Below, piece by piece: positions 1 through 64,000 of a DNA stretch of 64,000 bases. Source of the stretch: an uncultured Acidobacteriota bacterium (GTDB lineage: Bacteria > Actinomycetota > Acidimicrobiia > Spongiisociales > ZC4RG35). Every line of letters begins with the position of its first letter. Positions within the stretch are counted from its first letter, which is position 1. A model generated the notes under the pieces. It searched no databases and had not been told where the DNA came from. It saw nothing but the letters and a program-made list of their open reading frames with translations. The translations under genes and the position numbers were made by a program. The stretch lies in NCBI GenBank assembly GCA_963828465.1, contig CAWHEU010000027.1, positions 9,309-73,308 of the forward strand. The letters run 5' to 3'.

Positions 1-540
1 TGGGAGAAGGGCTCCCGTGCTGGAGCCGGCGATGCCCTCGAATTCGATGACGATCTCCGCCGCACCGCCAGGAACCCCGGCGATCTCGGTCTCACCCGCA
101 TAGACAGGCTTTCCCCCTGCCACGGGAAATGTGGCCACCGCCACTCCCCCGGTGTTGTTCATCAGGATCCGCACCGGGGCCCGGCCATCGGACAGGGTCA
201 ACAATCCTCGTTCCAGGGCGAAAGGGCCGACCGCAGCCAGCATGTTCCCGCAATTCTGTTTGTCGGTGATCTCGGGGCGGTCTACCGACACCTGGAGGAA
301 GAGATACTCGATGTCGATGTCGTCCCGCCCGGAAGGACCAACCACCGCGACCTTGGTGGTGAGCGGATGGGCCCCACCTACGCCATCGATCTGCCTCGGG
401 TCCGGCGAGCCCATGATCCGGAGCAGCAACGCGTCGCGGTCGGCTTCATTGGATGGGAGATCGTCGGCCAGGAAGAACGCCCCTTTCGACGTGCCGCCGC
501 GCATCAACATGCAAGGAATGCCGGGAGGGTCGGAGCTCAT
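1..540 (-). CDS. galD: PrpF/FldA-family 4-oxalomesaconate tautomerase, 3' end runs off the window
   Basis: Not in ORF track. Manual translation from ATG at 540: MSSDPPGIPCMLMRGGTSKGAFF...GSPDPRQIDGVGGAHPLTTKVAVV...QNCGNMLAAVGPFA, carrying the PrpF-family MRGGTSKG and NCGN motifs. Adjacent to galB/galC. Confidence 0.9.
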   Translation of the reverse strand, partial: MSSDPPGIPCMLMRGGTSKGAFFLADDLPSNEADRDALLLRIMGSPDPRQIDGVGGAHPLTTKVAVVGPSGRDDIDIEYLFLQVSVDRPEITDKQNCGNMLAAVGPFALERGLLTLSDGRAPVRILMNNTGGVAVATFPVAGGKPVYAGETEIAGVPGGAAEIVIEFEGIAGSSTGALLP

Positions 541-597
541 GGGTCGAAGTTGCCTCGAATGCGAAGTTAGCCGTCGGGAGTCGCAGATAGGGTTGCC

Positions 598-1329
598 GTG
601 ATGACTCCGGAGTCGCTTCTGGTGATCAGCGCCCACGTCGGGGACTTCGTGTGGCGTGCTGGTGGTGCGATCGCCCTCTACGCGAACCGCGGGCACGACG
701 TCACCGTCGTATGTCTCGCCTATGGGGAGCGCGGGGAGTCTGCTCGATATTGGCGCCAGGGCATGGACCTGGCACAGGTCAAGGAAGCGCGCCATGCCGA
801 GGCGGAGGCCGCGGCCAAGGTCCTCGGCGCCGACCTACGCGCCTTCGATGCTGACGACTACCCCCTGGTCGAGACAGCCGAGCTGCTGGACCGCCTGGTG
901 AAGGCATATCGGGAGATCCAACCCACCGTAGTTCTCACCCACAATGATCGTGACCCGTGGAATCGCGATCACGAGACGGCACACTCGATCGCCACCCAGG
1001 CCCGCATCATCGCCCAGGCGGCGGGTTACGACCCGGGCACGAACGTGATAGGAGCGCCACCGGTGTTCCTCTTCGAGCCCCATCAGACCGAGTACTCGGG
1101 CTTCAAGCCCGACGTGCTGCTGGACATAACCGAGGTTTGGGATCAGAAGCTCGAAGCGATGCGGTGCATGGAAGGTCAGGAGCACCTCTGGGACTACTAC
1201 ACCGACGTCGCTACCAGACGCGGGGTGCAGGCCCAGCGCAACTCAGGCCCAAACCTCGGTCTGCTGAACGAGACCAAAGCCGAGGCCTACCAGCGGGTGT
1301 TCCCCCAGGTAGCCAGTGAGCTTGCCTGA
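598..1329 (+). CDS. galB: PIG-L-family 4-oxalomesaconate hydratase (GalB-like)
   Basis: ISAHVGDFVWRAGG, YGERGES, FLFEPHQTE and QEHLWDYY segments are typical of GalB; followed by galC. Confidence 0.88.
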   Translation: MMTPESLLVISAHVGDFVWRAGGAIALYANRGHDVTVVCLAYGERGESARYWRQGMDLAQVKEARHAEAEAAAKVLGADLRAFDADDYPLVETAELLDRLVKAYREIQPTVVLTHNDRDPWNRDHETAHSIATQARIIAQAAGYDPGTNVIGAPPVFLFEPHQTEYSGFKPDVLLDITEVWDQKLEAMRCMEGQEHLWDYYTDVATRRGVQAQRNSGPNLGLLNETKAEAYQRVFPQVASELA

Positions 1330-2017
1330 GATGCGAGATGGGATCGTGGTGCGAAGTGTGCCCCGGGTCGCCGCCGACATCGTGGCCGGATTGGGCTCTG
1401 CCGGGGTGGCCACAGTTCACGAGGCAGGTGCGAGCGGGCTCCTCGATCCGGGGATCAGGCCCATTCAGGAGGGGACGCGCATTGCCGGCTCTGCCGTGAC
1501 GGTCTCGTGCGCCCCGGGGGACAACATCATGATTCACGCCGCGGTCGAGGTCATCGAACCGGGGGACATCCTCGTGGTGGCAACGACCGCACCCTCGACG
1601 AACGGGATGTTCGGTGAGTTGCTCGCCACGTCGGTGATGGCCAGAGGGTGTGCAGGCGTGGTCGTCGATGCCGGTGTTCGTGACGTGTCAGATCTCCGGG
1701 AGATGGGTCTCCCCGTCTGGTCACGAGCGATCCACGCCTCGGGGACCGTGAAAGCCACGCCGGGATCGGTGAACGTGCCGATCGCATGCGGCAGTGCCAT
1801 CGTCGGCCCCGGCGATGTCGTGGTGGCCGACGACGACGGGGTGGTGATCGTGGAACGAGAGCGCGCTGCCGAGGTCCTGGAAGCGGCCCGCAAGCGTCTG
1901 GAGCGGGAGACGGAAGTCAGGGCCCGTCTTGCCGCCGGCGAGCTCGGTGTCGACTTCTACGGTTTCAGAGAGCGACTCGAGGGCTTGGGAGTGCGCTGGA
2001 TCGACGCTCCCGAGTAG
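1316..2017 (+). CDS. galC: 4-carboxy-4-hydroxy-2-oxoadipate/HMG aldolase (RraA-like; LigK/GalC)
   Basis: GVATVHEA, PGDNIMIHAA, GMFGELLA, DAGVRDV, GDVVVADDDGVV; overlaps galB end. Confidence 0.9.
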   Translation: MSLPEMRDGIVVRSVPRVAADIVAGLGSAGVATVHEAGASGLLDPGIRPIQEGTRIAGSAVTVSCAPGDNIMIHAAVEVIEPGDILVVATTAPSTNGMFGELLATSVMARGCAGVVVDAGVRDVSDLREMGLPVWSRAIHASGTVKATPGSVNVPIACGSAIVGPGDVVVADDDGVVIVERERAAEVLEAARKRLERETEVRARLAAGELGVDFYGFRERLEGLGVRWIDAPE

Positions 2018-2021
2018 CCAT

Positions 2022-3558
2022 TCACACAGCTTTCTCGCGCAGCCTGAACCGTTGGATCTTTCCCGTCGCCGTCCGCGGGAAGTCCTCGACATATTCGATG
2101 ACATGGGGGAACTGGTAGCGCTGCAGCTCGTCCTTGCACCACGCTTGTAGCTCGGCGTCGAGGTCACCGCCGGCATCGACACCTTCGGCGAGGATCACTA
2201 CGGCCTTTATCCGGGACATGTGCTCGATGTCGACCGCCACCACCGCCGCTTCCCGCACCGAAGGGTGCTCCATCAGCCGGTTCTCGATCTCGATCGGGCT
2301 CACCCACAGCCCGCCGACCTTCATCATGTCGTCGACCCGTCCCTCGTACCAGAAATAGTCGTCGTCGTCCTGCCGATACCTGTCACCTGTGAGAAACCAG
2401 TCACCGCGGATCTTGTCCCGGCTTCGCTGGTACTGGTGCCAGTAGGTGGTGAGGGCGCTCGGCCCCCGAACCCACATCTCGCCCGCCTCTCCTACCGGGC
2501 ACAGAGCGCCCTCCGGGTCACGGACTTCCATCTCATATCCGTCGACCGGCGTGCCCGACGTGCCCGGCCTCACCGCCCCGGCCCGGTTGGAGCAATAGAT
2601 GTGAAGCATCTCGGTCGAGCCCACGCCGTCGAGGATCTCGATCCCGGTGCGATCGTGGAAGCGCCGCCATATCTCGGGGGGAAGCGGCTCGGCTGCCGAG
2701 ATGCCGAGACGGACGGAGGACCAATCGGTCTCGCCGAATTCGGGGTGGGCGAGGATGGCGTTGTAGAGGGCCGGCACCGAGAAGTAGAGCGAAGGTCGAT
2801 GAGTGCGAACCCGCTCCAGGAGACGATCCGGCGTGGGTCGACCGGTCGGAGTAAACGGAGGTGGCTCCCGCCCACATCGGGAAGGTGAGGTTGTTTCCCA
2901 ATCCGTAGGCGTGAAACATCTTGGTGCTCGAGAACACCACATCGCCCGGCCCGATCCCGAGTACCGGACCGGCGTAGTTGGTGCAGGTGGCCGCCACGTC
3001 GGCGTGCCGGTGGACAACGCCTTTTGGCCTCCCGGTCGATCCCGAGCTGTAAAGCCAAAAAGCCATGTCGTCGGGATGCGTAGGCACCGGATCGACTTCA
3101 TCCGCCGCATCCTCGAGCCAGGTGTCGAAAGACCCGGCGCCGTCCGGCGCATCGCCATTGGCCACGACCAAACGAACCGATGATCGTGCCGTCACCTGGG
3201 GCTCCACCACGTCGAGAAACCCGGCGTCGACGATGGCTATCGACGCGTAAGAATCATCGAGGAAATATCCGAAGTCGTCGGGCCGCGCCAGGAAGTTGAC
3301 CGGAACCGGCACCGCCCCGATCCGCATCGCCCCGAGAAAGGCGGCCGGAAAGGCGGGGGTGTCGTCGAGGACCAGCAAGACCCGGTCCTCCCTTCCGATC
3401 CCCGTGTCCCGAAGTCGCGCGGCGATGACAGCCACCGCCCGGTGGAGACGTCCGGCCGACCAGGCGACGTCATCGGCAGTGACCAGGATGGTGTCGTCCT
3501 CCCGGCCCTCCTCCATCCACCCATCGACCAGGGTGCTGATGTTTGCGTTCGTCTGCAT
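2022..3558 (-). CDS. Benzoate-CoA ligase family acyl-CoA synthetase (one frameshift near 2845)
   Basis: FWLYSSGSTGRPKGVVH and KMFHAYGLGN in ORF 2533..3597; SAAEPLP, DGVGSTEMLHIY, TGD, GRVDDMMKVGG and PRTATGKIQRF in ORF 2022..3158. The two halves join with one indel. Confidence 0.82.
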
Positions 3559-3595
3559 GTCGCGTGCCACTCCCGACCGGGCGAGACTATCGGTC

Positions 3596-4384
3596 ATGCC
3601 CGATGCAGGTGCCCCCTTTGAGAGCAGCTTTTCCTGGACCGGGGAGTCGTTCGAATACCGGATCTACCCGCCTGACGGCAGAAACCCGCTGATCTTCCTC
3701 CACGACGGACTGGGGAGCATCGGCACATGGAAGGATCTGCCGCGGGATGTGGCCGCGGCCACGGAGCGCCCGGGAATCGTGTACAGCCGGCCCGGGCATG
3801 GTTGGTCGGAACCGCTCAGAAAGCCCCGGACGACGAAGTTCATGCACCACGAGGCGTTGTCGACTCTCTTCTACTTCATCCGCGAACTGGAGGGCTCCAA
3901 TCTGGTGCTCATCGGTCACTCCGATGGAGCCTCCATCTCATTGATCTTCAGCGGCCAGTACCAATGGGCCTCAGGTCTGGTGCTGATCGCCCCACACGTC
4001 TTCGTGGAGCCGGAGACGATCGCCGGGATCGAAGAGACTGTGAGACGGTTCGAGACCACGGACCTGCCCCAACGGATGGCCAAGTACCACCGGGACCCGG
4101 AGGCGACTTTCAAGGCGTGGAGCGAGATCTGGCTCGACCCGAACTTCCGCGACTGGAACATCGAAGGCTCTCTGCCGAAGGTTCACTGCCCCGTACTGCT
4201 CATCCAGTCTCTCGACGACGAGTACGGGACCTTGGCCCAGCTGGATGCGATCGAGCGAGGGGTTAGGGGGCCCGTCGAGCGGCTCGTGCTCCCTGACGGT
4301 GGTCACGCCCCACATCTCGCCCACCGCGAAAAGGTGACCGACGCAATCATCCAGTTTGTGAAGCGCTTAGGTCCAGGCTTCTGA
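3596..4384 (+). CDS. Alpha/beta hydrolase
   Basis: LHDGLGS, nucleophile GHSDG, DDEYG and GGHAPH; likely start is ATG 3596 inside ORF 3296..4384. Confidence 0.85.
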   Translation: MPDAGAPFESSFSWTGESFEYRIYPPDGRNPLIFLHDGLGSIGTWKDLPRDVAAATERPGIVYSRPGHGWSEPLRKPRTTKFMHHEALSTLFYFIRELEGSNLVLIGHSDGASISLIFSGQYQWASGLVLIAPHVFVEPETIAGIEETVRRFETTDLPQRMAKYHRDPEATFKAWSEIWLDPNFRDWNIEGSLPKVHCPVLLIQSLDDEYGTLAQLDAIERGVRGPVERLVLPDGGHAPHLAHREKVTDAIIQFVKRLGPGF

Positions 4385-6299
4385 GGAACTGGGCGTTGAT
4401 GGCGACCACGATGGTGGAGACACTCATCAAGATGGCCGATGCGGCCGGACCCAGGACGATGCCGGCCCAGGCCAGGGCACCGGCGGCCAGAGGTATCGCC
4501 GCCACGTTGTACCCGGCGGCCCAGACCAGGTTCTGCAGCATCTTCCGATAGCCCGCCGAAGATAGGCGCCGGATGGCGACAACCGCCCTCGGATCGTCCG
4601 AGGCGAGCACGATCCCGGCCGATTCGATGGCGACGTCGGTACCCGCACCGATGGCGATGCCGACATCTGCCTGAGCCAGGGCCGGGGCGTCGTTGACCCC
4701 GTCGCCAACCATTGCCACCGTCAAACCCCGATCCTGAAGCTCCGCCACCTTGGAATGCTTTTCCTCGGGCAGGACCTCCGCCAGGACCTCGTCGATGCCC
4801 AGCTCGGCCGCAACGGAGGCAGCGACTTGGTGGGCGTCACCGGTGATCATCCCCACACGGACCCCAAGTTGATGCAGTTGGTCTACCGCCTGGCGTGACT
4901 CGGGTCGTATCTCATCCTCCAACGAGATCGCCCCCGTCACCTCGTTGTCGCGGATGACGTAGAGCACCGCAGCGCCCCTCTCCTCCCAGCCGGAGACTGT
5001 CTTCTCGAGATCGGGCGACAGCTCGAGCCCTCTCTCCCTCAGCAGAGTCGGGCCGCCCACCGCCACCGAAGCGCCATCCACCGTCGCCTCCACTCCCCGC
5101 CCACTCATGGAGCGAAACCCGGTGGCAGCGGTTACCGGGCCACGTGCGGCGGCGGCGGCAACGATCGCCCTGGCCAGGGGATGTTCCGAGTCGGCTTCCA
5201 CCGCCGCTGCCAAGGCCAGCACCTTCTCGGCGTCCCCATCGATGGCGGCCACGTCAACCACAACGTGGCTGCCCCGGGTCAGTGTCCCGGTCTTGTCGAA
5301 GAGCACGACGTCGACCGTTCGCATGCGCTCGAGTGCCAGACGATCCTTCACCAGGATCCCGTTGCGGGCGGCCAACCCGGTGGAGATGGAGATGACCAGG
5401 GGGATAGCGAGCCCGAGGGCGTGGGGGCAGGCGATCACGAGGACCGAGACGGTGCGGGTGACCGCGTCCTCGGGTTGCCCGAGGGCCCACCAGACGATGG
5501 CGGTGATCGCAGCCGCCCCAACCGCCACGTAGAAGAGCAGTGCCGCTGCCCGGTCGGCCAGGACCTGGGCCCGAGAGCGGGACAGCTGTGCCTCTGCCAC
5601 GAGTCTCTGGATCCCGGCCAGGGCGGTGTCGTCACCGACGGCAGTCACCTCGACCCGGATCGCCGAGTCTGTGGCGACGGTTCCAGCGACCACATTGTCG
5701 CCGATTCCCTTGGGCACTGGCTTCGACTCGCCGGTCACCATCGACTCGTCCATCTCGGCGCCACCGGTTGTGATCACACCGTCGGCCGGGACCCGTGCAC
5801 CCGGGCGGACCAATACGAGGTCACCGACGGCGAGCGAGGCGATCGGGACGGTTTCGGGCTCACCGTCGATGATCCGCTCCGCCTCGTCGGGAAGCAGCTC
5901 GGCCAAAGCAGCGAGGGCGCCACGTGCCTGGCCGATCGCTCTCATCTCCATCCAGTGGCCGAGGAGCATGATCGTGATCAAGGCGGCCAGCTCCCACCAG
6001 AAGTCGAGATCGAACCAGCCGATAGTCGTCGCCAGCGAGGCCAGATAGGCGACCGTTATCGCCATGCCGATGAGCAACATCATCCCCGGCTGCCGGTCCC
6101 GCACCTCCTGGACCGCGCCGCGCAGGAAGGGCATCCCGCCGTAGATGAAGATCACGGTGCCGAGCACAGGGGCGACCCACTCCGAGCCGGGAAATGCGGG
6201 AGCCGTGTACCCGAACCACTCCTGGATCATCGGGCTGTAGAAGACGATGGGGATGGTCAGGGCGAGGGACAGCCAAAAACGGTCCCGGAACATGGCCAC
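4347..6299 (-). CDS. copB: Copper-translocating P1B-type ATPase (CopB-like, CPH motif); His-rich N-terminus probably extends to about 6431
   Basis: TGES, ACPHALGLA, DKTGTLT, SEHPLA, MVGDGVNDAPAL, YN and MSVST motifs; directly downstream of csoR. Confidence 0.92.
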   Translation of the reverse strand: MAMFRDRFWLSLALTIPIVFYSPMIQEWFGYTAPAFPGSEWVAPVLGTVIFIYGGMPFLRGAVQEVRDRQPGMMLLIGMAITVAYLASLATTIGWFDLDFWWELAALITIMLLGHWMEMRAIGQARGALAALAELLPDEAERIIDGEPETVPIASLAVGDLVLVRPGARVPADGVITTGGAEMDESMVTGESKPVPKGIGDNVVAGTVATDSAIRVEVTAVGDDTALAGIQRLVAEAQLSRSRAQVLADRAAALLFYVAVGAAAITAIVWWALGQPEDAVTRTVSVLVIACPHALGLAIPLVISISTGLAARNGILVKDRLALERMRTVDVVLFDKTGTLTRGSHVVVDVAAIDGDAEKVLALAAAVEADSEHPLARAIVAAAAARGPVTAATGFRSMSGRGVEATVDGASVAVGGPTLLRERGLELSPDLEKTVSGWEERGAAVLYVIRDNEVTGAISLEDEIRPESRQAVDQLHQLGVRVGMITGDAHQVAASVAAELGIDEVLAEVLPEEKHSKVAELQDRGLTVAMVGDGVNDAPALAQADVGIAIGAGTDVAIESAGIVLASDDPRAVVAIRRLSSAGYRKMLQNLVWAAGYNVAAIPLAAGALAWAGIVLGPAASAILMSVSTIVVAINAQFLRSLDLSASQTG

Positions 6300-6427
6300 G
6301 CTGTGCCCGGCGTGTTTGTCATGACCGGCATGCTGTCATGGCCAGCTGATATGCAGTGCTGCTGGTGACCGGCATGCTGATCATGACCAGCGTGAGTGCT
6401 GGTGATCGGCGTGGTGCTGGTGCTGAG

Positions 6428-6712
6428 TTATGACCTCACCAATCGTTCGATCGCCCGGGTGGCCTCGGCAATCATCCTGTCGGCGGAGGCGGCGTCGCCG
6501 GCCACGGACGCCTCCTTGACGCAATGACGGACGTGCTCGTCGAGCAGCCCGACAGCCACGGCGCGCAATGCCGAAGAGGCGGCATTGACCTGGGTGAGGA
6601 CGTCGATGCAGTACGTGTCATCGGAGATCATTCGCTGCAACCCTCTCACCTGGCCCTCGATCCTGGCGAGACGATTCAGGTACTCGTCCTTGTTCAGCGT
6701 GTAACCGCGCAT
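6428..6712 (-). CDS. csoR: CsoR/RicR copper-sensing repressor
   Basis: RLARIEGQVRGL, YCIDVLTQ, EHVRHCV (Cys-His-Cys Cu(I) ligand pattern); AGGAGG RBS upstream. Confidence 0.93.
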   Translation of the reverse strand: MRGYTLNKDEYLNRLARIEGQVRGLQRMISDDTYCIDVLTQVNAASSALRAVAVGLLDEHVRHCVKEASVAGDAASADRMIAEATRAIERLVRS

Positions 6713-6725
6713 CGGAGCCTCCTGA

Positions 6726-6742
6726 ATACCTTAGGGGGGTAT
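6726..6742. promoter_or_regulatory. CsoR operator
   Basis: ATACC-ttagggg-GGTAT: inverted repeat around a G-tract just upstream of csoR, matching the TACC...GGTA CsoR operator style; overlaps a TACCAT -10-like hexamer on the minus strand. Confidence 0.8.
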
Positions 6743-6780
6743 GGTACCAGGGCGGGAAGGCCCACGCCTACCCCGGCTTC

Positions 6781-7107
6781 TCAGTCCAGGTGAAACACCT
6801 CGACGAGCTCTTCCATCATGGTGTCCGCCGCCTCACCCGTTCCCTCGAAGAATGGCGCCATCTCGGCCTGCCAGCGCTCATTGACCTCCTCGCGTGACAT
6901 GCCTTCGAGAGCGGCCGCGAATGAATCGGGGGTCTCGAAGTATCCAAAGAGGGTTCCGTCCGAGCGCATGAAGAGGGTGTAGTTGTGCCATCCGGTGCGG
7001 CTCAATGCATCGAGCATCTCCGGCCAGACCTCCTCGTGCCGTCGTCTGTACTCCGGGATCAGCTCCGGTTTGACCTTGAGCACGAATCCGATTCTCCGCA
7101 CGACCAC
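6781..7107 (-). CDS. rhaM: L-rhamnose mutarotase
   Basis: EYRRRHEEVWPEM, GWHNYTLF, LFGYFE, WQAEMAPFF, EVFHLD; last gene of the rha operon. Confidence 0.9.
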   Translation of the reverse strand: MVVRRIGFVLKVKPELIPEYRRRHEEVWPEMLDALSRTGWHNYTLFMRSDGTLFGYFETPDSFAAALEGMSREEVNERWQAEMAPFFEGTGEAADTMMEELVEVFHLD

Positions 7108-7110
7108 CCC

Positions 7111-7869
7111 CTAGGCGAGGCTCACCACTTCCCGGTAGGACGTGAGCCTTTCGTCCTCAGGGTCGAGATCCGTCACGAGCAGGTCTATGTCGATCAGATC
7201 GAACATCCTCGCCTGGGCCCTGGTCTCCAGCTTGCTGTGATCCACGGCGAGAATGATTCGGCTGCTGGTGGCGGCAAAAGCCCGCTTCACCTCTGATTCG
7301 GCCAGGCTGGCCTCCGAAGAGCCGACCTCATGGTCGAGTGCGGCCGCCGAGCAGACGAACACGTCATAGAGGAAGCCCTGAGCCGCTCGGGCGGCTATCG
7401 GGCCGACGAGGCTCCCCGTGCGCGGCTCCTGTGTGCCGCCGGTGAGGGAGGCGGTGATGCCCGGCTTGCCCACAGCCGCATGGAAGGTGTCGAGGCCGTT
7501 GGTCACGATGACCAGATCGCGGGCCATCTCCAAGGAGGCGGCGAGACGATGAACCGTGGTCGAGGCATCGAAGGCGACCGTCCCCACCGCCGGGATCAGA
7601 TCGATGAGCTTCTCGGCGATCCGGCCCTTGGCCCGGGCGTTGTGCCGATGGCGCTGTGCGAATGGCTCCGGGCCGAGGGCGATGGCGCCACCTCTCACCC
7701 GTCGAGCGATGCCCAGGGCCTCCAACTCATCGAGGTCGCGGCGGATCGTCATCTCGCTCACCCCGAAGTCGGCGGCCAGTTGATCGATTCGGACCGCCCC
7801 GCGCTCTGAAATCAGGTCCTTGACCTCGCCCAGACGCTCTTCCGGGCTGTTGAACGTGCGGCGGCTCAC
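7111..7869 (-). CDS. DeoR/GlpR-family regulator of the rhamnose operon
   Basis: HTH FGVSEMTIRRDLDELE, DASTT, AVDHSK; embedded in rha operon. Confidence 0.88.
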   Translation of the reverse strand: MSRRTFNSPEERLGEVKDLISERGAVRIDQLAADFGVSEMTIRRDLDELEALGIARRVRGGAIALGPEPFAQRHRHNARAKGRIAEKLIDLIPAVGTVAFDASTTVHRLAASLEMARDLVIVTNGLDTFHAAVGKPGITASLTGGTQEPRTGSLVGPIAARAAQGFLYDVFVCSAAALDHEVGSSEASLAESEVKRAFAATSSRIILAVDHSKLETRAQARMFDLIDIDLLVTDLDPEDERLTSYREVVSLA

Positions 7870-9282
7870 TCCGCCTCCCCATCGCGATTCCGACCTGAAT
7901 TCAAGCCGCCGGAAACGTTCCCCGCCCGCACCGGATCTGTGACGTCACCCGCTCCCAGCCACTGGCGAGCCTGCTCGAGACCTTCGAACGCTCCGATGGC
8001 CAGACCCTGGACGATGGCATTGCCCAAGGCGGTGGCCTCCTGCGAGCCCCTGACCACCGGGAGCCCGGTTCGCCGGCTCAAGAGCTCGTGGAGCAGTGGC
8101 ACCCGCGCCCCGCCACCGACCACCGCGATCCGGGCCGGGTCTTCACCGGTGATCTCCGTCAACTCCTCGACGACAGCGCCGATGCCGCCGACGATCGACT
8201 CGATGACACTTCTCGCGATGACACTGCGGGGTGTGCCGGGTGGCAGGTCGGCTGCTTCCTGCACTTCGCGCAACATGTCGGCCGGGCTGACGAATCGATG
8301 ATCCCCGGCATCGAAGGTCGGGACCGGTCCTTCCAGAGACGCCGCCTCCTCGAGCAGCATCCCGATGGGAGGCCCGCCCCAAGCCTGGCGGCACTGCTCC
8401 AGGATCCACAGGCCAACCACGTTCTTGAGGAATCGGATACCACCCAGGGCCCCGGCTTCGTTGGAGAAGTTGGCCTCCCGTGCCCGCGAAGACGTGTCCG
8501 GACCGGGGCGTTCCATCCCCACCAGGACCCAGGTCCCGGCCGAGACGAAGACGGTTCCTGGACTGGTCCCACCGGGCATCCCCAGGAATGCGGACGCCGT
8601 GTCATGGCTGCCCACCAGGTGTACCGGGATCCCCCGCCATGTTCCGGCCGGGGTCCCGGCGCCGACTACAGGAGGGAATAGTGACGGGTCCAGACGACAG
8701 GTCAGCGACCAGGTCGGCGGCCCATTCTCCGGTTCGTATGTCCATGAGTGCAGTGGTCGAGACGTTGGAGCGCTCAGCCGCCACCTGCCCGGTGAGGTGA
8801 TGGACGAGAAGGTCGGGAAGGAGGAGGATCCGGGAAGCTCGTGCCAGCTCGCCGGGGTCGTGCACCGCCAGCTGGAAGATCGTGTTGATCGCCATCATCT
8901 GGACTCCGGTGCGCTCGTAGAGACGCTCCAGCCCAATTCGCTCGGCCGTGGATTGCCATCCTTCGGTTCTCGAGTCCCGGTACGAGAACGGGAGATCGAC
9001 AAGTCGCCCGGTCCCATCGATCAGCCCGTAGTCGATGCCCCAGCCGTCGATACCGATCGAAGCAACCTCCCCGGTGGCGAGGCCCTGCTCCAGGCCGGCC
9101 TCGACCTCCGAGACGATCCGGGGCCAGTCCCAACGCAGGGACCCGTCCGCCACCCTGATCGGAGAGTGTTCCCACCGATGGAGGATCTCTACCGACGGCT
9201 CATCCGCCGACATGTCGACTGCGGCAACGCGGACGGAGGTGGCTCCGAGATCCACCGCCAGGACCCGGAACGGGCCGCTCAC
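7866..9282 (-). CDS. rhaB: Rhamnulokinase (FGGY family; frameshift near 8695)
   Basis: LAVDLGATSVR, GIDGWGIDYGL, YRDSRT in 8602..9282; GSHDTASA, SAGTWVLVG, FSNEAG, FLKNVVGLW, VVGGG, EATALGN in 7866..8615. Confidence 0.87.
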
Positions 9283-10571
9283 AGCCCGGTTGCGACCGAG
9301 GCCAGACCGCGCTCTTCGATCATCGCCCGGCGGTATCCAAGCGACCGGTAGGCAGCGAGGGGCTCGATGGCCCCGCCCTTCACCCGACGGGCCTCCGCCA
9401 CCAGCGGGCGGACGTCGATGCGGAAGGCGTCCTGAAGCAGGTGCTGTCCCAGAGCGGCGTCATTGGCCGTCTGAGCGTCGAGGAGAGCGTCGCGCTCCAC
9501 CAGGAGCGCCTGGGCGTATGCGATCGACACCGCTTCGGTCGATTGGATCAGGTCCTCGAGCGGGTCCTTGATGTTGTGGCTCTGGTCGATCATGTAGGCC
9601 AGCGCCGGGAGCCGACCCTCGCCGGCCCGGATCAACTCACAGAAGATGAGGAACAGCTGGAAAGGCCGAATCGAACCGGTGGTGAGGTCGTCGTCGCCGT
9701 ACTTCGAATCGTTGAAGTGAAACCCACCGAGACGCCCGGCCATGGCCAGCCGGCTGACGATCTGCTCGATGTTGGCATTGGGGAGATGGTGGCCGAGATC
9801 GACCAGACACGAAGCCTTCGGCCCTGCCGCCTGGGCGAGGAGGAGCGACGAGCCCCAGTCGAAGTTGACCGTCGCGTAGAAGGCCGGCTCATAGGGCTTG
9901 TGCTCGGTGTACATCTGCCAGCCGTCGGGCAGATGGTCGTGAATCGCGCCGAGGCCGTCCGCCACCCGCTCGAACTGGGTGGTGTGGTCGGCCTGGCCGG
10001 GGTGGTTGATGCCGTCGGCGAGCCAAACGGTCAGCGCGGTCGATCCCAGGCGGACCCCGAGATCGATCACGTACTTGTTGTGCTCGATGGCGACCTCCCG
10101 CACGGCGGGGTCGGCGTTGGCCAGGCTCCCGAATTTGTAGGAGAGCTTGCCGTCGTCGGTCGTCGATGGGTTGTCCTGGAACGTGTTCGAGTTCATCGCA
10201 TCGAAGCCGATCGCACCGGTCCTCGGCGTACTCACGCAAGCCCGTCTGGGTCCTCGGGATCGTCCCAAGGGACATGAAGCGAGATGGTCCCGTTGCTGGC
10301 GGTCAGTGTGTTGAGAAGGGCGACATCGTCGATCTTCTCCTCCGTGTTGCGGGGCTCGCCGCCGATCGGGAACCGGCCGAATCTGGTCCCGCCGGTCCCC
10401 ACTGCCCACGAAGGAGCGGCGACATCGAAGTCTGCGAGCGCCGAGACCACGATCGGTCGGCGCTCGGCCCCGATTGCGCCGGTCGAGCCGGCCGGCCAGG
10501 TGCTCCAGGTCCTCTTGCAGTGGGGCCGCCCATACCTCGTTCAGCCCGGCGATCCGGTCCTGGTCGATCAT
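9279..10571 (-). CDS. rhaI: L-rhamnose isomerase, RhaI type (two compensating frameshifts near 10470 and 10225)
   Basis: PSWAVGTGGTRFGRF and SLHVPWD in ORF 10232..10450; NSNTFQD, EHKPYEPAFY, VDLGHH, GGFHFNDSKYGDDDL, MIDQSHN in the main ORF. Confidence 0.88.
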   Translation of the reverse strand: MIDQDRIAGLNEVWAAPLQEDLEHLAGRLDRRNRGRAPTDRGLGARRLRCRRSFVGSGDRRDQIRPVPDRRRAPQHGGEDRRCRPSQHTDRQQRDHLASCPLGRSRGPRRACVSTPRTGAIGFDAMNSNTFQDNPSTTDDGKLSYKFGSLANADPAVREVAIEHNKYVIDLGVRLGSTALTVWLADGINHPGQADHTTQFERVADGLGAIHDHLPDGWQMYTEHKPYEPAFYATVNFDWGSSLLLAQAAGPKASCLVDLGHHLPNANIEQIVSRLAMAGRLGGFHFNDSKYGDDDLTTGSIRPFQLFLIFCELIRAGEGRLPALAYMIDQSHNIKDPLEDLIQSTEAVSIAYAQALLVERDALLDAQTANDAALGQHLLQDAFRIDVRPLVAEARRVKGGAIEPLAAYRSLGYRRAMIEERGLASVATGL

Positions 10572-10587
10572 CTCGCTCCTCCTTGGC

Positions 10588-12637
10588 TCACCTCAGGAAC
10601 GCCGAAACGACACCACTGTCCACCGGGATCATCAGCCCCGTGGTCTGGCTCAGCGCGCCACCGACCAGGGCCAGAGCGGCCTTGGCCACGTGCTCGGGGA
10701 GCACCTCCTGCTTGAGCAGGGTGCGATCGGCGTAGAACTTGCCCAACTCCTCCTCGGGCACTCCGTAGACCTTGGCCCGGTCCGCCCCCCAGCCGGCGGC
10801 GAAGATACCCGAGCCCTGGACCACGCCGTCCGGGTTGATCCCATTGACTCTGATCCCGTGCCGGCCCAACTCGGCAGCCAGCAAACGCACCTGATGGGCC
10901 TGGCTCGCCTTCGCCGACCCGTAGGCGAGGTTGTTGGGCCCGGCCACCACCGCGTTCTTGCTCACGACGTAGATGATGTCCCCTCCCCGTCCCTGGTCGA
11001 TCATCGCCGAGGCGGCGTGCTTGGAGACGAGGAACGAGCCCTTGGCCATCACATCGTGTTGCAGGTCCCAGTCACGCTCGGTCGTGTCGAGCAAGCTCTT
11101 GGACAGGGAGAGGCCGGCGTTGTTGACGACGATATCGATGCCTCCGAAGGCGCGCACCGCAGCCTCGATCGCCTCTCGAACGGCTGTCTCATCGGTGACA
11201 TCTGCCTCGACCGGCAGCACGGTGTCGCTCGACCCGATTTGCTCGGACGTCTCTCGTGCCGAATCGAGATTGATGTCGACTGCGACGACCACCGCGCCCG
11301 AGTCGGCGAACGTCTCGGCGATGGCCCGTCCGATGCCGGAACCTGCGCCGGTTACGAGCGCAACCCTCCCGGTTAGTGGCTTGGGCGGAGGGCGGCGGCG
11401 CAGCTTCATCTCCTCGAGCATCCAGTACTCGACCCGGAACTTCTCGGCCTCGGGGACCGGCTGATAAGTGGAGACCGCTTCGGCGCCGGTGATGACGTTG
11501 ATCGCATTGATGTAGAACTCGCCCGCGACCCGGGCGGTCTGGCTGTCGGCTCCAAAGCTGAACATGCCGATCCCGGGGATGAGGAAGATGGCCGGGTCCG
11601 CTCCGCGCATGGGCGGGGTCTCCGGCATCGGCATGACGCTCGTAGTAGGCCTGATACTCCTCCCTGTACTCGGCGTGGAGCTGACGGAGCCGGTCTATCC
11701 GCTCTTCGAGAGGCGACGCCGCTGGAAGGTCGAGGAGCAGGGGCCGCACCTTGGTGCGGATGAAATGATCGGGACAAGATGTCCCTCGTGGCACGACACG
11801 TGGTGCCGCCTCGCGGCCAATGAAGTCGAGCACGATGTCGTCATCGAACCAGCGCCCCACCACGGGGCCGTCGGTTCCGGCCAGCCCGCGGATCACGGGG
11901 GCCAGCGCCGCCGCCTGGGCATCCCGTTCCGATGGTTCCAACGGCTCGAACCCAGGGCGAATCGGCCCGAGGGGCTCCGACCGGCCGTGCCGTTCGATGA
12001 ACTCGGTCGCCCTGGCGATGAGATCCAATGAGTTCGACTCGCAGGCCTCCGAGCTATCGCCCCAGGCGGTCAGGCCGTGGCCGCCCATCACCACGCCCTT
12101 CAGGTCGGGTCGCTGTCTGCGCAGGTCCTCCATGTCCAGCGCCAGCTGGAAACCGGGCCGCCTCCATGGGACCCAGCCCACCTCGTCGCCGTAGCAACGT
12201 TTGGTCAGCTCTTCACCATCGGCCGAAGCGGCCAGTGCGATGACGGAATCGGGATGGAGGTGATCGATATGGGTCACGTCGAGGAGACCATGCATCGAGG
12301 TGTCGATGCTCGGTGCGGCGCCGGGGGGGCCGAAGATGCAGAAATCGAGCAGCTGATGCATCTCGTCTTCGTGCTCCTCACCCCGGTAGACATCACTAAG
12401 GCGGCGTATGCCGTCGAGACGGAGCACGGATAGCCCATCGGCAGTGAGGGTGCCCAGATCGCCGCCTGACCCCTTGACCCACATCACCTCGACTTCGTCG
12501 CCGGAGGCCGGGTCGGTGAGTTGACCCTTGGCCGAGGTGTTGCCACCGCCGTAGTTGGTGTTGCGCCGATCGGCGCCGAGCCGGTTGGAACGAGCGATCA
12601 GCTCGTCGACTACAGATGGCTGTTCACCGGCGCTCAT
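10588..12637 (-). CDS. rhaEW: Bifunctional rhamnulose-1-phosphate aldolase / short-chain dehydrogenase (frameshift near 11630)
   Basis: NYGGGNTSAK, VKGSGGDLG, PSIDT, HLHPD, GTSCPDHFIRTK in the N-half; EYWMLEE, VTGAGSGIG, NNAG, YGSAK, RVNGINPD in the C-half. Confidence 0.88.
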
Positions 12638-12690
12638 CGATCCCCGTCTCGAGTCTCCGCATCGTTCTTCCTCCTGCCCTCGGGCAGAGG

Positions 12691-12718
12691 TGTGCGATCG
12701 GGCGTTAGATATCGCACA
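12691..12718. promoter_or_regulatory. Candidate operator/internal promoter upstream of rhaEW
   Basis: TGTGCGAT-N12-ATCGCACA inverted repeat in a locally AT-richer intergenic stretch. Confidence 0.45.
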
Positions 12719-12747
12719 ATCTTACACCGCTCGCCAAGCCCGAGGCC

Positions 12748-12774
12748 CGCCCGGGCCCATCACGGGCCCGGGCG
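12748..12774 (-). terminator. GC-rich hairpin after rhaS (terminator or mRNA stabiliser)
   Basis: CGCCCGGGCCC-atcac-GGGCCCGGGCG, perfect 11-bp stem just downstream of the SBP gene; no U-tract. Confidence 0.6.
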
Positions 12775-12785
12775 AAGCCACAGAC

Positions 12786-13956
12786 TCAGGTGCCCGGGTT
12801 CTCCGCGTTGTACTTGGAGAACGGTCCCATCAGCACCCGCAACCCGGCATCCCGGGTCGGGTCCGCGGTGATCTCGTACTCACCCATGCGACCGGCGACG
12901 AAGGTGGTGCCTTCCTCAGCAACGATCTGCTCGGTGGCTATCCCGTATGCCACGTAGTAGGCGAGGTACCCGAGATCGACGAAGCTCCACAAGTGCGAAC
13001 TCCGGAGCGCATCCGCTCTCGACATAGGGCGCCATCTCCTCGGGGAGGCCGAGACCCGAGACCTTGATCGTCTCGCAGAGGCCCTCCTGAGTCATCGCCT
13101 GCGCCGCGGCAACGATCCCGACCGTGGTCGGGGCCATGATGAGCTCGAGATCGGGATGCGAGTCGACCAGACCCAGGGCGGCCGTCACCGAATCCTCGGC
13201 GACGTCGTTGCCGTACACGGTCTCGACCAACACCAGATTCTCGAACTCGGGCGTGGCGAGGACCTCCTCCATGGCCGCGATCCAGGCGTTCTGGTTCGCC
13301 GCGTCCGGTGTCGCCGACAGGATGGCGAACTCGCCACCGTCGTCACCGAGGATGGTGCGAGCCATCTCGGCCATGACCTGGCCGGTCTCGTCGAAGTCGA
13401 CCTGGGCCACGAACACGCTCTCGCCCGTGGCCGATGGGATCGGAGAGTCCCAGGTCACCACCGGGATGCCGGCATCGGCCGCCGCCTGAGCAGGCGCATC
13501 CAACTGATCGCCGGAGTTGTTGGAGAGCATGATCGCGTCGACACCCTGGGTGACGGCGTTGGTCATGAACTCGATCTGCCCGGTGGTGTCACCACAGTCG
13601 GCGGGGCCGACGAACTCGGCCGGGTCGGAGCCGAGCTCCGCCGCGGCTTCCTCGGCACCTCAGTTGGCCTGCGGGAACACCGCGATGTTGGTGCACTTGG
13701 GCAGGAACGTCGCCGTGATCGAGTCGCCTGCGGTGATCTCCACGGCCTCCCCGCCGGCGGCCGCAGATGTTGTCGTCTCCGCAGCGGCCGACGTGGTCGT
13801 CTCGGCCGCGACCGTCGTCGTGGCCTCAGCCGCGGTCGTGGTTGCTTCACCTGCGGTGGTCGTGGTGTCGCCGCTATCCCCGCCACAGGCGGCGAGTATC
13901 AAGGCAACGACCACCAGCGGGCCCAGGACCCGGCTGCGTCGCTTGTTTGCTTTCAC
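12786..13956 (-). CDS. rhaS: Rhamnose ABC transporter substrate-binding lipoprotein (about three frameshifts)
   Basis: Lipobox LILAACGG, Thr/Ala linker, [55 protein letters not shown] spread over ORFs 13660..13956, 12916..13566 and 12786..13025. Confidence 0.82.
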
Positions 13957-14033
13957 TATCTCTTTCCTCCTCTTGATTTTGGTGTCTCGGTATTCATCGA
14001 TATGAGCCGTAGCTACCTCCGTTCAGTGGTTGG

Positions 14034-15020
14034 TCAGGGGGGACCATGTGCCATCGCCTCAGGCGCGGGGCGGCGGAGGCGATACCTCCGGGCGAGATTG
14101 GGAACCAGCACCGACCCGATCAGCAGCAGGCCGATGACCCCGGTCTGGGTGATTCCGTCGATGTTGGCCAGCCCGAGGCCGTTGCGGATGTTGAGAACGG
14201 TGAACAGGGCCAGAACCACCCCGAGCATGGATCCCGACCCGCCAAAGATGCTCACCCCTCCGAGGAGCACCATGGTGATGATGTCCAGCTCATAGGTTTC
14301 GCCAAGGGTCCCCTGGACTGCTCCGACGCGGGCGGCGAACAGGACCCCGGCCAGCCCGGCGACAGTGCCCGAGGCGACGAACAGCCGCATCTTCACCGAG
14401 TCGACTTCGATGCCGGAGAAACGTGCGACATCGGCGCTGTTGCCGATCACGTAAACCTTCCGTCCGAAGGCACTCCGCTCGAGGATGATCCAGGCCAGGG
14501 CAAGGCCAACGAAGAAGAGGACGAGGGCGACCGGGAACGGACCGAAGAGGGTCTGCTGGCCGATCCTCTCGAACCATTCCGGGAAGTCCCCCACGGACCG
14601 GTCCTCGAGAAGGACACGTGCCGCCCCGCGGAACCCGATCAGCCCGGCGAGGGTCACCACCAGCGAGGGCAGGCCGAATCGGGTGATGACGAGGCCCTGG
14701 AGAAGCCCGGCGAGGGCACCGGCGACAATGCCGATCACGATGGCGAGGACGAACGCCATCTCTCCGCCTTCGTAGAGGGTCGCCATCACCGCCGCCGAGA
14801 ACCCCATGACCGAGGCCACGGAGAGATCGATCTCACCATTGATGATCACAAACGTCATCACGATGACGACGATGATCTTCTCGATCGATAGCCAGAAGAG
14901 GTTCACGAAGTTCCCGAAACCGAGATAGAACGGGGACAGGGAGACGTTGACGACGATCGTCGCCGCCAGCACGACGATCAGGATCGACTCCCAACGATGC
15001 TTGGCCGCCCACTCACGCAT
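14034..15020 (-). CDS. rhaQ: Rhamnose ABC transporter permease
   Basis: Multi-TM; [46 protein letters not shown]. Confidence 0.88.
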
Positions 15021-16119
15021 CGGCAGTCCCCCCGCCTCCTCCCGCCATGCGGGCCATCCCGACAGCCGAGGGGCCCGTGGACTCCATCGCCTTTCTCGCC
15101 TCGGCTGACCAGCGACGGTTGAAACGGTTGCGAAGGACCGTGTCGAGGATGACCGCAGCCAGGATCAGGATCCCGAGGAAGGCATCACGCCAGAACTCAC
15201 TGACCTCCGGCACGCGGACCAAGCTGAGCTTGAGGGTGTCGATGAACACAGCGCCGAGGAAGGCGCCCACCATGGTGCCGGATCCACCAAGGATGCTGAC
15301 CCCACCAACAACAGCCGCAGCCACGGACTCGAGCTCGAGCCCGGCACCGGCGGTGGCGCTGATCGTGCCGGCCCGAGCCAGGAACATGAATCCGGCCAGC
15401 CCCGCCAGGGCCCCGGAGCCGACGAACGACCAAAAGACGAGAGACGCGGTCGGTAACCCGGCTTGGGCCGCTGCCGACGGGTTGGATCCGATGGCGTAGA
15501 TCCGTCTCCCCCAGCGCAGCCTGGCCAAGGCGAATTGCAGACCTACCACCACGAACACGGCGATCAAGAACACCAGCCGCACCTCGAATCCGGCGATCGT
15601 GAACAGCGTGACATTGTTGAACTCGAGCACCCATGAAGGAAGGTCGCCGGCAAGGACATTGGCCCCCTCCGAGTAGATGCTGAGCAAGGTGCGAAACAGC
15701 GCCAGTGTGCCCAGCGTGACGATGATTGCCGGCACACCGCCGTAGGCAACGAGGAGGCCGTTGACCGATCCCAGGACCGCCCCGACCACGATGGCCACCA
15801 GCACGGCTGCGATAGGTCCTTGCCCGGTGGCCGCCAGGAAATCACCGGTGAGATAGGCGGCCACACCCACGATCGAGCCCACAGACAGATCGATGTTGCG
15901 GCTGAATATGACCAGCGCCTGGGCAGCGGCGAGAAGGGTCACGACCACGACGCTCGTGGTGACCCGGTTGAAGAAGCGTCCGCTGAGATAACCCTCGATG
16001 AGGAAGGCGAACACCAACACCGACACCGCGATGATGGCGAGGAGGGTCGCCTCCTTCACCCGCTCCGGACGGAGGAACCTGGTGCTCTTCGAGGCTGCTT
16101 CCGCAGCGGATTCGGTCAC
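15013..16119 (-). CDS. rhaP: Rhamnose ABC transporter permease
   Basis: Multi-TM; [51 protein letters not shown]. Confidence 0.88.
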
Positions 16120-17613
16120 CGAGCACCAACTGCGGCGGTCATGATGCGCTCCTGAGTGGCGTCACGACGCGGATAGATGCCGATCAAACTGCCCTCGCGC
16201 ATGACGGCGACCCGGTCGCTCATGGCGATGACCTCGGGCAAGTCGGAGGAGATCAGCATGATCGCGATCCCCGAGGTGGCGAGCTCGTCGATGAATTTGT
16301 GGACGTCGGCCTTGGCCCCGACATCGATGCCCCGGGTCGGCTCGTCCAGGATCAACACCTTGGGGTGGGTGTTGAGCCATTTGGCGAGCATGGTCTTCTG
16401 CTGATTGCCACCCGGACAGCTGGCTGACCGGTGTCGACAGGCTGGGCGCCCGGATGCCGAGCCGTTGCCGCAATGCCTCGGCGTCGGCGCGCTCCTGGTC
16501 GCGGTCGATGAGACCGAGTGCGCTCGTGTACCGGTTCAGGGTCGCCAGTGTCACGTTGGCGACCAGCGATTGCTCGACCGACAGGCCGAGTCTGCGCCGG
16601 TCCTCCGAGAGATACGCGATCCCGCTGGCCAGCGCCTGTCGTGGAGACCTGATGTCGAGGGTCTTGCCCTCCAATTCGATGGTGCCTTCATCGGCCGGAT
16701 GGACGCCGAACAGCGAGAGAGCGATGTCGGTGCGGCCAGACCCGACGAGACCGGCGAATCCGAGCACCTCCCCGCGTCGCACGTCGAAGGTCACATCGGA
16801 GAAGACGCCGGACACACCAAGCGAATCGACCCTCAACACCGCTTCACCCTCGGGGTGCTCACCCCTGGCGAAGAAGTCAGACGGGTCCCGCCCCACCATC
16901 TCACGCACCAGCGACTCTTCCGTGACTTCATTGGCCGGACGGGTCGAGATGTGCCGCCCGTCGCGGAACACCGAGATCCGATCGGATATGGCGAAGAGCT
17001 CCTCCAGCCGATGTGTGATGAAGAGGACGGACACGCCCGCCTCCTTCAGGCTGCGTACCTGACGGAACAGGCGATCGACCTCGTGGGCGGAGAGCGCCGC
17101 GGTCGGCTCGTCCATGATCAGAACCCGCACGTCGAGCGAAATCGCCTTGGCGATCTCGACTGCCTGCTGGCCGGCGACGGTGAGTCCGGCGGCGGGGAGG
17201 CGAGGGTCGATCTCGATGTCGAGCTTGGCGAGGATCCGCGGAGGCTTCCCGGTACATCGTCGACCAGTCGACCATCATTCCCTGGTCCTGATGCCCGATG
17301 AAGATGTTCTCCGCCACGCTGAGGTCGGGAAACACCGACGGCTCCTGATAGATGGCGGCGATCCCCTGACGCTGGGCGTCGGCCGAGCTTCGTCGGGGCA
17401 AACGGCTCGCCCCCGAAGGGTCATCTCACCGGAGTCGGCCGGGTAGAGACCGGTCATGATCTTGATGAGGGTGGACTTTCCGGCTCCGTTCTCACCGACG
17501 AGGGAGTGGATCTCCCCGGCCCGGAGCGACAGTGAGACTTCCGACAGGGCCTGAGTGGCGTCGAAGCGCTTGGACACCCCCTTGATCTCGATGACCGGCC
17601 GGGGTTCGCTCAA
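16116..17613 (-). CDS. rhaT: Sugar ABC transporter ATP-binding protein, two ABC domains (several frameshifts)
   Basis: [64 protein letters not shown] across four ORF fragments. Confidence 0.86.
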
Positions 17614-17629
17614 ACCAGCTTCCTCCTAT

Positions 17630-17669
17630 GTGAACGCCGGGGAGTGAGGACGTTCACTTATGTAACATA
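17630..17669. promoter_or_regulatory. Candidate operator(s) in the divergent rhaT/lldD promoter
   Basis: GTGAACG-N14-CGTTCAC (17630-17657) followed by the palindrome TATGT-a-ACATA (17659-17669) in an AT-rich island. Confidence 0.5.
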
Positions 17670-17686
17670 TCACACTAGATAACGAG

Positions 17687-18950
17687 GTGTCGGCCCAACT
17701 ACCGTGTTTGACGATGCAGTCTCAGACGCCGAGGAAACGCTGGTTCGGATCACTCCGCGAGCTTCGGTTCCGGGGTCTCGAGCTGAGCCCGACGAAGCGA
17801 AGGCTGCGGAAGGGCGTCTCGGTATCCGATCTACGCGCCATCGCCAAACGTCGGCTTCCCCGTGGGGTCTTCGATTACATCGACGGCGGGGCCGAAGACG
17901 AGCTGGCGCTGAGGTCGAATTCCGAGGCATATCGACGAATGACGTTCCGTCCCCGCGTCCTCAGGGATGTGAGCGAGGTCGACACCTCCTCTTCCCTCCT
18001 CGGCAAGCCCCTCCCCTACCCATTGGTCCTCGCACCCACCGGCTTCACCCGCATCGCTGACCCGGCCGGTGAGCTGGCGGTGGCACGGGCCGCCCAGCGC
18101 TGCCGGGCTTCCCTATTCGCTCTCGACCCTGGGGACCCGGTCGATCGAGGAGGTGGCGGCGGTCAGCACGGGGCGGCTGTGGTTCCAGGTGTACGTGTGG
18201 AAGGACCGGGGCCTGGTCGCAGAGATGGTGGAGCGGGCGCGGGACTCCGGCTACGAGGCGCTTTGTCTCACAGTCGACACCGCAGTGTTTGGCAAGAGGG
18301 AGCGGGATGTGAGGCGGGGCTTCACATTGCCACCGAAGCTCGGCCTGTCCACGATCTTGGACGGCATCATCCACCCCGGTTGGACATGGCAGTTCCTGAC
18401 CAACGACCCGATCGTCTTCGCCAACGTCGCCGGGCGCAGTGTCGGGGAGGGCGGAGAGACGGTGGCCCTTGCCGAGTACGTCAGCAATCAGTTCGACCCG
18501 GGACTGTCCTGGAGCGATGTCGAATGGCTGCGGGCAAGATGGAACGGCCCAATTGTGCTCAAGGGGATCCAGACCGTCGACGACGCCAGGATCGCCGCGG
18601 ACGAGGGACTCGAAGCAATCGCCCTCTCCAATCACGGTGGCCGTCAACTGGACTCCGCACCCGCTCCTCTAGATCTCCTTCCCGAAGTCGTCGACGCGGT
18701 CGGGGACCGAATCGAGATCATCTGTGACGGCGGAGTACGGCGCGGGAGCGACATCGTCAAAGCCCTGGCGCTCGGGGCCACCGCCTGCATGGCTGGTCGT
18801 GCCTACCTGTACGGGCTGGGGGCTGCGGGAGAGGCAGGAGTGGATCACGTCCTCGATCTCTTTGCGAGCGACATGAGACGCACCATGGCGCTGATCGGTT
18901 GTCGAACGGTCAAAGAGCTCGACCGGGAATACCTCGACCTCGGGGCCTGA
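17687..18950 (+). CDS. lldD: FMN-dependent alpha-hydroxy-acid dehydrogenase, L-lactate dehydrogenase-like (frameshift near 18100; start uncertain)
   Basis: FDYIDGGA, LAPTGF, WFQVY, LTVD, VLKGI, SNHGGRQLD, DGGVRRGSDIVKALALGA; divergent from the rha operon. Confidence 0.82.
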
Positions 18951-18982
18951 CCACCACCAGCACTCGTTTGTAGACTCCCGGC

Positions 18983-20017
18983 ATGCAGAGAGCCGTGACC
19001 CTCCGAGAGGTCGCCGACAAGGCAGGGGTTCACCCCTCGACCGCGTCGCGCGCTCTGAACCCCTCCACCCGAGACCTGGTCAACGAGGGGACCATCGAAC
19101 GAGTCACGGCTGCCGCACGTGACCTCGGCTACCGCCCAAACTCCATGGCCAGAGGGCTCAAGACGAACAAGACCTTCTCGATCGGCATGCTCCTCCCCGA
19201 CCTGACCAACCCGCTGTTCCCACCAATAGTCCGGGGCGTCGAGGACGTTCTGGGGACCGCCGATTACACCCTCATCCTGGGCAACACCGACAACGACGCA
19301 GAGCGTGAGGGCCAACTCCTCGCATCGATGATGAATCGCCGCGTGGACGGGTTGATCCTGGCCACCGCCCACCGCAACACCCCGGCGATCGATGACCTGG
19401 TCGAATCCGGGCTGCCCCTCGTGCTGGTCAACCGGACAGTCGATGATCAGAAGGTCCCCTCGGTCACGACCGACGATCACGCCGGCATCGGCCTCGCAGT
19501 CCGTCATCTCGTCGAGCTGGGTCACACCCGTATTGCCCACGTCGGAGGGCCCCAGCATCTCTCCACCGGTCTCGATCGCTATCAGGGCTTCGTCGCCTGG
19601 ATGAAGATCATGGGCCTCGACGTGGACCCCGACCTGGTGAGCTTCGCCGATTGGTACCACGAAGATCCGGGGGCCAAGGCATTCTGGGCAATCCTCGACC
19701 GCCGCGCCGATTTCACGGCGGTCATCGCCGCCAACGATCTGATCGCCATCGGCTGTTACGACGTCCTAGGCGACACGGGCCGCTCTATTGGCGGAGATGT
19801 GTCCGTTGTGGGCTACAACGACATGCCTTTCGCCGACAAGCTCTCTCCCCCGCTCACCACAGTGCAGATCCCGCACTATCAGGTCGGCGTGAGGGCGGCG
19901 GATCTCATGCTCGAGATCCTCGATGACAGCGATGATTCTGTACCGGTCTCCATCAAGCTGACCCCGACGCTGGCCGCCCGCCGGTCGACCGGGCCGGCGC
20001 CTACGGAGACGAGTTGA
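18983..20017 (+). CDS. LacI-family transcriptional regulator
   Basis: [49 protein letters not shown]; TAGACT -10-like hexamer 6 nt before ATG. Confidence 0.92.
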
Positions 20018-21227
20018 CCCTGCGCCGTTCCTCGAGAAATCGTCGCTCTACCTCGTTGGAGACGAGAGCGAGCGCCTCGCCGTAGGCATCGTCCGCCGCA
20101 TCGACCTCACCAAGTCGCCGTAAGAGCTCGGCCCGTGTGGCGTGGTACAGGTGGTATCTATCGAGATCCATGTCGTCGAGCAATGAGAGGGCATCGGGCT
20201 CGCCGTGGACCTCAGCGACCGCCACCGCCCTGTTGAGGGCGACGACCGGGGTCGGGGCCTGCACCATGAGCATGTCGTACAACTGGAGGATCTGGCCCCA
20301 GTCGGTGTCATCGGCATCCGCCGCATCGCTGTGAACCGCGGCGATCGCCGCCTGGATCTGGAACGGGCCGGGCCGGTTTCTCCGCAGACATGCCTTGACG
20401 AGAGCCTGGCCGTCGTCGATGAGTGTTCGGTCCCACCGGTTTCGGTCCTGGTCGGCGAGGAGCACCATCGAACCGTCCGATGTAGTGCGGGCCGGGCGAC
20501 GTGACTCCGAGAGGAGAAGGAGCGCCAGAAGGCCGACTGCTTCCGGCTCGTCGGGCATCAGATCCGCAAGCAGACGGGCAAGTCTCAATGCCTCGAGGGC
20601 GAGATCGGTTCGCAGCAGCGCCTCGCCGCTGAAGGCTGTGTAGCCCTCGTTGTAGATGAGGTAGACAACGGTAAGCACCGAGCCCAGCCGATCCGGCAGG
20701 TCCGCATCGGCGGGGACCCGATACGGGATGTTGGCGGCCTTGATCTTCCGCTTTGCCCTCACCAGGCGCTGCGCCATCGTTGGCTCTGGTACGAGGAATG
20801 CTCGCGCGATCTCGGGAGTCTGCAGGCCGCCGAGCAGACGAAGGGTCAGCGCCACCGCCGATGACGTGTCCAGGGCGGGATGACAACAGGTGAAAATCAG
20901 CCGGAGCCGGTCGTCGCTCACCGGCCCCTCGACAGGTCCGGGCTCGGATTGAGCTTGTAGTTCGACTGCATGAGCATGTCGTTCCTCCCGGCTCGACTCA
21001 CGCCGCAGCTTGTCGATGGCGCGATTTCGAGCCGTGGTGACGATCCAGCCTCCCGGGTTGGGGGGCATACCCGTCTCCGGCCATTTCTCGGTCGCCACCA
21101 GGAAGGCGTCCTGAACCGCCTCCTCGGCGAGGTCGATGTCGCGAAAGAGGCGGATCAGGGTGGCTATCGCCTTGCCGGACTCTTCCCGGAAGGCCCGATC
21201 GATTGCAGCTAACTCGAGACCGGCCAA
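20001..21227 (-). CDS. ECF42 (ECF238)-type sigma factor with C-terminal TPR-like extension
   Basis: [76 protein letters not shown]; downstream of a DGPF gene; likely TTG start at 21227. Confidence 0.9.
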
Positions 21228-21231
21228 GGCC

Positions 21232-21588
21232 TCAGGCTTCGGGCTCGTCCTGGAAGGGACGCACTTCGATCGGGCCCTGGCAGGCCACGGTCGCCTTGCT
21301 AGCCCATGCCAGGGCGGCGTCGAGATCGGGCGCCTCGATGACCCAGAAGCCACCGACCTGTTCTTTGGTCTCGGCGTATGGCCCGTCGGTGACGACGGTC
21401 TCGCCATTCTTCTCCCTGACCACCGTGGCGGTGTCGGCCGGGTGGAGCCCACCGGCGAAGACCCATGCGCCGGCCTCCCTGATCTCGTTGTTGAGCGCGT
21501 CGACATCGGCGTAGATCTTCTCTAGGACGTCGGCGGGAAGATCCTCCGGCCGCTCATCATCGAATACCGAAATCATGTACTGGGTCAT
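21232..21588 (-). CDS. YciI/DGPF-family protein
   Basis: [25 protein letters not shown]; ATG at 21588 behind a GGAAAGG RBS. Confidence 0.9.
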
Positions 21589-21637
21589 GACGATCCTTTC
21601 CGTCGAGGGGGCACCATGCCCATCCTCATACCCCAAC

Positions 21638-21664
21638 TACGAACGCGCTCACCGTAGATCGACC
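21638..21664 (-). promoter_or_regulatory. Putative ECF42 autoregulatory promoter
   Basis: Minus strand GGTCGA-tctacggtgagcgcgtt-CGTA upstream of the DGPF gene, close to the described ECF42 TGTCGA...CG(A/T)C motif. Confidence 0.55.
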
Positions 21665-21690
21665 GGTTCTCAGAGAAATTTCGGGGCCAG

Positions 21691-23133
21691 TCAATCGCCG
21701 ATGTAGGACATGACGTGCTTGATCCGGGTGTAGTCGTGAAGGGCGTAGATGGACAGGTCCTTGCCGTACCCGGATTGCTTGAAACCCCCGTGCGGCATCT
21801 CGGCCACCAGCGGGATATGGGTGTTGATCCAGACCGCTCCGTAATCGAGGTACTTGGCCATGCGCATCGCCCGAGCGTGGTCCTTCGTCCAGACACTGGA
21901 GGCGAGCCCGTACTTGACACCGTTGGCCCAGTCCAGCGCCGCCTGCTCGTCGTCGAAACGCTGGACCGTGATAACCGGGCCAAAGATCTCCTCCTGGCTC
22001 ATCTCGTCCTCCTGGGTCAGCCCGCTGAGAACTGTCGGCTCGAAGAACCAGCCAGATCGGTCGGGACGGGTGCCACCGGTGACGACCTCGATGTGCCCGG
22101 GGGCGCGCTCCAAGAGCCCGCTGACCCGGTCCAGTTGATCCGGGTTGTTGAGCGGCCCGTAGTCGGTGCCATCGTCGTACGGGTCCCCGGTAGTGGTCTC
22201 CTTGGCCCTTTCGGCCAGGGCCGATACGAAGGCGTCGTGGACCCGGCTGCCTACCAACACCCGCGAGGCAGCGGTGCAATCCTGACCAGCGTTGAAAAAG
22301 CCCGCGCCGGCGATGCCTTCGGCGGCAGCTTCGGCATCAGCGTCGTCGAAGACGATGACCGGCGCCTTGCCACCCAGCTCGAGGTGGACTCGCTTCAGAT
22401 CACTCGAGGCGGCGGCCGCCACCTCCTTCCCGGCCCGGATGCTCCCGGTGACCGAGACGAGGGAGGGGATCGGATGGGAGACCAGGGCTCTCCCGGTGTC
22501 TCGATCGCCCGTGATGACATTGAGCACGCCTGGCGGGAGGAACTCGGCTGCCAGCTCGGCCAGCTTCAACGACGACGCCGGGGTGGTGTCCGATGGTTTG
22601 AGGACCACCGTGTTTCCGGCGGCTATCGCAGGGGCGAACTTCCAAACAGCCATCATCAGCGGGTAGTTCCACGGCGCCACCTGGGCGCACACGCCCAAGG
22701 GCTCTCGGCGGATCATGGAGGTGTGATCTCTCATGTACTCCCCCGCCGACAGGCCTTCGAGATGTCGGGCCGCGCCGGCGAAGAAGCGAATCTGGTCGGC
22801 CGCCGGAGGGATCTCCTCGGACAGGGTCAGGCCGTAGGGCTTGCCGGTGTTCTCGACCTCGATCCTGGTCAGCTCCTCGGCATTGGCCTCCAGCGCGTCG
22901 GCAATGCGAAGAAGGGCGAGGCTCCGCTCTGACGGGGTGGCATCACGCCAGCCCGGGAAGGCCTCCGCTGCCGCCTGGCAGGCGGCATCGACGTCGGCCG
23001 CGTTCGAGAGCGGCGCCGTGGCATAGGCCTCGCCGGTGGCCGGGTTTCTCACCGGCATCGTCCCGCCCTCCACGGGTGGCTGGTATTCGCCACCATAGAA
23101 ATTGGCCAGGGTCTCGGTCGCGGCTTGGGTCAT
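21691..23133 (-). CDS. Gamma-aminobutyraldehyde dehydrogenase (PatD/YdcW-like)
   Basis: IRFFAGAAR, PWNYPLMMAVWK, KPSDTTP, LELGGKAP, NAGQDCTAA, EIFGPV, AEMPHGGFKQSGYGKDLS. Confidence 0.85.
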   Translation of the reverse strand: MTQAATETLANFYGGEYQPPVEGGTMPVRNPATGEAYATAPLSNAADVDAACQAAAEAFPGWRDATPSERSLALLRIADALEANAEELTRIEVENTGKPYGLTLSEEIPPAADQIRFFAGAARHLEGLSAGEYMRDHTSMIRREPLGVCAQVAPWNYPLMMAVWKFAPAIAAGNTVVLKPSDTTPASSLKLAELAAEFLPPGVLNVITGDRDTGRALVSHPIPSLVSVTGSIRAGKEVAAAASSDLKRVHLELGGKAPVIVFDDADAEAAAEGIAGAGFFNAGQDCTAASRVLVGSRVHDAFVSALAERAKETTTGDPYDDGTDYGPLNNPDQLDRVSGLLERAPGHIEVVTGGTRPDRSGWFFEPTVLSGLTQEDEMSQEEIFGPVITVQRFDDEQAALDWANGVKYGLASSVWTKDHARAMRMAKYLDYGAVWINTHIPLVAEMPHGGFKQSGYGKDLSIYALHDYTRIKHVMSYIGD

Positions 23134-23221
23134 GAGACTCCTTCGGAACGGGGGCGGAGCGAAACGATACCGATCGACCTCATGGCCCGGCGGGCGGAAA
23201 TGCCCACCGCCGGAGCCTGGC

Positions 23222-24566
23222 TCAGGTGGTCACCCGGTAGATCTCCCAGGTCCCGGGCACCCCTTTCAAGTCATGCCGGCCTCGCGATGTGAAGTCGAAC
23301 GCCGATCCAATGACCATGTCGCGCACAGTCTGCGACACGACGACCTCACCGGGGCTGGCGAGTGCGGAGACGCGGGCACCGATGTGGACTGCCATCCCGG
23401 TGACGTCTCCGGCTCTCGAACACGACCTCGCCGCTGTGAAGACCGACACGGACTTCGAGGCCTGCGCGTCCGGCTGGCTTCGCACATCGCCAACGGCGCA
23501 CTGGATCGCGGGTGTCGGGGCTGTCGAAGACGATGAGGAAGCCGTCCCCGGCGGTGTTCATCTCCCTACCGCCGTGATCGAGTCGAAGCAGGCGGCGGGC
23601 CTCGGCCCGATGACTCTCCAGCAGACCGCTCCACAGCGCGATCACCGACTCGCGGCGGCGCGCTCGGTCGACCCGACCACGTCGCTGAAGAGGACGGTGG
23701 CCACCCGCCGGTCGACTGCCCTGCCCACCCTGGTGCCAACGAGGAACTCCTCGATCTCGTCCATGAGACCGTCCACGTCGCCGAGGAAGCCCGGTGTCTC
23801 GTCGCCCGGCACTTCGACGTACTGGCCGTTGGGCAGATGCTCCGCCAGCCAGCGCATGCCCTCGGCCGGGATGAAGGGAGCATCCTTCCTGTGCAGTAGT
23901 AGGGCGGGGGCGGTCACCGACGACAGCAGCGGGCGCAAGTCGATCTCCAACATTCGTCGCATCAGACCGGCCGCCATGCTGGGAGTGGCCGACATCCGCT
24001 CCAGCTTGCGAAACCAGCTGACGATCCGCTCATCCTCCGTCACCGAAGGGGCGATGAGCGGAAGGAGGATGGCTTGGCCCCACATGCCCTGTTCGATCAC
24101 TCCGGCCACCGTCTCGAACGTCTCGGGGTCGGGGCCCCAGGGATGGTCCTCATCGGGGGTCGAGGTGGCGAGCACCTCGCCCAACACAAGCGCGGACACC
24201 CGCTGTGGGTGCATGGCCGCCACGGTCATCGCGATCGCCGCGGCATCGGTCCAGCCCACGAGAGCAGCCCGCTCCATGCCGACGGCGTCCATGACCGCCA
24301 GAACGTCGGGCACCATCTCGTCGGTGCTGGCCTCGATCGAGGGCCGGTCGGAGAGACCGGTCCCCCGCTTGTCGAACAGTGCGACCCGTCCCATCGCCGG
24401 CGTAGCGCTCCAGAAATCGCCGGCATTCGGGCAACTCCCAGAGGACCTCGAGATGGGAGACCCATCCGATCATCACCAGGATGTCGAGCGGCCCCTCTCC
24501 GAAGACCTGATAGGCGAGGTCGACGTTCCCGGAGCGGGTGAATTTGACCTCGGGGACGAGCGACAC
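23222..24566 (-). CDS. Alpha/beta-hydrolase-fold plus class III nucleotide cyclase fusion, LipJ/Rv1900c-like (multiple frameshifts)
   Basis: [22 protein letters not shown] in the N-half; [44 protein letters not shown] in the C-half. Confidence 0.8.
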
Positions 24567-24577
24567 TGCCGCCGAGC

Positions 24578-25529
24578 CTAACTATGGGGTGTGATCAGCC
24601 CTCGCTCGAGCAAACGCTCGAAATGGCGAATGGTCGAATCCACACCGACCTCGAGCGGTGTCTCGGGGACGACGCCGATGATGGACTTCGATGTCGTCGG
24701 CTGCAGGCTGGGGAGGGAAAGGGAGAGGCGTCTCGTCAAAGGTGATCGACCCAGCCGACCCCGGCGCCGCCGCCTCGATGCAGGAGACGATCGTCGCCAT
24801 GTCGATGGCGGGGGTGGGGAGGTTGAGCACGACCGCCCCCTGGTAGCCCGAATCCGCCGCCGCCACCAGGACACGGGCGATGTCCTGACCGTGCTGCATC
24901 TGAAGGGACCCGCCGAACCCGATGTGATAGGGACGGCCGGCTGCGGCGTGAAGCATGGCCTTGGTCGGGCCCGAAGTGAGCCCCTGGTCCCGCCCCACGC
25001 CGTAGCCGGTGTGCGGGCGGATCCCGATCGAGGCCACACCCTCGTCATTCCACATCCGATAGGCGGTGCCTTCGTTGGCCTTCTTGAAGATCCCGTACAT
25101 GGTCGAGGGCGGTAGATCGCCTCCATCCGGGCTCAGGGCGGCGACCGAACTGGCGTACACCACCGGAGCACGGAGTCCGGCGTCACGGGCGGCGACCAGC
25201 ACATTCGTGGTCCCGACGACATTCACCAGGGCCCCCAGCGACGGGTTGGCGGCACATGCCGGCACCTGGAGGGCAGCGAGATGGATGACGGCACCGATCG
25301 GGTGATCCGCTAGCACCCGACTCATGGTCTCGGGAACGGTGATGTCCCCGACGAGTCCTCGGTGACCAGGTCTGTCGTCATCGTCCTCGAGGACCTGAGC
25401 CAGCCGCGCCCGGTCCGGGTCCTGATCGAGGGCCACCACGTTCCGCCTCGCCGCGAGGAGAGTCTTCACCACCCAGGCGCCGATGAAACCCCGCGCCCCG
25501 GTGACCACCACCGCATCTCGATCGCTCAT
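24578..25529 (-). CDS. NAD-dependent epimerase/dehydratase (extended SDR; frameshift near 24690)
   Basis: VTGARGFIG, HLAALQVP, VNVVGT, YASS, YGIFK, YGVGRDQG; C-terminus continues in ORF 24578..25126. Confidence 0.83.
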
Positions 25530-25578
25530 GCCGCGATGCTAAGTGGGCTGGAAGTCTCGGTCGGATAGGCTCGCCCGA

Positions 25579-26077
25579 ATGGCGGTGACACTGTCTCCCA
25601 AAGGGACCCGGGGCACCGAGATACCCGGCTTCGCCAAGGCCTTGATGAAGGCCGGGGCGGGTCTGGGCAATCTCATCTTCAACATGATGGGCGATCGCAT
25701 GAAGATGCAAGGCCAGCCGCTCGTCTTGCTGACCACGGTGGGTGCCAAGAGCGGGAAGCAGAGGCAGGCGTTGCTCGGCCGGTTCGACGACACGGAGCAT
25801 CCCGGAGCCTGGCTCGTGGTCGGCTCCAACGGTGGGCGCGGCCCGGCACCCGGGCTGGTGTCACAACCTCGTCGCAAATCCTGATCAGGCTTGGGCGACA
25901 GTCGACAAGAAAAAGACCAGGGTCCGGGCGGATTCGGTCGAGGGGCGTGAATACCAGGTGGCGTGGGACCGGATCGTCTCGCTGGCTCCCGGATACGGGT
26001 CCTACCTGGAGAAGACCGACCGCCACATCCCGATCATCCGTCTCACGCCGGTGGGCGATCAGCCGGGACAGGTGTAA
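25579..26077 (+). CDS. Deazaflavin (F420H2)-dependent oxidoreductase, Ddn/nitroreductase family (frameshift near 25840)
   Basis: LVLLTTVGAKSGKQR, VVGSNGG, HPGWCHNLVANP, YGSYLEKTDRHIPIIRL. Confidence 0.85.
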
Positions 26078-26121
26078 GCAAGACGGCTGATCCGGGCACA
26101 TAACATGCCAGAAAGGCAGAT

Positions 26122-26675
26122 GTGTCCGACCGAAGTGCCGTCGAGCTGACCGAGAACCCAAGCGTTCGCTTCGACCAGCTGTTCGACTCCAACTACAACG
26201 CCATCTTCCGGTATTGCGCCCGCCGTCTCGGCCCCACGGATGCCGAAGATGCCGCTGCCGATGTGTTCGCCGTTGCCTGGCGCCGCATCGAAGACATGCC
26301 GGAAGGTGACGCCAGGAAGGCATGGCTGTTCGGTGTCGCTCATCGAGTGGTGGGGAGTCAGTACCGAAGTCGACGACGCCGCTCCAACCTGTCGACTCGT
26401 TTGGAGCAGACCACCACTCACGAGCCCCACACGACCTCGGGCGGCGAGTTCGATGACCTGCTCTCCGCCCTCGACAGCTGAGCAGAACCGACCAAGAGTT
26501 GCTCCGGCTTTCCTCCTGGGACGGTCTGAGCCGAGCGGAGATCGCCCAGGTCCTCGGCATCAAGGAGAACGCGGTCGACCAGCGGCTGCACCGGGCACGG
26601 GCTCGATTGAAGGTCAGATTCGACCGCCTCAACAACGAGGCGTCATCACTCACTCACAAGGAGACCCCCGCATGA
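26122..26675 (+). CDS. ECF sigma-70 factor (frameshift near 26478)
   Basis: IFRYCARRL, DAEDAAADVFAVAWRR, AWLFGVA; the shifted frame continues DQELLRLSSWDGLSRAEIAQVLGIKENAVDQRLHRARARL to TGA at 26675. Confidence 0.85.
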
Positions 26676-28513
26676 TCGAGCTACTCGAGCGCGCCGATCC
26701 GGCCAAGGATCTGCGATGCGGACACGAGTCGGCTCCGGGGCAAGGTCGACGAGCGCATCGGCCTTTCCGCGTCCACTGAGTCCGTCTATAGCCCGGATGA
26801 GGAGACCATGGTTGATCGCTGTCGCCTCATTTGCCGCGGTGGTCGCGGTCGCCGTCCCGGTGGCGCTCCTCACCGATCCTCCATCGGTTTTCGCCCCCAA
26901 TCTCGATGGCCTCGATGCGCATCCTGGCGTTCAAGCGGCAGTACCGCTGGCATCAGGCGGTCTTCAGGCGATGGACGCCGAGGGCGACACGATCTGGGTG
27001 ATGACCACCCTGCAGAACCTCCTCCAAGAGGTGTCTGCTCAGTCCGGAGACATCGAGGCGACCTATCCCATCGACGCCCGCGTCGAGGGCGTGGTCGTCG
27101 GCGGCGGTCGACTCTGGCTGACCAGCCCTGACAACGGCGGCTCAGGTGCTTCGCTTCGACCCCGAGGCCGGCGCCGTCGATCTGATCATCCCAATCGGGG
27201 GAGCTGCCCGGGTGGGCCAACTGGCTCGGGGACAGCCTTTGGGTCGGCAAGGTTCAGGGTGAAGTGATTCGGATCTCCTCCGAGGGTGAGATCCTCGCCA
27301 CGCTTCCCGGCGAGCTCGATCGGCGGCGAGGGGTTGGGTTATCTCTGGGTCAACGACCCTGGCACCGACCTGATCTCCAGCTTGTCCGAGAATGGGCAGC
27401 TCGGCGACATGGTGATACCGACCGAACGGGGTTTGGAGACCATGAGCGGATCGGGAATTCGCCAGGTCGCGGAAGCGGAAGGCCGCCTCTTCCTGCTGGA
27501 TGGCGACCATCCCTGGGGGACCAACCTGAATGTCTACGACCCGACTTCGGGCGAGTTTGGAGCGTTCGCGGGCCTCACTTTCGGGCTTCTCGACCTGATC
27601 GAATTCGATGGCGATCTGTGGGTCACTTCCAGCAGCGATCATCGTGTTGATCCGGATCGACCCGACGAGCGGGGAGCAGCACAGGTACCCGTTGCCCGGC
27701 AAGCCTGGCGGTCTGGTGGTGGCCGATGACGCGTTGTGGGTCACTCTCTATCAGCCTGGAGCTCTGATTCGGCTCGACACCAGCGCCGACCTCATCGAGT
27801 CGAGCCCCATCGTGGTGGACGACTGGAATCGGTTCCCACATCGGCTGCTCTGCACCGGCCCCGCGCGACGCCGGGGGACCAACGATCATCCTCCAACCTT
27901 CAGACTGGATCGACTACGGGTCATGGTCTGTCATCCAGGCCGAGCTATCAGGCGAGGGCTACGTCGTCTGCTCCAACGGCTACGTGGAGGGTGAGACCAC
28001 ACCAGCGACAGCAGGCTGCCGATCTCGAACAGGCTCTGAGCCAGGCCGGAATCTCCGGGCCCTATGTGTTGGCCGCTGCGGTCGACGGGGTGCATGCGGC
28101 CCGTCTCTTTGCCGATGGGCGTGACGATATTGCCGGCATGGTGCTGGTCGACCCGATGCCGGTCGGGTTCCAGGACTTCTACGACGATCTCCTCCCGGAC
28201 CTGGCAGGCCACCCACCGTGGCTCGATCTGGATGCCGAGGTCTCCCAATCTCTCGATGGCTTCGGGAATGTGCCTTTGATCGTGGTCGAACAGGATCCGG
28301 ACTCGGTGTTCCAATCCGGCCAGTTCGTCGAATGGAGTTGGGCCTGAGGCCGCCGAAGCGGTGAACACCTACTGGCAGGACGGGTTGGCCTTCTACGCCG
28401 CGCTCTCGACCGACTCGCGCTCCGTCATCGCCAACGAGTCAGGGCTCGACATGGTGATCTGGGACCACCCCGACCTCGTGATCGAACAGATCCTCGATCT
28501 GCTCAGACGCTGA
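26672..28513 (+). CDS. Membrane-anchored putative anti-sigma/sensor: TM helix, beta-propeller-like repeats, degenerate alpha/beta-hydrolase domain (many frameshifts)
   Basis: ATGA-coupled to the sigma gene; MIELLERADPA start; TM PWLIAVASFAAVVAVAVPVALL; blade-like repeats TIWVM, RLWLT, YLWVN, DLWVT, ALWVT; C-terminal GPYVLAAAVDGV...GMVLVDP...PDLVIEQILDLL. Reconstructed from several ORF fragments. Confidence 0.6.
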
Positions 28514-29686
28514 GGCTCTGCGCCGGCACTTTCTTCTGCGGGTCGACGAAGGGCAGAGCTCGCGGCGACAGCGGTCAGCTCCTCCCCGTCCTCGGTCACG
28601 ACATCGACCCGAGTGCCCGGCGCCGAGAGCCCGATCGGGACCCACATGTACCCGATGTTCTGCTCCATGCCCGGGCGACCAAACTGCGTCGGTGACCCGG
28701 CCCACCTCGACATCCCCCGAGAGCACCGGCCACGGCTGGGACAGTTCGGCCCGCAGCTGGTCGCCTTCGAGGAACATGCCCACCAGCTTGCGATCGACCC
28801 CGTTCTCACGGATGCTCTCCAACGCCGCCTTCCCCAGGTAATCCTGATCCTGTATCTCGACCAGACGCTCCATGCCACTGACATGGAACGGCGTGTCATC
28901 GAGGGTCATGTCCGACCCGTAATTGAAGATCCCGGCCTCGATGCGACGCGGCCTCGCATGGGCGCAATCGGGCGGATGTCGAACTCCTCGCCGGCGGCTG
29001 CCACCGCGTCCCAGATGGCGGCGCCGTCTCCCCGGTCGAGGACATTGATCTCGAACCCGGGAATGGCGGTCCAACCAGTCCGGCTGATCACGACCGGGAT
29101 CCCGTCGATCTCGAATTCGCCCAGCCAGTAGTACTTGATGTCGTAGATGCCGGACCCCGACCAGCTTCTCCAGCGTCTTGGCTGCCAGCGGTCCCTGCAC
29201 CTGCATCGGGTGCACGTCCGGCAAGGTGACCTCCGCATCGAAACGGCCGGCGGCCACGCCCAAGGCATACAGCCCGGCATCCGAGTCGGCCAGCTGCATC
29301 CACCAACGGTTCTCGCCGACGTGAAGCAGGACCGGGTCGTTCACGATCCCGCCGTCGGGGGCGATGACCGGCATGTACTTCCCCTGGCCGACCGCGCACT
29401 TTGTCAGGTCCCGGCAGGTGATGTAGTCGATCAGCCGGTCGGCATCTTTCCCGCTTACTTCGACCGTTCGCTCCACACCCACATCCCACATCGTCACCCC
29501 GTTGACGAGGGCCCAGTACTCGACGTCGGGGTCGTCGTAATAAGCGGGCAGGTACATGTGGTTGTAGATGTCGAAGGAGGTGCAACCCGCGGCCAGGGTC
29601 GACTCGAAGAAGGGTGATCTTCGGTACCAGGGCCCGAAATAGAGAGTGGTGCTCTTCTCCAGCATCTCGCGACGTTCGTTGGCCAC
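28503..29686 (-). CDS. GcvT-family THF-dependent methyltransferase, DmdA-like (several frameshifts)
   Basis: DIYNHMYLP, WDVGVERTVEVSGKDA, TCRDL, GGIVNDPVLL, WWMQLADSD, MQVQGP, ISRTGWT, RRIEAGIFNYGSD, LPFVDP. Confidence 0.8.
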
Positions 29687-29705
29687 CGATGTCCTCCTCG
29701 AATCC

Positions 29706-29719
29706 TGAACGGTGGTTCA
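29706..29719. promoter_or_regulatory. Candidate operator upstream of the DmdA-like gene
   Basis: TGAAC-ggtg-GTTCA, lying between a minus-strand TAGGGT -10-like hexamer and an AGGAGG RBS. Confidence 0.4.
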
Positions 29720-29757
29720 ACCCTAGGGGAGCGCGTTGCCGGCTTGCCCGGCGACCC

Positions 29758-30504
29758 TCACACCGTGTCGGAGCGACTGGAGAAACGGGCCGCGGCGTCC
29801 ATCACGAGCGTGGCTATGGAGTCTGCTCTTCCCCGAACTGGAAACCTGTAGGCCGGCCCGTGGACGTGGATGGCACCGAGGACACGGGTTCCGTCCGCCA
29901 GGACAGGAGCCGCCACCGAGTTGATCCCCTCGGCGAACTCCTCATGGATCCAGCAGTGGCCCGAGACCCTGATCGCCTCCAGCCTGTCCCGGATCTCGCC
30001 GGCATCGACCACCGTGTGCGTCGTATAAGCCTCCAACGGCCGGCTCAGGTAGCGATCGACCTCCTCGGCCGGCCATTGCGCCATCACACAGAGGCCCGAA
30101 GGGCCGATGTGCATCGGCACCATCAGACCGGTGTAGTCACGGACCTGGACGGGGTTGGGGCTCTCCACCTGCACCATGTACTGGATGGTGTATCCGGTCG
30201 GGATGCTGAAGCCGGCGGCCTCACCGAGCTGATCGGACAGCCAGACCAGATGTGGGCGGACCGCGGTGGCGAGCGCAGCGGTGGCATCGATCGCGCCGGC
30301 AAGCTCGACCAGCCCGATGCCAATCGCATACGACGTGCCGTCAGGTCCCCTGGTCACGGCGCCCTGGTCTTCGAGGCTCGACAGCATCCTGGCCACGGTG
30401 GACTTGGGCAGACCGACCCGTGAGGCGAGCTCGGTCACCCCCGAGGGCTCGACGGCCAACGCCTTGAGCACCTGGAATGCGCGGTCGATCGACTGCACCG
30501 CCAT
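29758..30504 (-). CDS. IclR-family transcriptional regulator
   Basis: VQSIDRAFQVL, GLPKSTVARML, EEFAEGINSVAAPV, GAIHVHGPAYRF; TGATG coupling to metF. Confidence 0.92.
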   Translation of the reverse strand: MAVQSIDRAFQVLKALAVEPSGVTELASRVGLPKSTVARMLSSLEDQGAVTRGPDGTSYAIGIGLVELAGAIDATAALATAVRPHLVWLSDQLGEAAGFSIPTGYTIQYMVQVESPNPVQVRDYTGLMVPMHIGPSGLCVMAQWPAEEVDRYLSRPLEAYTTHTVVDAGEIRDRLEAIRVSGHCWIHEEFAEGINSVAAPVLADGTRVLGAIHVHGPAYRFPVRGRADSIATLVMDAAARFSSRSDTV

Positions 30505-31325
30505 CAGGTCACCCTCGACAGCGCTTCGCGATGCCAATCCACGGTGGGCTCGACCTGGTTGAAGGTGAAGATATGGATTCCGGTCATCCTGAGGCCCTCG
30601 CCGCGGCGGGCGAGCGGTTCGACGATCCTGTCGGGCTGGTACCGGCCCGGACGCAGCATTCTCAGGATCGAGCCACGGTTCTTGGCCAGGAACCTCATCG
30701 AATCACCCACGCCGATTCGAGCCCCGATGGTGAGGAGGCGGGCGGGATCGACCGCACCGGGCACGCCAACCTTTATGGGAAGTGTCACGCCATCGGCCCG
30801 GATGGAGGCGATCCAATCAACGATCGTCTCCGGGCTGAAGCACATCTGGGTGACGACATAAGTGGCGAGCGCCTCCTTCTCCAGCAGCGACTGGCGGAGG
30901 CGGTCGGGTGAGATGAGAGGGTGGCCCTCCGGATACCCGGTGATCCCGACTTCGAGAAACGGATGACCGACGGCCGCCATGTCCTCGAGCAGCGAGAGCG
31001 CGTCGTAATAGTCGCCGTGTGGCTGTCCATCGCCCCCGGTGACGAAGACCTGTCCCACCCCTCCATCGTCGAGACGCTTGATGATCGAAGCCAGCTCGCG
31101 GCGGTTCTCGATTGTCCTGGCCGACATATGGGGGACCGCCCGAAGACCTCGGGCCTGGAGCTCGATGGCCAGATCCAGGGTGGGGCTCATCCCCCGGGTG
31201 GGCGAGGCGGTCACGGAGACCGTCGAGCCCGGCTCGATCGACGAGGTCTTCTCCAGCACTCCCTCGAGGGGGATCACCTCGAAGTCGGCCCCGGTGAGGA
31301 GAGCTCTCTCCAGGACGTCACTCAT
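30504..31325 (-). CDS. metF: Methylenetetrahydrofolate reductase family protein
   Basis: VPHMSAR, VFVTGGD, GITGYPEGHP, VTQMCF, GIHIFTFN. Confidence 0.85.
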   Translation of the reverse strand: MSDVLERALLTGADFEVIPLEGVLEKTSSIEPGSTVSVTASPTRGMSPTLDLAIELQARGLRAVPHMSARTIENRRELASIIKRLDDGGVGQVFVTGGDGQPHGDYYDALSLLEDMAAVGHPFLEVGITGYPEGHPLISPDRLRQSLLEKEALATYVVTQMCFSPETIVDWIASIRADGVTLPIKVGVPGAVDPARLLTIGARIGVGDSMRFLAKNRGSILRMLRPGRYQPDRIVEPLARRGEGLRMTGIHIFTFNQVEPTVDWHREALSRVT

Positions 31326-31327
31326 GC

Positions 31328-32866
31328 TCAGACATCCGAGTCCGGGAAAGAGGCCTTGCGCTGAGCCACCCACTCGGTCAGCTCCGCCTCGATGGCTTCG
31401 TCCAGGGAGGGCGGCTCGTACTCATTGAGCATCTTGCGCCAGATCGTGTGCGCCCTCGAGGCGGCCTCCTGGGATCCCGCTTCGAGCCATTGCTCGAAGC
31501 TGTTGTTGTCCGCGGTGGCGCTGCGCCAGAAGGCGTTCTCGAAGTTGGCCAGGGTGTGGGCGTTCCCCAGGAAATGCTGTCCAGGCGGATTGTCGAGGAG
31601 GGCGTCGAGAGCCTGACCGTTGTCCGAGAGGTCCAATCCTCCGATCAGTGCTTCGGCCATCGATGCTTGATCCGCGTCCAGGACGAACTTCTCGTACCCC
31701 ATCACCAGCCCCCCCTCCAGCCAGCCCGCGGTGTGGAGCACGAAATTGACCCCGGCGAGAAGGGTCGGAAGAAAGGTGGCAGCGGATTCGTAGGCCGCTT
31801 GGTAATCAGGGGTCTTAGCCGCCGTGAGATTCCCACCGCTGCGGAAGGGGACACCAAGTCGCCGGGCCAGCGCTGCCATCACGAAAAGAACGATCGCCGG
31901 CTCGGGTGTGCCGAACGTGGGAGCACCCGACTGCATCGAGATCGAGGAGGCGAAGGACCCGAACACGACGGGTGCACCGGGCCGCACCAACTGGCAAAAG
32001 GCCATGCCGGCCAACGCCTCGGCAAGGGTCTGAGTTGCGGTCCCGGCCACCGTGACCGGCGCCATCGCCCCGGAGAGGATGAAGGGAGTGATGAGGCACG
32101 CCTGGTTGTTCTCGGCGTAGACCTTGGCCGAGCCGAGCATGTTGTAGTCCCAGCTCATCGGGCTGTTGGCGTTGCACAGAGACAACAGGACCGTCTTCCC
32201 CTCGTCGATGTCGCCACCGAACAGGATCCTGACCATGTCGACCGTGTCCTGGGCCCGCTCGGGCGCGGTGACCGAGCCCATGAACGCGCGGTCGTGATTC
32301 TTGATATGGGCAAGGACCATGTCGAAGTGCCGTTTGTTGACCGGCAGGTCGACCGGCTCGCACAGGGTCCCGCCACCGTGATGCAGTGCGGGCGTCAGGT
32401 GAGTCAGACGGGCGAAGTTCTCGAAGTCGGCGAGCGTGGCGTAGCGACGACCTCCATCCAGGTCGCGGACGAAAGGAGATCCGTAGGCCGGGGCGAAGAC
32501 GAGATGGGGGTCGCCGATCACGACGTCGTGCTCGGGGTTCCGGGCGTGCTGGGTGAAGGTCGTTGGCGCGGTTGCCATGAGACTCCTGGCCAGCCCGGCA
32601 GGGAATCTGACCCGGGTCTCGGTGACCTCACATCCACCCTCGCGGAAGATCTCCAGCGCCTCGGGGAAGTTGCCCACCTCGATGCCGACTCTCTCGAGGA
32701 GCAGATCGGCATTGGATTCGATCAGGGAGAGCCCCTCCTCGTCGAGCACCTCGACCGGTGACAGCTTTCGAGTGAGGAACGGCACCGACTCGATGGCCCG
32801 AGCGGTCCTTGCTGCCTGCCGGGCGGCGCGGCCACCGCCCCGACGTCCCGTGCTGGTCTGTTCCAT
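31328..32866 (-). CDS. Trimethylamine methyltransferase (MttB) superfamily, non-pyrrolysine; candidate glycine betaine:corrinoid methyltransferase
   Basis: FAPAYGSPFV, GGTLCEPVD, FMGSVTA, NANSPM, GAMAPVT, SGAPTFGTPE, RSGGNLTAAK, HTAGWLEGGL; no in-frame TAG. Confidence 0.9.
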   Translation of the reverse strand: MEQTSTGRRGGGRAARQAARTARAIESVPFLTRKLSPVEVLDEEGLSLIESNADLLLERVGIEVGNFPEALEIFREGGCEVTETRVRFPAGLARSLMATAPTTFTQHARNPEHDVVIGDPHLVFAPAYGSPFVRDLDGGRRYATLADFENFARLTHLTPALHHGGGTLCEPVDLPVNKRHFDMVLAHIKNHDRAFMGSVTAPERAQDTVDMVRILFGGDIDEGKTVLLSLCNANSPMSWDYNMLGSAKVYAENNQACLITPFILSGAMAPVTVAGTATQTLAEALAGMAFCQLVRPGAPVVFGSFASSISMQSGAPTFGTPEPAIVLFVMAALARRLGVPFRSGGNLTAAKTPDYQAAYESAATFLPTLLAGVNFVLHTAGWLEGGLVMGYEKFVLDADQASMAEALIGGLDLSDNGQALDALLDNPPGQHFLGNAHTLANFENAFWRSATADNNSFEQWLEAGSQEAASRAHTIWRKMLNEYEPPSLDEAIEAELTEWVAQRKASFPDSDV

Positions 32867-32927
32867 GATGCGGTACCAGACTACATCATGGAACAGGAGC
32901 CGGGAAGGGCCGTGGCAGAGCGAGTGG

Positions 32928-34880
32928 TCACCCGGGGCGTCTCCGCCGCCGCTCTCCTGGCTCGGGTCGAGGTGGCATGTCCACCACCTTGGAGAGGAGC
33001 GGGTAGGGGTCGGTCTTGTGGGGTATGGCCAAAGCAGCCACGAAATGCTCCTGGAATCGCGGCTCGACGGCGGTCTCCACCTTCTCGATCTGGTTTGTGA
33101 CCTCCTCGATCTCGCTGCGTGCGACACCGGATAGGAGGGCCATCATCGCCCCGACTCCGGCGGCGTTTCCCGCCGCCGATACCCGGTCGAGATCGCAGTC
33201 GGGGATCATCCCGAGCACCATGGCGTACTTCGGGTCGATATGGCTCCCGAAGGCGCCCGCCAGCCTGATCTCGTCGACCTGATCGACGCCGTAGTGGTCC
33301 ATCAGGAGCCGGGCTCCGGCGTGAAGCGCGGCCTTGGCCAACTGAACGGCGCGCACATCGTTCTGCGTCACCTCTATGAGTGGCTCGGCACACAAGACGT
33401 ACGAGAAAGTGCGGTCCGAAGCCACCACTCGTGACGACGGATTGGCCGGTGGGCGGATGACCCCGTCGGTGTCGATCACTGCGGCTAGATACAGCTCTGC
33501 AATCGCCTCGATGATCCCCGAACCGCAGACCCCGGTGACGGCCCCGAAGTCGAAGCCGGCCTCGTCCGACCAAGGCTCCTGGCCGATTACGGAAAAACGG
33601 GGCTCCAGAGTCGCCCGATCCACGCGGACCCGCTCGATCGCCCCTGGCGCTGCTCGTTGCCCGGCGGAGATCTGCGCTCCTTCGAACGCGGGCCCGGTCG
33701 GGCTCGAGGCGGCCAGGAGGCGTTCTTGATTCCCGAGCACCAATTCGGCGTTGGTACCCACGTCGACGAGCAATTGCAGACGCTCGCCACGATGCGGGCC
33801 TTCGGACAGCACCACCCCGGCGGCGTCGGCGCCGACATGGCCGGCGATGCAGGGAAGCGAATAGACCCTGGCACCGCGGTGGACCTGCAGTCCGAGGTCG
33901 GAGGCGGGCGTGTCGAGGGCCGACGTGGTGACCAACGCAAACGGAGCGGTGCCCAGCTCCCGTGGGTCGAGCCCGAGGAGCAGGTGGTGCATGATCGGGT
34001 TGCCGACAACACTCAGTTCCAGGACATCACCTCGATCGACACCGGCCTCGGTGACCAACTCACCGAGCAAGTCGTCGAGGGCGCCTCGCACCACGTCCGT
34101 CAGCCGGCTCGCACCGTCATCGTTCATCATCACGTACGAGACACGGCTCATCAGATCCTCACCAAACCCGATCTGAGGATTCATCACGCCACTCGTGGCT
34201 AGCACCGACCCGGTCAGGAGATCGCAGAGGTGGCCGGCGATGGTGGTCGAGCCAACATCGAAGGCCACCCCGAGAGCGAGATCACGGAAGCCGGGCCAGA
34301 TCGCGATCAGATCCCTGGCATGACGCACCGCGACAGTCACCGCCCAGTTCCCACTTCGGAGGGTCGTCTGGAGATCTCTCAGGACCGGAGGGTCCACCAC
34401 CAGTCCGCGCAGACCCCACTCCTGTTCGAGAGCGGCGAGGAGACGCTCCAGGTCTCCGGTCGGGCTGGCCAGATCGGGCTCCGGTACCTCGACGTAGTGA
34501 AGCCGGACCACGGGATCTACCGGCAGGGCGGCCACACCGGCCCGCTTGCGCACCACCTGGCGATGGACCTGGCTGTCCGCCGGGACATCGATGACGACGT
34601 CCTCCACGATCCGGGCGGCACAACCCAGTCGGTGGCCGGCGCCCAGCGGTCGCCGACCCTGATAGTCGGTCTCGGTGGGTCCGGGCTCGGAGAGACGGTC
34701 GGCACGGGCCTCGACGCCGGGTCGGCTGCCCATGACCACCTGGCAGCGCCCGCATATTCCCCGGCCGCCGCATACCGAGTCGAGGTCCACTCCGAGGGCC
34801 CGGGCGGCGTCCAGCACTGTGGTGCCCTCGGGAAACGCTCCGCGTCGCCCCGAAGGGCTGAACACCACCTGACGCGTCAC
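32928..34880 (-). CDS. ASKHA/DUF4445 ATP-dependent reductive activator of corrinoid proteins with N-terminal [2Fe-2S] domain (RamA/RACE-like)
   Basis: CGGRGICGRC...RLGC ferredoxin; FDVGSTT, NPQIGFGEDLMSR, GNPIMHH, DVGTNAE, TGPAFEG, CGSG, LAGAFG, GNAAG. Confidence 0.9.
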   Translation of the reverse strand: MTRQVVFSPSGRRGAFPEGTTVLDAARALGVDLDSVCGGRGICGRCQVVMGSRPGVEARADRLSEPGPTETDYQGRRPLGAGHRLGCAARIVEDVVIDVPADSQVHRQVVRKRAGVAALPVDPVVRLHYVEVPEPDLASPTGDLERLLAALEQEWGLRGLVVDPPVLRDLQTTLRSGNWAVTVAVRHARDLIAIWPGFRDLALGVAFDVGSTTIAGHLCDLLTGSVLATSGVMNPQIGFGEDLMSRVSYVMMNDDGASRLTDVVRGALDDLLGELVTEAGVDRGDVLELSVVGNPIMHHLLLGLDPRELGTAPFALVTTSALDTPASDLGLQVHRGARVYSLPCIAGHVGADAAGVVLSEGPHRGERLQLLVDVGTNAELVLGNQERLLAASSPTGPAFEGAQISAGQRAAPGAIERVRVDRATLEPRFSVIGQEPWSDEAGFDFGAVTGVCGSGIIEAIAELYLAAVIDTDGVIRPPANPSSRVVASDRTFSYVLCAEPLIEVTQNDVRAVQLAKAALHAGARLLMDHYGVDQVDEIRLAGAFGSHIDPKYAMVLGMIPDCDLDRVSAAGNAAGVGAMMALLSGVARSEIEEVTNQIEKVETAVEPRFQEHFVAALAIPHKTDPYPLLSKVVDMPPRPEPGERRRRRPG

Positions 34881-34886
34881 GGCCGG

Positions 34887-35783
34887 TCAGCCGCGACGGC
34901 GGCGGTTCTCACGACGACGGCCTTCCTCGCCGGCGGCGGGAGGCTCTCGATAGGTCTTGATCCAGGTGGCGCAGTTGGGGTCGCGCCCGTTCAAGACGTC
35001 GGCGGCCATGATCGACTGGCGGATCTCGGCCTCGAGAGGGTTGGTGATCGCCGATGTCATGCCGGCACCGATCGCCATGGCCAGGAAGGCGGCATTGATC
35101 CCGGCCCGATTGGGGAGGCCGAAACTGATGTTGGAGGCCCCGCACGTGGTGTTTACCCCCAACTCGTCGCGAAGCCTCCCGATCAGGTGGAACACCTGCC
35201 TCCCCGCCGTGGCCATGGCGCCGATTGGCATCACCAATGGGTCGACCACGACGTCTTCCCGGGGTATGCCGTGATCAGCGGCCCGTCCGACGATCTTCTT
35301 CGCCACCTCGAACCGGACATCGGGGTCCTCGGAGATCCCGGTTTCGTCGTTGGAAATCGCGACCACTGCCGCCCCGTGCTTCGCGATGAGAGGCAGAACC
35401 TGTTCGAGGCGCTCCTCCTCCCCGGTGACCGAGTTCACCAGGGCCTTGCCCCGATACGCGAGGAGCCCGGACTCGAGGGCGGCGACGATCGACGAGTCGA
35501 TGGACAAGGGGGCGTCCGTCAATGACTGGACCAGCTCGACAGCCCGGGCGAGCAGTGCAGGTTCGTCGGCGAGGGGGATGCCGGCATTCACATCGAGCAT
35601 CTGCGCGCCGGCGCCGACCTGACTCAAGGCGTCTGCCTCCACTCGGGAGAAGTCGCCCTTCTTCATCTCTTCGGCGAGGAGCCGACGCCCGGTTGGATTG
35701 ATTCGCTCCCCGATCAAGACGAAGGGACGCTCGAATCCGATGACGACTTCGCGGGTCTCCGAGGAGACGACGGTGTCGGTCAT
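34887..35783 (-). CDS. Methyltetrahydrofolate:corrinoid methyltransferase (stand-alone pterin-binding domain)
   Basis: IGERINPTGR, LDVNAG, LSIDSS, VNSVTGE, VDPLVMP, GASNISFGLPNR. Confidence 0.9.
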   Translation of the reverse strand: MTDTVVSSETREVVIGFERPFVLIGERINPTGRRLLAEEMKKGDFSRVEADALSQVGAGAQMLDVNAGIPLADEPALLARAVELVQSLTDAPLSIDSSIVAALESGLLAYRGKALVNSVTGEEERLEQVLPLIAKHGAAVVAISNDETGISEDPDVRFEVAKKIVGRAADHGIPREDVVVDPLVMPIGAMATAGRQVFHLIGRLRDELGVNTTCGASNISFGLPNRAGINAAFLAMAIGAGMTSAITNPLEAEIRQSIMAADVLNGRDPNCATWIKTYREPPAAGEEGRRRENRRRRG

Positions 35784-36091
35784 CGTGTCCCGCCGTTGGC
35801 GGCGAGATCGTTCAAGGTCTCGGAGTCGTATTCGGTCTCGAGACGCGCCGCTTCGGAGGCGACTTCTGACTCGAGATCGTCACCGCACGGTCTGGTGTCC
35901 TTGACCCATTCCGACAGGTACTCGTCGGTACCGAACAGGCCCGCGTACATGGCGGCACGATCGATCGCGACCTGGAACCTCGCCGAGAGCTCGCTTTTGG
36001 CTGTCTCATCGCCCCGACGGGCAAGCACCTGGGCGGGGATCTCCCGCCAGCGAATGACGGTCAGCTGGGGCCCGCGTACCCGCGGACTCAC
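35780..36091 (-). CDS. 'Virulence factor' domain small protein
   Basis: VIRWREIPAQV, LSARFQVAIDRAAM, YLSEW; translationally coupled within the corrinoid operon. Confidence 0.75.
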   Translation of the reverse strand: MSPRVRGPQLTVIRWREIPAQVLARRGDETAKSELSARFQVAIDRAAMYAGLFGTDEYLSEWVKDTRPCGDDLESEVASEAARLETEYDSETLNDLAANGGTR

Positions 36092-36699
36092 GCCGGCACC
36101 CGTCGGGTGACCTCAACGAGCGTGGAGGCCAGGTCGCCGTAGCCGGTGTGTCGTTGCTCGAACGAGAGACCGAGACGGTGGGCCGCCGCCTTGGCGCGTT
36201 CGACGAGGTCGGACGTGGGGACCTGGGAGAGATAGACCAGACGGCGGTAATTGCCGAAGTAGGTGTCACGGAGATCGGGCCAGCGATCGAGACCGAGACC
36301 GGCCCACACCAGACGATCGAAGTGGTGTGCGAGGAAATCGGTCAGGTAGAACGTGCCCGGCTCACGGGCGTGCAGGTCCGAGAAGCCGGGCCCGGTGGCG
36401 TAGAACTCGTAGCAATGGGCCCCGGGCAAGCGGCCCACTCCTCGTGCTTCTAGTACCCGGTCGAGTAGGCCGCCGGTCCCGCAGTCGGCGTAACCGACGA
36501 AGACGTTCCTGTATCGCTCCTCAGCGGCATCGAGGCGCGCCTCGACCGCGGCCGGAATGAGGTCCGGGGTGTTGTGGAGATTGGCGGGGAGGCACTCGAC
36601 GTCGACCCAGTCCAGCGAGTTGAGTCGCACGACGTCGAGGACCTCGCGGGCCAGCGCCCCGCAGGCGATCACCAGTAGTCGATCGCCCTCGTCGCTCAT
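36088..36699 (-). CDS. DUF1638 domain protein (B12-reactivation associated)
   Basis: IACGALARE, LPANLHNTP, VGYADCGTGGLLD, PGAHCY, GTFYLTDFL, YFGNY. Confidence 0.85.
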   Translation of the reverse strand: MSDEGDRLLVIACGALAREVLDVVRLNSLDWVDVECLPANLHNTPDLIPAAVEARLDAAEERYRNVFVGYADCGTGGLLDRVLEARGVGRLPGAHCYEFYATGPGFSDLHAREPGTFYLTDFLAHHFDRLVWAGLGLDRWPDLRDTYFGNYRRLVYLSQVPTSDLVERAKAAAHRLGLSFEQRHTGYGDLASTLVEVTRRVPA

Positions 36700-37403
36700 T
36701 GGTCTTCACCTCCCGTGAGGCGGCGAGCCAGCACGAGAGCTTCGGCGGTCTCCGTTGCGACGGCGGCATCACGGCAGTAGGCGTCGGCGCCGATTGCTTG
36801 CCCAAACTCCTCGTTGAGCGGGGCGCCACCGACCATGACGATGTAGTCGTCCCGGATGTTCTTCTCCTTCAGGGCTTCGATGACCACCTTCATGTAGGGC
36901 ATGGTGGTGGTCAGCAAGGCAGACATTCCGAGGATGTCGGGCTTGTGCTCGTCGAGAGCGGCGATGAACTCGTCGGCATCGGTGTTGATCCCCAGGTTGA
37001 TCACCTCGAACCCGGCCCCTTCCAGCATCATCGCGACAAGGTTCTTTCCGATGTCGTGGATGTCGCCCTTCACTGTCCCGATCACGACCTTGCCGATCGT
37101 CTGGGCCCCGGTTTCGGCGAGCAGGGGCCGCAGCACCTCCATGCCCGCCTTCATTGCGTTGGCGGCAAGCAGCACCTCGGGGACGAAGAGGATGCCGTCC
37201 CGAAAATCGATCCCAACGATCCGCATACCTTCGACCAGGGCATCATTGAGGACCCTCTGCGGATCCCAGCCCCGGGAGAGCAGGATCTCTGTCCCCTCGA
37301 CGATCTCGTCGGCAAGACCGTCGTAGAGGTCGTCGTGCATCTGATTCGCCAGATCAGGGTCGGAAAGTGAATTCAGATCGAGTTCATCGTCGGCCATCGC
37401 CAC
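36696..37403 (-). CDS. Stand-alone corrinoid (B12-binding) protein
   Basis: Cap domain LFVPEVLLAANAMK; GDIHDIGKN (DxHxxG), GMSALLTTT, MVGGAP. Confidence 0.93.
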   Translation of the reverse strand: MAMADDELDLNSLSDPDLANQMHDDLYDGLADEIVEGTEILLSRGWDPQRVLNDALVEGMRIVGIDFRDGILFVPEVLLAANAMKAGMEVLRPLLAETGAQTIGKVVIGTVKGDIHDIGKNLVAMMLEGAGFEVINLGINTDADEFIAALDEHKPDILGMSALLTTTMPYMKVVIEALKEKNIRDDYIVMVGGAPLNEEFGQAIGADAYCRDAAVATETAEALVLARRLTGGEDQ

Positions 37404-37421
37404 TCCATGAGATCACCGTTC

Positions 37422-37460
37422 GTGTTCCACGATGCGGGGCTGTGCTATATGTTGGAACAC
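37422..37460. promoter_or_regulatory. Candidate operator in the divergent corrinoid-operon / dehydrogenase promoter
   Basis: GTGTTCCA-N23-TGGAACAC inverted repeat that could hold two IclR-style sites. Confidence 0.45.
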
Positions 37461-37528
37461 TAGTCTGCCGCCCCACCAGGGTCCATGGCGGGCCATGATT
37501 GACCTGACCGGAGAACGAGGTTTCAGAC

Positions 37529-40036
37529 GTGAGTGATGTGCCTTCCAGTGCGAGCGTGGTGGTGATCGGAGCGGGGATCGTCGGCAACTCGGTGGTGGGC
37601 CATCTCGCCGAGCTCGGCTGGCGCGACATCGTCCAAATCGACAAGGGACCGCTGCCCAATCCAGGCGGATCGACCGGTCACGCCTCCAACTTCATCTTCC
37701 CGGTCGATCACAACAAGGAAATGGCGATGCTCACCCTCGACAGCCAACGTCAGTACGAGGAGATGGGGGTCAACGTCACCTGCGGTGGGATCGAGGTTGC
37801 CCGCACCAAGGAGCGGATGGAAGAGCTGCGCAGGCGGATGAGCTCGGCGAAGAACTGGGACATGGAGGCACATCTGGTGACTCCGGCCGAGATAAAGGAG
37901 CTGGTCCCTTTCATCAACGAGAAGATCCTCCTCGGGGGCTGTTACTTCCCCACGGTGTCGGCCGTCGACTCGCTGCGAGCGGGGACGATCTTCAGGGAGA
38001 AGGCAAACGGCCTCGGAGCGTTGCAGACCATGGCCAACACCGAGATCCTCGGCATCGAGACCGATCGAGGACGGGTCACGGCGGTCGTCACCGACAAGGG
38101 CCGCGTCGAGGCCGAGTACGTGGTGATCGCCTGCGGGGTGTGGAGCCCCCGGATCGCCCGTATGGCCGGGGCCAGCATCCCCCTCACCCCGGCAGTGCAC
38201 CAGATGATCGATGTCGGGCCGATCCCGATCCTCCAGGAGTCAGGCAAGGAACTCGCCTTCCCCATCGTGCGCGACATGGACACTTTTATGTACGAGCGAC
38301 AGACCTCGGGGTCGATGGAGGTCGGCTCCTACGCCCATCGCCCGATATTTCATTCCCCCGATGAGATCCCATCGATCGCCGAGGCCCGCCTCTCCCCGAC
38401 CGAGCTTCCCTTCACGGAGGACGACTTCGACACCCAGCTGGAGGACGCGCTCGAGCTGATGCCCGAGATCCTGTCCCAAGCAGAGATCAAGTACGCCATC
38501 AACGGACTGCTCTCACTCACCCCCGATGCCATGCCCCTGATCGGCGAGACGGTCGAGGTGCGAAATCTCTGGTCGGCTGCCGCCATCTGGATCAAGGAGG
38601 GGCCGGGTACGGGCCGGGCGGTGGCGGAGTGGATGACCAACGGGTATCCCGAGCTAGATCCGCACGCCTCGGACATCGCCCGCTTCTACCCTTACGCCCG
38701 CACCGAGCACCACGTTCGGGCTCGCTGCGCCGAGCATTTCAACAAGACGTACGGGATCGTCCATCCCCGAGAGCAGTGGGCCTCCGAACGGGACAAGAGG
38801 CTCTCCCCGGTGCATTCCCGCACCGCCGAGCTGGGCGCGGTCTATTTCGAGGCCGGAGGATGGGAGCGCCCGCACTGGTACGAGTCGAACGCACCTCTCG
38901 TCGATCACTACGGAATCGAAGACCGGCCCCACGAATGGGACCGGCGTTGGTGGTCGCCGATCCAAAACGCCGAACACCTGGCCATGCGGGAGAAGGTGGG
39001 TCTCGTCGACCTGGCGCCTTTCGTCATCTTTGATTTCACCGGCCTCGGGGTCGTCGATTTCATCCAGCGGATGACGGTCAACAACGCCGATGTGGCAGTA
39101 GGCCGCTCGGTGTACACCCCTTTGCTCACCGGGTCCGGAGGGTTCAAGGCCGACCTGACAGTGCTCAGGCTGGGTGAGGAGCATTTCAGGGTGATCACCG
39201 GCGCGTTCGACGGGCCAAGGGACAAGCACTGGTTCCAGAGCCATCTCCCCGAGGACGGGTCGGTCTACATGAGCGATTCCACCTCGGCCTACACCACCAT
39301 CGGTGTCTGGGGACCCGAGGCGCGCAATCTCATCTCATCCATCACGGATCACGACCTCTCCAACGAGGCTTTCCCCTACGGGACGACCCAGGCGGTCGAC
39401 TTCGGCTCGATCAACGCCCGACTCTTCCGGATCTCGTATGTCGGCGACCTGGGCTGGGAGGTCTACGTGCCCACCGAGGCCGGGCGCCTGATGTGGGACC
39501 AGCTGTGGGGGGCAGGACAGGATCTCGGCGTCGTGGCCGTGGGCGCCGGGGTGTACGGGACCACGGGCCGCCTGGAGAAGGGCTACCGGCTGATGGGGTC
39601 TGAGCTGGAGAGCGAGTACAACCCCGTCGAGGCGGGGTTGGCCAGGCCGCGGGTCAAGGAACACGATTTCATCGGGAAGGAGGCGTATCTGTCCGCCCGG
39701 GAGGAGGAGCCGGCGGCGACCCTGTGCACCCTCACCGTGGAGGACCATGTCTCCCCCCGCGATGGGATAAAGCGCTACCCCACCGGGCGGGAGCCGATCA
39801 CCACGCCCGATGGCGGCCGAATCACCGACCGGAAGGGTCGGCCGTCCTACGTCACCACCGCCGGGGCGGGGCCCTCGGTGGGCAAGTTCCTCCTGATGTC
39901 CTATCTGCCACCGGAGCACGCCGTTGTGGGCAACGACCTCGCCGTGATGTACATGAACGAGCTCTATCCGGTGAAAGTGGCGGTCGCCGGCTCGACTCCG
40001 TTGTTCGACCCCCACGACGCCCGGATGAAGGGGTGA
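37529..40036 (+). CDS. Dimethylglycine/sarcosine dehydrogenase family (FAD domain plus GcvT domain)
   Basis: IGAGIVG, GSTGHAS (covalent FAD His position), PAVHQM, NGLLSLTPD, GWERP, RISYVGDLGWE, RLEKGY; 835 aa; coupled to etfBA. Confidence 0.88.
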   Translation: MSDVPSSASVVVIGAGIVGNSVVGHLAELGWRDIVQIDKGPLPNPGGSTGHASNFIFPVDHNKEMAMLTLDSQRQYEEMGVNVTCGGIEVARTKERMEELRRRMSSAKNWDMEAHLVTPAEIKELVPFINEKILLGGCYFPTVSAVDSLRAGTIFREKANGLGALQTMANTEILGIETDRGRVTAVVTDKGRVEAEYVVIACGVWSPRIARMAGASIPLTPAVHQMIDVGPIPILQESGKELAFPIVRDMDTFMYERQTSGSMEVGSYAHRPIFHSPDEIPSIAEARLSPTELPFTEDDFDTQLEDALELMPEILSQAEIKYAINGLLSLTPDAMPLIGETVEVRNLWSAAAIWIKEGPGTGRAVAEWMTNGYPELDPHASDIARFYPYARTEHHVRARCAEHFNKTYGIVHPREQWASERDKRLSPVHSRTAELGAVYFEAGGWERPHWYESNAPLVDHYGIEDRPHEWDRRWWSPIQNAEHLAMREKVGLVDLAPFVIFDFTGLGVVDFIQRMTVNNADVAVGRSVYTPLLTGSGGFKADLTVLRLGEEHFRVITGAFDGPRDKHWFQSHLPEDGSVYMSDSTSAYTTIGVWGPEARNLISSITDHDLSNEAFPYGTTQAVDFGSINARLFRISYVGDLGWEVYVPTEAGRLMWDQLWGAGQDLGVVAVGAGVYGTTGRLEKGYRLMGSELESEYNPVEAGLARPRVKEHDFIGKEAYLSAREEEPAATLCTLTVEDHVSPRDGIKRYPTGREPITTPDGGRITDRKGRPSYVTTAGAGPSVGKFLLMSYLPPEHAVVGNDLAVMYMNELYPVKVAVAGSTPLFDPHDARMKG

Positions 40037-40797
40037 GGACCCTCGTCTGCATCAAGCGGGTCCCGGCTCCGGGTGCCCGCATCGTCCTCACCGACGACCG
40101 ACAGGCGATCGACGCTCGACACCTGCCGTTCACGACCAGCCCTCATGAGGAGTGCGCCGTCGAGGAGGCGGTCCGTATCAAAGAGCAGCACGGCGGGACA
40201 GTGGTCGTGATGACCCTCGGCCCGGCGGAGGCCGAGGAACAACTTCGCTATGCCGTGTCGGTGGGCGCCGACGAGGCGGTATTGCTGGCGACTGACGGGG
40301 CCGATTGGGACCCGCAGGCGACGGCTGCCGCTCTCGTCGCCAGGATCGAAGAACTCGAGGCCGGAGATGGCCGGTTCGATCTCATCCTCTTCGGCAACGA
40401 GTCTGCCGACGCCGGTGGGTATCAAGTGGGGATCCGGGTGGCTCATGCTCTGGGCCGGCCGGTGGTGGGCGGGATCAAGGCCATAGACATGGAAGACGAG
40501 ACGATGGTCGCCCGGCGGGAGACCGACGCCGGATTCGAGGTCTACCGGCTCCCGATCCCGGCTGTTGCGGCTGTAAAAGAGGGGATCAACCTGCCCCGAT
40601 ATCCGACCCTTCCCTCCCGGCTCAGGGCCAAGAAGGTGGAGGTGTCGAGCGCCGCCCCGGAACATTCACCGGGTGGCCTTCGCATGCTCCGTCTGGTCAA
40701 CCCTCCAGAGGTGGCCAGTTCGACCACGATCCTCGGCCAGGGACCCGACGCTGCCCCGGCGGTGGCCGACCTGTTCGAGGAGCTGGGTCTGCTGTGA
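40033..40797 (+). CDS. etfB: Electron transfer flavoprotein beta subunit
   Basis: LVCIKRVP, AVEEA, MTLGP, FGNESADAG, INLPRYPTL; GTG start overlaps the previous TGA. Confidence 0.9.
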   Translation: MRTLVCIKRVPAPGARIVLTDDRQAIDARHLPFTTSPHEECAVEEAVRIKEQHGGTVVVMTLGPAEAEEQLRYAVSVGADEAVLLATDGADWDPQATAAALVARIEELEAGDGRFDLILFGNESADAGGYQVGIRVAHALGRPVVGGIKAIDMEDETMVARRETDAGFEVYRLPIPAVAAVKEGINLPRYPTLPSRLRAKKVEVSSAAPEHSPGGLRMLRLVNPPEVASSTTILGQGPDAAPAVADLFEELGLL

Positions 40798-41738
40798 ACC
40801 AGGTCCTCGTCTTCGTCGAGCACCAGGAAGGGATGCCGCTCGAGACCTCCCTTCAGGCGACCACCCTGGCCGGCACCCTGGGTGACGTGTCCTCGGTGAG
40901 CGTTGGCGTATGTCATATCGGAGGCGTGGCTCGACACTTCGCGATCGAGCATCCGATGCTGTCCGACTACGCCCCGGAGGCAATCGCCACGTCTCTGGTC
41001 CAGCTGATCGGAGCCGAGTCGCCATCCGCCGTGTTCGCGTCCGGGACCGAGCGGGGCAACGAGGTGATGGCACACGTGGCCGCCCTGCTCGACTTCCCGC
41101 TCGCAACGAATGTGACCGAAGTTCGGCCCGGCGACGAGTCCTGGGAGCTGACCCGGACACGTTGGGGTGGGAGCCTCCTCGAAGAGGCGTCACTCACCGC
41201 GCCAGTGAAGCTGGCCACAGTGGCACCTCATGCGTTCGAAGCTTCCGACGCGTCGGGCGGCGTCGATGCAGAGACCTTTGAGCCGGACCTTCCCGAGGCC
41301 CTGGAGCGGACCCGGGTGGTGGAGCGTGTCACCATTGCCGAAGGGATCACTCTCACCACCGCCCCGGTAGTGGTCAGTGGGGGCCGGGGAGTCGGGTCGC
41401 CCGAGGGTTTCGGGATCCTCGAAGAGCTTGCAGGATTGTTGGGTGGCGCGGTCGGTTGTTCTCGGGTGGTCACCAACAACGGGTGGCGGCCCCACTCCGA
41501 TCAGGTCGGTCAGACCGGAACCCGCGTCGCTCCGAATCTGTATGTCGCCTGCGGTATCTCCGGTGCGGTCCAGCATTGGGTCGGGATGATGGCCTCGAAG
41601 AACGTGCTGGCCATCAACAACGACCCCGAAGCTCCAATGGTGACCAAGGCCGACTACGCCGTGATCGGTGACCTACACCCAATCCTCGAGGCGGTGGTGG
41701 CGGAAGTGAAACGAAGGAAGGGCGTGGCCCTCTCGTAA
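40794..41738 (+). CDS. etfA: Electron transfer flavoprotein alpha subunit
   Basis: VVSGGRG, AVGCSR, QVGQTG, YVACGISGAVQHWVGM, AINNDPEAP. Confidence 0.92.
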   Translation: MNQVLVFVEHQEGMPLETSLQATTLAGTLGDVSSVSVGVCHIGGVARHFAIEHPMLSDYAPEAIATSLVQLIGAESPSAVFASGTERGNEVMAHVAALLDFPLATNVTEVRPGDESWELTRTRWGGSLLEEASLTAPVKLATVAPHAFEASDASGGVDAETFEPDLPEALERTRVVERVTIAEGITLTTAPVVVSGGRGVGSPEGFGILEELAGLLGGAVGCSRVVTNNGWRPHSDQVGQTGTRVAPNLYVACGISGAVQHWVGMMASKNVLAINNDPEAPMVTKADYAVIGDLHPILEAVVAEVKRRKGVALS

Positions 41739-41781
41739 TTGGGAGCTAGAGGTGTCACATACGGCACTGTGGCTCTCAATT
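41737..41781. repeat. AATT-bounded imperfect palindrome (REP-like or bidirectional terminator)
   Basis: AATTGGGAGC...GTGTC-acatac-GGCAC...GCTCTCAATT between convergent etfA and SDR, followed by further Ts. Confidence 0.55.
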
Positions 41782-41790
41782 TTGTCTTGC

Positions 41791-42630
41791 CTACCACAGC
41801 GAGCCGGCCGACACCCGCAGGTCCTCCATCGTGATCCCGCGGGCGGCGTCGCTGCAGAGGAACAGGGCGAGGGCGCCGATCTCGGTCGGGGAGATGAGAC
41901 GGCCCTGGGGGTTGGTCTTCTCCACGTCGGAGATGTACTCCTCCCCGGAACGGCGCTCCTGCTTTTCGGCGATGTCGGACATCCACTCGCGGCCGAATGA
42001 GGTGTCGACCCAGGTCGGGCTGATTGCATTGCAGGTGACGCCGTGCGGGGCACCCTCGAGGGCGACACACGTGGTCAGCCCGACTACACCGGCCTTGGAT
42101 GCGCAATAGGCGCCTGACGTGGCCGCACCGACCGACGCCGCTGTCGAGGCAATATTGATGATCCGGCCCCACCCTCTCTCGATCATGCCGGGCAACGCCC
42201 GCTTGATCGCCCGGTAGGTGCCGGTGAGATTGACATCGATCACCTTGTCCCACAGGGCGTCGGGATGCCCGACGATGGTTTGCTCGGCAGTGATACCAGC
42301 GGCATTGGCCAGGATGTCGACCGGGCCAAACCGGTCGAGTGTCGCCTGATGAAATGCCTCGACCGAATCATCGGACGTGACATCGAGATTGAGGCCGAGG
42401 CACTCAACCCCTTCCCCCTCGATGACCGAGACGGCATGATCCATCTGCTCCTGCCCCGGGACGTGGACCACCTCACCTTCGGTCTTCGAGCCGGCGGAAA
42501 GGAGAGACCCGATGCTGACATTGGCACCCTGCGAGGCAAACGCCTGAGCCATTGCCAGCCCCATTCCTGACGCCCCACCGGTCACCATGGCGGTCCTGCC
42601 CGCCAGGAAGCGATCAGCCACTTCCCTCAC
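41791..42630 (-). CDS. Short-chain dehydrogenase/reductase (classical SDR)
   Basis: TGGASGMG, NAAG, NIAS, YCASK, NAISPTWVDT; 19 bp downstream of betB. Confidence 0.88.
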   Translation of the reverse strand: MREVADRFLAGRTAMVTGGASGMGLAMAQAFASQGANVSIGSLLSAGSKTEGEVVHVPGQEQMDHAVSVIEGEGVECLGLNLDVTSDDSVEAFHQATLDRFGPVDILANAAGITAEQTIVGHPDALWDKVIDVNLTGTYRAIKRALPGMIERGWGRIINIASTAASVGAATSGAYCASKAGVVGLTTCVALEGAPHGVTCNAISPTWVDTSFGREWMSDIAEKQERRSGEEYISDVEKTNPQGRLISPTEIGALALFLCSDAARGITMEDLRVSAGSLW

Positions 42631-42649
42631 CTCCCTCTCCGATTGCTAC

Positions 42650-44110
42650 TTAGTACGGCGCCTCGACGTCGCCCATCTCCACATACACGCTCTTCACCTG
42701 CGTGTAGTGGTTGATGGTGACCAGGCTGTTCTCCCGGCCGATCCCGGACTGCTTGTAGCCGCCGAAGGGCATCTCGATCGGGGTGATGTTGTAGTTGTTG
42801 ATCCAGGTCGTTCCCGCCTCGAGCCGGGCGACCACCCGATGGGCACGCTGGATGTCCTTCGTGAACACTCCCGCCGCCAGGCCATACGGAGTGTCGTTGG
42901 CCCGGGCAATGACATCGTCCTCGTCGCGGAAGCTGAGCACGGACATGACCGGGCCGAAGATCTCCTCCTGGACGATGGACATGTCGTCGGTGCAGGCATC
43001 GAACACAGTTGGCTCGACGAAGAAGCCGCCCTCCAAGGACGGGTCAGAGGGACGCTCCCCACCGATTACCACGGTCGCCCCAGCCGTCTTGCCGGCGTCG
43101 ATGTAGGAGAGAACCTTGTCCATGTGGTCGCGCGAAATGAGCGCTCCGACATGGGTGTCGGGGTCCATCGGGTCGCCGATCTTCATCTTTGAGGTTCGCG
43201 TCACCAGACGGTCGAGGAACTCGTCATGGATCTCCTCGTGGACATAGACCCTGGTCCCGTTGGAGCAGATCTCACCCTGGGTGTAGAAGTTCGCCATTAG
43301 GGCGGCTGAGACCGCATTGTCGAGATCAGCGTCGTCGAAGATGATCAGAGGGCTCTTCCCACCCAACTCGAGGGTGACGTGCTTCAGCGTGGCGGCAGCA
43401 TTGGCCATGACGATCTTCCCGGTACCGACCTCACCCGTCAGCGACACCTTGGCGACGTCGGGATGGGACACGAGAGCCTCCCCGGTGCGGTGGTCGCCCT
43501 GAACGACGTTGAACACGCCGTCGGGGAGTCCGGCCTCGGAGTAGATCTCGGCAAGTCTCAGTGCCGTGAGGGGGGTGAGCTCCGCCGGCTTGAACACCAT
43601 CGAATTGCCGCAGGCCAGGGCAGGGGCAGACTTCCAACAGGCGATCTGAATCGGGTAGTTCCAGGCCCCGATCCCGACGCAAACACCGAGCGGCTCACGA
43701 CGGGTGTAGGCCCAGGCACTGCCCAGATCGAAGGTCTCACCGTGGATGCTCGCCGCCAGGCCGGCGTAGTACTCGATGGCGTCGGCGCCGGACAGCACAT
43801 CAACCGCAATGGCCTCCTGGATCGGCTTCCCGGTGTCGAGGACCTCGAGCCGGGCCAGCTCCTCGTTGTTGTCACGAAGCAGGCCAGCAGCGCGGTTCAG
43901 GATCCGGCCCCGCTCCGCGCCAGACAACTGGCGCCAGACCTCGAATCCTTCAGCGGCGGATGCCACAGCCCGATCGACGTCGGCGGGCCCAGCATGCTGA
44001 ACCTGGCAGATCTCCTCGCCAGTGGCGGGGTTGATCGTGGCAAATGTCTCCCCCGAGACGGCATCGAGACGGCCACCATCTATGTAGAGCTGCTGGGTGT
44101 CAAGACTCAT
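42650..44110 (-). CDS. betB: Betaine aldehyde dehydrogenase
   Basis: [68 protein letters not shown]. Confidence 0.9.
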
Positions 44111-44134
44111 CGGCGAGACGGTACTAGTGGCCGG

Positions 44135-46063
44135 TCAGTGGGCAGGAGTCGGCGGTTGAAGCCTCGCGGCCCAGGCTTGGGTCAGCCGATCGAGGATGAT
44201 CGCCATCACCACGATGGCGAAACCGACCTCGAAACCCAGACCGGTCTCGCCGCGAGTCACCGCCCGAACCGTCTCGAAGCCGAGCGCTCCACCCCCGACC
44301 AGACCAGCGATGATCACCATCGCCAGCACCATCATGATCACCTGGTTGACCGCCGCCAGGATCGTCGGAGCGGCCAGAGGGATCCTCACCCCGAACATGG
44401 TTTGGCGGCGAGTGGCACCGAAGGTCTCCGATGCCTCGACACTCTCCTCTGGCACCTCCTTGATGCCGAGGGCGGTGATCCGGATACCGGGGACAATGGC
44501 GTAAAGAACGGCGGCGATGATGCCCGGTACCTGACCGACGGTGAAGAACAGGATCACCGGAATGATGAACACGAAAGAGGGGATGGTCTGGAGGGCGTCG
44601 AGGATCGGGGTGAGCACCTTTTCAACTCTGGGTCTGCGGCCGGCCCAGATCCCGACCGGGATGGCTATGGCAACGGAGATGAAGGCCGCAGCCAGCACCT
44701 GGACCAGGGTCTGCAGGGACAGTTCCCACATCCCGATGAGACCGACCATGAGGAGCGACGCACCGGCAAAGACGGCCAGCCCAATCCCCTTCAGCCTCCA
44801 GCAGAGGATGGCAGTCGCGGCGATGAGCACCGGCCAGGCCACAGTGACGATGAGGAAGTCACGTGCCGGGATGAGCAGCCCGGCGACGACGAAATCGTTC
44901 ACAGGGCGGGTGATGAAGGAGAGATTGTCCCGGCCCCAACGCACAAAGGTGTCTACAGGGTCGAAGATCCTGACTTCCCACACCGCTGGAAACTCGACCC
45001 AGCCCATGGCCCGCCCCACCACGATCCCCCCGCCGATCAACGCCAGCGCCGTGATCACGTAACGCCGCGATGCAGGTCGCGTCCTGTCGGCGAAGGCCAG
45101 CGACCGCCCCACCCGGTCGAGCACCATCGCCACCGCCACGATGGCCAGACCGGCGGCCAGTCCCCGCCCGGTGCGTCGCTGGTTCAGCGCCTCGAGCACT
45201 TCCTGCCCTAGCCCTCCAGCCCCGAGCAACGTAGCGAGGACGACGATGCCCAAGGCCATCATGATCGTCTGGTTGACCCCGGTCATGATGAATGGCATGG
45301 CCATCGGCAGCTGCACTTTGAACAGCGTTTGCCGCCCCGTGGAGCCGTACATCTCCGCCGCCTCCACCGACTGACGGGGTACGCCCTGGATACCAAGGGT
45401 GGTCAGCCTCACTGCCGGGGGCAGGGAGTAGATCACGGTTGCGATGGTGGCCGGGACGCGCCGGATGCCGAACAGGAGAACGATGGGAATGAAATAGACG
45501 GGAGCGGGGATGGTCTGCATCGCGTCGAGGACCGGTCTGATGGCACGATCTACCCGCGGCGAACGGGCCGCCCACACGCCCAATGGGATCCCGATGGCGA
45601 GTGCGATCAGGACCGCGATCGTCATCAGCGAGAGCGTCTCCATCGTGGTGTCCCAGAGGCCGACCAGCCCTGGATAGAGGGTGGCGGCCACGGCGACGAG
45701 GGCCGTTCTCCAGTCACCGGTCCTGAAGATGACGAGAAATACGGCAAGGGGGAGGACAAACCAGGGGAGCCATTTGAGGAACGTCTCGATGGTGGTGAGG
45801 CCCCAGTCGACCGCAGCTGACAGGGGTATGAAGAAGCCGGTGAAGATCGGATGGATCTGGCGGTTCTCCCGAAGCCACGTGGAGAATTGATCGACGGGGC
45901 CCGAGAAATAGGTGTCCCACAGGGCAGGGACCGTGGGCGAGGTGACCAGGACCTGGAGGAGGAGGATGCCGACGATCACGAAGATCCACCAGGCCCGGAT
46001 CCGGAACCGCCCGGCTGTCTCGTCGACCAGGGCGACGTCAGCGGGTTGGAGGACGTCGGTCAT
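44135..46063 (-). CDS. proW: Glycine betaine/proline-type ABC permease with two tandem ProW domains
   Basis: Two copies of DAxQTIP..., EAA-like loop, P(M/L)AxPxI and VNQ..MM motifs; ATG at 46063 overlaps the proV stop. Confidence 0.87.
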   Translation of the reverse strand: MTDVLQPADVALVDETAGRFRIRAWWIFVIVGILLLQVLVTSPTVPALWDTYFSGPVDQFSTWLRENRQIHPIFTGFFIPLSAAVDWGLTTIETFLKWLPWFVLPLAVFLVIFRTGDWRTALVAVAATLYPGLVGLWDTTMETLSLMTIAVLIALAIGIPLGVWAARSPRVDRAIRPVLDAMQTIPAPVYFIPIVLLFGIRRVPATIATVIYSLPPAVRLTTLGIQGVPRQSVEAAEMYGSTGRQTLFKVQLPMAMPFIMTGVNQTIMMALGIVVLATLLGAGGLGQEVLEALNQRRTGRGLAAGLAIVAVAMVLDRVGRSLAFADRTRPASRRYVITALALIGGGIVVGRAMGWVEFPAVWEVRIFDPVDTFVRWGRDNLSFITRPVNDFVVAGLLIPARDFLIVTVAWPVLIAATAILCWRLKGIGLAVFAGASLLMVGLIGMWELSLQTLVQVLAAAFISVAIAIPVGIWAGRRPRVEKVLTPILDALQTIPSFVFIIPVILFFTVGQVPGIIAAVLYAIVPGIRITALGIKEVPEESVEASETFGATRRQTMFGVRIPLAAPTILAAVNQVIMMVLAMVIIAGLVGGGALGFETVRAVTRGETGLGFEVGFAIVVMAIILDRLTQAWAARLQPPTPAH

Positions 46064-47082
46064 TGCTCGGGCTCGATCGCCTTGGCCACCGCCCGGCGAT
46101 CCACCACCCCGACCTGTTTCCCGTCCTGGTCCTCCACCCAGATCTCGGTCTCGTCGTCGAGCAGGGCCGGCAGCACCGTCTCGATGGTGTCGTCGAGCCG
46201 AACCGTCCTGCCGTTGGCTGTGCCGACTCCCTCTTTGAGAACCGCCGCCGTAGTCAGCACTTTGGCCTTGGGGATCTCCTTGGTGAATTCCCGCACGTAG
46301 TCGGTGGCGGGATCGCTGATCAGTTCCGTTGCAGTGCCCACCTGGTCGAACCCGCCGTCTTTCATGATGGCGATGCGATCCCCGAGTTTGATCGCCTCGG
46401 AGAAATCGTGGGTGATGAAGACAATGGTTCGCTGCAGCGTCTCTTGCAGTCGGATCAGCTCGTCCTGCATGTCGCGCCGGATCAGCGGGTCCAGCGCGGA
46501 AAAGGGCTCGTCGAAGAACATGATCTCCGGATCCACGGTGAGTGCCCGGGCCAGACCAACACGCTGCTGCATCCCACCGGACAACTGTTGGGGGAAGCTC
46601 TGTTCCCATCCCTTGAGTCCGACGACCTCGAGCACCTTGGTCGCCCGCTCGTAGCGCTCTGCCTTGTCGATGCCCTGCACTTCGAGGCCATAGGCGGCGT
46701 TGTCGATCACTCGCCGATGGGGGAAGAGACCGAAATGCTGGAACACCATCGACATCTTGTGCCGACGTACCTGACGCAGCTCGTCGTCGGTCATCGCTGT
46801 CAGGTCCTCGCCGTCGAGGACGACCTTGCCCTGCGTCACGTCATTGAGACGGGAGACGCAGCGGATAAGAGTCGACTTGCCAGAGCCGGACAGGCCCATG
46901 ACGACGAACGTCTCGCCTCTGGCGACCTCGAAGGAGACGTCGCGCACACCGACGGTACAGCCGGTCGCTTGCTGCACCTCCTCACGGGATGCGCCGCTCC
47001 CGGCCATCTCGATTGCCTTGTCGGGCTTAGCACCAAAGACTTTCCAGATGTGCTCGACCGACAGGCACACGTCGCCGGTCAC
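46060..47082 (-). CDS. proV: Glycine betaine/proline ABC ATP-binding protein
   Basis: MGLSGSGKSTL, SMVFQHFGLFPH, LSGGMQQRVGLARAL, FDEPFSALDPLIRRDMQ, FITHD. Confidence 0.92.
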   Translation of the reverse strand: MTGDVCLSVEHIWKVFGAKPDKAIEMAGSGASREEVQQATGCTVGVRDVSFEVARGETFVVMGLSGSGKSTLIRCVSRLNDVTQGKVVLDGEDLTAMTDDELRQVRRHKMSMVFQHFGLFPHRRVIDNAAYGLEVQGIDKAERYERATKVLEVVGLKGWEQSFPQQLSGGMQQRVGLARALTVDPEIMFFDEPFSALDPLIRRDMQDELIRLQETLQRTIVFITHDFSEAIKLGDRIAIMKDGGFDQVGTATELISDPATDYVREFTKEIPKAKVLTTAAVLKEGVGTANGRTVRLDDTIETVLPALLDDETEIWVEDQDGKQVGVVDRRAVAKAIEPEQ

Positions 47083-47165
47083 AGCCCCTTCGTGACAGCC
47101 ACGTCGGTAATGTACCAGCGGCCCTTTCCGGCCGCGATCGTCGGCTGGCGGGCTCTAGGAGAATC

Positions 47166-48185
47166 ATGAAAAAGAGAATCTGGATCCTGATATCGGTGAT
47201 GGCACTGCTTTTGGCCGCATGCGCCGACGACGGTGGCACGGCCACCACCGCGGCCGGCGACGGTGACACGGCGACGACCGAAGCCGCCGCGGAGGGTGGA
47301 GACACCACGGCCGCGGCATCTGGTGGCGGCGAAACCATCAACATCGTTGCCAACCCTTGGACGGCCTCGGCGCTCAATGCCGAGATCGCCGCTCAGTTGA
47401 TCGAGGCGGAGCTCGGTAACGACGCCGAGGTCGTCGCCATCGACGAGAACACCATGTTCACCGGCCTTTCGGATGGATCCCTCGATGTCGTGCTCGAGGT
47501 CTGGCCCTCGGGTGTGGTCGCCGAGGAGCAGGCCTTCATCGACGACGGCAGCGTTGTCGACATCGGCGAGCTCGGGGCGATCGGCAAGATCGGCTGGTTC
47601 ACGCCGCAGTACGTGATCGAGGCAAACCCGGAGCTGGCCACGTGGGAGGGCTATACCGATCCCGAAGTGGCGGCGATGTTCGCCACCGCCGAGACCGGTG
47701 AAAATGGTCGCTTCTTGGGAACCGACCCCTCTTACTCCCAGTACGACGAAGCGATCATCGAGAACCTGGAGCTCCCGTTCCAGGTCGTCTTCTCCGGAAG
47801 CGAGGCGTCGACAGTCGCCGAACTCGATGCCAGAGTCGCCGCGGAGGAGCCGATCCTCATGTACTGGTGGACCCCGACCGCGGCCGTGGCCCAGTACGAC
47901 CTCGTGAATGTCCTTCTGCCGGAGTACAACGAGGACTGCTACGCCGATCCGGCCGCCATCGACTGCGACTACCCCGAGGACGTGCTCACCAAGTACGCCT
48001 CGGCCCAGCTCGCCGACAAGGCGCCGAACGTGCAGTCGTTCCTCGAGAAGTTCCAGATCACTACCGAGGATCAGCTGGGCATGCTGCCTGCAGTCGAGAC
48101 AGAAGGCGAGGACGCCGCCGATGTCGCGGCCCAGTGGATCGCGGACCATGAGGACGTCTGGTCGGCCTGGTTGGCGGACCAGTAG
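47166..48185 (+). CDS. proX: Quaternary-amine ABC substrate-binding lipoprotein (ProX/OpuAC family)
   Basis: Lipobox LLLAAC, Thr/Ala linker, NPWTAS, LEVWPSG, GWFTP, FSGSE, YWWTPT. Confidence 0.83.
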   Translation: MKKRIWILISVMALLLAACADDGGTATTAAGDGDTATTEAAAEGGDTTAAASGGGETINIVANPWTASALNAEIAAQLIEAELGNDAEVVAIDENTMFTGLSDGSLDVVLEVWPSGVVAEEQAFIDDGSVVDIGELGAIGKIGWFTPQYVIEANPELATWEGYTDPEVAAMFATAETGENGRFLGTDPSYSQYDEAIIENLELPFQVVFSGSEASTVAELDARVAAEEPILMYWWTPTAAVAQYDLVNVLLPEYNEDCYADPAAIDCDYPEDVLTKYASAQLADKAPNVQSFLEKFQITTEDQLGMLPAVETEGEDAADVAAQWIADHEDVWSAWLADQ

Positions 48186-48204
48186 TCGCAATCCTTTACG
48201 TTCG

Positions 48205-48232
48205 GGGAGACGGCCCTTCGGGGCCGTCTTCC
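48205..48232 (+). terminator. Hairpin terminator after proX
   Basis: GGGAGACGGCCC-TTCG-GGGCCGTCTTCC: 12-bp stem with one G-U pair and a C(UUCG)G tetraloop. Confidence 0.75.
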
Positions 48233-48269
48233 TTGTCAGGCGACGACAACCCGCGTATCCTCCCTCGAA

Positions 48270-48320
48270 AGCGCCGATTTGATCCACAGCTTGCGGGCGC
48301 TCAAGAAATGCGGCTAAAGC
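48270..48320 (+). ncRNA. SAM-II (SAM-alpha)-like riboswitch
   Basis: AGCGCC-GATTTG-atccacag-CTTGC-G-GGCGCT-caagAAATgcg-GCTAAAG has the SAM-II hallmarks (P1 stem, GAUUU, UUGC, GCUAAA) and sits upstream of a homocysteine methyltransferase. Confidence 0.78.
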
Positions 48321-48397
48321 GTCGGGATGGAAGAACCGCCCGGCACTCGCTGCGGCGGTTTCCTCGTTTGGGGCCGCCTTCACAACAGGAGACGGAG

Positions 48398-49405
48398 ATG
48401 GCCCACCAACCCGACACAAACACGACGTTCACCGACCTGCTCGCCGACCACCCCTATCTGATAGCCGATGGGGCGATGGGGACGACGCTCTTCTCACTCG
48501 GCCTCGAGGGCGGAGGCTGTCCCGAGTTGCTCAACGTAGAAGAGGGCGACCTCGTCGAGAAGGTCCATCGCAGGTTCATCGAGGCCGGCGCCGACATCGT
48601 CCTCACCAATACCTTCGGCGGCAATCGGCTCCGTCTCGACCTCCACGAACTCGGCGACCGCGTCGCCGAGTTGAACCAGGCCGGCGTCGCGGTGGCAAGA
48701 CGGGCCGCAGACCTGGCCGATCGCCCGGTGGCGGTCGCAGGGAGCGTCGGGCCTACCGGTGAGCTGTTCGAACCGCTCGGCACCCTGTCCCATCAGCGCG
48801 GCGTCGAGGTGTTCACAGAGCAATGCGAAGCGTTGGCCGACGCCGGTGCGGACGTGATCTGGATCGAGACCATCTCCTCGTACGAGGAGCTCACGGCGGC
48901 GGTCGAGGCCGCGACCGGAACCGGTCTCCCCATTGCGGCCACCCTGAGCTTCGACACCGCCGGGCACACCATGATGGGCATCCATCCCCGGGACTTCGGT
49001 CGGTGGTGGTTGGGGCACCCGGAGGTCACCGCGATCGGGGCCAACTGCGGGATCGGCCCTGGAGACGCCGTTGCGGCGGCTCATGCCATCGGCGAGGTGG
49101 CGCCGGATGCGGTGACCATCACCAAGGCCAACTGCGGAATCCCCTTGTATCAAACAGAAGGCGGCTTGACCTACCCGATCGGACCGGAGGGGATGGCCGA
49201 CTACGTCGAGCTCGCCCTCCGCTCGGGGGGGCGGATCGTCGGTGCATGTTGCGGGTCGACTCCGGACCACACGGCCGCAATACGGGAAGCGGTCGATGGC
49301 TTCCTGGCCGCTGAGCGTCCCAGTTTCGACGAGATCCGTGATCGGCTCGACGCCTCGGTGCCGAAGGCCACGGTGGGGACCAGGCGCGAGGGCCGCCGCC
49401 GCTAG
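48398..49405 (+). CDS. Stand-alone homocysteine S-methyltransferase (Bmt / split-MetH Hcy module)
   Basis: ADGAMGT, AGADIVLTNTFG, AGSVGPTG, IWIET, GANCG and GACCG zinc-ligand motifs; CAGGAG RBS. Confidence 0.88.
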   Translation: MAHQPDTNTTFTDLLADHPYLIADGAMGTTLFSLGLEGGGCPELLNVEEGDLVEKVHRRFIEAGADIVLTNTFGGNRLRLDLHELGDRVAELNQAGVAVARRAADLADRPVAVAGSVGPTGELFEPLGTLSHQRGVEVFTEQCEALADAGADVIWIETISSYEELTAAVEAATGTGLPIAATLSFDTAGHTMMGIHPRDFGRWWLGHPEVTAIGANCGIGPGDAVAAAHAIGEVAPDAVTITKANCGIPLYQTEGGLTYPIGPEGMADYVELALRSGGRIVGACCGSTPDHTAAIREAVDGFLAAERPSFDEIRDRLDASVPKATVGTRREGRRR

Positions 49406-50355
49406 GTCTCCAGGTCGAGGTAGCGCATCTCGTCAGGGGTCAGTTCGACTTCTAGCGCGCCCAGCGCGCTGTGGAAGTTCTCGACCTTCGACGGGCCGAC
49501 CAGGGCGACAACGGGGTACTCCTGACCGAGGACGAAAGCGAGGGCGACCTGGAGAGCCGATGCGTTCCGTAGGTCAGCCACTTCTTCGGCCCTTCGCATC
49601 CGTTCGAAGTTGTCGTCGGAGAAAAACGCCCTGGTGCTCTCGTCCACGTCCGTGTCATCGGGCTGGAAGCGACCGCTGGCGAATCCTGCTGCCAGCGAGG
49701 TCCAGGCGAACACGGGCAGCTGGGTCTCGGCATGCCAGCGGCGGGTTTCGTCGTCGGCAAACAGCGTCCCGGGGAACTGCATCTGGACAGGGCGGGGCAG
49801 GCTCAGACCGGGCGAGGAAGCCGCGAACCCGGTGAGCCCGTGCTCGGCTGCGTATGCGTTGGCCGAAGCGATCCGCTCGACCGTCCAGTTGGAGGCGCCG
49901 AATGCAACGATACGGCCGCTCGCCTTCTCTTCGTTGAGCGCTTCCAGGAGCGGGCCGGGAGGAACCGTCTCGTCGTCCCGGTGCAGCAGGTACAGGTCGA
50001 CGTTGTCGGTCCCGAGCCTCTCGAGGCTCTCGCTCAGGTCGGAATGGATCGCCTCCGCATTGACCCGGGGCGGGCCAAACCGCCCGGCCTCGTCCACACG
50101 TGGGTGGCATCCTTTGGTGACGAGGACGATGTCATCACGTCGACCTGAGTGCCCGAGCCACCGGCCCAGAGCCTTCTCGCTCTCGCCGAAACCATAGATG
50201 TGGGCGGTGTCGATGCAGTTCCCGCCGACGGCGAGGTAAGCGTCGATCAGCTCGGCGACCGTGTCATCTCCGGCAGGGGTGAAGATCTTGGATGTTGTGC
50301 CCAGACCGATGACCGAAACGGGGCGCTCGATGCCGGCTATCTCGATGTATCGCAT
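49402..50355 (-). CDS. Aldo/keto reductase
   Basis: GLGT, IDTAHIYG, TKGCHP, SLERLGTDNVDLYLLHRD, FGASNW. Confidence 0.9.
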   Translation of the reverse strand: MRYIEIAGIERPVSVIGLGTTSKIFTPAGDDTVAELIDAYLAVGGNCIDTAHIYGFGESEKALGRWLGHSGRRDDIVLVTKGCHPRVDEAGRFGPPRVNAEAIHSDLSESLERLGTDNVDLYLLHRDDETVPPGPLLEALNEEKASGRIVAFGASNWTVERIASANAYAAEHGLTGFAASSPGLSLPRPVQMQFPGTLFADDETRRWHAETQLPVFAWTSLAAGFASGRFQPDDTDVDESTRAFFSDDNFERMRRAEEVADLRNASALQVALAFVLGQEYPVVALVGPSKVENFHSALGALEVELTPDEMRYLDLET

Positions 50356-50364
50356 ATGCGGCGG

Positions 50365-51366
50365 TCACCGTACCGGCTCGATCGGGAAATCATCATCAGG
50401 GATCACCGGGCGCTGCTCGGCGATCGATCGTTTGAGACTCGCTTCGAATTGCAGTTCTCGAAGGCCGGCGATGCCCGGAACCGGCGGCGGGAGGCCCGCC
50501 CGCACGGAGTGGAGATAGGCGTCGATCGACTTTTCGAAAGATGCGTCGTACTTGTCCCAGCGGGAGGTTTCCCGGCTCGGCGTCACGATCTCGTGCACGA
50601 CGCCGTTCGAATCGAGCACCTCCATCTCCTCATCGAGACCGCGAAAGTGGAGACGACCTCGCTCGAAGGCGACGATCAACTCGAAGAGGGGAAACCCCCA
50701 ATCGATCCCGTTGGTGCCGAGAAGCGTGCCGGTCGCGTCCTGACCGATGAGGAAGGAGGCCGCGATGTCAGGCGCCGTCCCCGAGGCGGGATGTTCATGC
50801 GCTCGGGTGCCCTGCTGGGCGGAGATTCGCCGGATCGGTCCGACAAACAGAAGTATCAAATCGATGCAATGGCTCCAGGTGGCGTAGTGGGAAAGCGCCA
50901 TGACGCTGACCGGGGCGCCGAAATCACGCTCTTCGACGATCTCTCGGCCCCTCATCGTCTGGTCGAAGAACCGGTAGTTGAACACCATCGCAACCTCTGC
51001 CCCTGCCGTGTTGGCCTCCTCGAGGAGGGCTTTGCCATCCCAGAAGTCCTGTTCGACGACATTGGCCTGGCCGCCTCGAGCTACCAAAGGCTTTTCCAGG
51101 AACAACCGCTTCGGCCCGAAAGGTAGAAGTGCGCGGGTCGACTCCAGACGCTCCTGCTCACCGGTAAGGACGAACACCGCCTCCGGCTCCCGGGCAAGCA
51201 ACTCGTCGAGAGAGCCGGCCACCGGCACCCCGAATCGCTCACCCAGGGCATCGGCACGCTCCCTCGTCCTCGAGTAGAGAGTCAACGAGACATCGTCGTG
51301 ACGGAGGAGACCCGGTATGTAGTTGCGCTCCGCGACCTTGCCGGTCCCGACGATGGCGATTTCCAC
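50365..51366 (-). CDS. Gfo/Idh/MocA-family oxidoreductase
   Basis: IAIVGTGKVA, LFLEKP, FNYRF, SHCIDL. Confidence 0.85.
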   Translation of the reverse strand: MEIAIVGTGKVAERNYIPGLLRHDDVSLTLYSRTRERADALGERFGVPVAGSLDELLAREPEAVFVLTGEQERLESTRALLPFGPKRLFLEKPLVARGGQANVVEQDFWDGKALLEEANTAGAEVAMVFNYRFFDQTMRGREIVEERDFGAPVSVMALSHYATWSHCIDLILLFVGPIRRISAQQGTRAHEHPASGTAPDIAASFLIGQDATGTLLGTNGIDWGFPLFELIVAFERGRLHFRGLDEEMEVLDSNGVVHEIVTPSRETSRWDKYDASFEKSIDAYLHSVRAGLPPPVPGIAGLRELQFEASLKRSIAEQRPVIPDDDFPIEPVR

Positions 51367-51412
51367 GGCGGCGCCGACCCTAGGTGAGGCGGCGCCGCCG
51401 ATCAGGCCCGGG

Positions 51413-51868
51413 TCAGCCGCCCACCCTGGCCGCGAAGTAGGCCTGGAGGCGGTCGAAGAATCCCTGCCAGGCCACGTTGGCGAAGAAGTCCCGGTTGCTC
51501 TCGTCCGGCAGCCCCGAGTGGATCACTTTCATCAACGTCTTCCCCCCTTCGTCCTCGAAGGTGATCTCGACGGTTGTGTCATCCATACTGCTGCCGTCCG
51601 GTGAGCTCCCGCTCGATTTGCTGACGAGCCGATGCGGCCGGTCAACGACCTCGAAGGTCTGAGTCTCACGAAACATCTCATCCGGGGAGAACCCCCAGGC
51701 GCTCACCCAGGTGCCGCCCACCCGAAGGTCGATCTCGTTCTCGACGATCATTTCCTCCTCGTTGAGGATGGTGAACCAGACCTTCATCGCTTCGGGATCG
51801 GTGTATGCGTCGAACACCTCCTCCGGGGTGGCGTCGATCAACCTCTCCACTCTGAGCTCGTAGCTCAT
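51413..51868 (-). CDS. SRPBCC/AHSA1-family ligand-binding protein
   Basis: ERLIDATPEEVFDAYTDP, DLRVGG, GWQ-like AWQGFFDRL; ATG 51868 overlaps the arsR stop. Confidence 0.88.
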   Translation of the reverse strand: MSYELRVERLIDATPEEVFDAYTDPEAMKVWFTILNEEEMIVENEIDLRVGGTWVSAWGFSPDEMFRETQTFEVVDRPHRLVSKSSGSSPDGSSMDDTTVEITFEDEGGKTLMKVIHSGLPDESNRDFFANVAWQGFFDRLQAYFAARVGG

Positions 51869-52200
51869 AGTTCTTCTCCTTTCTTCTCTTCGAAATAGGC
51901 CTCGAGCCCGTCGAGTCGGCGGTCCCATTGATTCCGGTAGAACTCGATCCAGTCGAACGCGTCGTCCATGCGGGATGGGCCGAGGCGACAACTCCGGGTC
52001 CGCCCCACCTTTTCGGTGACCACAAGCTCTGCCTCCTCGAGGATCCGGACGTGTTTCTTGAGACCGGTCAACGACATGGCCAACGGTCGGGCCAACTCGG
52101 TGATCGAGGCCGGTCCACGACCGAGCCGGTCCAGGATCTGACGTCTGGTGGGATCGGAGATGGCTCCTAAGGTTCTATCGAGTGTCGCATACTGAACCAT
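51865..52200 (-). CDS. ArsR/SmtB-family regulator
   Basis: AISDPTRRQIL, KHVRILEEAELV, KVGRTR, WDRRLDGL. Confidence 0.9.
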   Translation of the reverse strand: MVQYATLDRTLGAISDPTRRQILDRLGRGPASITELARPLAMSLTGLKKHVRILEEAELVVTEKVGRTRSCRLGPSRMDDAFDWIEFYRNQWDRRLDGLEAYFEEKKGEEL

Positions 52201-52236
52201 TTGGTTCAGTATGCCAGCTCAGTGAGAACCCGTCAA
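52187..52236 (-). promoter_or_regulatory. Leaderless sigma-A promoter with perfect ArsR operator over the start codon
   Basis: Minus strand TTGACG-N17-CATACT-N7-ATG; palindrome GCATACTGAACCA-tt-TGGTTCAGTATGC (52187-52214). Confidence 0.85.
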
Positions 52237-52250
52237 TCCTGCTCTGAGGA

Positions 52251-53327
52251 TCAGTCGGCGATCAGGCGGGTCATCAAGTCGCGAACCTCACCCGGTTCGA
52301 AGTCGAGCGTCGAATCACCAACCGTGAGCTCGACGATCTGCCAATCGGGATGCGTCCCCGGGAAAGTCGTCTTCCAGGTCCAGATCCCTTCCTCCTCCGC
52401 GATACGCAGCGAATTGGCCTTCAACACGTCCGACGAGAGACCCAGGTGAAGATGGAACATCGACGTATGAGGCGGATCTGGAACCACCCGCACCCGATCG
52501 AGGTCACGCAGGGCATCGGCGATCGCCAGGGCATGATCCCTGTAGCTTTTCATTCGTGGGAGCCGGGACCGGACGGAGGCCAGAGCCGACGCGGCGTATG
52601 GCCACATGGCGAACAGGGTCCCGCCGTGGCGAAGACGCCATTCCCGGGCTTCTGCAATGAAGTCCTCGGGGCCGGCCAAGCCCGACCCGGCCAGGGCCCC
52701 CAGGTCCTTGTAGAACGAGACATAGACGCTGTCGAACAGCCCGGCGATTTCTTCCAACGGTCTGTCGTAGGCGGGTGGGCACTGCCAGAGACGGGCGCCG
52801 TCGAGATGGATCGCCGCCCCATGGTCACGAGCCCACGCGGTCTGGGCGAGGAGATCCTCCCAACCCGGCAGCTGGCCACCTATTTCCCGCTGAGGCAGCT
52901 CGAGCAGCAGGGCGCCTAGCGGTTCGGCTATGTCCTCCAAGCTCTCGAGACTTAGGGGGACGTAGGGATCACCAACCGGGCGCCCGACGAGGTCATGGAG
53001 CCGCTCGAAAGCGCCTCCCTCGTGCATTTCCACGTGACTGGTGGGATGAAACGCGATCGTCCGACGATTCCGTCGATCGGCATGTATCCGCAAGGCGATC
53101 TGCTGTGCCATGGTCCCGCTCACGAAGAAAGCGGCAGCCGGCATCCCGAGGAGATCGGCGAGGTAGGTCTCGAGTTCTTCGACAACGCCGCCGTCCCCGT
53201 AGCGATCCGGGGTGATGTCGGTGGGTAGCTCCGAGAGCATCCCGGCGGCGGTTCGATCGCCATGCCAGGCCAGCCATCGGGTGCAGGCGCGACGAATCCG
53301 ATCGATCTCGGCTTCGTTTGGGTCCAT
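52251..53327 (-). CDS. Low-specificity threonine aldolase family PLP enzyme
   Basis: SGTMAQQIAL, SHVEMHE, ELPQREIGG, HLDGARLW, YVSFYKDLG. Confidence 0.85.
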   Translation of the reverse strand: MDPNEAEIDRIRRACTRWLAWHGDRTAAGMLSELPTDITPDRYGDGGVVEELETYLADLLGMPAAAFFVSGTMAQQIALRIHADRRNRRTIAFHPTSHVEMHEGGAFERLHDLVGRPVGDPYVPLSLESLEDIAEPLGALLLELPQREIGGQLPGWEDLLAQTAWARDHGAAIHLDGARLWQCPPAYDRPLEEIAGLFDSVYVSFYKDLGALAGSGLAGPEDFIAEAREWRLRHGGTLFAMWPYAASALASVRSRLPRMKSYRDHALAIADALRDLDRVRVVPDPPHTSMFHLHLGLSSDVLKANSLRIAEEEGIWTWKTTFPGTHPDWQIVELTVGDSTLDFEPGEVRDLMTRLIAD

Positions 53328-53375
53328 CGGGCGACTGTATCCCGGGGGCGGGGGCCAGCGGTCCCGAATTTTCGA

Positions 53376-53864
53376 TCAGACGGGAACGTCTCCCAGGATC
53401 TCCTCGAGCTTGACGAGGATCTGCCGTTCCCCATCGCTGACCTGCTCGGCGCCGATCCCGAAGAAGCCACCCTCTTTGGCGGCTTCGGCGGCGTTCTTGG
53501 CCGACTGGAGGACCCAGGCGCGATACCCGGTCGCCTCCTCCGCCGTCGCCTTCTGGGTGACTATTCGGTTGGCTTCCCGGAGCTCGTCCAGGATCAGCTC
53601 ACGAGGGTCGGCGCCAGACTCCGGCTTGAGGTCCGACAGGGGGTTCTGTTTCTCCTCCAGCGCCACCTTCAAGCCGGCGGACAGGTCGACCACCAGACCT
53701 TGCTCGTCCGTGGGGGTCACGGCGGACTTCATCGCCGCCATGGACTCCTTCGACATCTCGATGGGGCCACCTATGTCGGCTAGCGAAACTCCCATGCCGG
53801 CGACCAGCGGGGCCCGGTAGAGCTTGACCCACTCTTCTTCTGTGAAATCGGCCTTGCTGGTCAC
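53376..53864 (-). CDS. Conserved-looking hypothetical alpha-helical protein
   Basis: Typical codon usage, GAAAGGG RBS; FTEEEW...AP..AG...AD and AEAAKEGGFFGIG...VSDGE segments. Confidence 0.75.
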   Translation of the reverse strand: MTSKADFTEEEWVKLYRAPLVAGMGVSLADIGGPIEMSKESMAAMKSAVTPTDEQGLVVDLSAGLKVALEEKQNPLSDLKPESGADPRELILDELREANRIVTQKATAEEATGYRAWVLQSAKNAAEAAKEGGFFGIGAEQVSDGERQILVKLEEILGDVPV

Positions 53865-54142
53865 GGTGAACCCTTTCTCTGATGGCTGCTCGCGACTCTA
53901 AGCGGATGGCCGCGTTAGGCCGGACCGTCAATCGGCTGCGGCGACCTCGATGAGGGCGGCGGGAAGCATGTCCGGGTCGATGACGCAACCCACCCACCAC
54001 GATCCAGCGCTGACCGGCACGGTGAGGGTCGAGGGGCCGCCAATGGCGTGTCCAACAGCGGCAAGTCGGCGCAGGAAACCCTTTCAGCCGTCGAAACCGC
54101 CTGGATCGACTACGAGGCCGGCCAGGTAGCTGTGGAGCCCGG

Positions 54143-54580
54143 TTAGGAACCTTCTTCGACGACCTTCTTGAGACCGTCGAGCATCGACTGCCAGTTGCCT
54201 TCGGAGTGGTCCTTCGCCTCGACGGTCTCGTTGTGGTCCTGGATCAGAGTCACCTTTGTCGCCGGGCCGTCGTCGACCACCTCGATACGGACGGTGTGAT
54301 AGTTCTCCGGCACATCAGGCAACCCGGTCAACGGGCTGAAGTGGCTGTACTCGAGGACCTGGGGCGGAAGGACCTCGCGGACTGTGCCCTTGTCCTGGTA
54401 TGACCGACCGTCCCATTCCCCTTCCCAGGTGATCGGGCTTCCCTCGCTCCAGTCGGTGGTCACCTTGGTCCCAAACATGTATTGGCTGATCGACTCCGGG
54501 TCGGTCAGGGCATCCCAGACCTCTTCCTTCGGGGCATCGATGACCGTGGACACTTTCGCCACGTGATCGCTGTCTGACAT
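54143..54580 (-). CDS. SRPBCC/AHSA1-family protein
   Basis: IDAPKEEVWDALTDP, YMFGT, DWSEGSPITW, HFSPL, NWQSMLDGLK; ATG 54580 behind GAGG. Confidence 0.87.
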   Translation of the reverse strand: MSDSDHVAKVSTVIDAPKEEVWDALTDPESISQYMFGTKVTTDWSEGSPITWEGEWDGRSYQDKGTVREVLPPQVLEYSHFSPLTGLPDVPENYHTVRIEVVDDGPATKVTLIQDHNETVEAKDHSEGNWQSMLDGLKKVVEEGS

Positions 54581-54624
54581 CGGCTTCCTCTCGTCGGACA
54601 CACGAGTCCTACCCGAAATCGTCC

Positions 54625-54650
54625 CAAACCATGCACTCGGCGGCTCCGAA
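54625..54650 (+). promoter_or_regulatory. Possible SigK-like ECF promoter
   Basis: CAAACC-N15-CCGAA upstream of the DUF4331 gene, resembling the actinobacterial SigK-type CATCC...CCGAA pattern. Confidence 0.4.
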
Positions 54651-54685
54651 CTACCCGCGTCATCGAACGACTTTGGAAGGAGGCG

Positions 54686-55837
54686 ATGATGACGACCATA
54701 CGAAAGGCGGCGTCGAATGTGGCCATCTGGGTGCTACTTGCCCTGGTAGCCACGTTTGCGTTTGCCCCTTTGACCGCCCAGGGGGCGGATCACCTCGATG
54801 CACCGGGGTTGACCTCGCCCGGAGGCAAGACCCGACTCGACATCAACGACGTGTATGTCTTCGAGGGCTCGGATCCCTCCAAGACGGTGCTGGCGGCCAC
54901 GGTCAACCCGATAGCCACCGGCGACACGAAGTTTGCCGACCGTCGGGAAGGTGCATATCACTTGAGGATCGATCAGAACGGCGATGCACGCGAGGACGTC
55001 ACGTACTCGTTCAGCTTCGTGGATCGCTTCTTCCGTGATGGACAGTTCGTGACTGTCCGCAGGGCGACCGGGTCCGAGGCCCGTGAGGTCACCCCGGACG
55101 GGAAGTTGATCGGATTCGGCTCCACCGAGGACTCGATCCGACTGTTCTCGGGCAACGGCAAGGTGTTCACCGGCCTGCGCTCGGACCCGTTCTTCTTCGA
55201 CCTCAGCGGTTTCCGTGGAACCGTCGAAGGCGTCGGGTCACGGATGTTCAACGACGGCATGGAGAGCGACTTCTTCGAAGACCTCAACACACTCGCCGTC
55301 GTCATTGAGGTACCCGACTCCAAGCTGGGCAAGCAGATCGGGGTGTGGGGAACCACGAGCTCCGAGAACGGCAGTCGCGATCGCCAGGTCGATCGCATGG
55401 GTCGGCCCGCGATCAACACCGTGGTCAACAGCTCTGGACCGATCGTCGGTGCGGACTCCAACGCCAAGAACGTGTTCAACGCCGGGAAGCCCAAGCGCGA
55501 TGTCGCCGACTTCACGGCCGGCACGATCGCAGCGTTGCAGGCATTCTCATCGCTGGACGTCGAAGGCGCCTATAGCGATGCGGCGGCGGGCGCCCTCGCC
55601 GGCGTGCTGTTGCCGGATGTCATCACCTACGACACCGCAACCGCTGCTGCGGGACCGTTGAACGGTCGAGCCCTGGCCGACGACGTGATCGACATCGAGT
55701 TGCGGATCGTGACGGGTGGAGACCCGCTCGGTCTGTTCGACGATCGAGATGCCGACGGCGCCATCAACACCGATGGAATCGGGCCGCACGACGACTACCT
55801 GTCCAAGTTCCCATACCTGGGAGTGCCAAACAGCTGA
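54686..55837 (+). CDS. DUF4331-family secreted protein
   Basis: Signal peptide; ADHLDAP, DINDVYVF, GLRSDPFFFD, DRMGRPAIN, NGRALADDVID, FPYLG. Confidence 0.87.
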   Translation: MMTTIRKAASNVAIWVLLALVATFAFAPLTAQGADHLDAPGLTSPGGKTRLDINDVYVFEGSDPSKTVLAATVNPIATGDTKFADRREGAYHLRIDQNGDAREDVTYSFSFVDRFFRDGQFVTVRRATGSEAREVTPDGKLIGFGSTEDSIRLFSGNGKVFTGLRSDPFFFDLSGFRGTVEGVGSRMFNDGMESDFFEDLNTLAVVIEVPDSKLGKQIGVWGTTSSENGSRDRQVDRMGRPAINTVVNSSGPIVGADSNAKNVFNAGKPKRDVADFTAGTIAALQAFSSLDVEGAYSDAAAGALAGVLLPDVITYDTATAAAGPLNGRALADDVIDIELRIVTGGDPLGLFDDRDADGAINTDGIGPHDDYLSKFPYLGVPNS

Positions 55838-55841
55838 GTCA

Positions 55842-55872
55842 TTGGCCGGTGGGGGAAACCCCCACCGGCCAA
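55842..55872 (+). terminator. Perfect intercistronic hairpin
   Basis: TTGGCCGGTGGGGG-aaa-CCCCCACCGGCCAA, 14-bp arms, directly after the DUF4331 stop. Confidence 0.7.
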
Positions 55873-55901
55873 CACTCGGGCGGTATCGAGAAAGGATCGA
55901 C

Positions 55902-57215
55902 ATGAGACGAGCAATCACCGCCATAGTTGCCATAGGGCTGCTGGTTGCCGGTTCCTACGGCCTCCGCGCACTCACCGACACCCCAGAAACCGCGCCGGCC
56001 AGTGCTTACGAACAGTCCCCCATCCCCCGCCTGGGCGAGGTCGAACGCCTGATCTCCGTCTTCGAGGAGCGAGTCACCGAGAACGGCGACCCTCTGGACT
56101 TGAGCGAGCTGGGCAGGCTCTATCTGGAGCGGGCCGAGCTGGTCGACGATCTCGGCGACTACGGATCTGCCATCGACAGTCTCGAAAAAGCAGTGAACCT
56201 GGCGCCGGAGGACCGCGTAGCCGGTCTCCGCCTCGCCCAGTCCTACCTAGCCGTGCATCGTTTCGACGAGGCACTCGGGCTCGCCTCGAGCCTCGCCGCA
56301 TCCGACACCACGGACGCGGCAGCACAGTTGGTGGTTGCGGACGCCCAGTTCGAGCTCGGTGACGCCGAGGCCGCTGCCGGGGCACTGGAGAAGGTCGCCG
56401 CAATCACCGGTGAGATACCCGAGATCCTGACTCGCCGTGCCCAGCACGCCGATTCGATGGGGGACGTCCCAGCGGCACTCGGCTATGCGGAGGAAGCATT
56501 GCGGGTCACCGAAGCCGATGGCTCCGAGCCCCGGCGTCTCGCCTTTCATCTGACGTTTGCCGCCCACTTCCTCAACGATCTCGGTCGATACGAGCAGGCA
56601 GAGACCATGCTGAATCGGGCCATCGAGGCCGATCCCACCTGGTCGTCCTCACGGGCGACGTTGGGTGCCGTGCTGATGTCCGACGGAAGGCTCGAAGAGG
56701 CATTCACGGCCTATGAGGGAGCAGCAGCCTTGAGCCCGGACCCCGGCACGCTCGCCATCCTCGGTGATCTCTCCGTGGCCCTGGGTGATGAGCGGCGAGC
56801 CGAGGCCTTCTATGACCAGGTGGAGCCGGCAGCCAGCGAGACTCCAGTTCATCAGGACGCCTATCGACGGACGCTGGCCCAATACCTGGCCGATCACGAT
56901 CTGGAGCCGGAGCGTGCAGTCGAGCTCGCCGAGGTCGATGTGAGTCAGCGATCGGATCCGTTTGGCCTCGACACCTACGCCTGGGCCCTGTACAGAGCCG
57001 GCCGGGTCGAGGAAGCCAGAAGCCAGATCGACAAGGTCCTCGATGTCGGGCTCAGGGAGCCGCAGATCCTCTACCACTCCGGCCTGATCGCCCTGGCCGA
57101 AGGGAACGAGGAGCAGGCGCGCCTCGAGCTCTCAGAGGCTCTGGACAACGCACCAATGTTCCATCCCCTCCAGGCCCCTCATGCCAAGAGCGTGCTGGAG
57201 TCATTGGAGGGTTGA
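55902..57215 (+). CDS. Membrane-anchored/exported tetratricopeptide repeat protein
   Basis: N-terminal hydrophobic segment; TPR-like helices; DTYAWALY...ILYHSG...NAPMF; GAAAGG RBS. Confidence 0.85.
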   Translation: MRRAITAIVAIGLLVAGSYGLRALTDTPETAPASAYEQSPIPRLGEVERLISVFEERVTENGDPLDLSELGRLYLERAELVDDLGDYGSAIDSLEKAVNLAPEDRVAGLRLAQSYLAVHRFDEALGLASSLAASDTTDAAAQLVVADAQFELGDAEAAAGALEKVAAITGEIPEILTRRAQHADSMGDVPAALGYAEEALRVTEADGSEPRRLAFHLTFAAHFLNDLGRYEQAETMLNRAIEADPTWSSSRATLGAVLMSDGRLEEAFTAYEGAAALSPDPGTLAILGDLSVALGDERRAEAFYDQVEPAASETPVHQDAYRRTLAQYLADHDLEPERAVELAEVDVSQRSDPFGLDTYAWALYRAGRVEEARSQIDKVLDVGLREPQILYHSGLIALAEGNEEQARLELSEALDNAPMFHPLQAPHAKSVLESLEG

Positions 57216-57263
57216 TCAACGAACCTGTCACCGGCCCGAGATGTCTGGGTACATTCCGGGCCG

Positions 57264-58493
57264 GTGACAACCAGTTCGATGGATGGCGGGAGCTGGACCA
57301 ATTGGGTCGGCAACCAGTCTTTCTCACCGAGAGAGATCGTGGGCGTCGATTCCGAGACCGACGTCCAGCGTGAAGTGGCGAGGGCGTCCTCCAGCGGACA
57401 CTCGATCCGCACGGTCGGCACCGGGCACTCGTTCACCCCGATCGTCGAAACTGATGTCCTGCTCGACACCAGCCCGCTCCGCGGGATAATCGAGGTCGAT
57501 CCTGGACAACTCACGGTGAGGGCCGGGCCGAAGACCACCATCGCTGATTTCGGCGATCCGCTGTGGGAGCATGGCCTGGCTCTTGCCAATCAAGGCGACA
57601 TCGACACACAGGCCATAGCCGGCGCCATCGCCACCGCGACCCACGGGTCGGGCCTGAAACAGCCCAACTTCTCGGCGGCCCTCGAAGGAGCGAGGTTCGT
57701 CGACGGATTGGGGAATCTCGTCGAGATCACGAGAGACAGCGACCTGGATGTCCTTCATGCCCTCCAGGCGTCGATTGGTCTGCTCGGCATCATGACCGAG
57801 GTCACGCTCAAGGTTGTCCCCGCCTATGACCTGCACGCCCGGATCGACATCATGAAGTACGACGAGGTCATGGAGCGCTTCGAGTCCGACCTGGAGGAGT
57901 ACCGCCATTTCGGCCTGTTCTGGATGCCGACCGAGGCCTCGGCCGCCCTCTACAACCTCCATGACGCCGGCACCGACGATTGTGTGGTCAAGCGATATCT
58001 GGAGGTCGAACCCGGCACGTCGCCCGACGGCCTGCCCGAGGGCGAGCGCATCGACCGCTCCTACCGGATCTACCCGATGGTCTACGACCCCAATTTCCAC
58101 GAGGTCGAGTACTTCCTGCCCATCGAGCAGGCCCGAGAGATCATGAACGGGATGCGAAAGCTGATGCTCGACTGGCTCCCGCTGAGTGTCTACCCGCTGG
58201 AGATCCGGGTGGTCGCTGCCGACGATGCCTGGCTGAGCCCCAATTATCAGAGGGACAATCTCGTTGTCTCCGTCTCAGGCGAGCCGGGAACCGACTATTG
58301 GCCGTACCTCCGCGCCTGCGACGAGCTGTTCGCCGAGTATGGCGGCCGACCCCACTGGGGCAAGATCCATTTCATGACATCGGAGCGCATCGCGGCTCTG
58401 TTTCCCCGATATCAGGACTTCCTCGAGATGCGTCGGCGATTCGACCCCAACGGGACCTTCCTCAACCAACACCTGCGCTCGCTGTTCCAGTGA
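57264..58493 (+). CDS. FAD-linked oxidase, ALO (arabinono-1,4-lactone/alditol oxidase) family
   Basis: WTNWVGN, VGTGHSF, NQGDID, ATATHGSG, GLLGI, GRPHWGK, DPNGTFLN. Confidence 0.87.
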   Translation: MTTSSMDGGSWTNWVGNQSFSPREIVGVDSETDVQREVARASSSGHSIRTVGTGHSFTPIVETDVLLDTSPLRGIIEVDPGQLTVRAGPKTTIADFGDPLWEHGLALANQGDIDTQAIAGAIATATHGSGLKQPNFSAALEGARFVDGLGNLVEITRDSDLDVLHALQASIGLLGIMTEVTLKVVPAYDLHARIDIMKYDEVMERFESDLEEYRHFGLFWMPTEASAALYNLHDAGTDDCVVKRYLEVEPGTSPDGLPEGERIDRSYRIYPMVYDPNFHEVEYFLPIEQAREIMNGMRKLMLDWLPLSVYPLEIRVVAADDAWLSPNYQRDNLVVSVSGEPGTDYWPYLRACDELFAEYGGRPHWGKIHFMTSERIAALFPRYQDFLEMRRRFDPNGTFLNQHLRSLFQ

Positions 58494-58520
58494 CCAGTCG
58501 ACACAGGAAGAGGGGATCCC

Positions 58521-59507
58521 TTAGGGGAGTCGGCCGAACCAAACCAGCGAGCCCACACCGGCCAGGCTGAGGAGGGCCAGGGCGGCGCCGGCAAACCAGT
58601 CACCGATCTCGACTTGTTCCTTCTCGACGGTGACGGAGCGCCCGAGATCCTCGTAGACCTGGCTGAGCTGCTCGACCGATGCCGCGGTGAGTGCCTTGCC
58701 GTCGGTCTGGCGAGCCAGTTCGGCCAGGGCTTCCTCGTTGACCGGCACCGGAACCTCGCCCTCGAACGGGTCCATGATCGTCCCGGCGTCTGTTCCGAAG
58801 GCGATGGTATGAACCGGGATGCCGGCACTGCGGGCTGCGGTGGCAGCCTCGTCGTTGGTGCGACCCATCGTTGTCTCACCATCGGAGAGGATGACGATCG
58901 TGCCGACGGCCTCGTCAGAAGTCGCCGACTCGTCATCTGTCTCACTGCCGGAAGCCTCGATGGCCTCGATACCGAGAAACACGGCCTCGCCGATCGCGGT
59001 GCCTTCTCCCAACCCGCTGTGATTGATGGATCCTTCGATCACCCGGCGCACCGCGTCGATGCGGGTGGTCGGAGAGATCAGGTTCCTGGCCACGCCGTCG
59101 AATCCGACAACCCCGACCGCGACGCCCTCGGGCACTGCGTCGAGGAACGCCCCGGCAGCCTCCCGGGCCGCGTCGACCCTGGACGGCGACACGTCTTCGG
59201 CCTCCATCGAGATCGATGTGTCGATTGCCAGCACCACCAGCTGGGTCGACTCACGGGTCTCCCCGGCTATGACCGGGCGGGCGAAGGCCATGGTCGCTAC
59301 CACCGCGGCCACGATCAGCCCTATCGCCGGGAGATGTCGGCGCCACCCTGGGCGGTCCGGTGCTACCTCATCGAGCATTTCGACCGTCGTGAACCGCATC
59401 GCATAGCGACGCCGTCTTGCTTGCAGCACCAGGTAACCGACCGTGAGGGCCACGGGCAGGATGAGAATGGCCAGACGGCCAGGCGAGAGAAACCCGAAAT
59501 CACTCAT
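58521..59507 (-). CDS. VWA domain membrane protein (BatA-like)
   Basis: N-terminal TM, WRRHLP, ARP, MIDAS DTSISM...GTAIG...LSDGE, C-terminal TM. Confidence 0.9.
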   Translation of the reverse strand: MSDFGFLSPGRLAILILPVALTVGYLVLQARRRRYAMRFTTVEMLDEVAPDRPGWRRHLPAIGLIVAAVVATMAFARPVIAGETRESTQLVVLAIDTSISMEAEDVSPSRVDAAREAAGAFLDAVPEGVAVGVVGFDGVARNLISPTTRIDAVRRVIEGSINHSGLGEGTAIGEAVFLGIEAIEASGSETDDESATSDEAVGTIVILSDGETTMGRTNDEAATAARSAGIPVHTIAFGTDAGTIMDPFEGEVPVPVNEEALAELARQTDGKALTAASVEQLSQVYEDLGRSVTVEKEQVEIGDWFAGAALALLSLAGVGSLVWFGRLP

Positions 59508-60475
59508 CGTCCCGACCTCCCCGCCGACATCAGTCTCGCCTTGCGACCTGAGACGAAACGCACGAAGTCGAGAACCCAATCGCGATCTGTTCGCAGGACC
59601 AGGTGATCGGCGCCACACGACTTGAGACGCCCCGCGACTTCGGCACGGCGCTGCTCGGCCAAGGCTGCGTAACGCTCGCGAACGCCATCCTTGGCCGTAT
59701 CGATCAGTCGACGCCTCCCCGACTCGGGATCGACCACCGCGATCAACCCGACATCGGGCAGGTCGACCTCTCGGGGATCTACCACCTCGACGGCGATCAA
59801 TTCATGTCGATGGGACATGGCCCGCAACGGGCGTTCCCAGTCGGGAGATCCCAGGAAGTCGGAGATGACCACTGCCATGCCTCGACGGCGAGCGACCTGG
59901 CCGACCATCTCGATGGCTCGACCGAGGTCACCGGTCTCCCCGTCCTCAGGAGCGACGAGGAGAGCACTGAGAACTCCGCCCGCATGTGCCGAGCCGCCAC
60001 GGGCCGGGATGAGAAGCGGACGAGAACGTCCCTTGCGGTTGGTCGAGCGAGCCGCCCCCACCCGGTTGCCGCTGTTCGATGCAAGCAGGGCAAAAGCACC
60101 GGCCGCGGACCAGGCAACCTCGTGTTTCGTGGCTCGGCCGGTGCCGAAGCCGAGACTCGACGAGGAATCGAGGATCAGCCAGACGTCGAGCTCGTGGTCG
60201 GCAACCATGTCACGAACATGGGTGTCATGGGTTCGGGCCGTCACCGCCCAGTCGATGTAACGGGGATCGTCACCCGGGACATACGGGCGTGATTCGCCCC
60301 TCTCGGTCCCGTGGCCAGGGAAGAGCCCGGCATGATCGCCGGCGAGGAGGCCATTCAGCCGACGAAGCACGGTGAGCCGCAGCCGCTCGATGGGGACCTG
60401 CGACGGCGAGGTGAGACGCGATGTGCGCGGGATCGGCTCCACCCCCGTGGGGGGCCCGGATCGTCTGAGCTGCAT
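59504..60475 (-). CDS. DUF58 domain protein
   Basis: GDHAG, RPYVPGDDPRYIDWAVTAR, LDSSSS, VISDF, DPRE. Confidence 0.9.
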   Translation of the reverse strand: MQLRRSGPPTGVEPIPRTSRLTSPSQVPIERLRLTVLRRLNGLLAGDHAGLFPGHGTERGESRPYVPGDDPRYIDWAVTARTHDTHVRDMVADHELDVWLILDSSSSLGFGTGRATKHEVAWSAAGAFALLASNSGNRVGAARSTNRKGRSRPLLIPARGGSAHAGGVLSALLVAPEDGETGDLGRAIEMVGQVARRRGMAVVISDFLGSPDWERPLRAMSHRHELIAVEVVDPREVDLPDVGLIAVVDPESGRRRLIDTAKDGVRERYAALAEQRRAEVAGRLKSCGADHLVLRTDRDWVLDFVRFVSGRKARLMSAGRSGR

Positions 60476-61518
60476 CAGACTGCCAGCGGAGCCCGGTGCC
60501 CGGCCAGTTGGGAGGACGAGACACGTGGTGAGACCACTGTCGTCATCACCTCGACCAACACGTCGTCGACGGTGACCCCGTCGGCTACCGCGTCGAAGGA
60601 CAGCACCAGCCGGTGGTTGAGTACGTCGTAGGCGATGTCGTAGACGTCCTGGGGAAGGAGATGATCTCGCCCCCGCAACAGTGCCAGGGCCCTTCCAGCG
60701 TTGATGAGCCCGATGCTGGCCCGGGGACTGGCGCCGTAAGCGAGAAGCCCGTCGATGACCACGCCGTGCTCGGCAGGGTTCCTGGTGGCGAGCACCAGCC
60801 TGACGGCATAGTCCTGCACCGCCCGGTCGACGTACACCGCTGAAGCCGCCGCCTGAAGGCCGGCCACATCCTCGGTCGACAGAAGGGCAACCGGTGATCC
60901 GGATGCCTGGTGCCGGGAACGATCAACGATCTCGTGCTCCTGGTCGGGTGTCGGGTAGTCCACCGGGATCCGCATCAGGAACCGGTCCCGCTGAGCCTCC
61001 GGCAGGGGGTACACCCCTTCCGACTCGATCGGGTTCTGCGTGGCAAGCACGAGGAACGGCAGCGGCAGGGGATATGTGGTGCCGCCGATCGAGATCTGAC
61101 GCTCCCCCATCACCTCGAGCAGCGCCGACTGGACCTTGGCCGGGGCACGGTTGATCTCGTCTGCCAGCACGAAGTTGGCGAAGACCGGGCCCAACTCCAC
61201 ATCGAACCGCTCCGTCGACGGCCGGTAGATCCGGGTGCCAACGATGTCCGAAGGCAACAGGTCGGGTGTGAACTGGATCCGGGTGAACGTGCCCCCAAGG
61301 GTCTTTGCCAATGTGGACACAGTGAGTGTCTTGCCCAGGCCGGGCACGCCCTCGAGAAGACAATGGCCACCGGCCATGAGAGCGACCAGGACGCGCTCCA
61401 GGACACGGTCCTGGCCAACGATGACTCGTTGCAACTCGGCCATCACCTCACGGAGCTGGACTCCGTGGAGTCCCGGCTGAGCCGCGTCGCTCCTCGTTGT
61501 GAATTGACTCGTGGTCAT
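60475..61518 (-). CDS. moxR: MoxR-family AAA+ ATPase
   Basis: LLEGVPGLGKT, RIQFTPDLLPSD, LADEINRAPAKVQSALLE, ATQNPIE, LPEAQRDRF, GASPRA. Confidence 0.93.
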   Translation of the reverse strand: MTTSQFTTRSDAAQPGLHGVQLREVMAELQRVIVGQDRVLERVLVALMAGGHCLLEGVPGLGKTLTVSTLAKTLGGTFTRIQFTPDLLPSDIVGTRIYRPSTERFDVELGPVFANFVLADEINRAPAKVQSALLEVMGERQISIGGTTYPLPLPFLVLATQNPIESEGVYPLPEAQRDRFLMRIPVDYPTPDQEHEIVDRSRHQASGSPVALLSTEDVAGLQAAASAVYVDRAVQDYAVRLVLATRNPAEHGVVIDGLLAYGASPRASIGLINAGRALALLRGRDHLLPQDVYDIAYDVLNHRLVLSFDAVADGVTVDDVLVEVMTTVVSPRVSSSQLAGHRAPLAV

Positions 61519-62735
61519 GAGGTTTCTCCCTCCCCTGGCGCCGCAGGGGCGGGCACACCAAGCAGCTCCTCCAGGAGCTGTTGCAGCTCCGGCGGGATGT
61601 CGGCGGTGCCGAACATCTCTTCAAGCATCTCTTCCAATCCGGGAAGATCCTCCAGACCCCCCGGTCCTTCGGGGCCGAATAGGTCATCGAGTCCGGGCAG
61701 AAGGTCTTCAAGGCCGGGAACCAAGCCTCCCAACCCACCGGCATCCTCCGGAGCGGGCACGGTCGGGGCCTCGACGCCGCCGTTCGCCTCGACCTCTTCC
61801 ATCAGCGACGCGAAGTCCTCGACAGGCACTGCGAACCCGACACCGTCGTTACCGCCAGACATGGAGGCGATCGCGGTGTTGATGCCGATGACCTTGGCCT
61901 CGGCGTCGGCGAGCGGGCCTCCAGAATTGCCCGGGTTGATCGGAGTGTCTGTCTGGATGAGCCCGGTGAGAGTGCCCATCGGCGTCTCCAATTCACGGTC
62001 GAGGCCCGAGATGATCCCGGCAGTCACCGACTGCTGGAACCCGAACGGGCTCCCCATTGCGATGGCCGGCTCGCCTACTTCGACCGTTCCCGGCTCGGCG
62101 ATGGTTGCCGCGACCAAATCGGTTGCATCGGTGAGAGCAACGATGGCGAGATCACGCTCGGGGATTCGCCCCACCACCCGCCCGCTGAACGAACGCTCGT
62201 CGGCGGTCATGACGGTCACCTCATCTGAGAATGAGACAACGTGATGTGCGGTCAGGACCAGCCCTGAAGTGTCGTAGATCACACCCGAGCCGACCCCTCC
62301 CCCGGCCTCCAACCCGCCGAGGATCTCGATATGGACGACGGCGGGGCCCAAGGCTGCTGCAACCGCGCCCGGACTACCGGCCTCCGCCTCCTCGGCAGCC
62401 ACCGTCGGTGTCGTCGCGACCGGCGCCTCGCGCTGCCAGAGCCAGACCGCGGCGCCAACCAGTACGACCACAACCGCCGTCAACGCATAGGTGAACGTGC
62501 GCAGACCGCTTCTGGGCGTCTTCTCCGCCACCTCCGCGGGCTCTGTTTGCACCACGACCGGTTGCTCCTCGCTGATTGGCGGGTGCGGGTCGCCGATGGG
62601 CGGCGAAGCCGGAAGGTCGCGCCAGGACCGCCGTCTGGGGCGGAGCTTCGGCGGGCTGGGGTCGAGTTGGGTCAAGGCATCCTCCGTGTGGTCAACCGCC
62701 GCAACATATGGGATGACCTTTAAAAGGCCCGTCAA
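61515..62735 (-). CDS. Membrane-anchored trypsin-like S1C (HtrA-like) serine protease without PDZ; start uncertain
   Basis: TM helix; GSGVI, LTAHHVV, DLAIV, GSPFG, IQTDTPINPGNSGGPL, GVGFAVP; acidic low-complexity tail. Confidence 0.87.
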   Translation of the reverse strand: MTGLLKVIPYVAAVDHTEDALTQLDPSPPKLRPRRRSWRDLPASPPIGDPHPPISEEQPVVVQTEPAEVAEKTPRSGLRTFTYALTAVVVVLVGAAVWLWQREAPVATTPTVAAEEAEAGSPGAVAAALGPAVVHIEILGGLEAGGGVGSGVIYDTSGLVLTAHHVVSFSDEVTVMTADERSFSGRVVGRIPERDLAIVALTDATDLVAATIAEPGTVEVGEPAIAMGSPFGFQQSVTAGIISGLDRELETPMGTLTGLIQTDTPINPGNSGGPLADAEAKVIGINTAIASMSGGNDGVGFAVPVEDFASLMEEVEANGGVEAPTVPAPEDAGGLGGLVPGLEDLLPGLDDLFGPEGPGGLEDLPGLEEMLEEMFGTADIPPELQQLLEELLGVPAPAAPGEGETS

Positions 62736-62751
62736 GCGGTCAGCGAGGCCT

Positions 62752-63804
62752 CTAGCCAGGTCGCGTTGCGGCGTGGATCCGATCGGGTGCGATGACCGCC
62801 TTCGGGTCAGCGCCGATCTCCAGCGGCAACCAGACTGTGAAAACGGAGCCTCCGCCCTCTTCGGACTCGACTGTCACCGCCCCGCCCTGGGCTTCGGTGA
62901 GTTGGCGGGCAATCGTTAGCCCCAATCCGGCCTCGCCATTCCCCGTACCACGCTCGCGCTCGTGATGGCCTTGCCATCCCCTCTCGAACACACGGGCATG
63001 GAGATGAGGAGCCAGGCCGGGACCCTCGTCGATCACCGCGATCCAGGCCCAGCCGTTGAGCCGACCCCAATCGATGCCAACCGACGACCCCTGCGGCGCC
63101 AGGCGTACCACGTTACTGAGAAAGTTCCCGATGGCGATACGCACCGCGGCCGGGTCGACCGACGGAACGGTCGTATGAGATGCCCCGATGAGCTCGACGT
63201 TGACCCCGCGTGCACGGGCAGGGCCGACGTGCTCGGCCACCGCCGACTCGGCGAGGTCGGCCAGGTCGACAGGGCCATTTCCCTGCTCGACCGCCAGCCC
63301 GCCGTGGCCGGCGAGGTCATCGACGGTTCGCGCCATCCTGCTCACCGCCCGGCGGGCAGCGTCGATATATCCCGCAGCTCCGGGCTCGTGCCCGGCCTCG
63401 ATTGCTGCGAGCTCGAGATTCGTGCCCATCACGGCAAGCGGAGTGCGTAGCTCGTGGACGACTTCCTGGGTCCGGCTGCGACGCTCGACTTCTGCGGCCT
63501 CGACCTCCGCCCGGGCCTGCGCCACAACCCGTCTCACCCGACCAGCAACGAGCCAGGCGACGACGACGGCCGGGATCATGGCCAGGGCAGGCGCCAACAA
63601 GCCGGAATCGATGAGCCCGTCGAGCGATCCTTCTTCGGCCACTATCACCACCAGGTCGTCACCGACCTGGGCAATGCCGGTCCGGGCGTCGGCCCACGGC
63701 TCGTGACTCACGAGGAGAGCGACCGTCACCACCATGACCACAAACGCCATGAGGACGGCTGGCGCCATCAGGACTATCGCCAATCGAACCCTGGACCCGC
63801 TCAT
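62752..63804 (-). CDS. Sensor histidine kinase
   Basis: Two TMs; HELRTPL, NFLSN, DEGPG, F box, GLGL, GG..F; ATG 63804 overlaps the regulator stop. Confidence 0.88.
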   Translation of the reverse strand: MSGSRVRLAIVLMAPAVLMAFVVMVVTVALLVSHEPWADARTGIAQVGDDLVVIVAEEGSLDGLIDSGLLAPALAMIPAVVVAWLVAGRVRRVVAQARAEVEAAEVERRSRTQEVVHELRTPLAVMGTNLELAAIEAGHEPGAAGYIDAARRAVSRMARTVDDLAGHGGLAVEQGNGPVDLADLAESAVAEHVGPARARGVNVELIGASHTTVPSVDPAAVRIAIGNFLSNVVRLAPQGSSVGIDWGRLNGWAWIAVIDEGPGLAPHLHARVFERGWQGHHERERGTGNGEAGLGLTIARQLTEAQGGAVTVESEEGGGSVFTVWLPLEIGADPKAVIAPDRIHAATRPG

Positions 63805-64000
63805 GTGTCGGCCTTCAACATGTAGCCACGTCCGGGAAGGGTCACGATCAGGTGCGCAGCCGCCACCGATGACAGCTTTCGACGCAGATTGGACAAGGTC
63901 ATCCTCACCGTGTTGGTGAAGGGATCGGCGTGCTCGTCCCAAACATGCTCGAGAAGACGCTCGGCGCTGTGTACCTCCTCGGGATGCAGGAGAAACCAGC
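63801..64000 (-). CDS. OmpR/PhoB-family response regulator, C-terminal fragment (CutR-like)
   Basis: Not in ORF track. Manual translation SAERLLEHVWDEHADPFTNTVRMTLSNLRRKL...IVTLPGRGYML, stop at 63801. Confidence 0.88.
   Translation of the reverse strand, partial: WFLLHPEEVHSAERLLEHVWDEHADPFTNTVRMTLSNLRRKLSSVAAAHLIVTLPGRGYMLKADT

Follow-up and report, generated by a model that had tools for sequence, protein, structure and literature searches.

A probable MtgBCD(E)-type glycine betaine demethylation cassette within a betaine uptake and catabolism island of an Acidimicrobiia genome

Described systems

Ticak and co-workers reportedly described, in 2014, an MtgB/MtgC/MtgA glycine betaine system in anaerobes (Desulfitobacterium hafniense and Methanolobus). 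A model in which a free corrinoid protein serves as the hub has since been published as MtgBCDE by Mausz et al. (2025; PMC12478193) and is backed by genetics in Ruegeria pomeroyi, whose mtgC and mtgD mutants can no longer use betaine and become methionine auxotrophs. According to the same source, Sinorhizobium meliloti and other bacteria keep the mtgBCDE genes together, and Actinomycetota account for 5% of ocean mtgC reads. Mutation of mtgB1 or mtgC impairs the growth of Phaeobacter inhibens on betaine (10.64898/2025.12.19.695462).

We describe here an Acidimicrobiia locus that, as judged from homology and gene context, probably encodes a form of MtgBCD(E), the aerobic glycine betaine demethylase that depends on cobalamin, together with helper proteins; it lies within a betaine uptake and catabolism island. 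It shares with MtgBCDE the non-Pyl MttB, free corrinoid protein, pterin methyltransferase and homocysteine module, as well as a RamA-like activase, DUF1638 and an extra MTHFR, and dimethylglycine-demethylation genes adjoin it, as they do in other taxa (PMC12478193). It differs in its host, a soil-type acidimicrobiian rather than a marine proteobacterium, and in that its core is a single collinear operon. The initial annotation had inferred a free corrinoid hub passing methyl groups from betaine to THF or homocysteine; orthology and context support that mechanism, but much of the novelty claimed for it is out of date (PMC12478193), and the accompanying premise that such genes are not all in one locus fails for S. 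meliloti and others. Our literature searches, like the initial annotation, found no characterised actinobacterial example.

Host and gene content of the island

The suggestion of an actinobacterial host is borne out by RpoB, whose best matches (86% and 84%) are both Acidimicrobiia and for which all 80 of the 80 matches listed are Actinomycetota, excluding an alphaproteobacterium; rpoB and the island are on different contigs of a MAG with 92.3% completeness and an estimated 4.8% contamination. The host is an Acidimicrobiia MAG, a soil-type actinobacterium.

Genes were called from the ORF list with a GC3 check, and families were assigned by Pfam and NCBIfam profile searches. All 19 island genes are present, in frame and contiguous by these measures, and every gene listed in the initial annotation was recovered in its place. 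The features are as follows, in coordinates of the window (the whole 64,000-nucleotide stretch analysed).

28439-29686, minus: GcvT-family, DmdA-like folate-binding methyltransferase (PF01571, 68.8 bits; alternative start 29665)
29758-30504, minus: IclR-family regulator, last-but-one operon gene (IclR_C 96.2, HTH_IclR 54.8 bits)
30504-31325, minus: divergent MTHFR, proposed CH3-THF oxidiser ("MetF2"-like; PF02219, 42.5 bits)
31328-32866, minus: non-pyrrolysine MttB-family methyltransferase, MtgB-like (PF06253, 710.8 bits)
32928-34880, minus: RamA/RACo-like ATP-dependent reductive activase (RACo_C_ter 289.2, Raco_middle 163.3 bits)
34887-35783, minus: methyl-corrinoid:THF methyltransferase, MtgD-like pterin-binding TIM barrel (PF00809, 95.3 bits)
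35780-36091, minus: PF13769 "Virulence_fact" small protein (69.2 bits; 4-base overlap with each neighbour)
36088-36699, minus: DUF1638 protein (PF07796, 94.9 bits)
36696-37403, minus: free corrinoid protein, MtgC-like (B12-binding 105.4, B12-binding_2 65.1 bits)
37404-37528, no strand: intergenic region that separates the divergent genes for the corrinoid protein and the DMGDH-like enzyme; it carries an inverted repeat of 8 nt (37422-37429 / 37453-37460), a possible operator
37529-40036, plus: dimethylglycine/sarcosine dehydrogenase-like (DMGDH-like) flavoenzyme with folate-binding GcvT domain (Pfam: DAO 166.9, FAO_M 57.4, GCV_T 226.5, GCV_T_C 27.5 bits)
40033-40797, plus: electron transfer flavoprotein beta subunit EtfB (PF01012, 107 bits)
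40794-41738, plus: electron transfer flavoprotein alpha subunit EtfA (ETF_alpha 114.6, ETF 82.5 bits)
41791-42630, minus: short-chain dehydrogenase, SDR (adh_short_C2, 172.8 bits; no NCBIfam model above cut-off)
42650-44110, minus: betaine-aldehyde dehydrogenase (NF009725 819.9 bits, cut-off 593; TIGR01804 712.9 bits, cut-off 668.6)
44135-46063, minus: fused double permease ProW-ProW of a betaine/choline ABC importer (two BPD_transp_1 stretches; TIGR03416 479.9 bits, above the 363 cut-off)
46060-47082, minus: ABC ATPase ProV (TIGR01186 347.5 bits, above the 326.6 cut-off)
47166-48185, plus: OpuAC-type betaine/choline binding lipoprotein (PF04069, 148.6 bits; signal peptide, lipobox-like L-A-A-C)
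48398-49405, plus: homocysteine S-methyltransferase, MtgE/Bmt-like (PF02574, 208.4 bits)

The ORF list places six starts too far upstream; the likely ones are 32866 for MttB, 48398 for the homocysteine methyltransferase, 30504 for IclR, 31325 for MTHFR, 40033 for EtfB and 40794 for EtfA. Between the corrinoid protein gene and IclR, the last gene but one of the minus-strand operon, neighbouring genes are closely spaced or overlap; the IclR ATG and the MTHFR stop share one base, and IclR is probably the regulator. The EtfB start, a GTG, overlaps the DMGDH-like gene stop, and the ProW-ProW start, an ATG at 46063, overlaps that of ProV. The transporter had been called ProVWX: ProV, permease and an OpuAC-type binding protein are indeed present, with "ProW" a single 642-aa protein carrying two permease domains. 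The island itself also stands, although the start proposed for it, 28503, falls within the GcvT-like gene, 64 bases in from that gene's 3' end. That gene had been labelled a DmdA-like demethylase, a label which the scores do not sustain: its top NCBIfam match is DmdA (NF009133), but at 225.5 bits against a cut-off of 410. Its closest PDB entry is 3tfh (158.6 bits, versus 66.8 for GcvT), and such a gene also follows IclR in loci L001 and L003.

Corrinoid protein, pterin methyltransferase and reactivation helpers

Identities of 48-75% link seven proteins of the window to the S. meliloti mtg locus, named as a co-located MtgBCDE in PMC12478193; comparison with R. pomeroyi and P. inhibens runs via these S. 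meliloti proteins, whose own system was assigned by homology in that paper. Closest is the corrinoid protein (75% identity to the S. meliloti cobalamin-binding protein), in which the D-x-H-x-x-G B12-binding motif is invariant and which lies below both cut-offs for anaerobe MtgC models (213.9 versus 370 and 177.9 versus 310 bits). The pterin methyltransferase is 65% identical to the S. meliloti enzyme and exceeds the PRK07535 cut-off (359.7 versus 259 bits). The activase (56% identity to the S. meliloti ASKHA protein) has an N-terminal 2Fe-2S ferredoxin domain with its Cys motif (Fer2 26.7, RACo_linker 95.1 bits).

Two smaller proteins, DUF1638 and PF13769, accompany the Acidimicrobiia cassette in distinction to the anaerobe MtgB/MtgC/MtgA system, as do the aerobic-type partners (ETF-linked DMGDH and betaine-aldehyde dehydrogenase). 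DUF1638 has been tied genetically to B12 reactivation in Phaeobacter (10.1101/192971); the island protein is 51% identical to its S. meliloti counterpart, has an AF2 model of pLDDT 92.9, and belongs to a set of 25 sequences in which C13, H42, D72, C73, H95 and C96 are invariant. The PF13769 protein (52% identity; AF2 pLDDT 87.8) gave a model that matched no solved fold, and the accessible MtgBCDE literature describes no role for it. It occurs in 35 of 39 cassette loci and in all 49 Acidimicrobiia genomes with an MttB ortholog.

The MTHFR of the cassette

The initial annotation called this gene MetF. Membership in the MTHFR family holds, but the protein is a divergent paralogue that is presumed to run in the oxidative direction. 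Its closest PDB entry is 7xg9, S6MTHFR (109.3 bits, versus 30.9 for canonical MTHFR), the type 4 MTHFR of Sphingobium lignivorans SYK-6, which oxidises CH3-THF (PMC11868366). The S. meliloti locus has no counterpart, since the island gene does not match its MetV-like plus MetF pair; on sequence grounds the cassette MTHFR is thus nearest S6MTHFR and distinct from the MetVF type. Both enzymes are paired with a CH3-THF-making demethylase, of LigM type for S6MTHFR (PMC11868366) and corrinoid-dependent for the cassette. The three named S6MTHFR residues L48, R78 and P268 are replaced by S, T and T in an alignment read by eye. The gene comes after MttB in 32 of 39 cassette loci.

Conservation of the cassette

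A corrinoid protein and pterin methyltransferase are encoded at 39 of 80 MttB loci, and 22 of these 39 have the full seven-gene set, in identical order in all 22. With one and the same gene order for the seven-gene core at 22 other loci, the arrangement is not due to chance. The collinear cassette is shared with Actinomycetes, Chloroflexota and Proteobacteria. The DMGDH-like gene occupies an equal divergent position at loci L007, L008, L015 and L042. In a survey of the class, an MttB ortholog (at least 61%) was found in 49 of 301 sampled Acidimicrobiia genomes; it is missing from three of the six other genomes of the host's genus. Forty-four of the 49 also encode the homocysteine methyltransferase, within 30 kb of MttB on the same contig in 22 (coordinates compared by hand), whereas mtgE usually lies away from mtgBCD (PMC12478193).

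Proposed route and alternative explanations

In the route we propose, each step of which is inferred from homology and context, betaine or choline would enter via the ProVW/OpuAC transporter, and betaine-aldehyde dehydrogenase would finish betaine formation. The single MttB would load the Co(I) centre of the free corrinoid protein with one methyl from betaine, leaving dimethylglycine, from which the DMGDH-like enzyme with ETF would take further methyls (no SoxB sarcosine oxidase reached its cut-off in the genome search). The pterin methyltransferase would pass the methyl from the corrinoid to THF, and the cassette's own MTHFR paralogue would convert CH3-THF to CH2-THF. Co(II) would be repaired by the RamA-like activase, probably aided by DUF1638 and PF13769, and in a side branch the MtgE/Bmt-like enzyme would make methionine from the same methyl-corrinoid.

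The MttB frame is open under table 11, without a pyrrolysine codon, and in PDB searches its product scores 662 bits with 4yyc, 402 bits with the glycine betaine methyltransferases 2qne and 9yce, and 133 bits with Pyl-type 7xcl. The anaerobe system shares the three-component chemistry. Relatives acting on proline betaine, carnitine, gamma-butyrobetaine or phosphocholine were missing from that search, so specificity rests on context. The substrate could be one of these amines, or choline or similar, with betaine handled otherwise: the MttB superfamily has several characterised specificities (PMC12478193, Discussion), other Acidimicrobiia genomes hold 2-5 MttB paralogues, and the protein is under all NCBIfam equivalog cut-offs (TIGR02369, 258.6 versus 525 bits). 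We consider this improbable: the protein is the only MttB-family member encoded by the host and an ortholog (60% identity) of the S. meliloti MttB adjoining mtgC, its closest relatives among named solved structures are glycine betaine methyltransferases, and its neighbours yield betaine and use up dimethylglycine.

As for the homocysteine methyltransferase, a stand-alone zinc betaine-homocysteine methyltransferase using betaine directly, without the corrinoid protein, would give two independent first demethylation steps, and we hold this possible though doubtful. The protein passes the cut-off of PRK07534 (373.1 versus 338 bits), a family named betaine--homocysteine S-methyltransferase; its gene sits right behind that of the betaine-binding protein on the same strand, at a distance of 11 kb from that of the corrinoid protein, and its co-occurrence with MttB would be expected of any betaine-catabolic enzyme. 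The protein has Cys in A-N-C-G and G-A-C-C-G. Against the stand-alone reading, its score with the MetH homocysteine domain (1q7m, 161.6 bits) far exceeds that with human BHMT (60), and it is 48% identical to S. meliloti bmt, a type argued to be MtgE, to lack the residues by which human BHMT binds betaine and to be dispensable for betaine use (PMC12478193). The genome also encodes a full-length MetH (1234.5 bits, above the 1010.85 cut-off) with a second MTHFR-like gene directly downstream on contig C4, which leaves a split methionine synthase unneeded, a point in favour of the stand-alone enzyme. P. inhibens does have such a synthase, in which a RamA-like activase and DUF1638 accompany homologous and likewise separate modules for the corrinoid, the pterin and homocysteine (Price et al., 10.1101/192971), but there the modules are scattered and essential for methionine, while the Acidimicrobiia genes are clustered with MttB and accompanied by MetH. 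That the cassette is chiefly biosynthetic, the betaine genes nearby being incidental, is therefore very improbable: its operon includes MttB and an MTHFR paralogue and excludes the homocysteine module, and the patchy occurrence of MttB within the genus fits an accessory catabolic trait. The presence of MetH with its adjoining MTHFR means that the island is best read as betaine catabolism, not as the sole methionine synthase; the closeness of the cassette MTHFR to the CH3-THF-oxidising S6MTHFR also speaks for a catabolic role. Homocysteine as second methyl acceptor, claimed at the outset, keeps the support of orthology and context, but, because MetH exists, only as an optional branch. This pairing of cassette and MetH in one host is a further difference from MtgBCDE.

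Significance

Searches of the 92.3%-complete genome recovered no CobQ and no CobM/CbiF, so the system would rely on corrinoid import. To the published picture the island adds this lack of cobalamin-synthesis markers, the presence of PF13769 in every sampled Acidimicrobiia genome with the MttB ortholog, an S6MTHFR-like MTHFR, and a seven-gene cassette that is collinear across phyla.

Gene content and organization of the island

G+C content is 64–67% along the whole length of the window, and third-position G+C singles out one clear gene per stretch. The initial annotation had listed the genes of the island (28439–49405) from the sequence alone, and every gene on that list receives a name in Pfam and NCBIfam scans; the list is borne out except for some start codons and a fused permease.

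Features of the island and of its upstream flank
25543–25884 and 25733–26077, + strand: F420H2-dependent quinone reductase (PF04075), split between frames
26104–26481 and 26457–26675, + strand: ECF sigma factor (region 2 and region 4, respectively), split between frames
37403 down to 28439, − strand: operon of nine genes, in the order corrinoid protein, DUF1638 protein, PF13769 ('virulence factor') protein, pterin methyltransferase, RamA/RACo-like activase, MttB, MTHFR-like protein, IclR regulator, GcvT/DmdA-like protein
Divergent from the operon: DMGDH-like gene, etfB and etfA, the starts of etfB and etfA overlapping the preceding stops
− strand, one unit: proV, fused double proW, betaine-aldehyde dehydrogenase, SDR
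+ strand, pair ending exactly at 49405: OpuAC-type lipoprotein and homocysteine S-methyltransferase

The operon is tightly packed: each of its first four genes has a 4-base overlap, the MTHFR-like gene starts 2 bases past the MttB stop, and IclR and MTHFR overlap by one base. The betaine-aldehyde dehydrogenase is well above its cut-off (NF009725, 819.9 bits against 593). The GcvT/DmdA-like protein matches the DmdA model NF009133 in two stretches and below its cut-off (225.5 bits against 410); this is still its top match, and its closest PDB chain is 3tfh. The ABC permease at 44135–46063 is not one ProW but a fused protein of 642 aa in which the BPD_transp_1 domain occurs twice.

The 125-bp promoter region between the divergent corrinoid-protein and DMGDH-like genes contains a perfect 8-nt inverted repeat with 23 nt between its arms (37422–37460), a candidate IclR operator. 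A promoter/terminator scan found a single promoter-like site, where shuffled sequence gives 2.0 on average, and was not informative. Rfam gave no match at gathering thresholds over the whole window, and hence no cobalamin riboswitch was found.

Genes for an aldo-keto reductase and a Gfo/Idh/MocA protein adjoin the island. At 25543–26675 (+ strand) lie two consecutive genes, each broken across two reading frames, which are either pseudogenes or local assembly indel errors. Coding signal is weak over the ~1.8 kb that immediately precede the island (26676–28438), and six ORFs tried there had no Pfam match; because of its placement after the ECF sigma factor, this segment may be an anti-sigma factor gene.

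Relationship to the aerobic MtgBCDE system

In aerobic Ruegeria pomeroyi, Mausz et al. (2025; PMC12478193) described MtgC, a corrinoid protein, and MtgD, a pterin methyltransferase that works in both directions; the two are required for betaine demethylation with the MttB-type module MtgB and for methionine synthesis with the homocysteine module MtgE. Their companions there are RamA, DUF1638 and MetF2, the last of which is strongly induced. The same paper reports that the genes of the system are co-located in Sinorhizobium meliloti, that in other marine bacteria they often lie near dimethylglycine/sarcosine genes, and that Actinomycetota make up 5% of ocean mtgC reads (PMC12478193). A split methionine synthase, a RamA-like protein and DUF1638 had been found earlier in Phaeobacter (Price et al.; 10.1101/192971), and mtgB1 and mtgC mutants were added by Hammer et al. 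(10.64898/2025.12.19.695462). Since these findings already describe it, the corrinoid methyl-harvesting hub proposed in the initial annotation is the published model: the proposal was right in substance, but it was not new, the same model having been published in 2025 (PMC12478193). Its remark that no actinobacterial example had been characterised agrees with our literature search on MtgBCD and MttB with Acidimicrobiia, which found none; nor was a characterised Actinomycetes or Chloroflexota example of the betaine route found in the literature.

Protein by protein, the window follows this system closely. Its MttB matches PF06253 at 710.8 bits, has an open frame under table 11 without pyrrolysine, and is under the cut-off for the Pyl-type enzyme (TIGR02369, 258.6 bits against 525), with no in-frame stop (TAG). 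Against the PDB it scores 662 bits with 4yyc and 402 bits with two glycine betaine methyltransferases, compared with 133 bits for the pyrrolysine MttB. A 95-residue N-terminal extension of MttB in the ORF list was rejected because it overlaps the activase gene, and the start is placed at 32866.

The corrinoid protein contains PF02607 and PF02310, and a D-x-H-x-x-G sequence, invariant among 15 sequences, that we take to be the His-on motif expected of MtgC. It differs from the MtgC proteins of anaerobes, being under the cut-offs of their models (NF047996, 213.9 bits against 370; NF047995, 177.9 against 310), and it is 74.1% identical to the corrinoid protein of Paracoccus aminovorans (Rhodobacterales). 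The pterin methyltransferase corresponds to MtgD (PRK07535, 359.7 bits against a cut-off of 259), the RamA-like activase and DUF1638 are both present by Pfam as in the MtgBCDE system, and the extra MTHFR (MetF2) has its counterpart in the cassette MTHFR, which accompanies a second MTHFR-like gene beside MetH.

In S. meliloti, the annotated region carries bmt, a ferredoxin, an MttB-family protein, a cobalamin-binding protein, DUF1638, a 'virulence factor' (PF13769), an MTHFR C-terminal-domain protein, MTHFR, methyl-THF:cobalamin methyltransferase and an ASKHA protein. Identities between the window and S. meliloti are 75% for the corrinoid protein, 65% for the pterin methyltransferase, 60% for MttB, 56% for the activase, 52% for PF13769, 51% for DUF1638, and 48% for the homocysteine methyltransferase against bmt. 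The exception is the cassette MTHFR, which has no match in the S. meliloti locus and is not orthologous to the copy there. Judged by gene content and similarity, the island is a tidy actinobacterial instance of the already known aerobic MtgBCDE system.

Homocysteine methyltransferase and the fate of the methyl group

The homocysteine methyltransferase at the end of the island could act as the MtgE-like module, fed by the corrinoid protein, or it could be a direct betaine–homocysteine methyltransferase (BHMT). The name of its best-fitting model points to the latter, PRK07534 (betaine--homocysteine methyltransferase) being matched at 373.1 bits over a cut-off of 338; the protein itself is far closer to the homocysteine domain of MetH (161.6 bits) than to human BHMT (60 bits). 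The cysteines it retains are presumably those of the zinc site. In a survey of 301 Acidimicrobiia genomes (MttB ortholog at ≥61% identity, homocysteine methyltransferase at E ≤ 1e-40), MttB was present in 49, the homocysteine methyltransferase in 51 and both in 44; by hand comparison, 22 of these 44 have the two genes on a single contig no more than 30 kb apart, 3 have them further apart, and 19 have them on separate contigs. Such co-occurrence ties the homocysteine methyltransferase to the cassette system. Because it fits a corrinoid-fed module or a BHMT alike, we keep direct BHMT activity as the main rival, although we think it rather unlikely.

The genome that carries the window also encodes a full-length MetH (1234.5 bits, cut-off 1010.85); on contig C4 (66425–70598) it is followed at once by the MTHFR-like gene, whose match is weak. 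MetE is represented by short PF01717 matches on contig C25 and just outside the window on its own contig (C27:817-1812). MttB, activase, DUF1638 and PF13769 are each present in a single copy, and of six further genomes from its genus three lack the MttB ortholog. Our reading is that the island serves betaine catabolism as an accessory trait, in which methionine formation would be a side branch. No SoxB-type sarcosine oxidase was over its cut-off in this genome.

The cassette MTHFR scores 109.3 bits with S6MTHFR, against 30.9 bits with the canonical enzyme. S6MTHFR oxidises the CH3-THF produced by demethylases, and L48, R78 and P268 are named as required for CH3-THF oxidation by the type 4 MTHFR (PMC11868366). 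In the cassette protein S, T and T stand at these positions (alignment read by hand); since the three named residues differ, we infer an oxidative direction from genomic context.

Phylogeny and spread of the cassette

In an unrooted quick-search tree of 82 MttB rows, the phylum labels take four changes where the minimum is three; the Pseudomonadota, S. meliloti among them, fall into a single clade, and the window lies within an Acidimicrobiia clade. The tree argues for a cassette that has probably been long resident in the phylum, rather than a recent import from Alphaproteobacteria.

Among 80 MttB loci, 39 carry a corrinoid protein and a pterin methyltransferase, each at >60% identity, and were counted as cassette loci. 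Their host labels are Acidimicrobiia, Actinomycetes, Gaiella, Chloroflexota/Limnocylindrales, and Alpha- and Gammaproteobacteria.

Occurrence of the other core genes in the 39 cassette loci
Activase: 38
PF13769: 35, in four phyla
MTHFR: 32
DUF1638: 30
All seven genes: 22, always in the window's order

Eight more loci, mostly Ilumatobacteraceae, have the identical gene order. In seven Actinomycetes/Acidimicrobiia loci (L028, L029, L031, L035, L040, L052, L070) PF13769 directly follows the corrinoid protein, and a search of the locus did not detect DUF1638.

Ten Chloroflexota loci (L010-L013, L017, L018, L020, L023, L024, L027) have an MttB ~70% identical to that of the window without the cassette genes, and have ABC ATPase genes downstream of it. 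Their MttBs form one clade (100*) inside a 24-row group that contains the window's Acidimicrobiia clade, and they may represent an old transfer or a paralogue with a different set of partners.

PF13769 and DUF1638

PF13769 occurs in all 49 Acidimicrobiia genomes with the MttB ortholog and in 5 of the 252 others, counts that include related, non-independent genomes. The family's 'virulence factor' label is a misnomer. Neither 'virulence' nor 'PF13769' appears in the main text of PMC12478193, and a literature search by the accession PF13769 found no mention. The AlphaFold model is confident (pLDDT 87.8); Foldseek found no PDB match for it at E ≤ 0.001, and in a wide VIA-align search over 48,161 chains the best Z was 3.5, so that no chain reached Z ≥ 5. 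The Bacillus subtilis control genome, too, has a PF13769 match that exceeds the cut-off.

DUF1638 has invariant C13, H42, D72, C73, H95 and C96, and its predicted structure (pLDDT 92.9) is an alpha/beta domain. Foldseek found nothing similar at E ≤ 0.001, the top Z in wide VIA-align was 8.6 and came from generic alpha/beta folds (six chains at Z ≥ 8, none prominent), a PDB sequence search gave nothing meaningful, and the ESM Atlas held no usable match. Complex prediction with four chains (pterin methyltransferase, corrinoid protein and DUF1638, with PF13769 as partner) gave 0.00 in both runs, which were made without controls and speak neither for nor against binding.

DUF1638 is fused in frame with a RamA-like protein in P0034 (865 aa) and with a Cys-rich, MetV-like PF12225 domain in P0027; many other 'fusions' are single, partly frameshifted predictions. 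PF12225 has no match in the window's genome. In S. meliloti (L166, CP090106.1, labelled pSymB, 3.72 Mb) PF13769 overlaps the start of a MetV-like gene (MTHFR C-terminal domain), which is followed by MTHFR. One database protein, P0023, named for Ilumatobacter coccineus, is an in-frame DUF1638-PF13769 fusion of 444 aa; because the two domains are in different frames in 8 of 8 related loci, fusion does not support their pairing. Other apparent fusions were rejected. The 343-aa 'DUF1638-PF13769' ORFs at L026:5837-6868 and L074:6181-7212, two Chloroflexia MAG loci on long contigs, come from a shift in reading frame close to the DUF1638 3′ end, the stop/start overlap being intact in the DNA, and the long PF13769 matches P0004 and P0005 contain out-of-frame stretches.

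We tentatively suggest, as a possibility that we hold with some doubt, that PF13769, acting with DUF1638, is an indispensable subunit of the machinery for aerobic corrinoid methyl transfer, and that the pair could be a dedicated electron-delivery or protection module by which the RamA-like activase maintains cob(I)alamin in cells that respire oxygen. The data on the two proteins are leads rather than results; they point to a part in reactivating cobalamin, either redox or protective.

The host

The window's genome comprises 3.07 Mb in 29 contigs and is estimated to be 92.3% complete and 4.8% contaminated. Its RpoB, encoded on contig C6, matches Acidimicrobiia MAGs at 86% and 84% identity, and all 80 among the matches listed are Actinomycetota; the closest MttB loci, at 93%, 86% and 78%, also belong to Actinomycetota/Acidimicrobiia MAGs. 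The host is thus actinobacterial, as initially proposed, and not an alphaproteobacterium with the arrangement already described. The lipoprotein signal of the binding protein and the broken F420H2-dependent quinone reductase upstream suit such a host.

Fourteen public DNA runs from eight studies, labelled soil or outdoor metagenome, share 0.21–0.47 of sampled words. Among 664 aligned contigs from RNA libraries, 24 have ≥99% identity, 138 have 95–99% and 502 have 90–95%; in four runs the contigs span 27–30 of 30 bins at ≥90% identity, mostly 90–95%. This shows that relatives' sequences are present in such libraries, not that this operon is transcribed.

At least two cobalamin-dependent systems are encoded in the genome, and CobQ (TIGR00313) and CobM/CbiF (TIGR01465) had no match in its 92.3% complete assembly. 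The organism may be a corrinoid auxotroph that takes external corrinoid for MetH and the cassette system.

Implications

The compact operon offers a clean parts list for reconstitution. PF13769 is a conserved component not discussed in the main text that presents the published model (PMC12478193), and with DUF1638 it forms the most interesting loose threads of the island. More broadly, a betaine demethylation route newly described in marine proteobacteria now extends to soil Acidimicrobiia and, by synteny, also reaches Actinomycetes and Chloroflexota. If the system functions in the proposed way, betaine turnover in soil would depend partly on vitamin B12, and organisms like this host, in which the cobalamin-synthesis markers were not found, would rely on the corrinoid of their neighbours.
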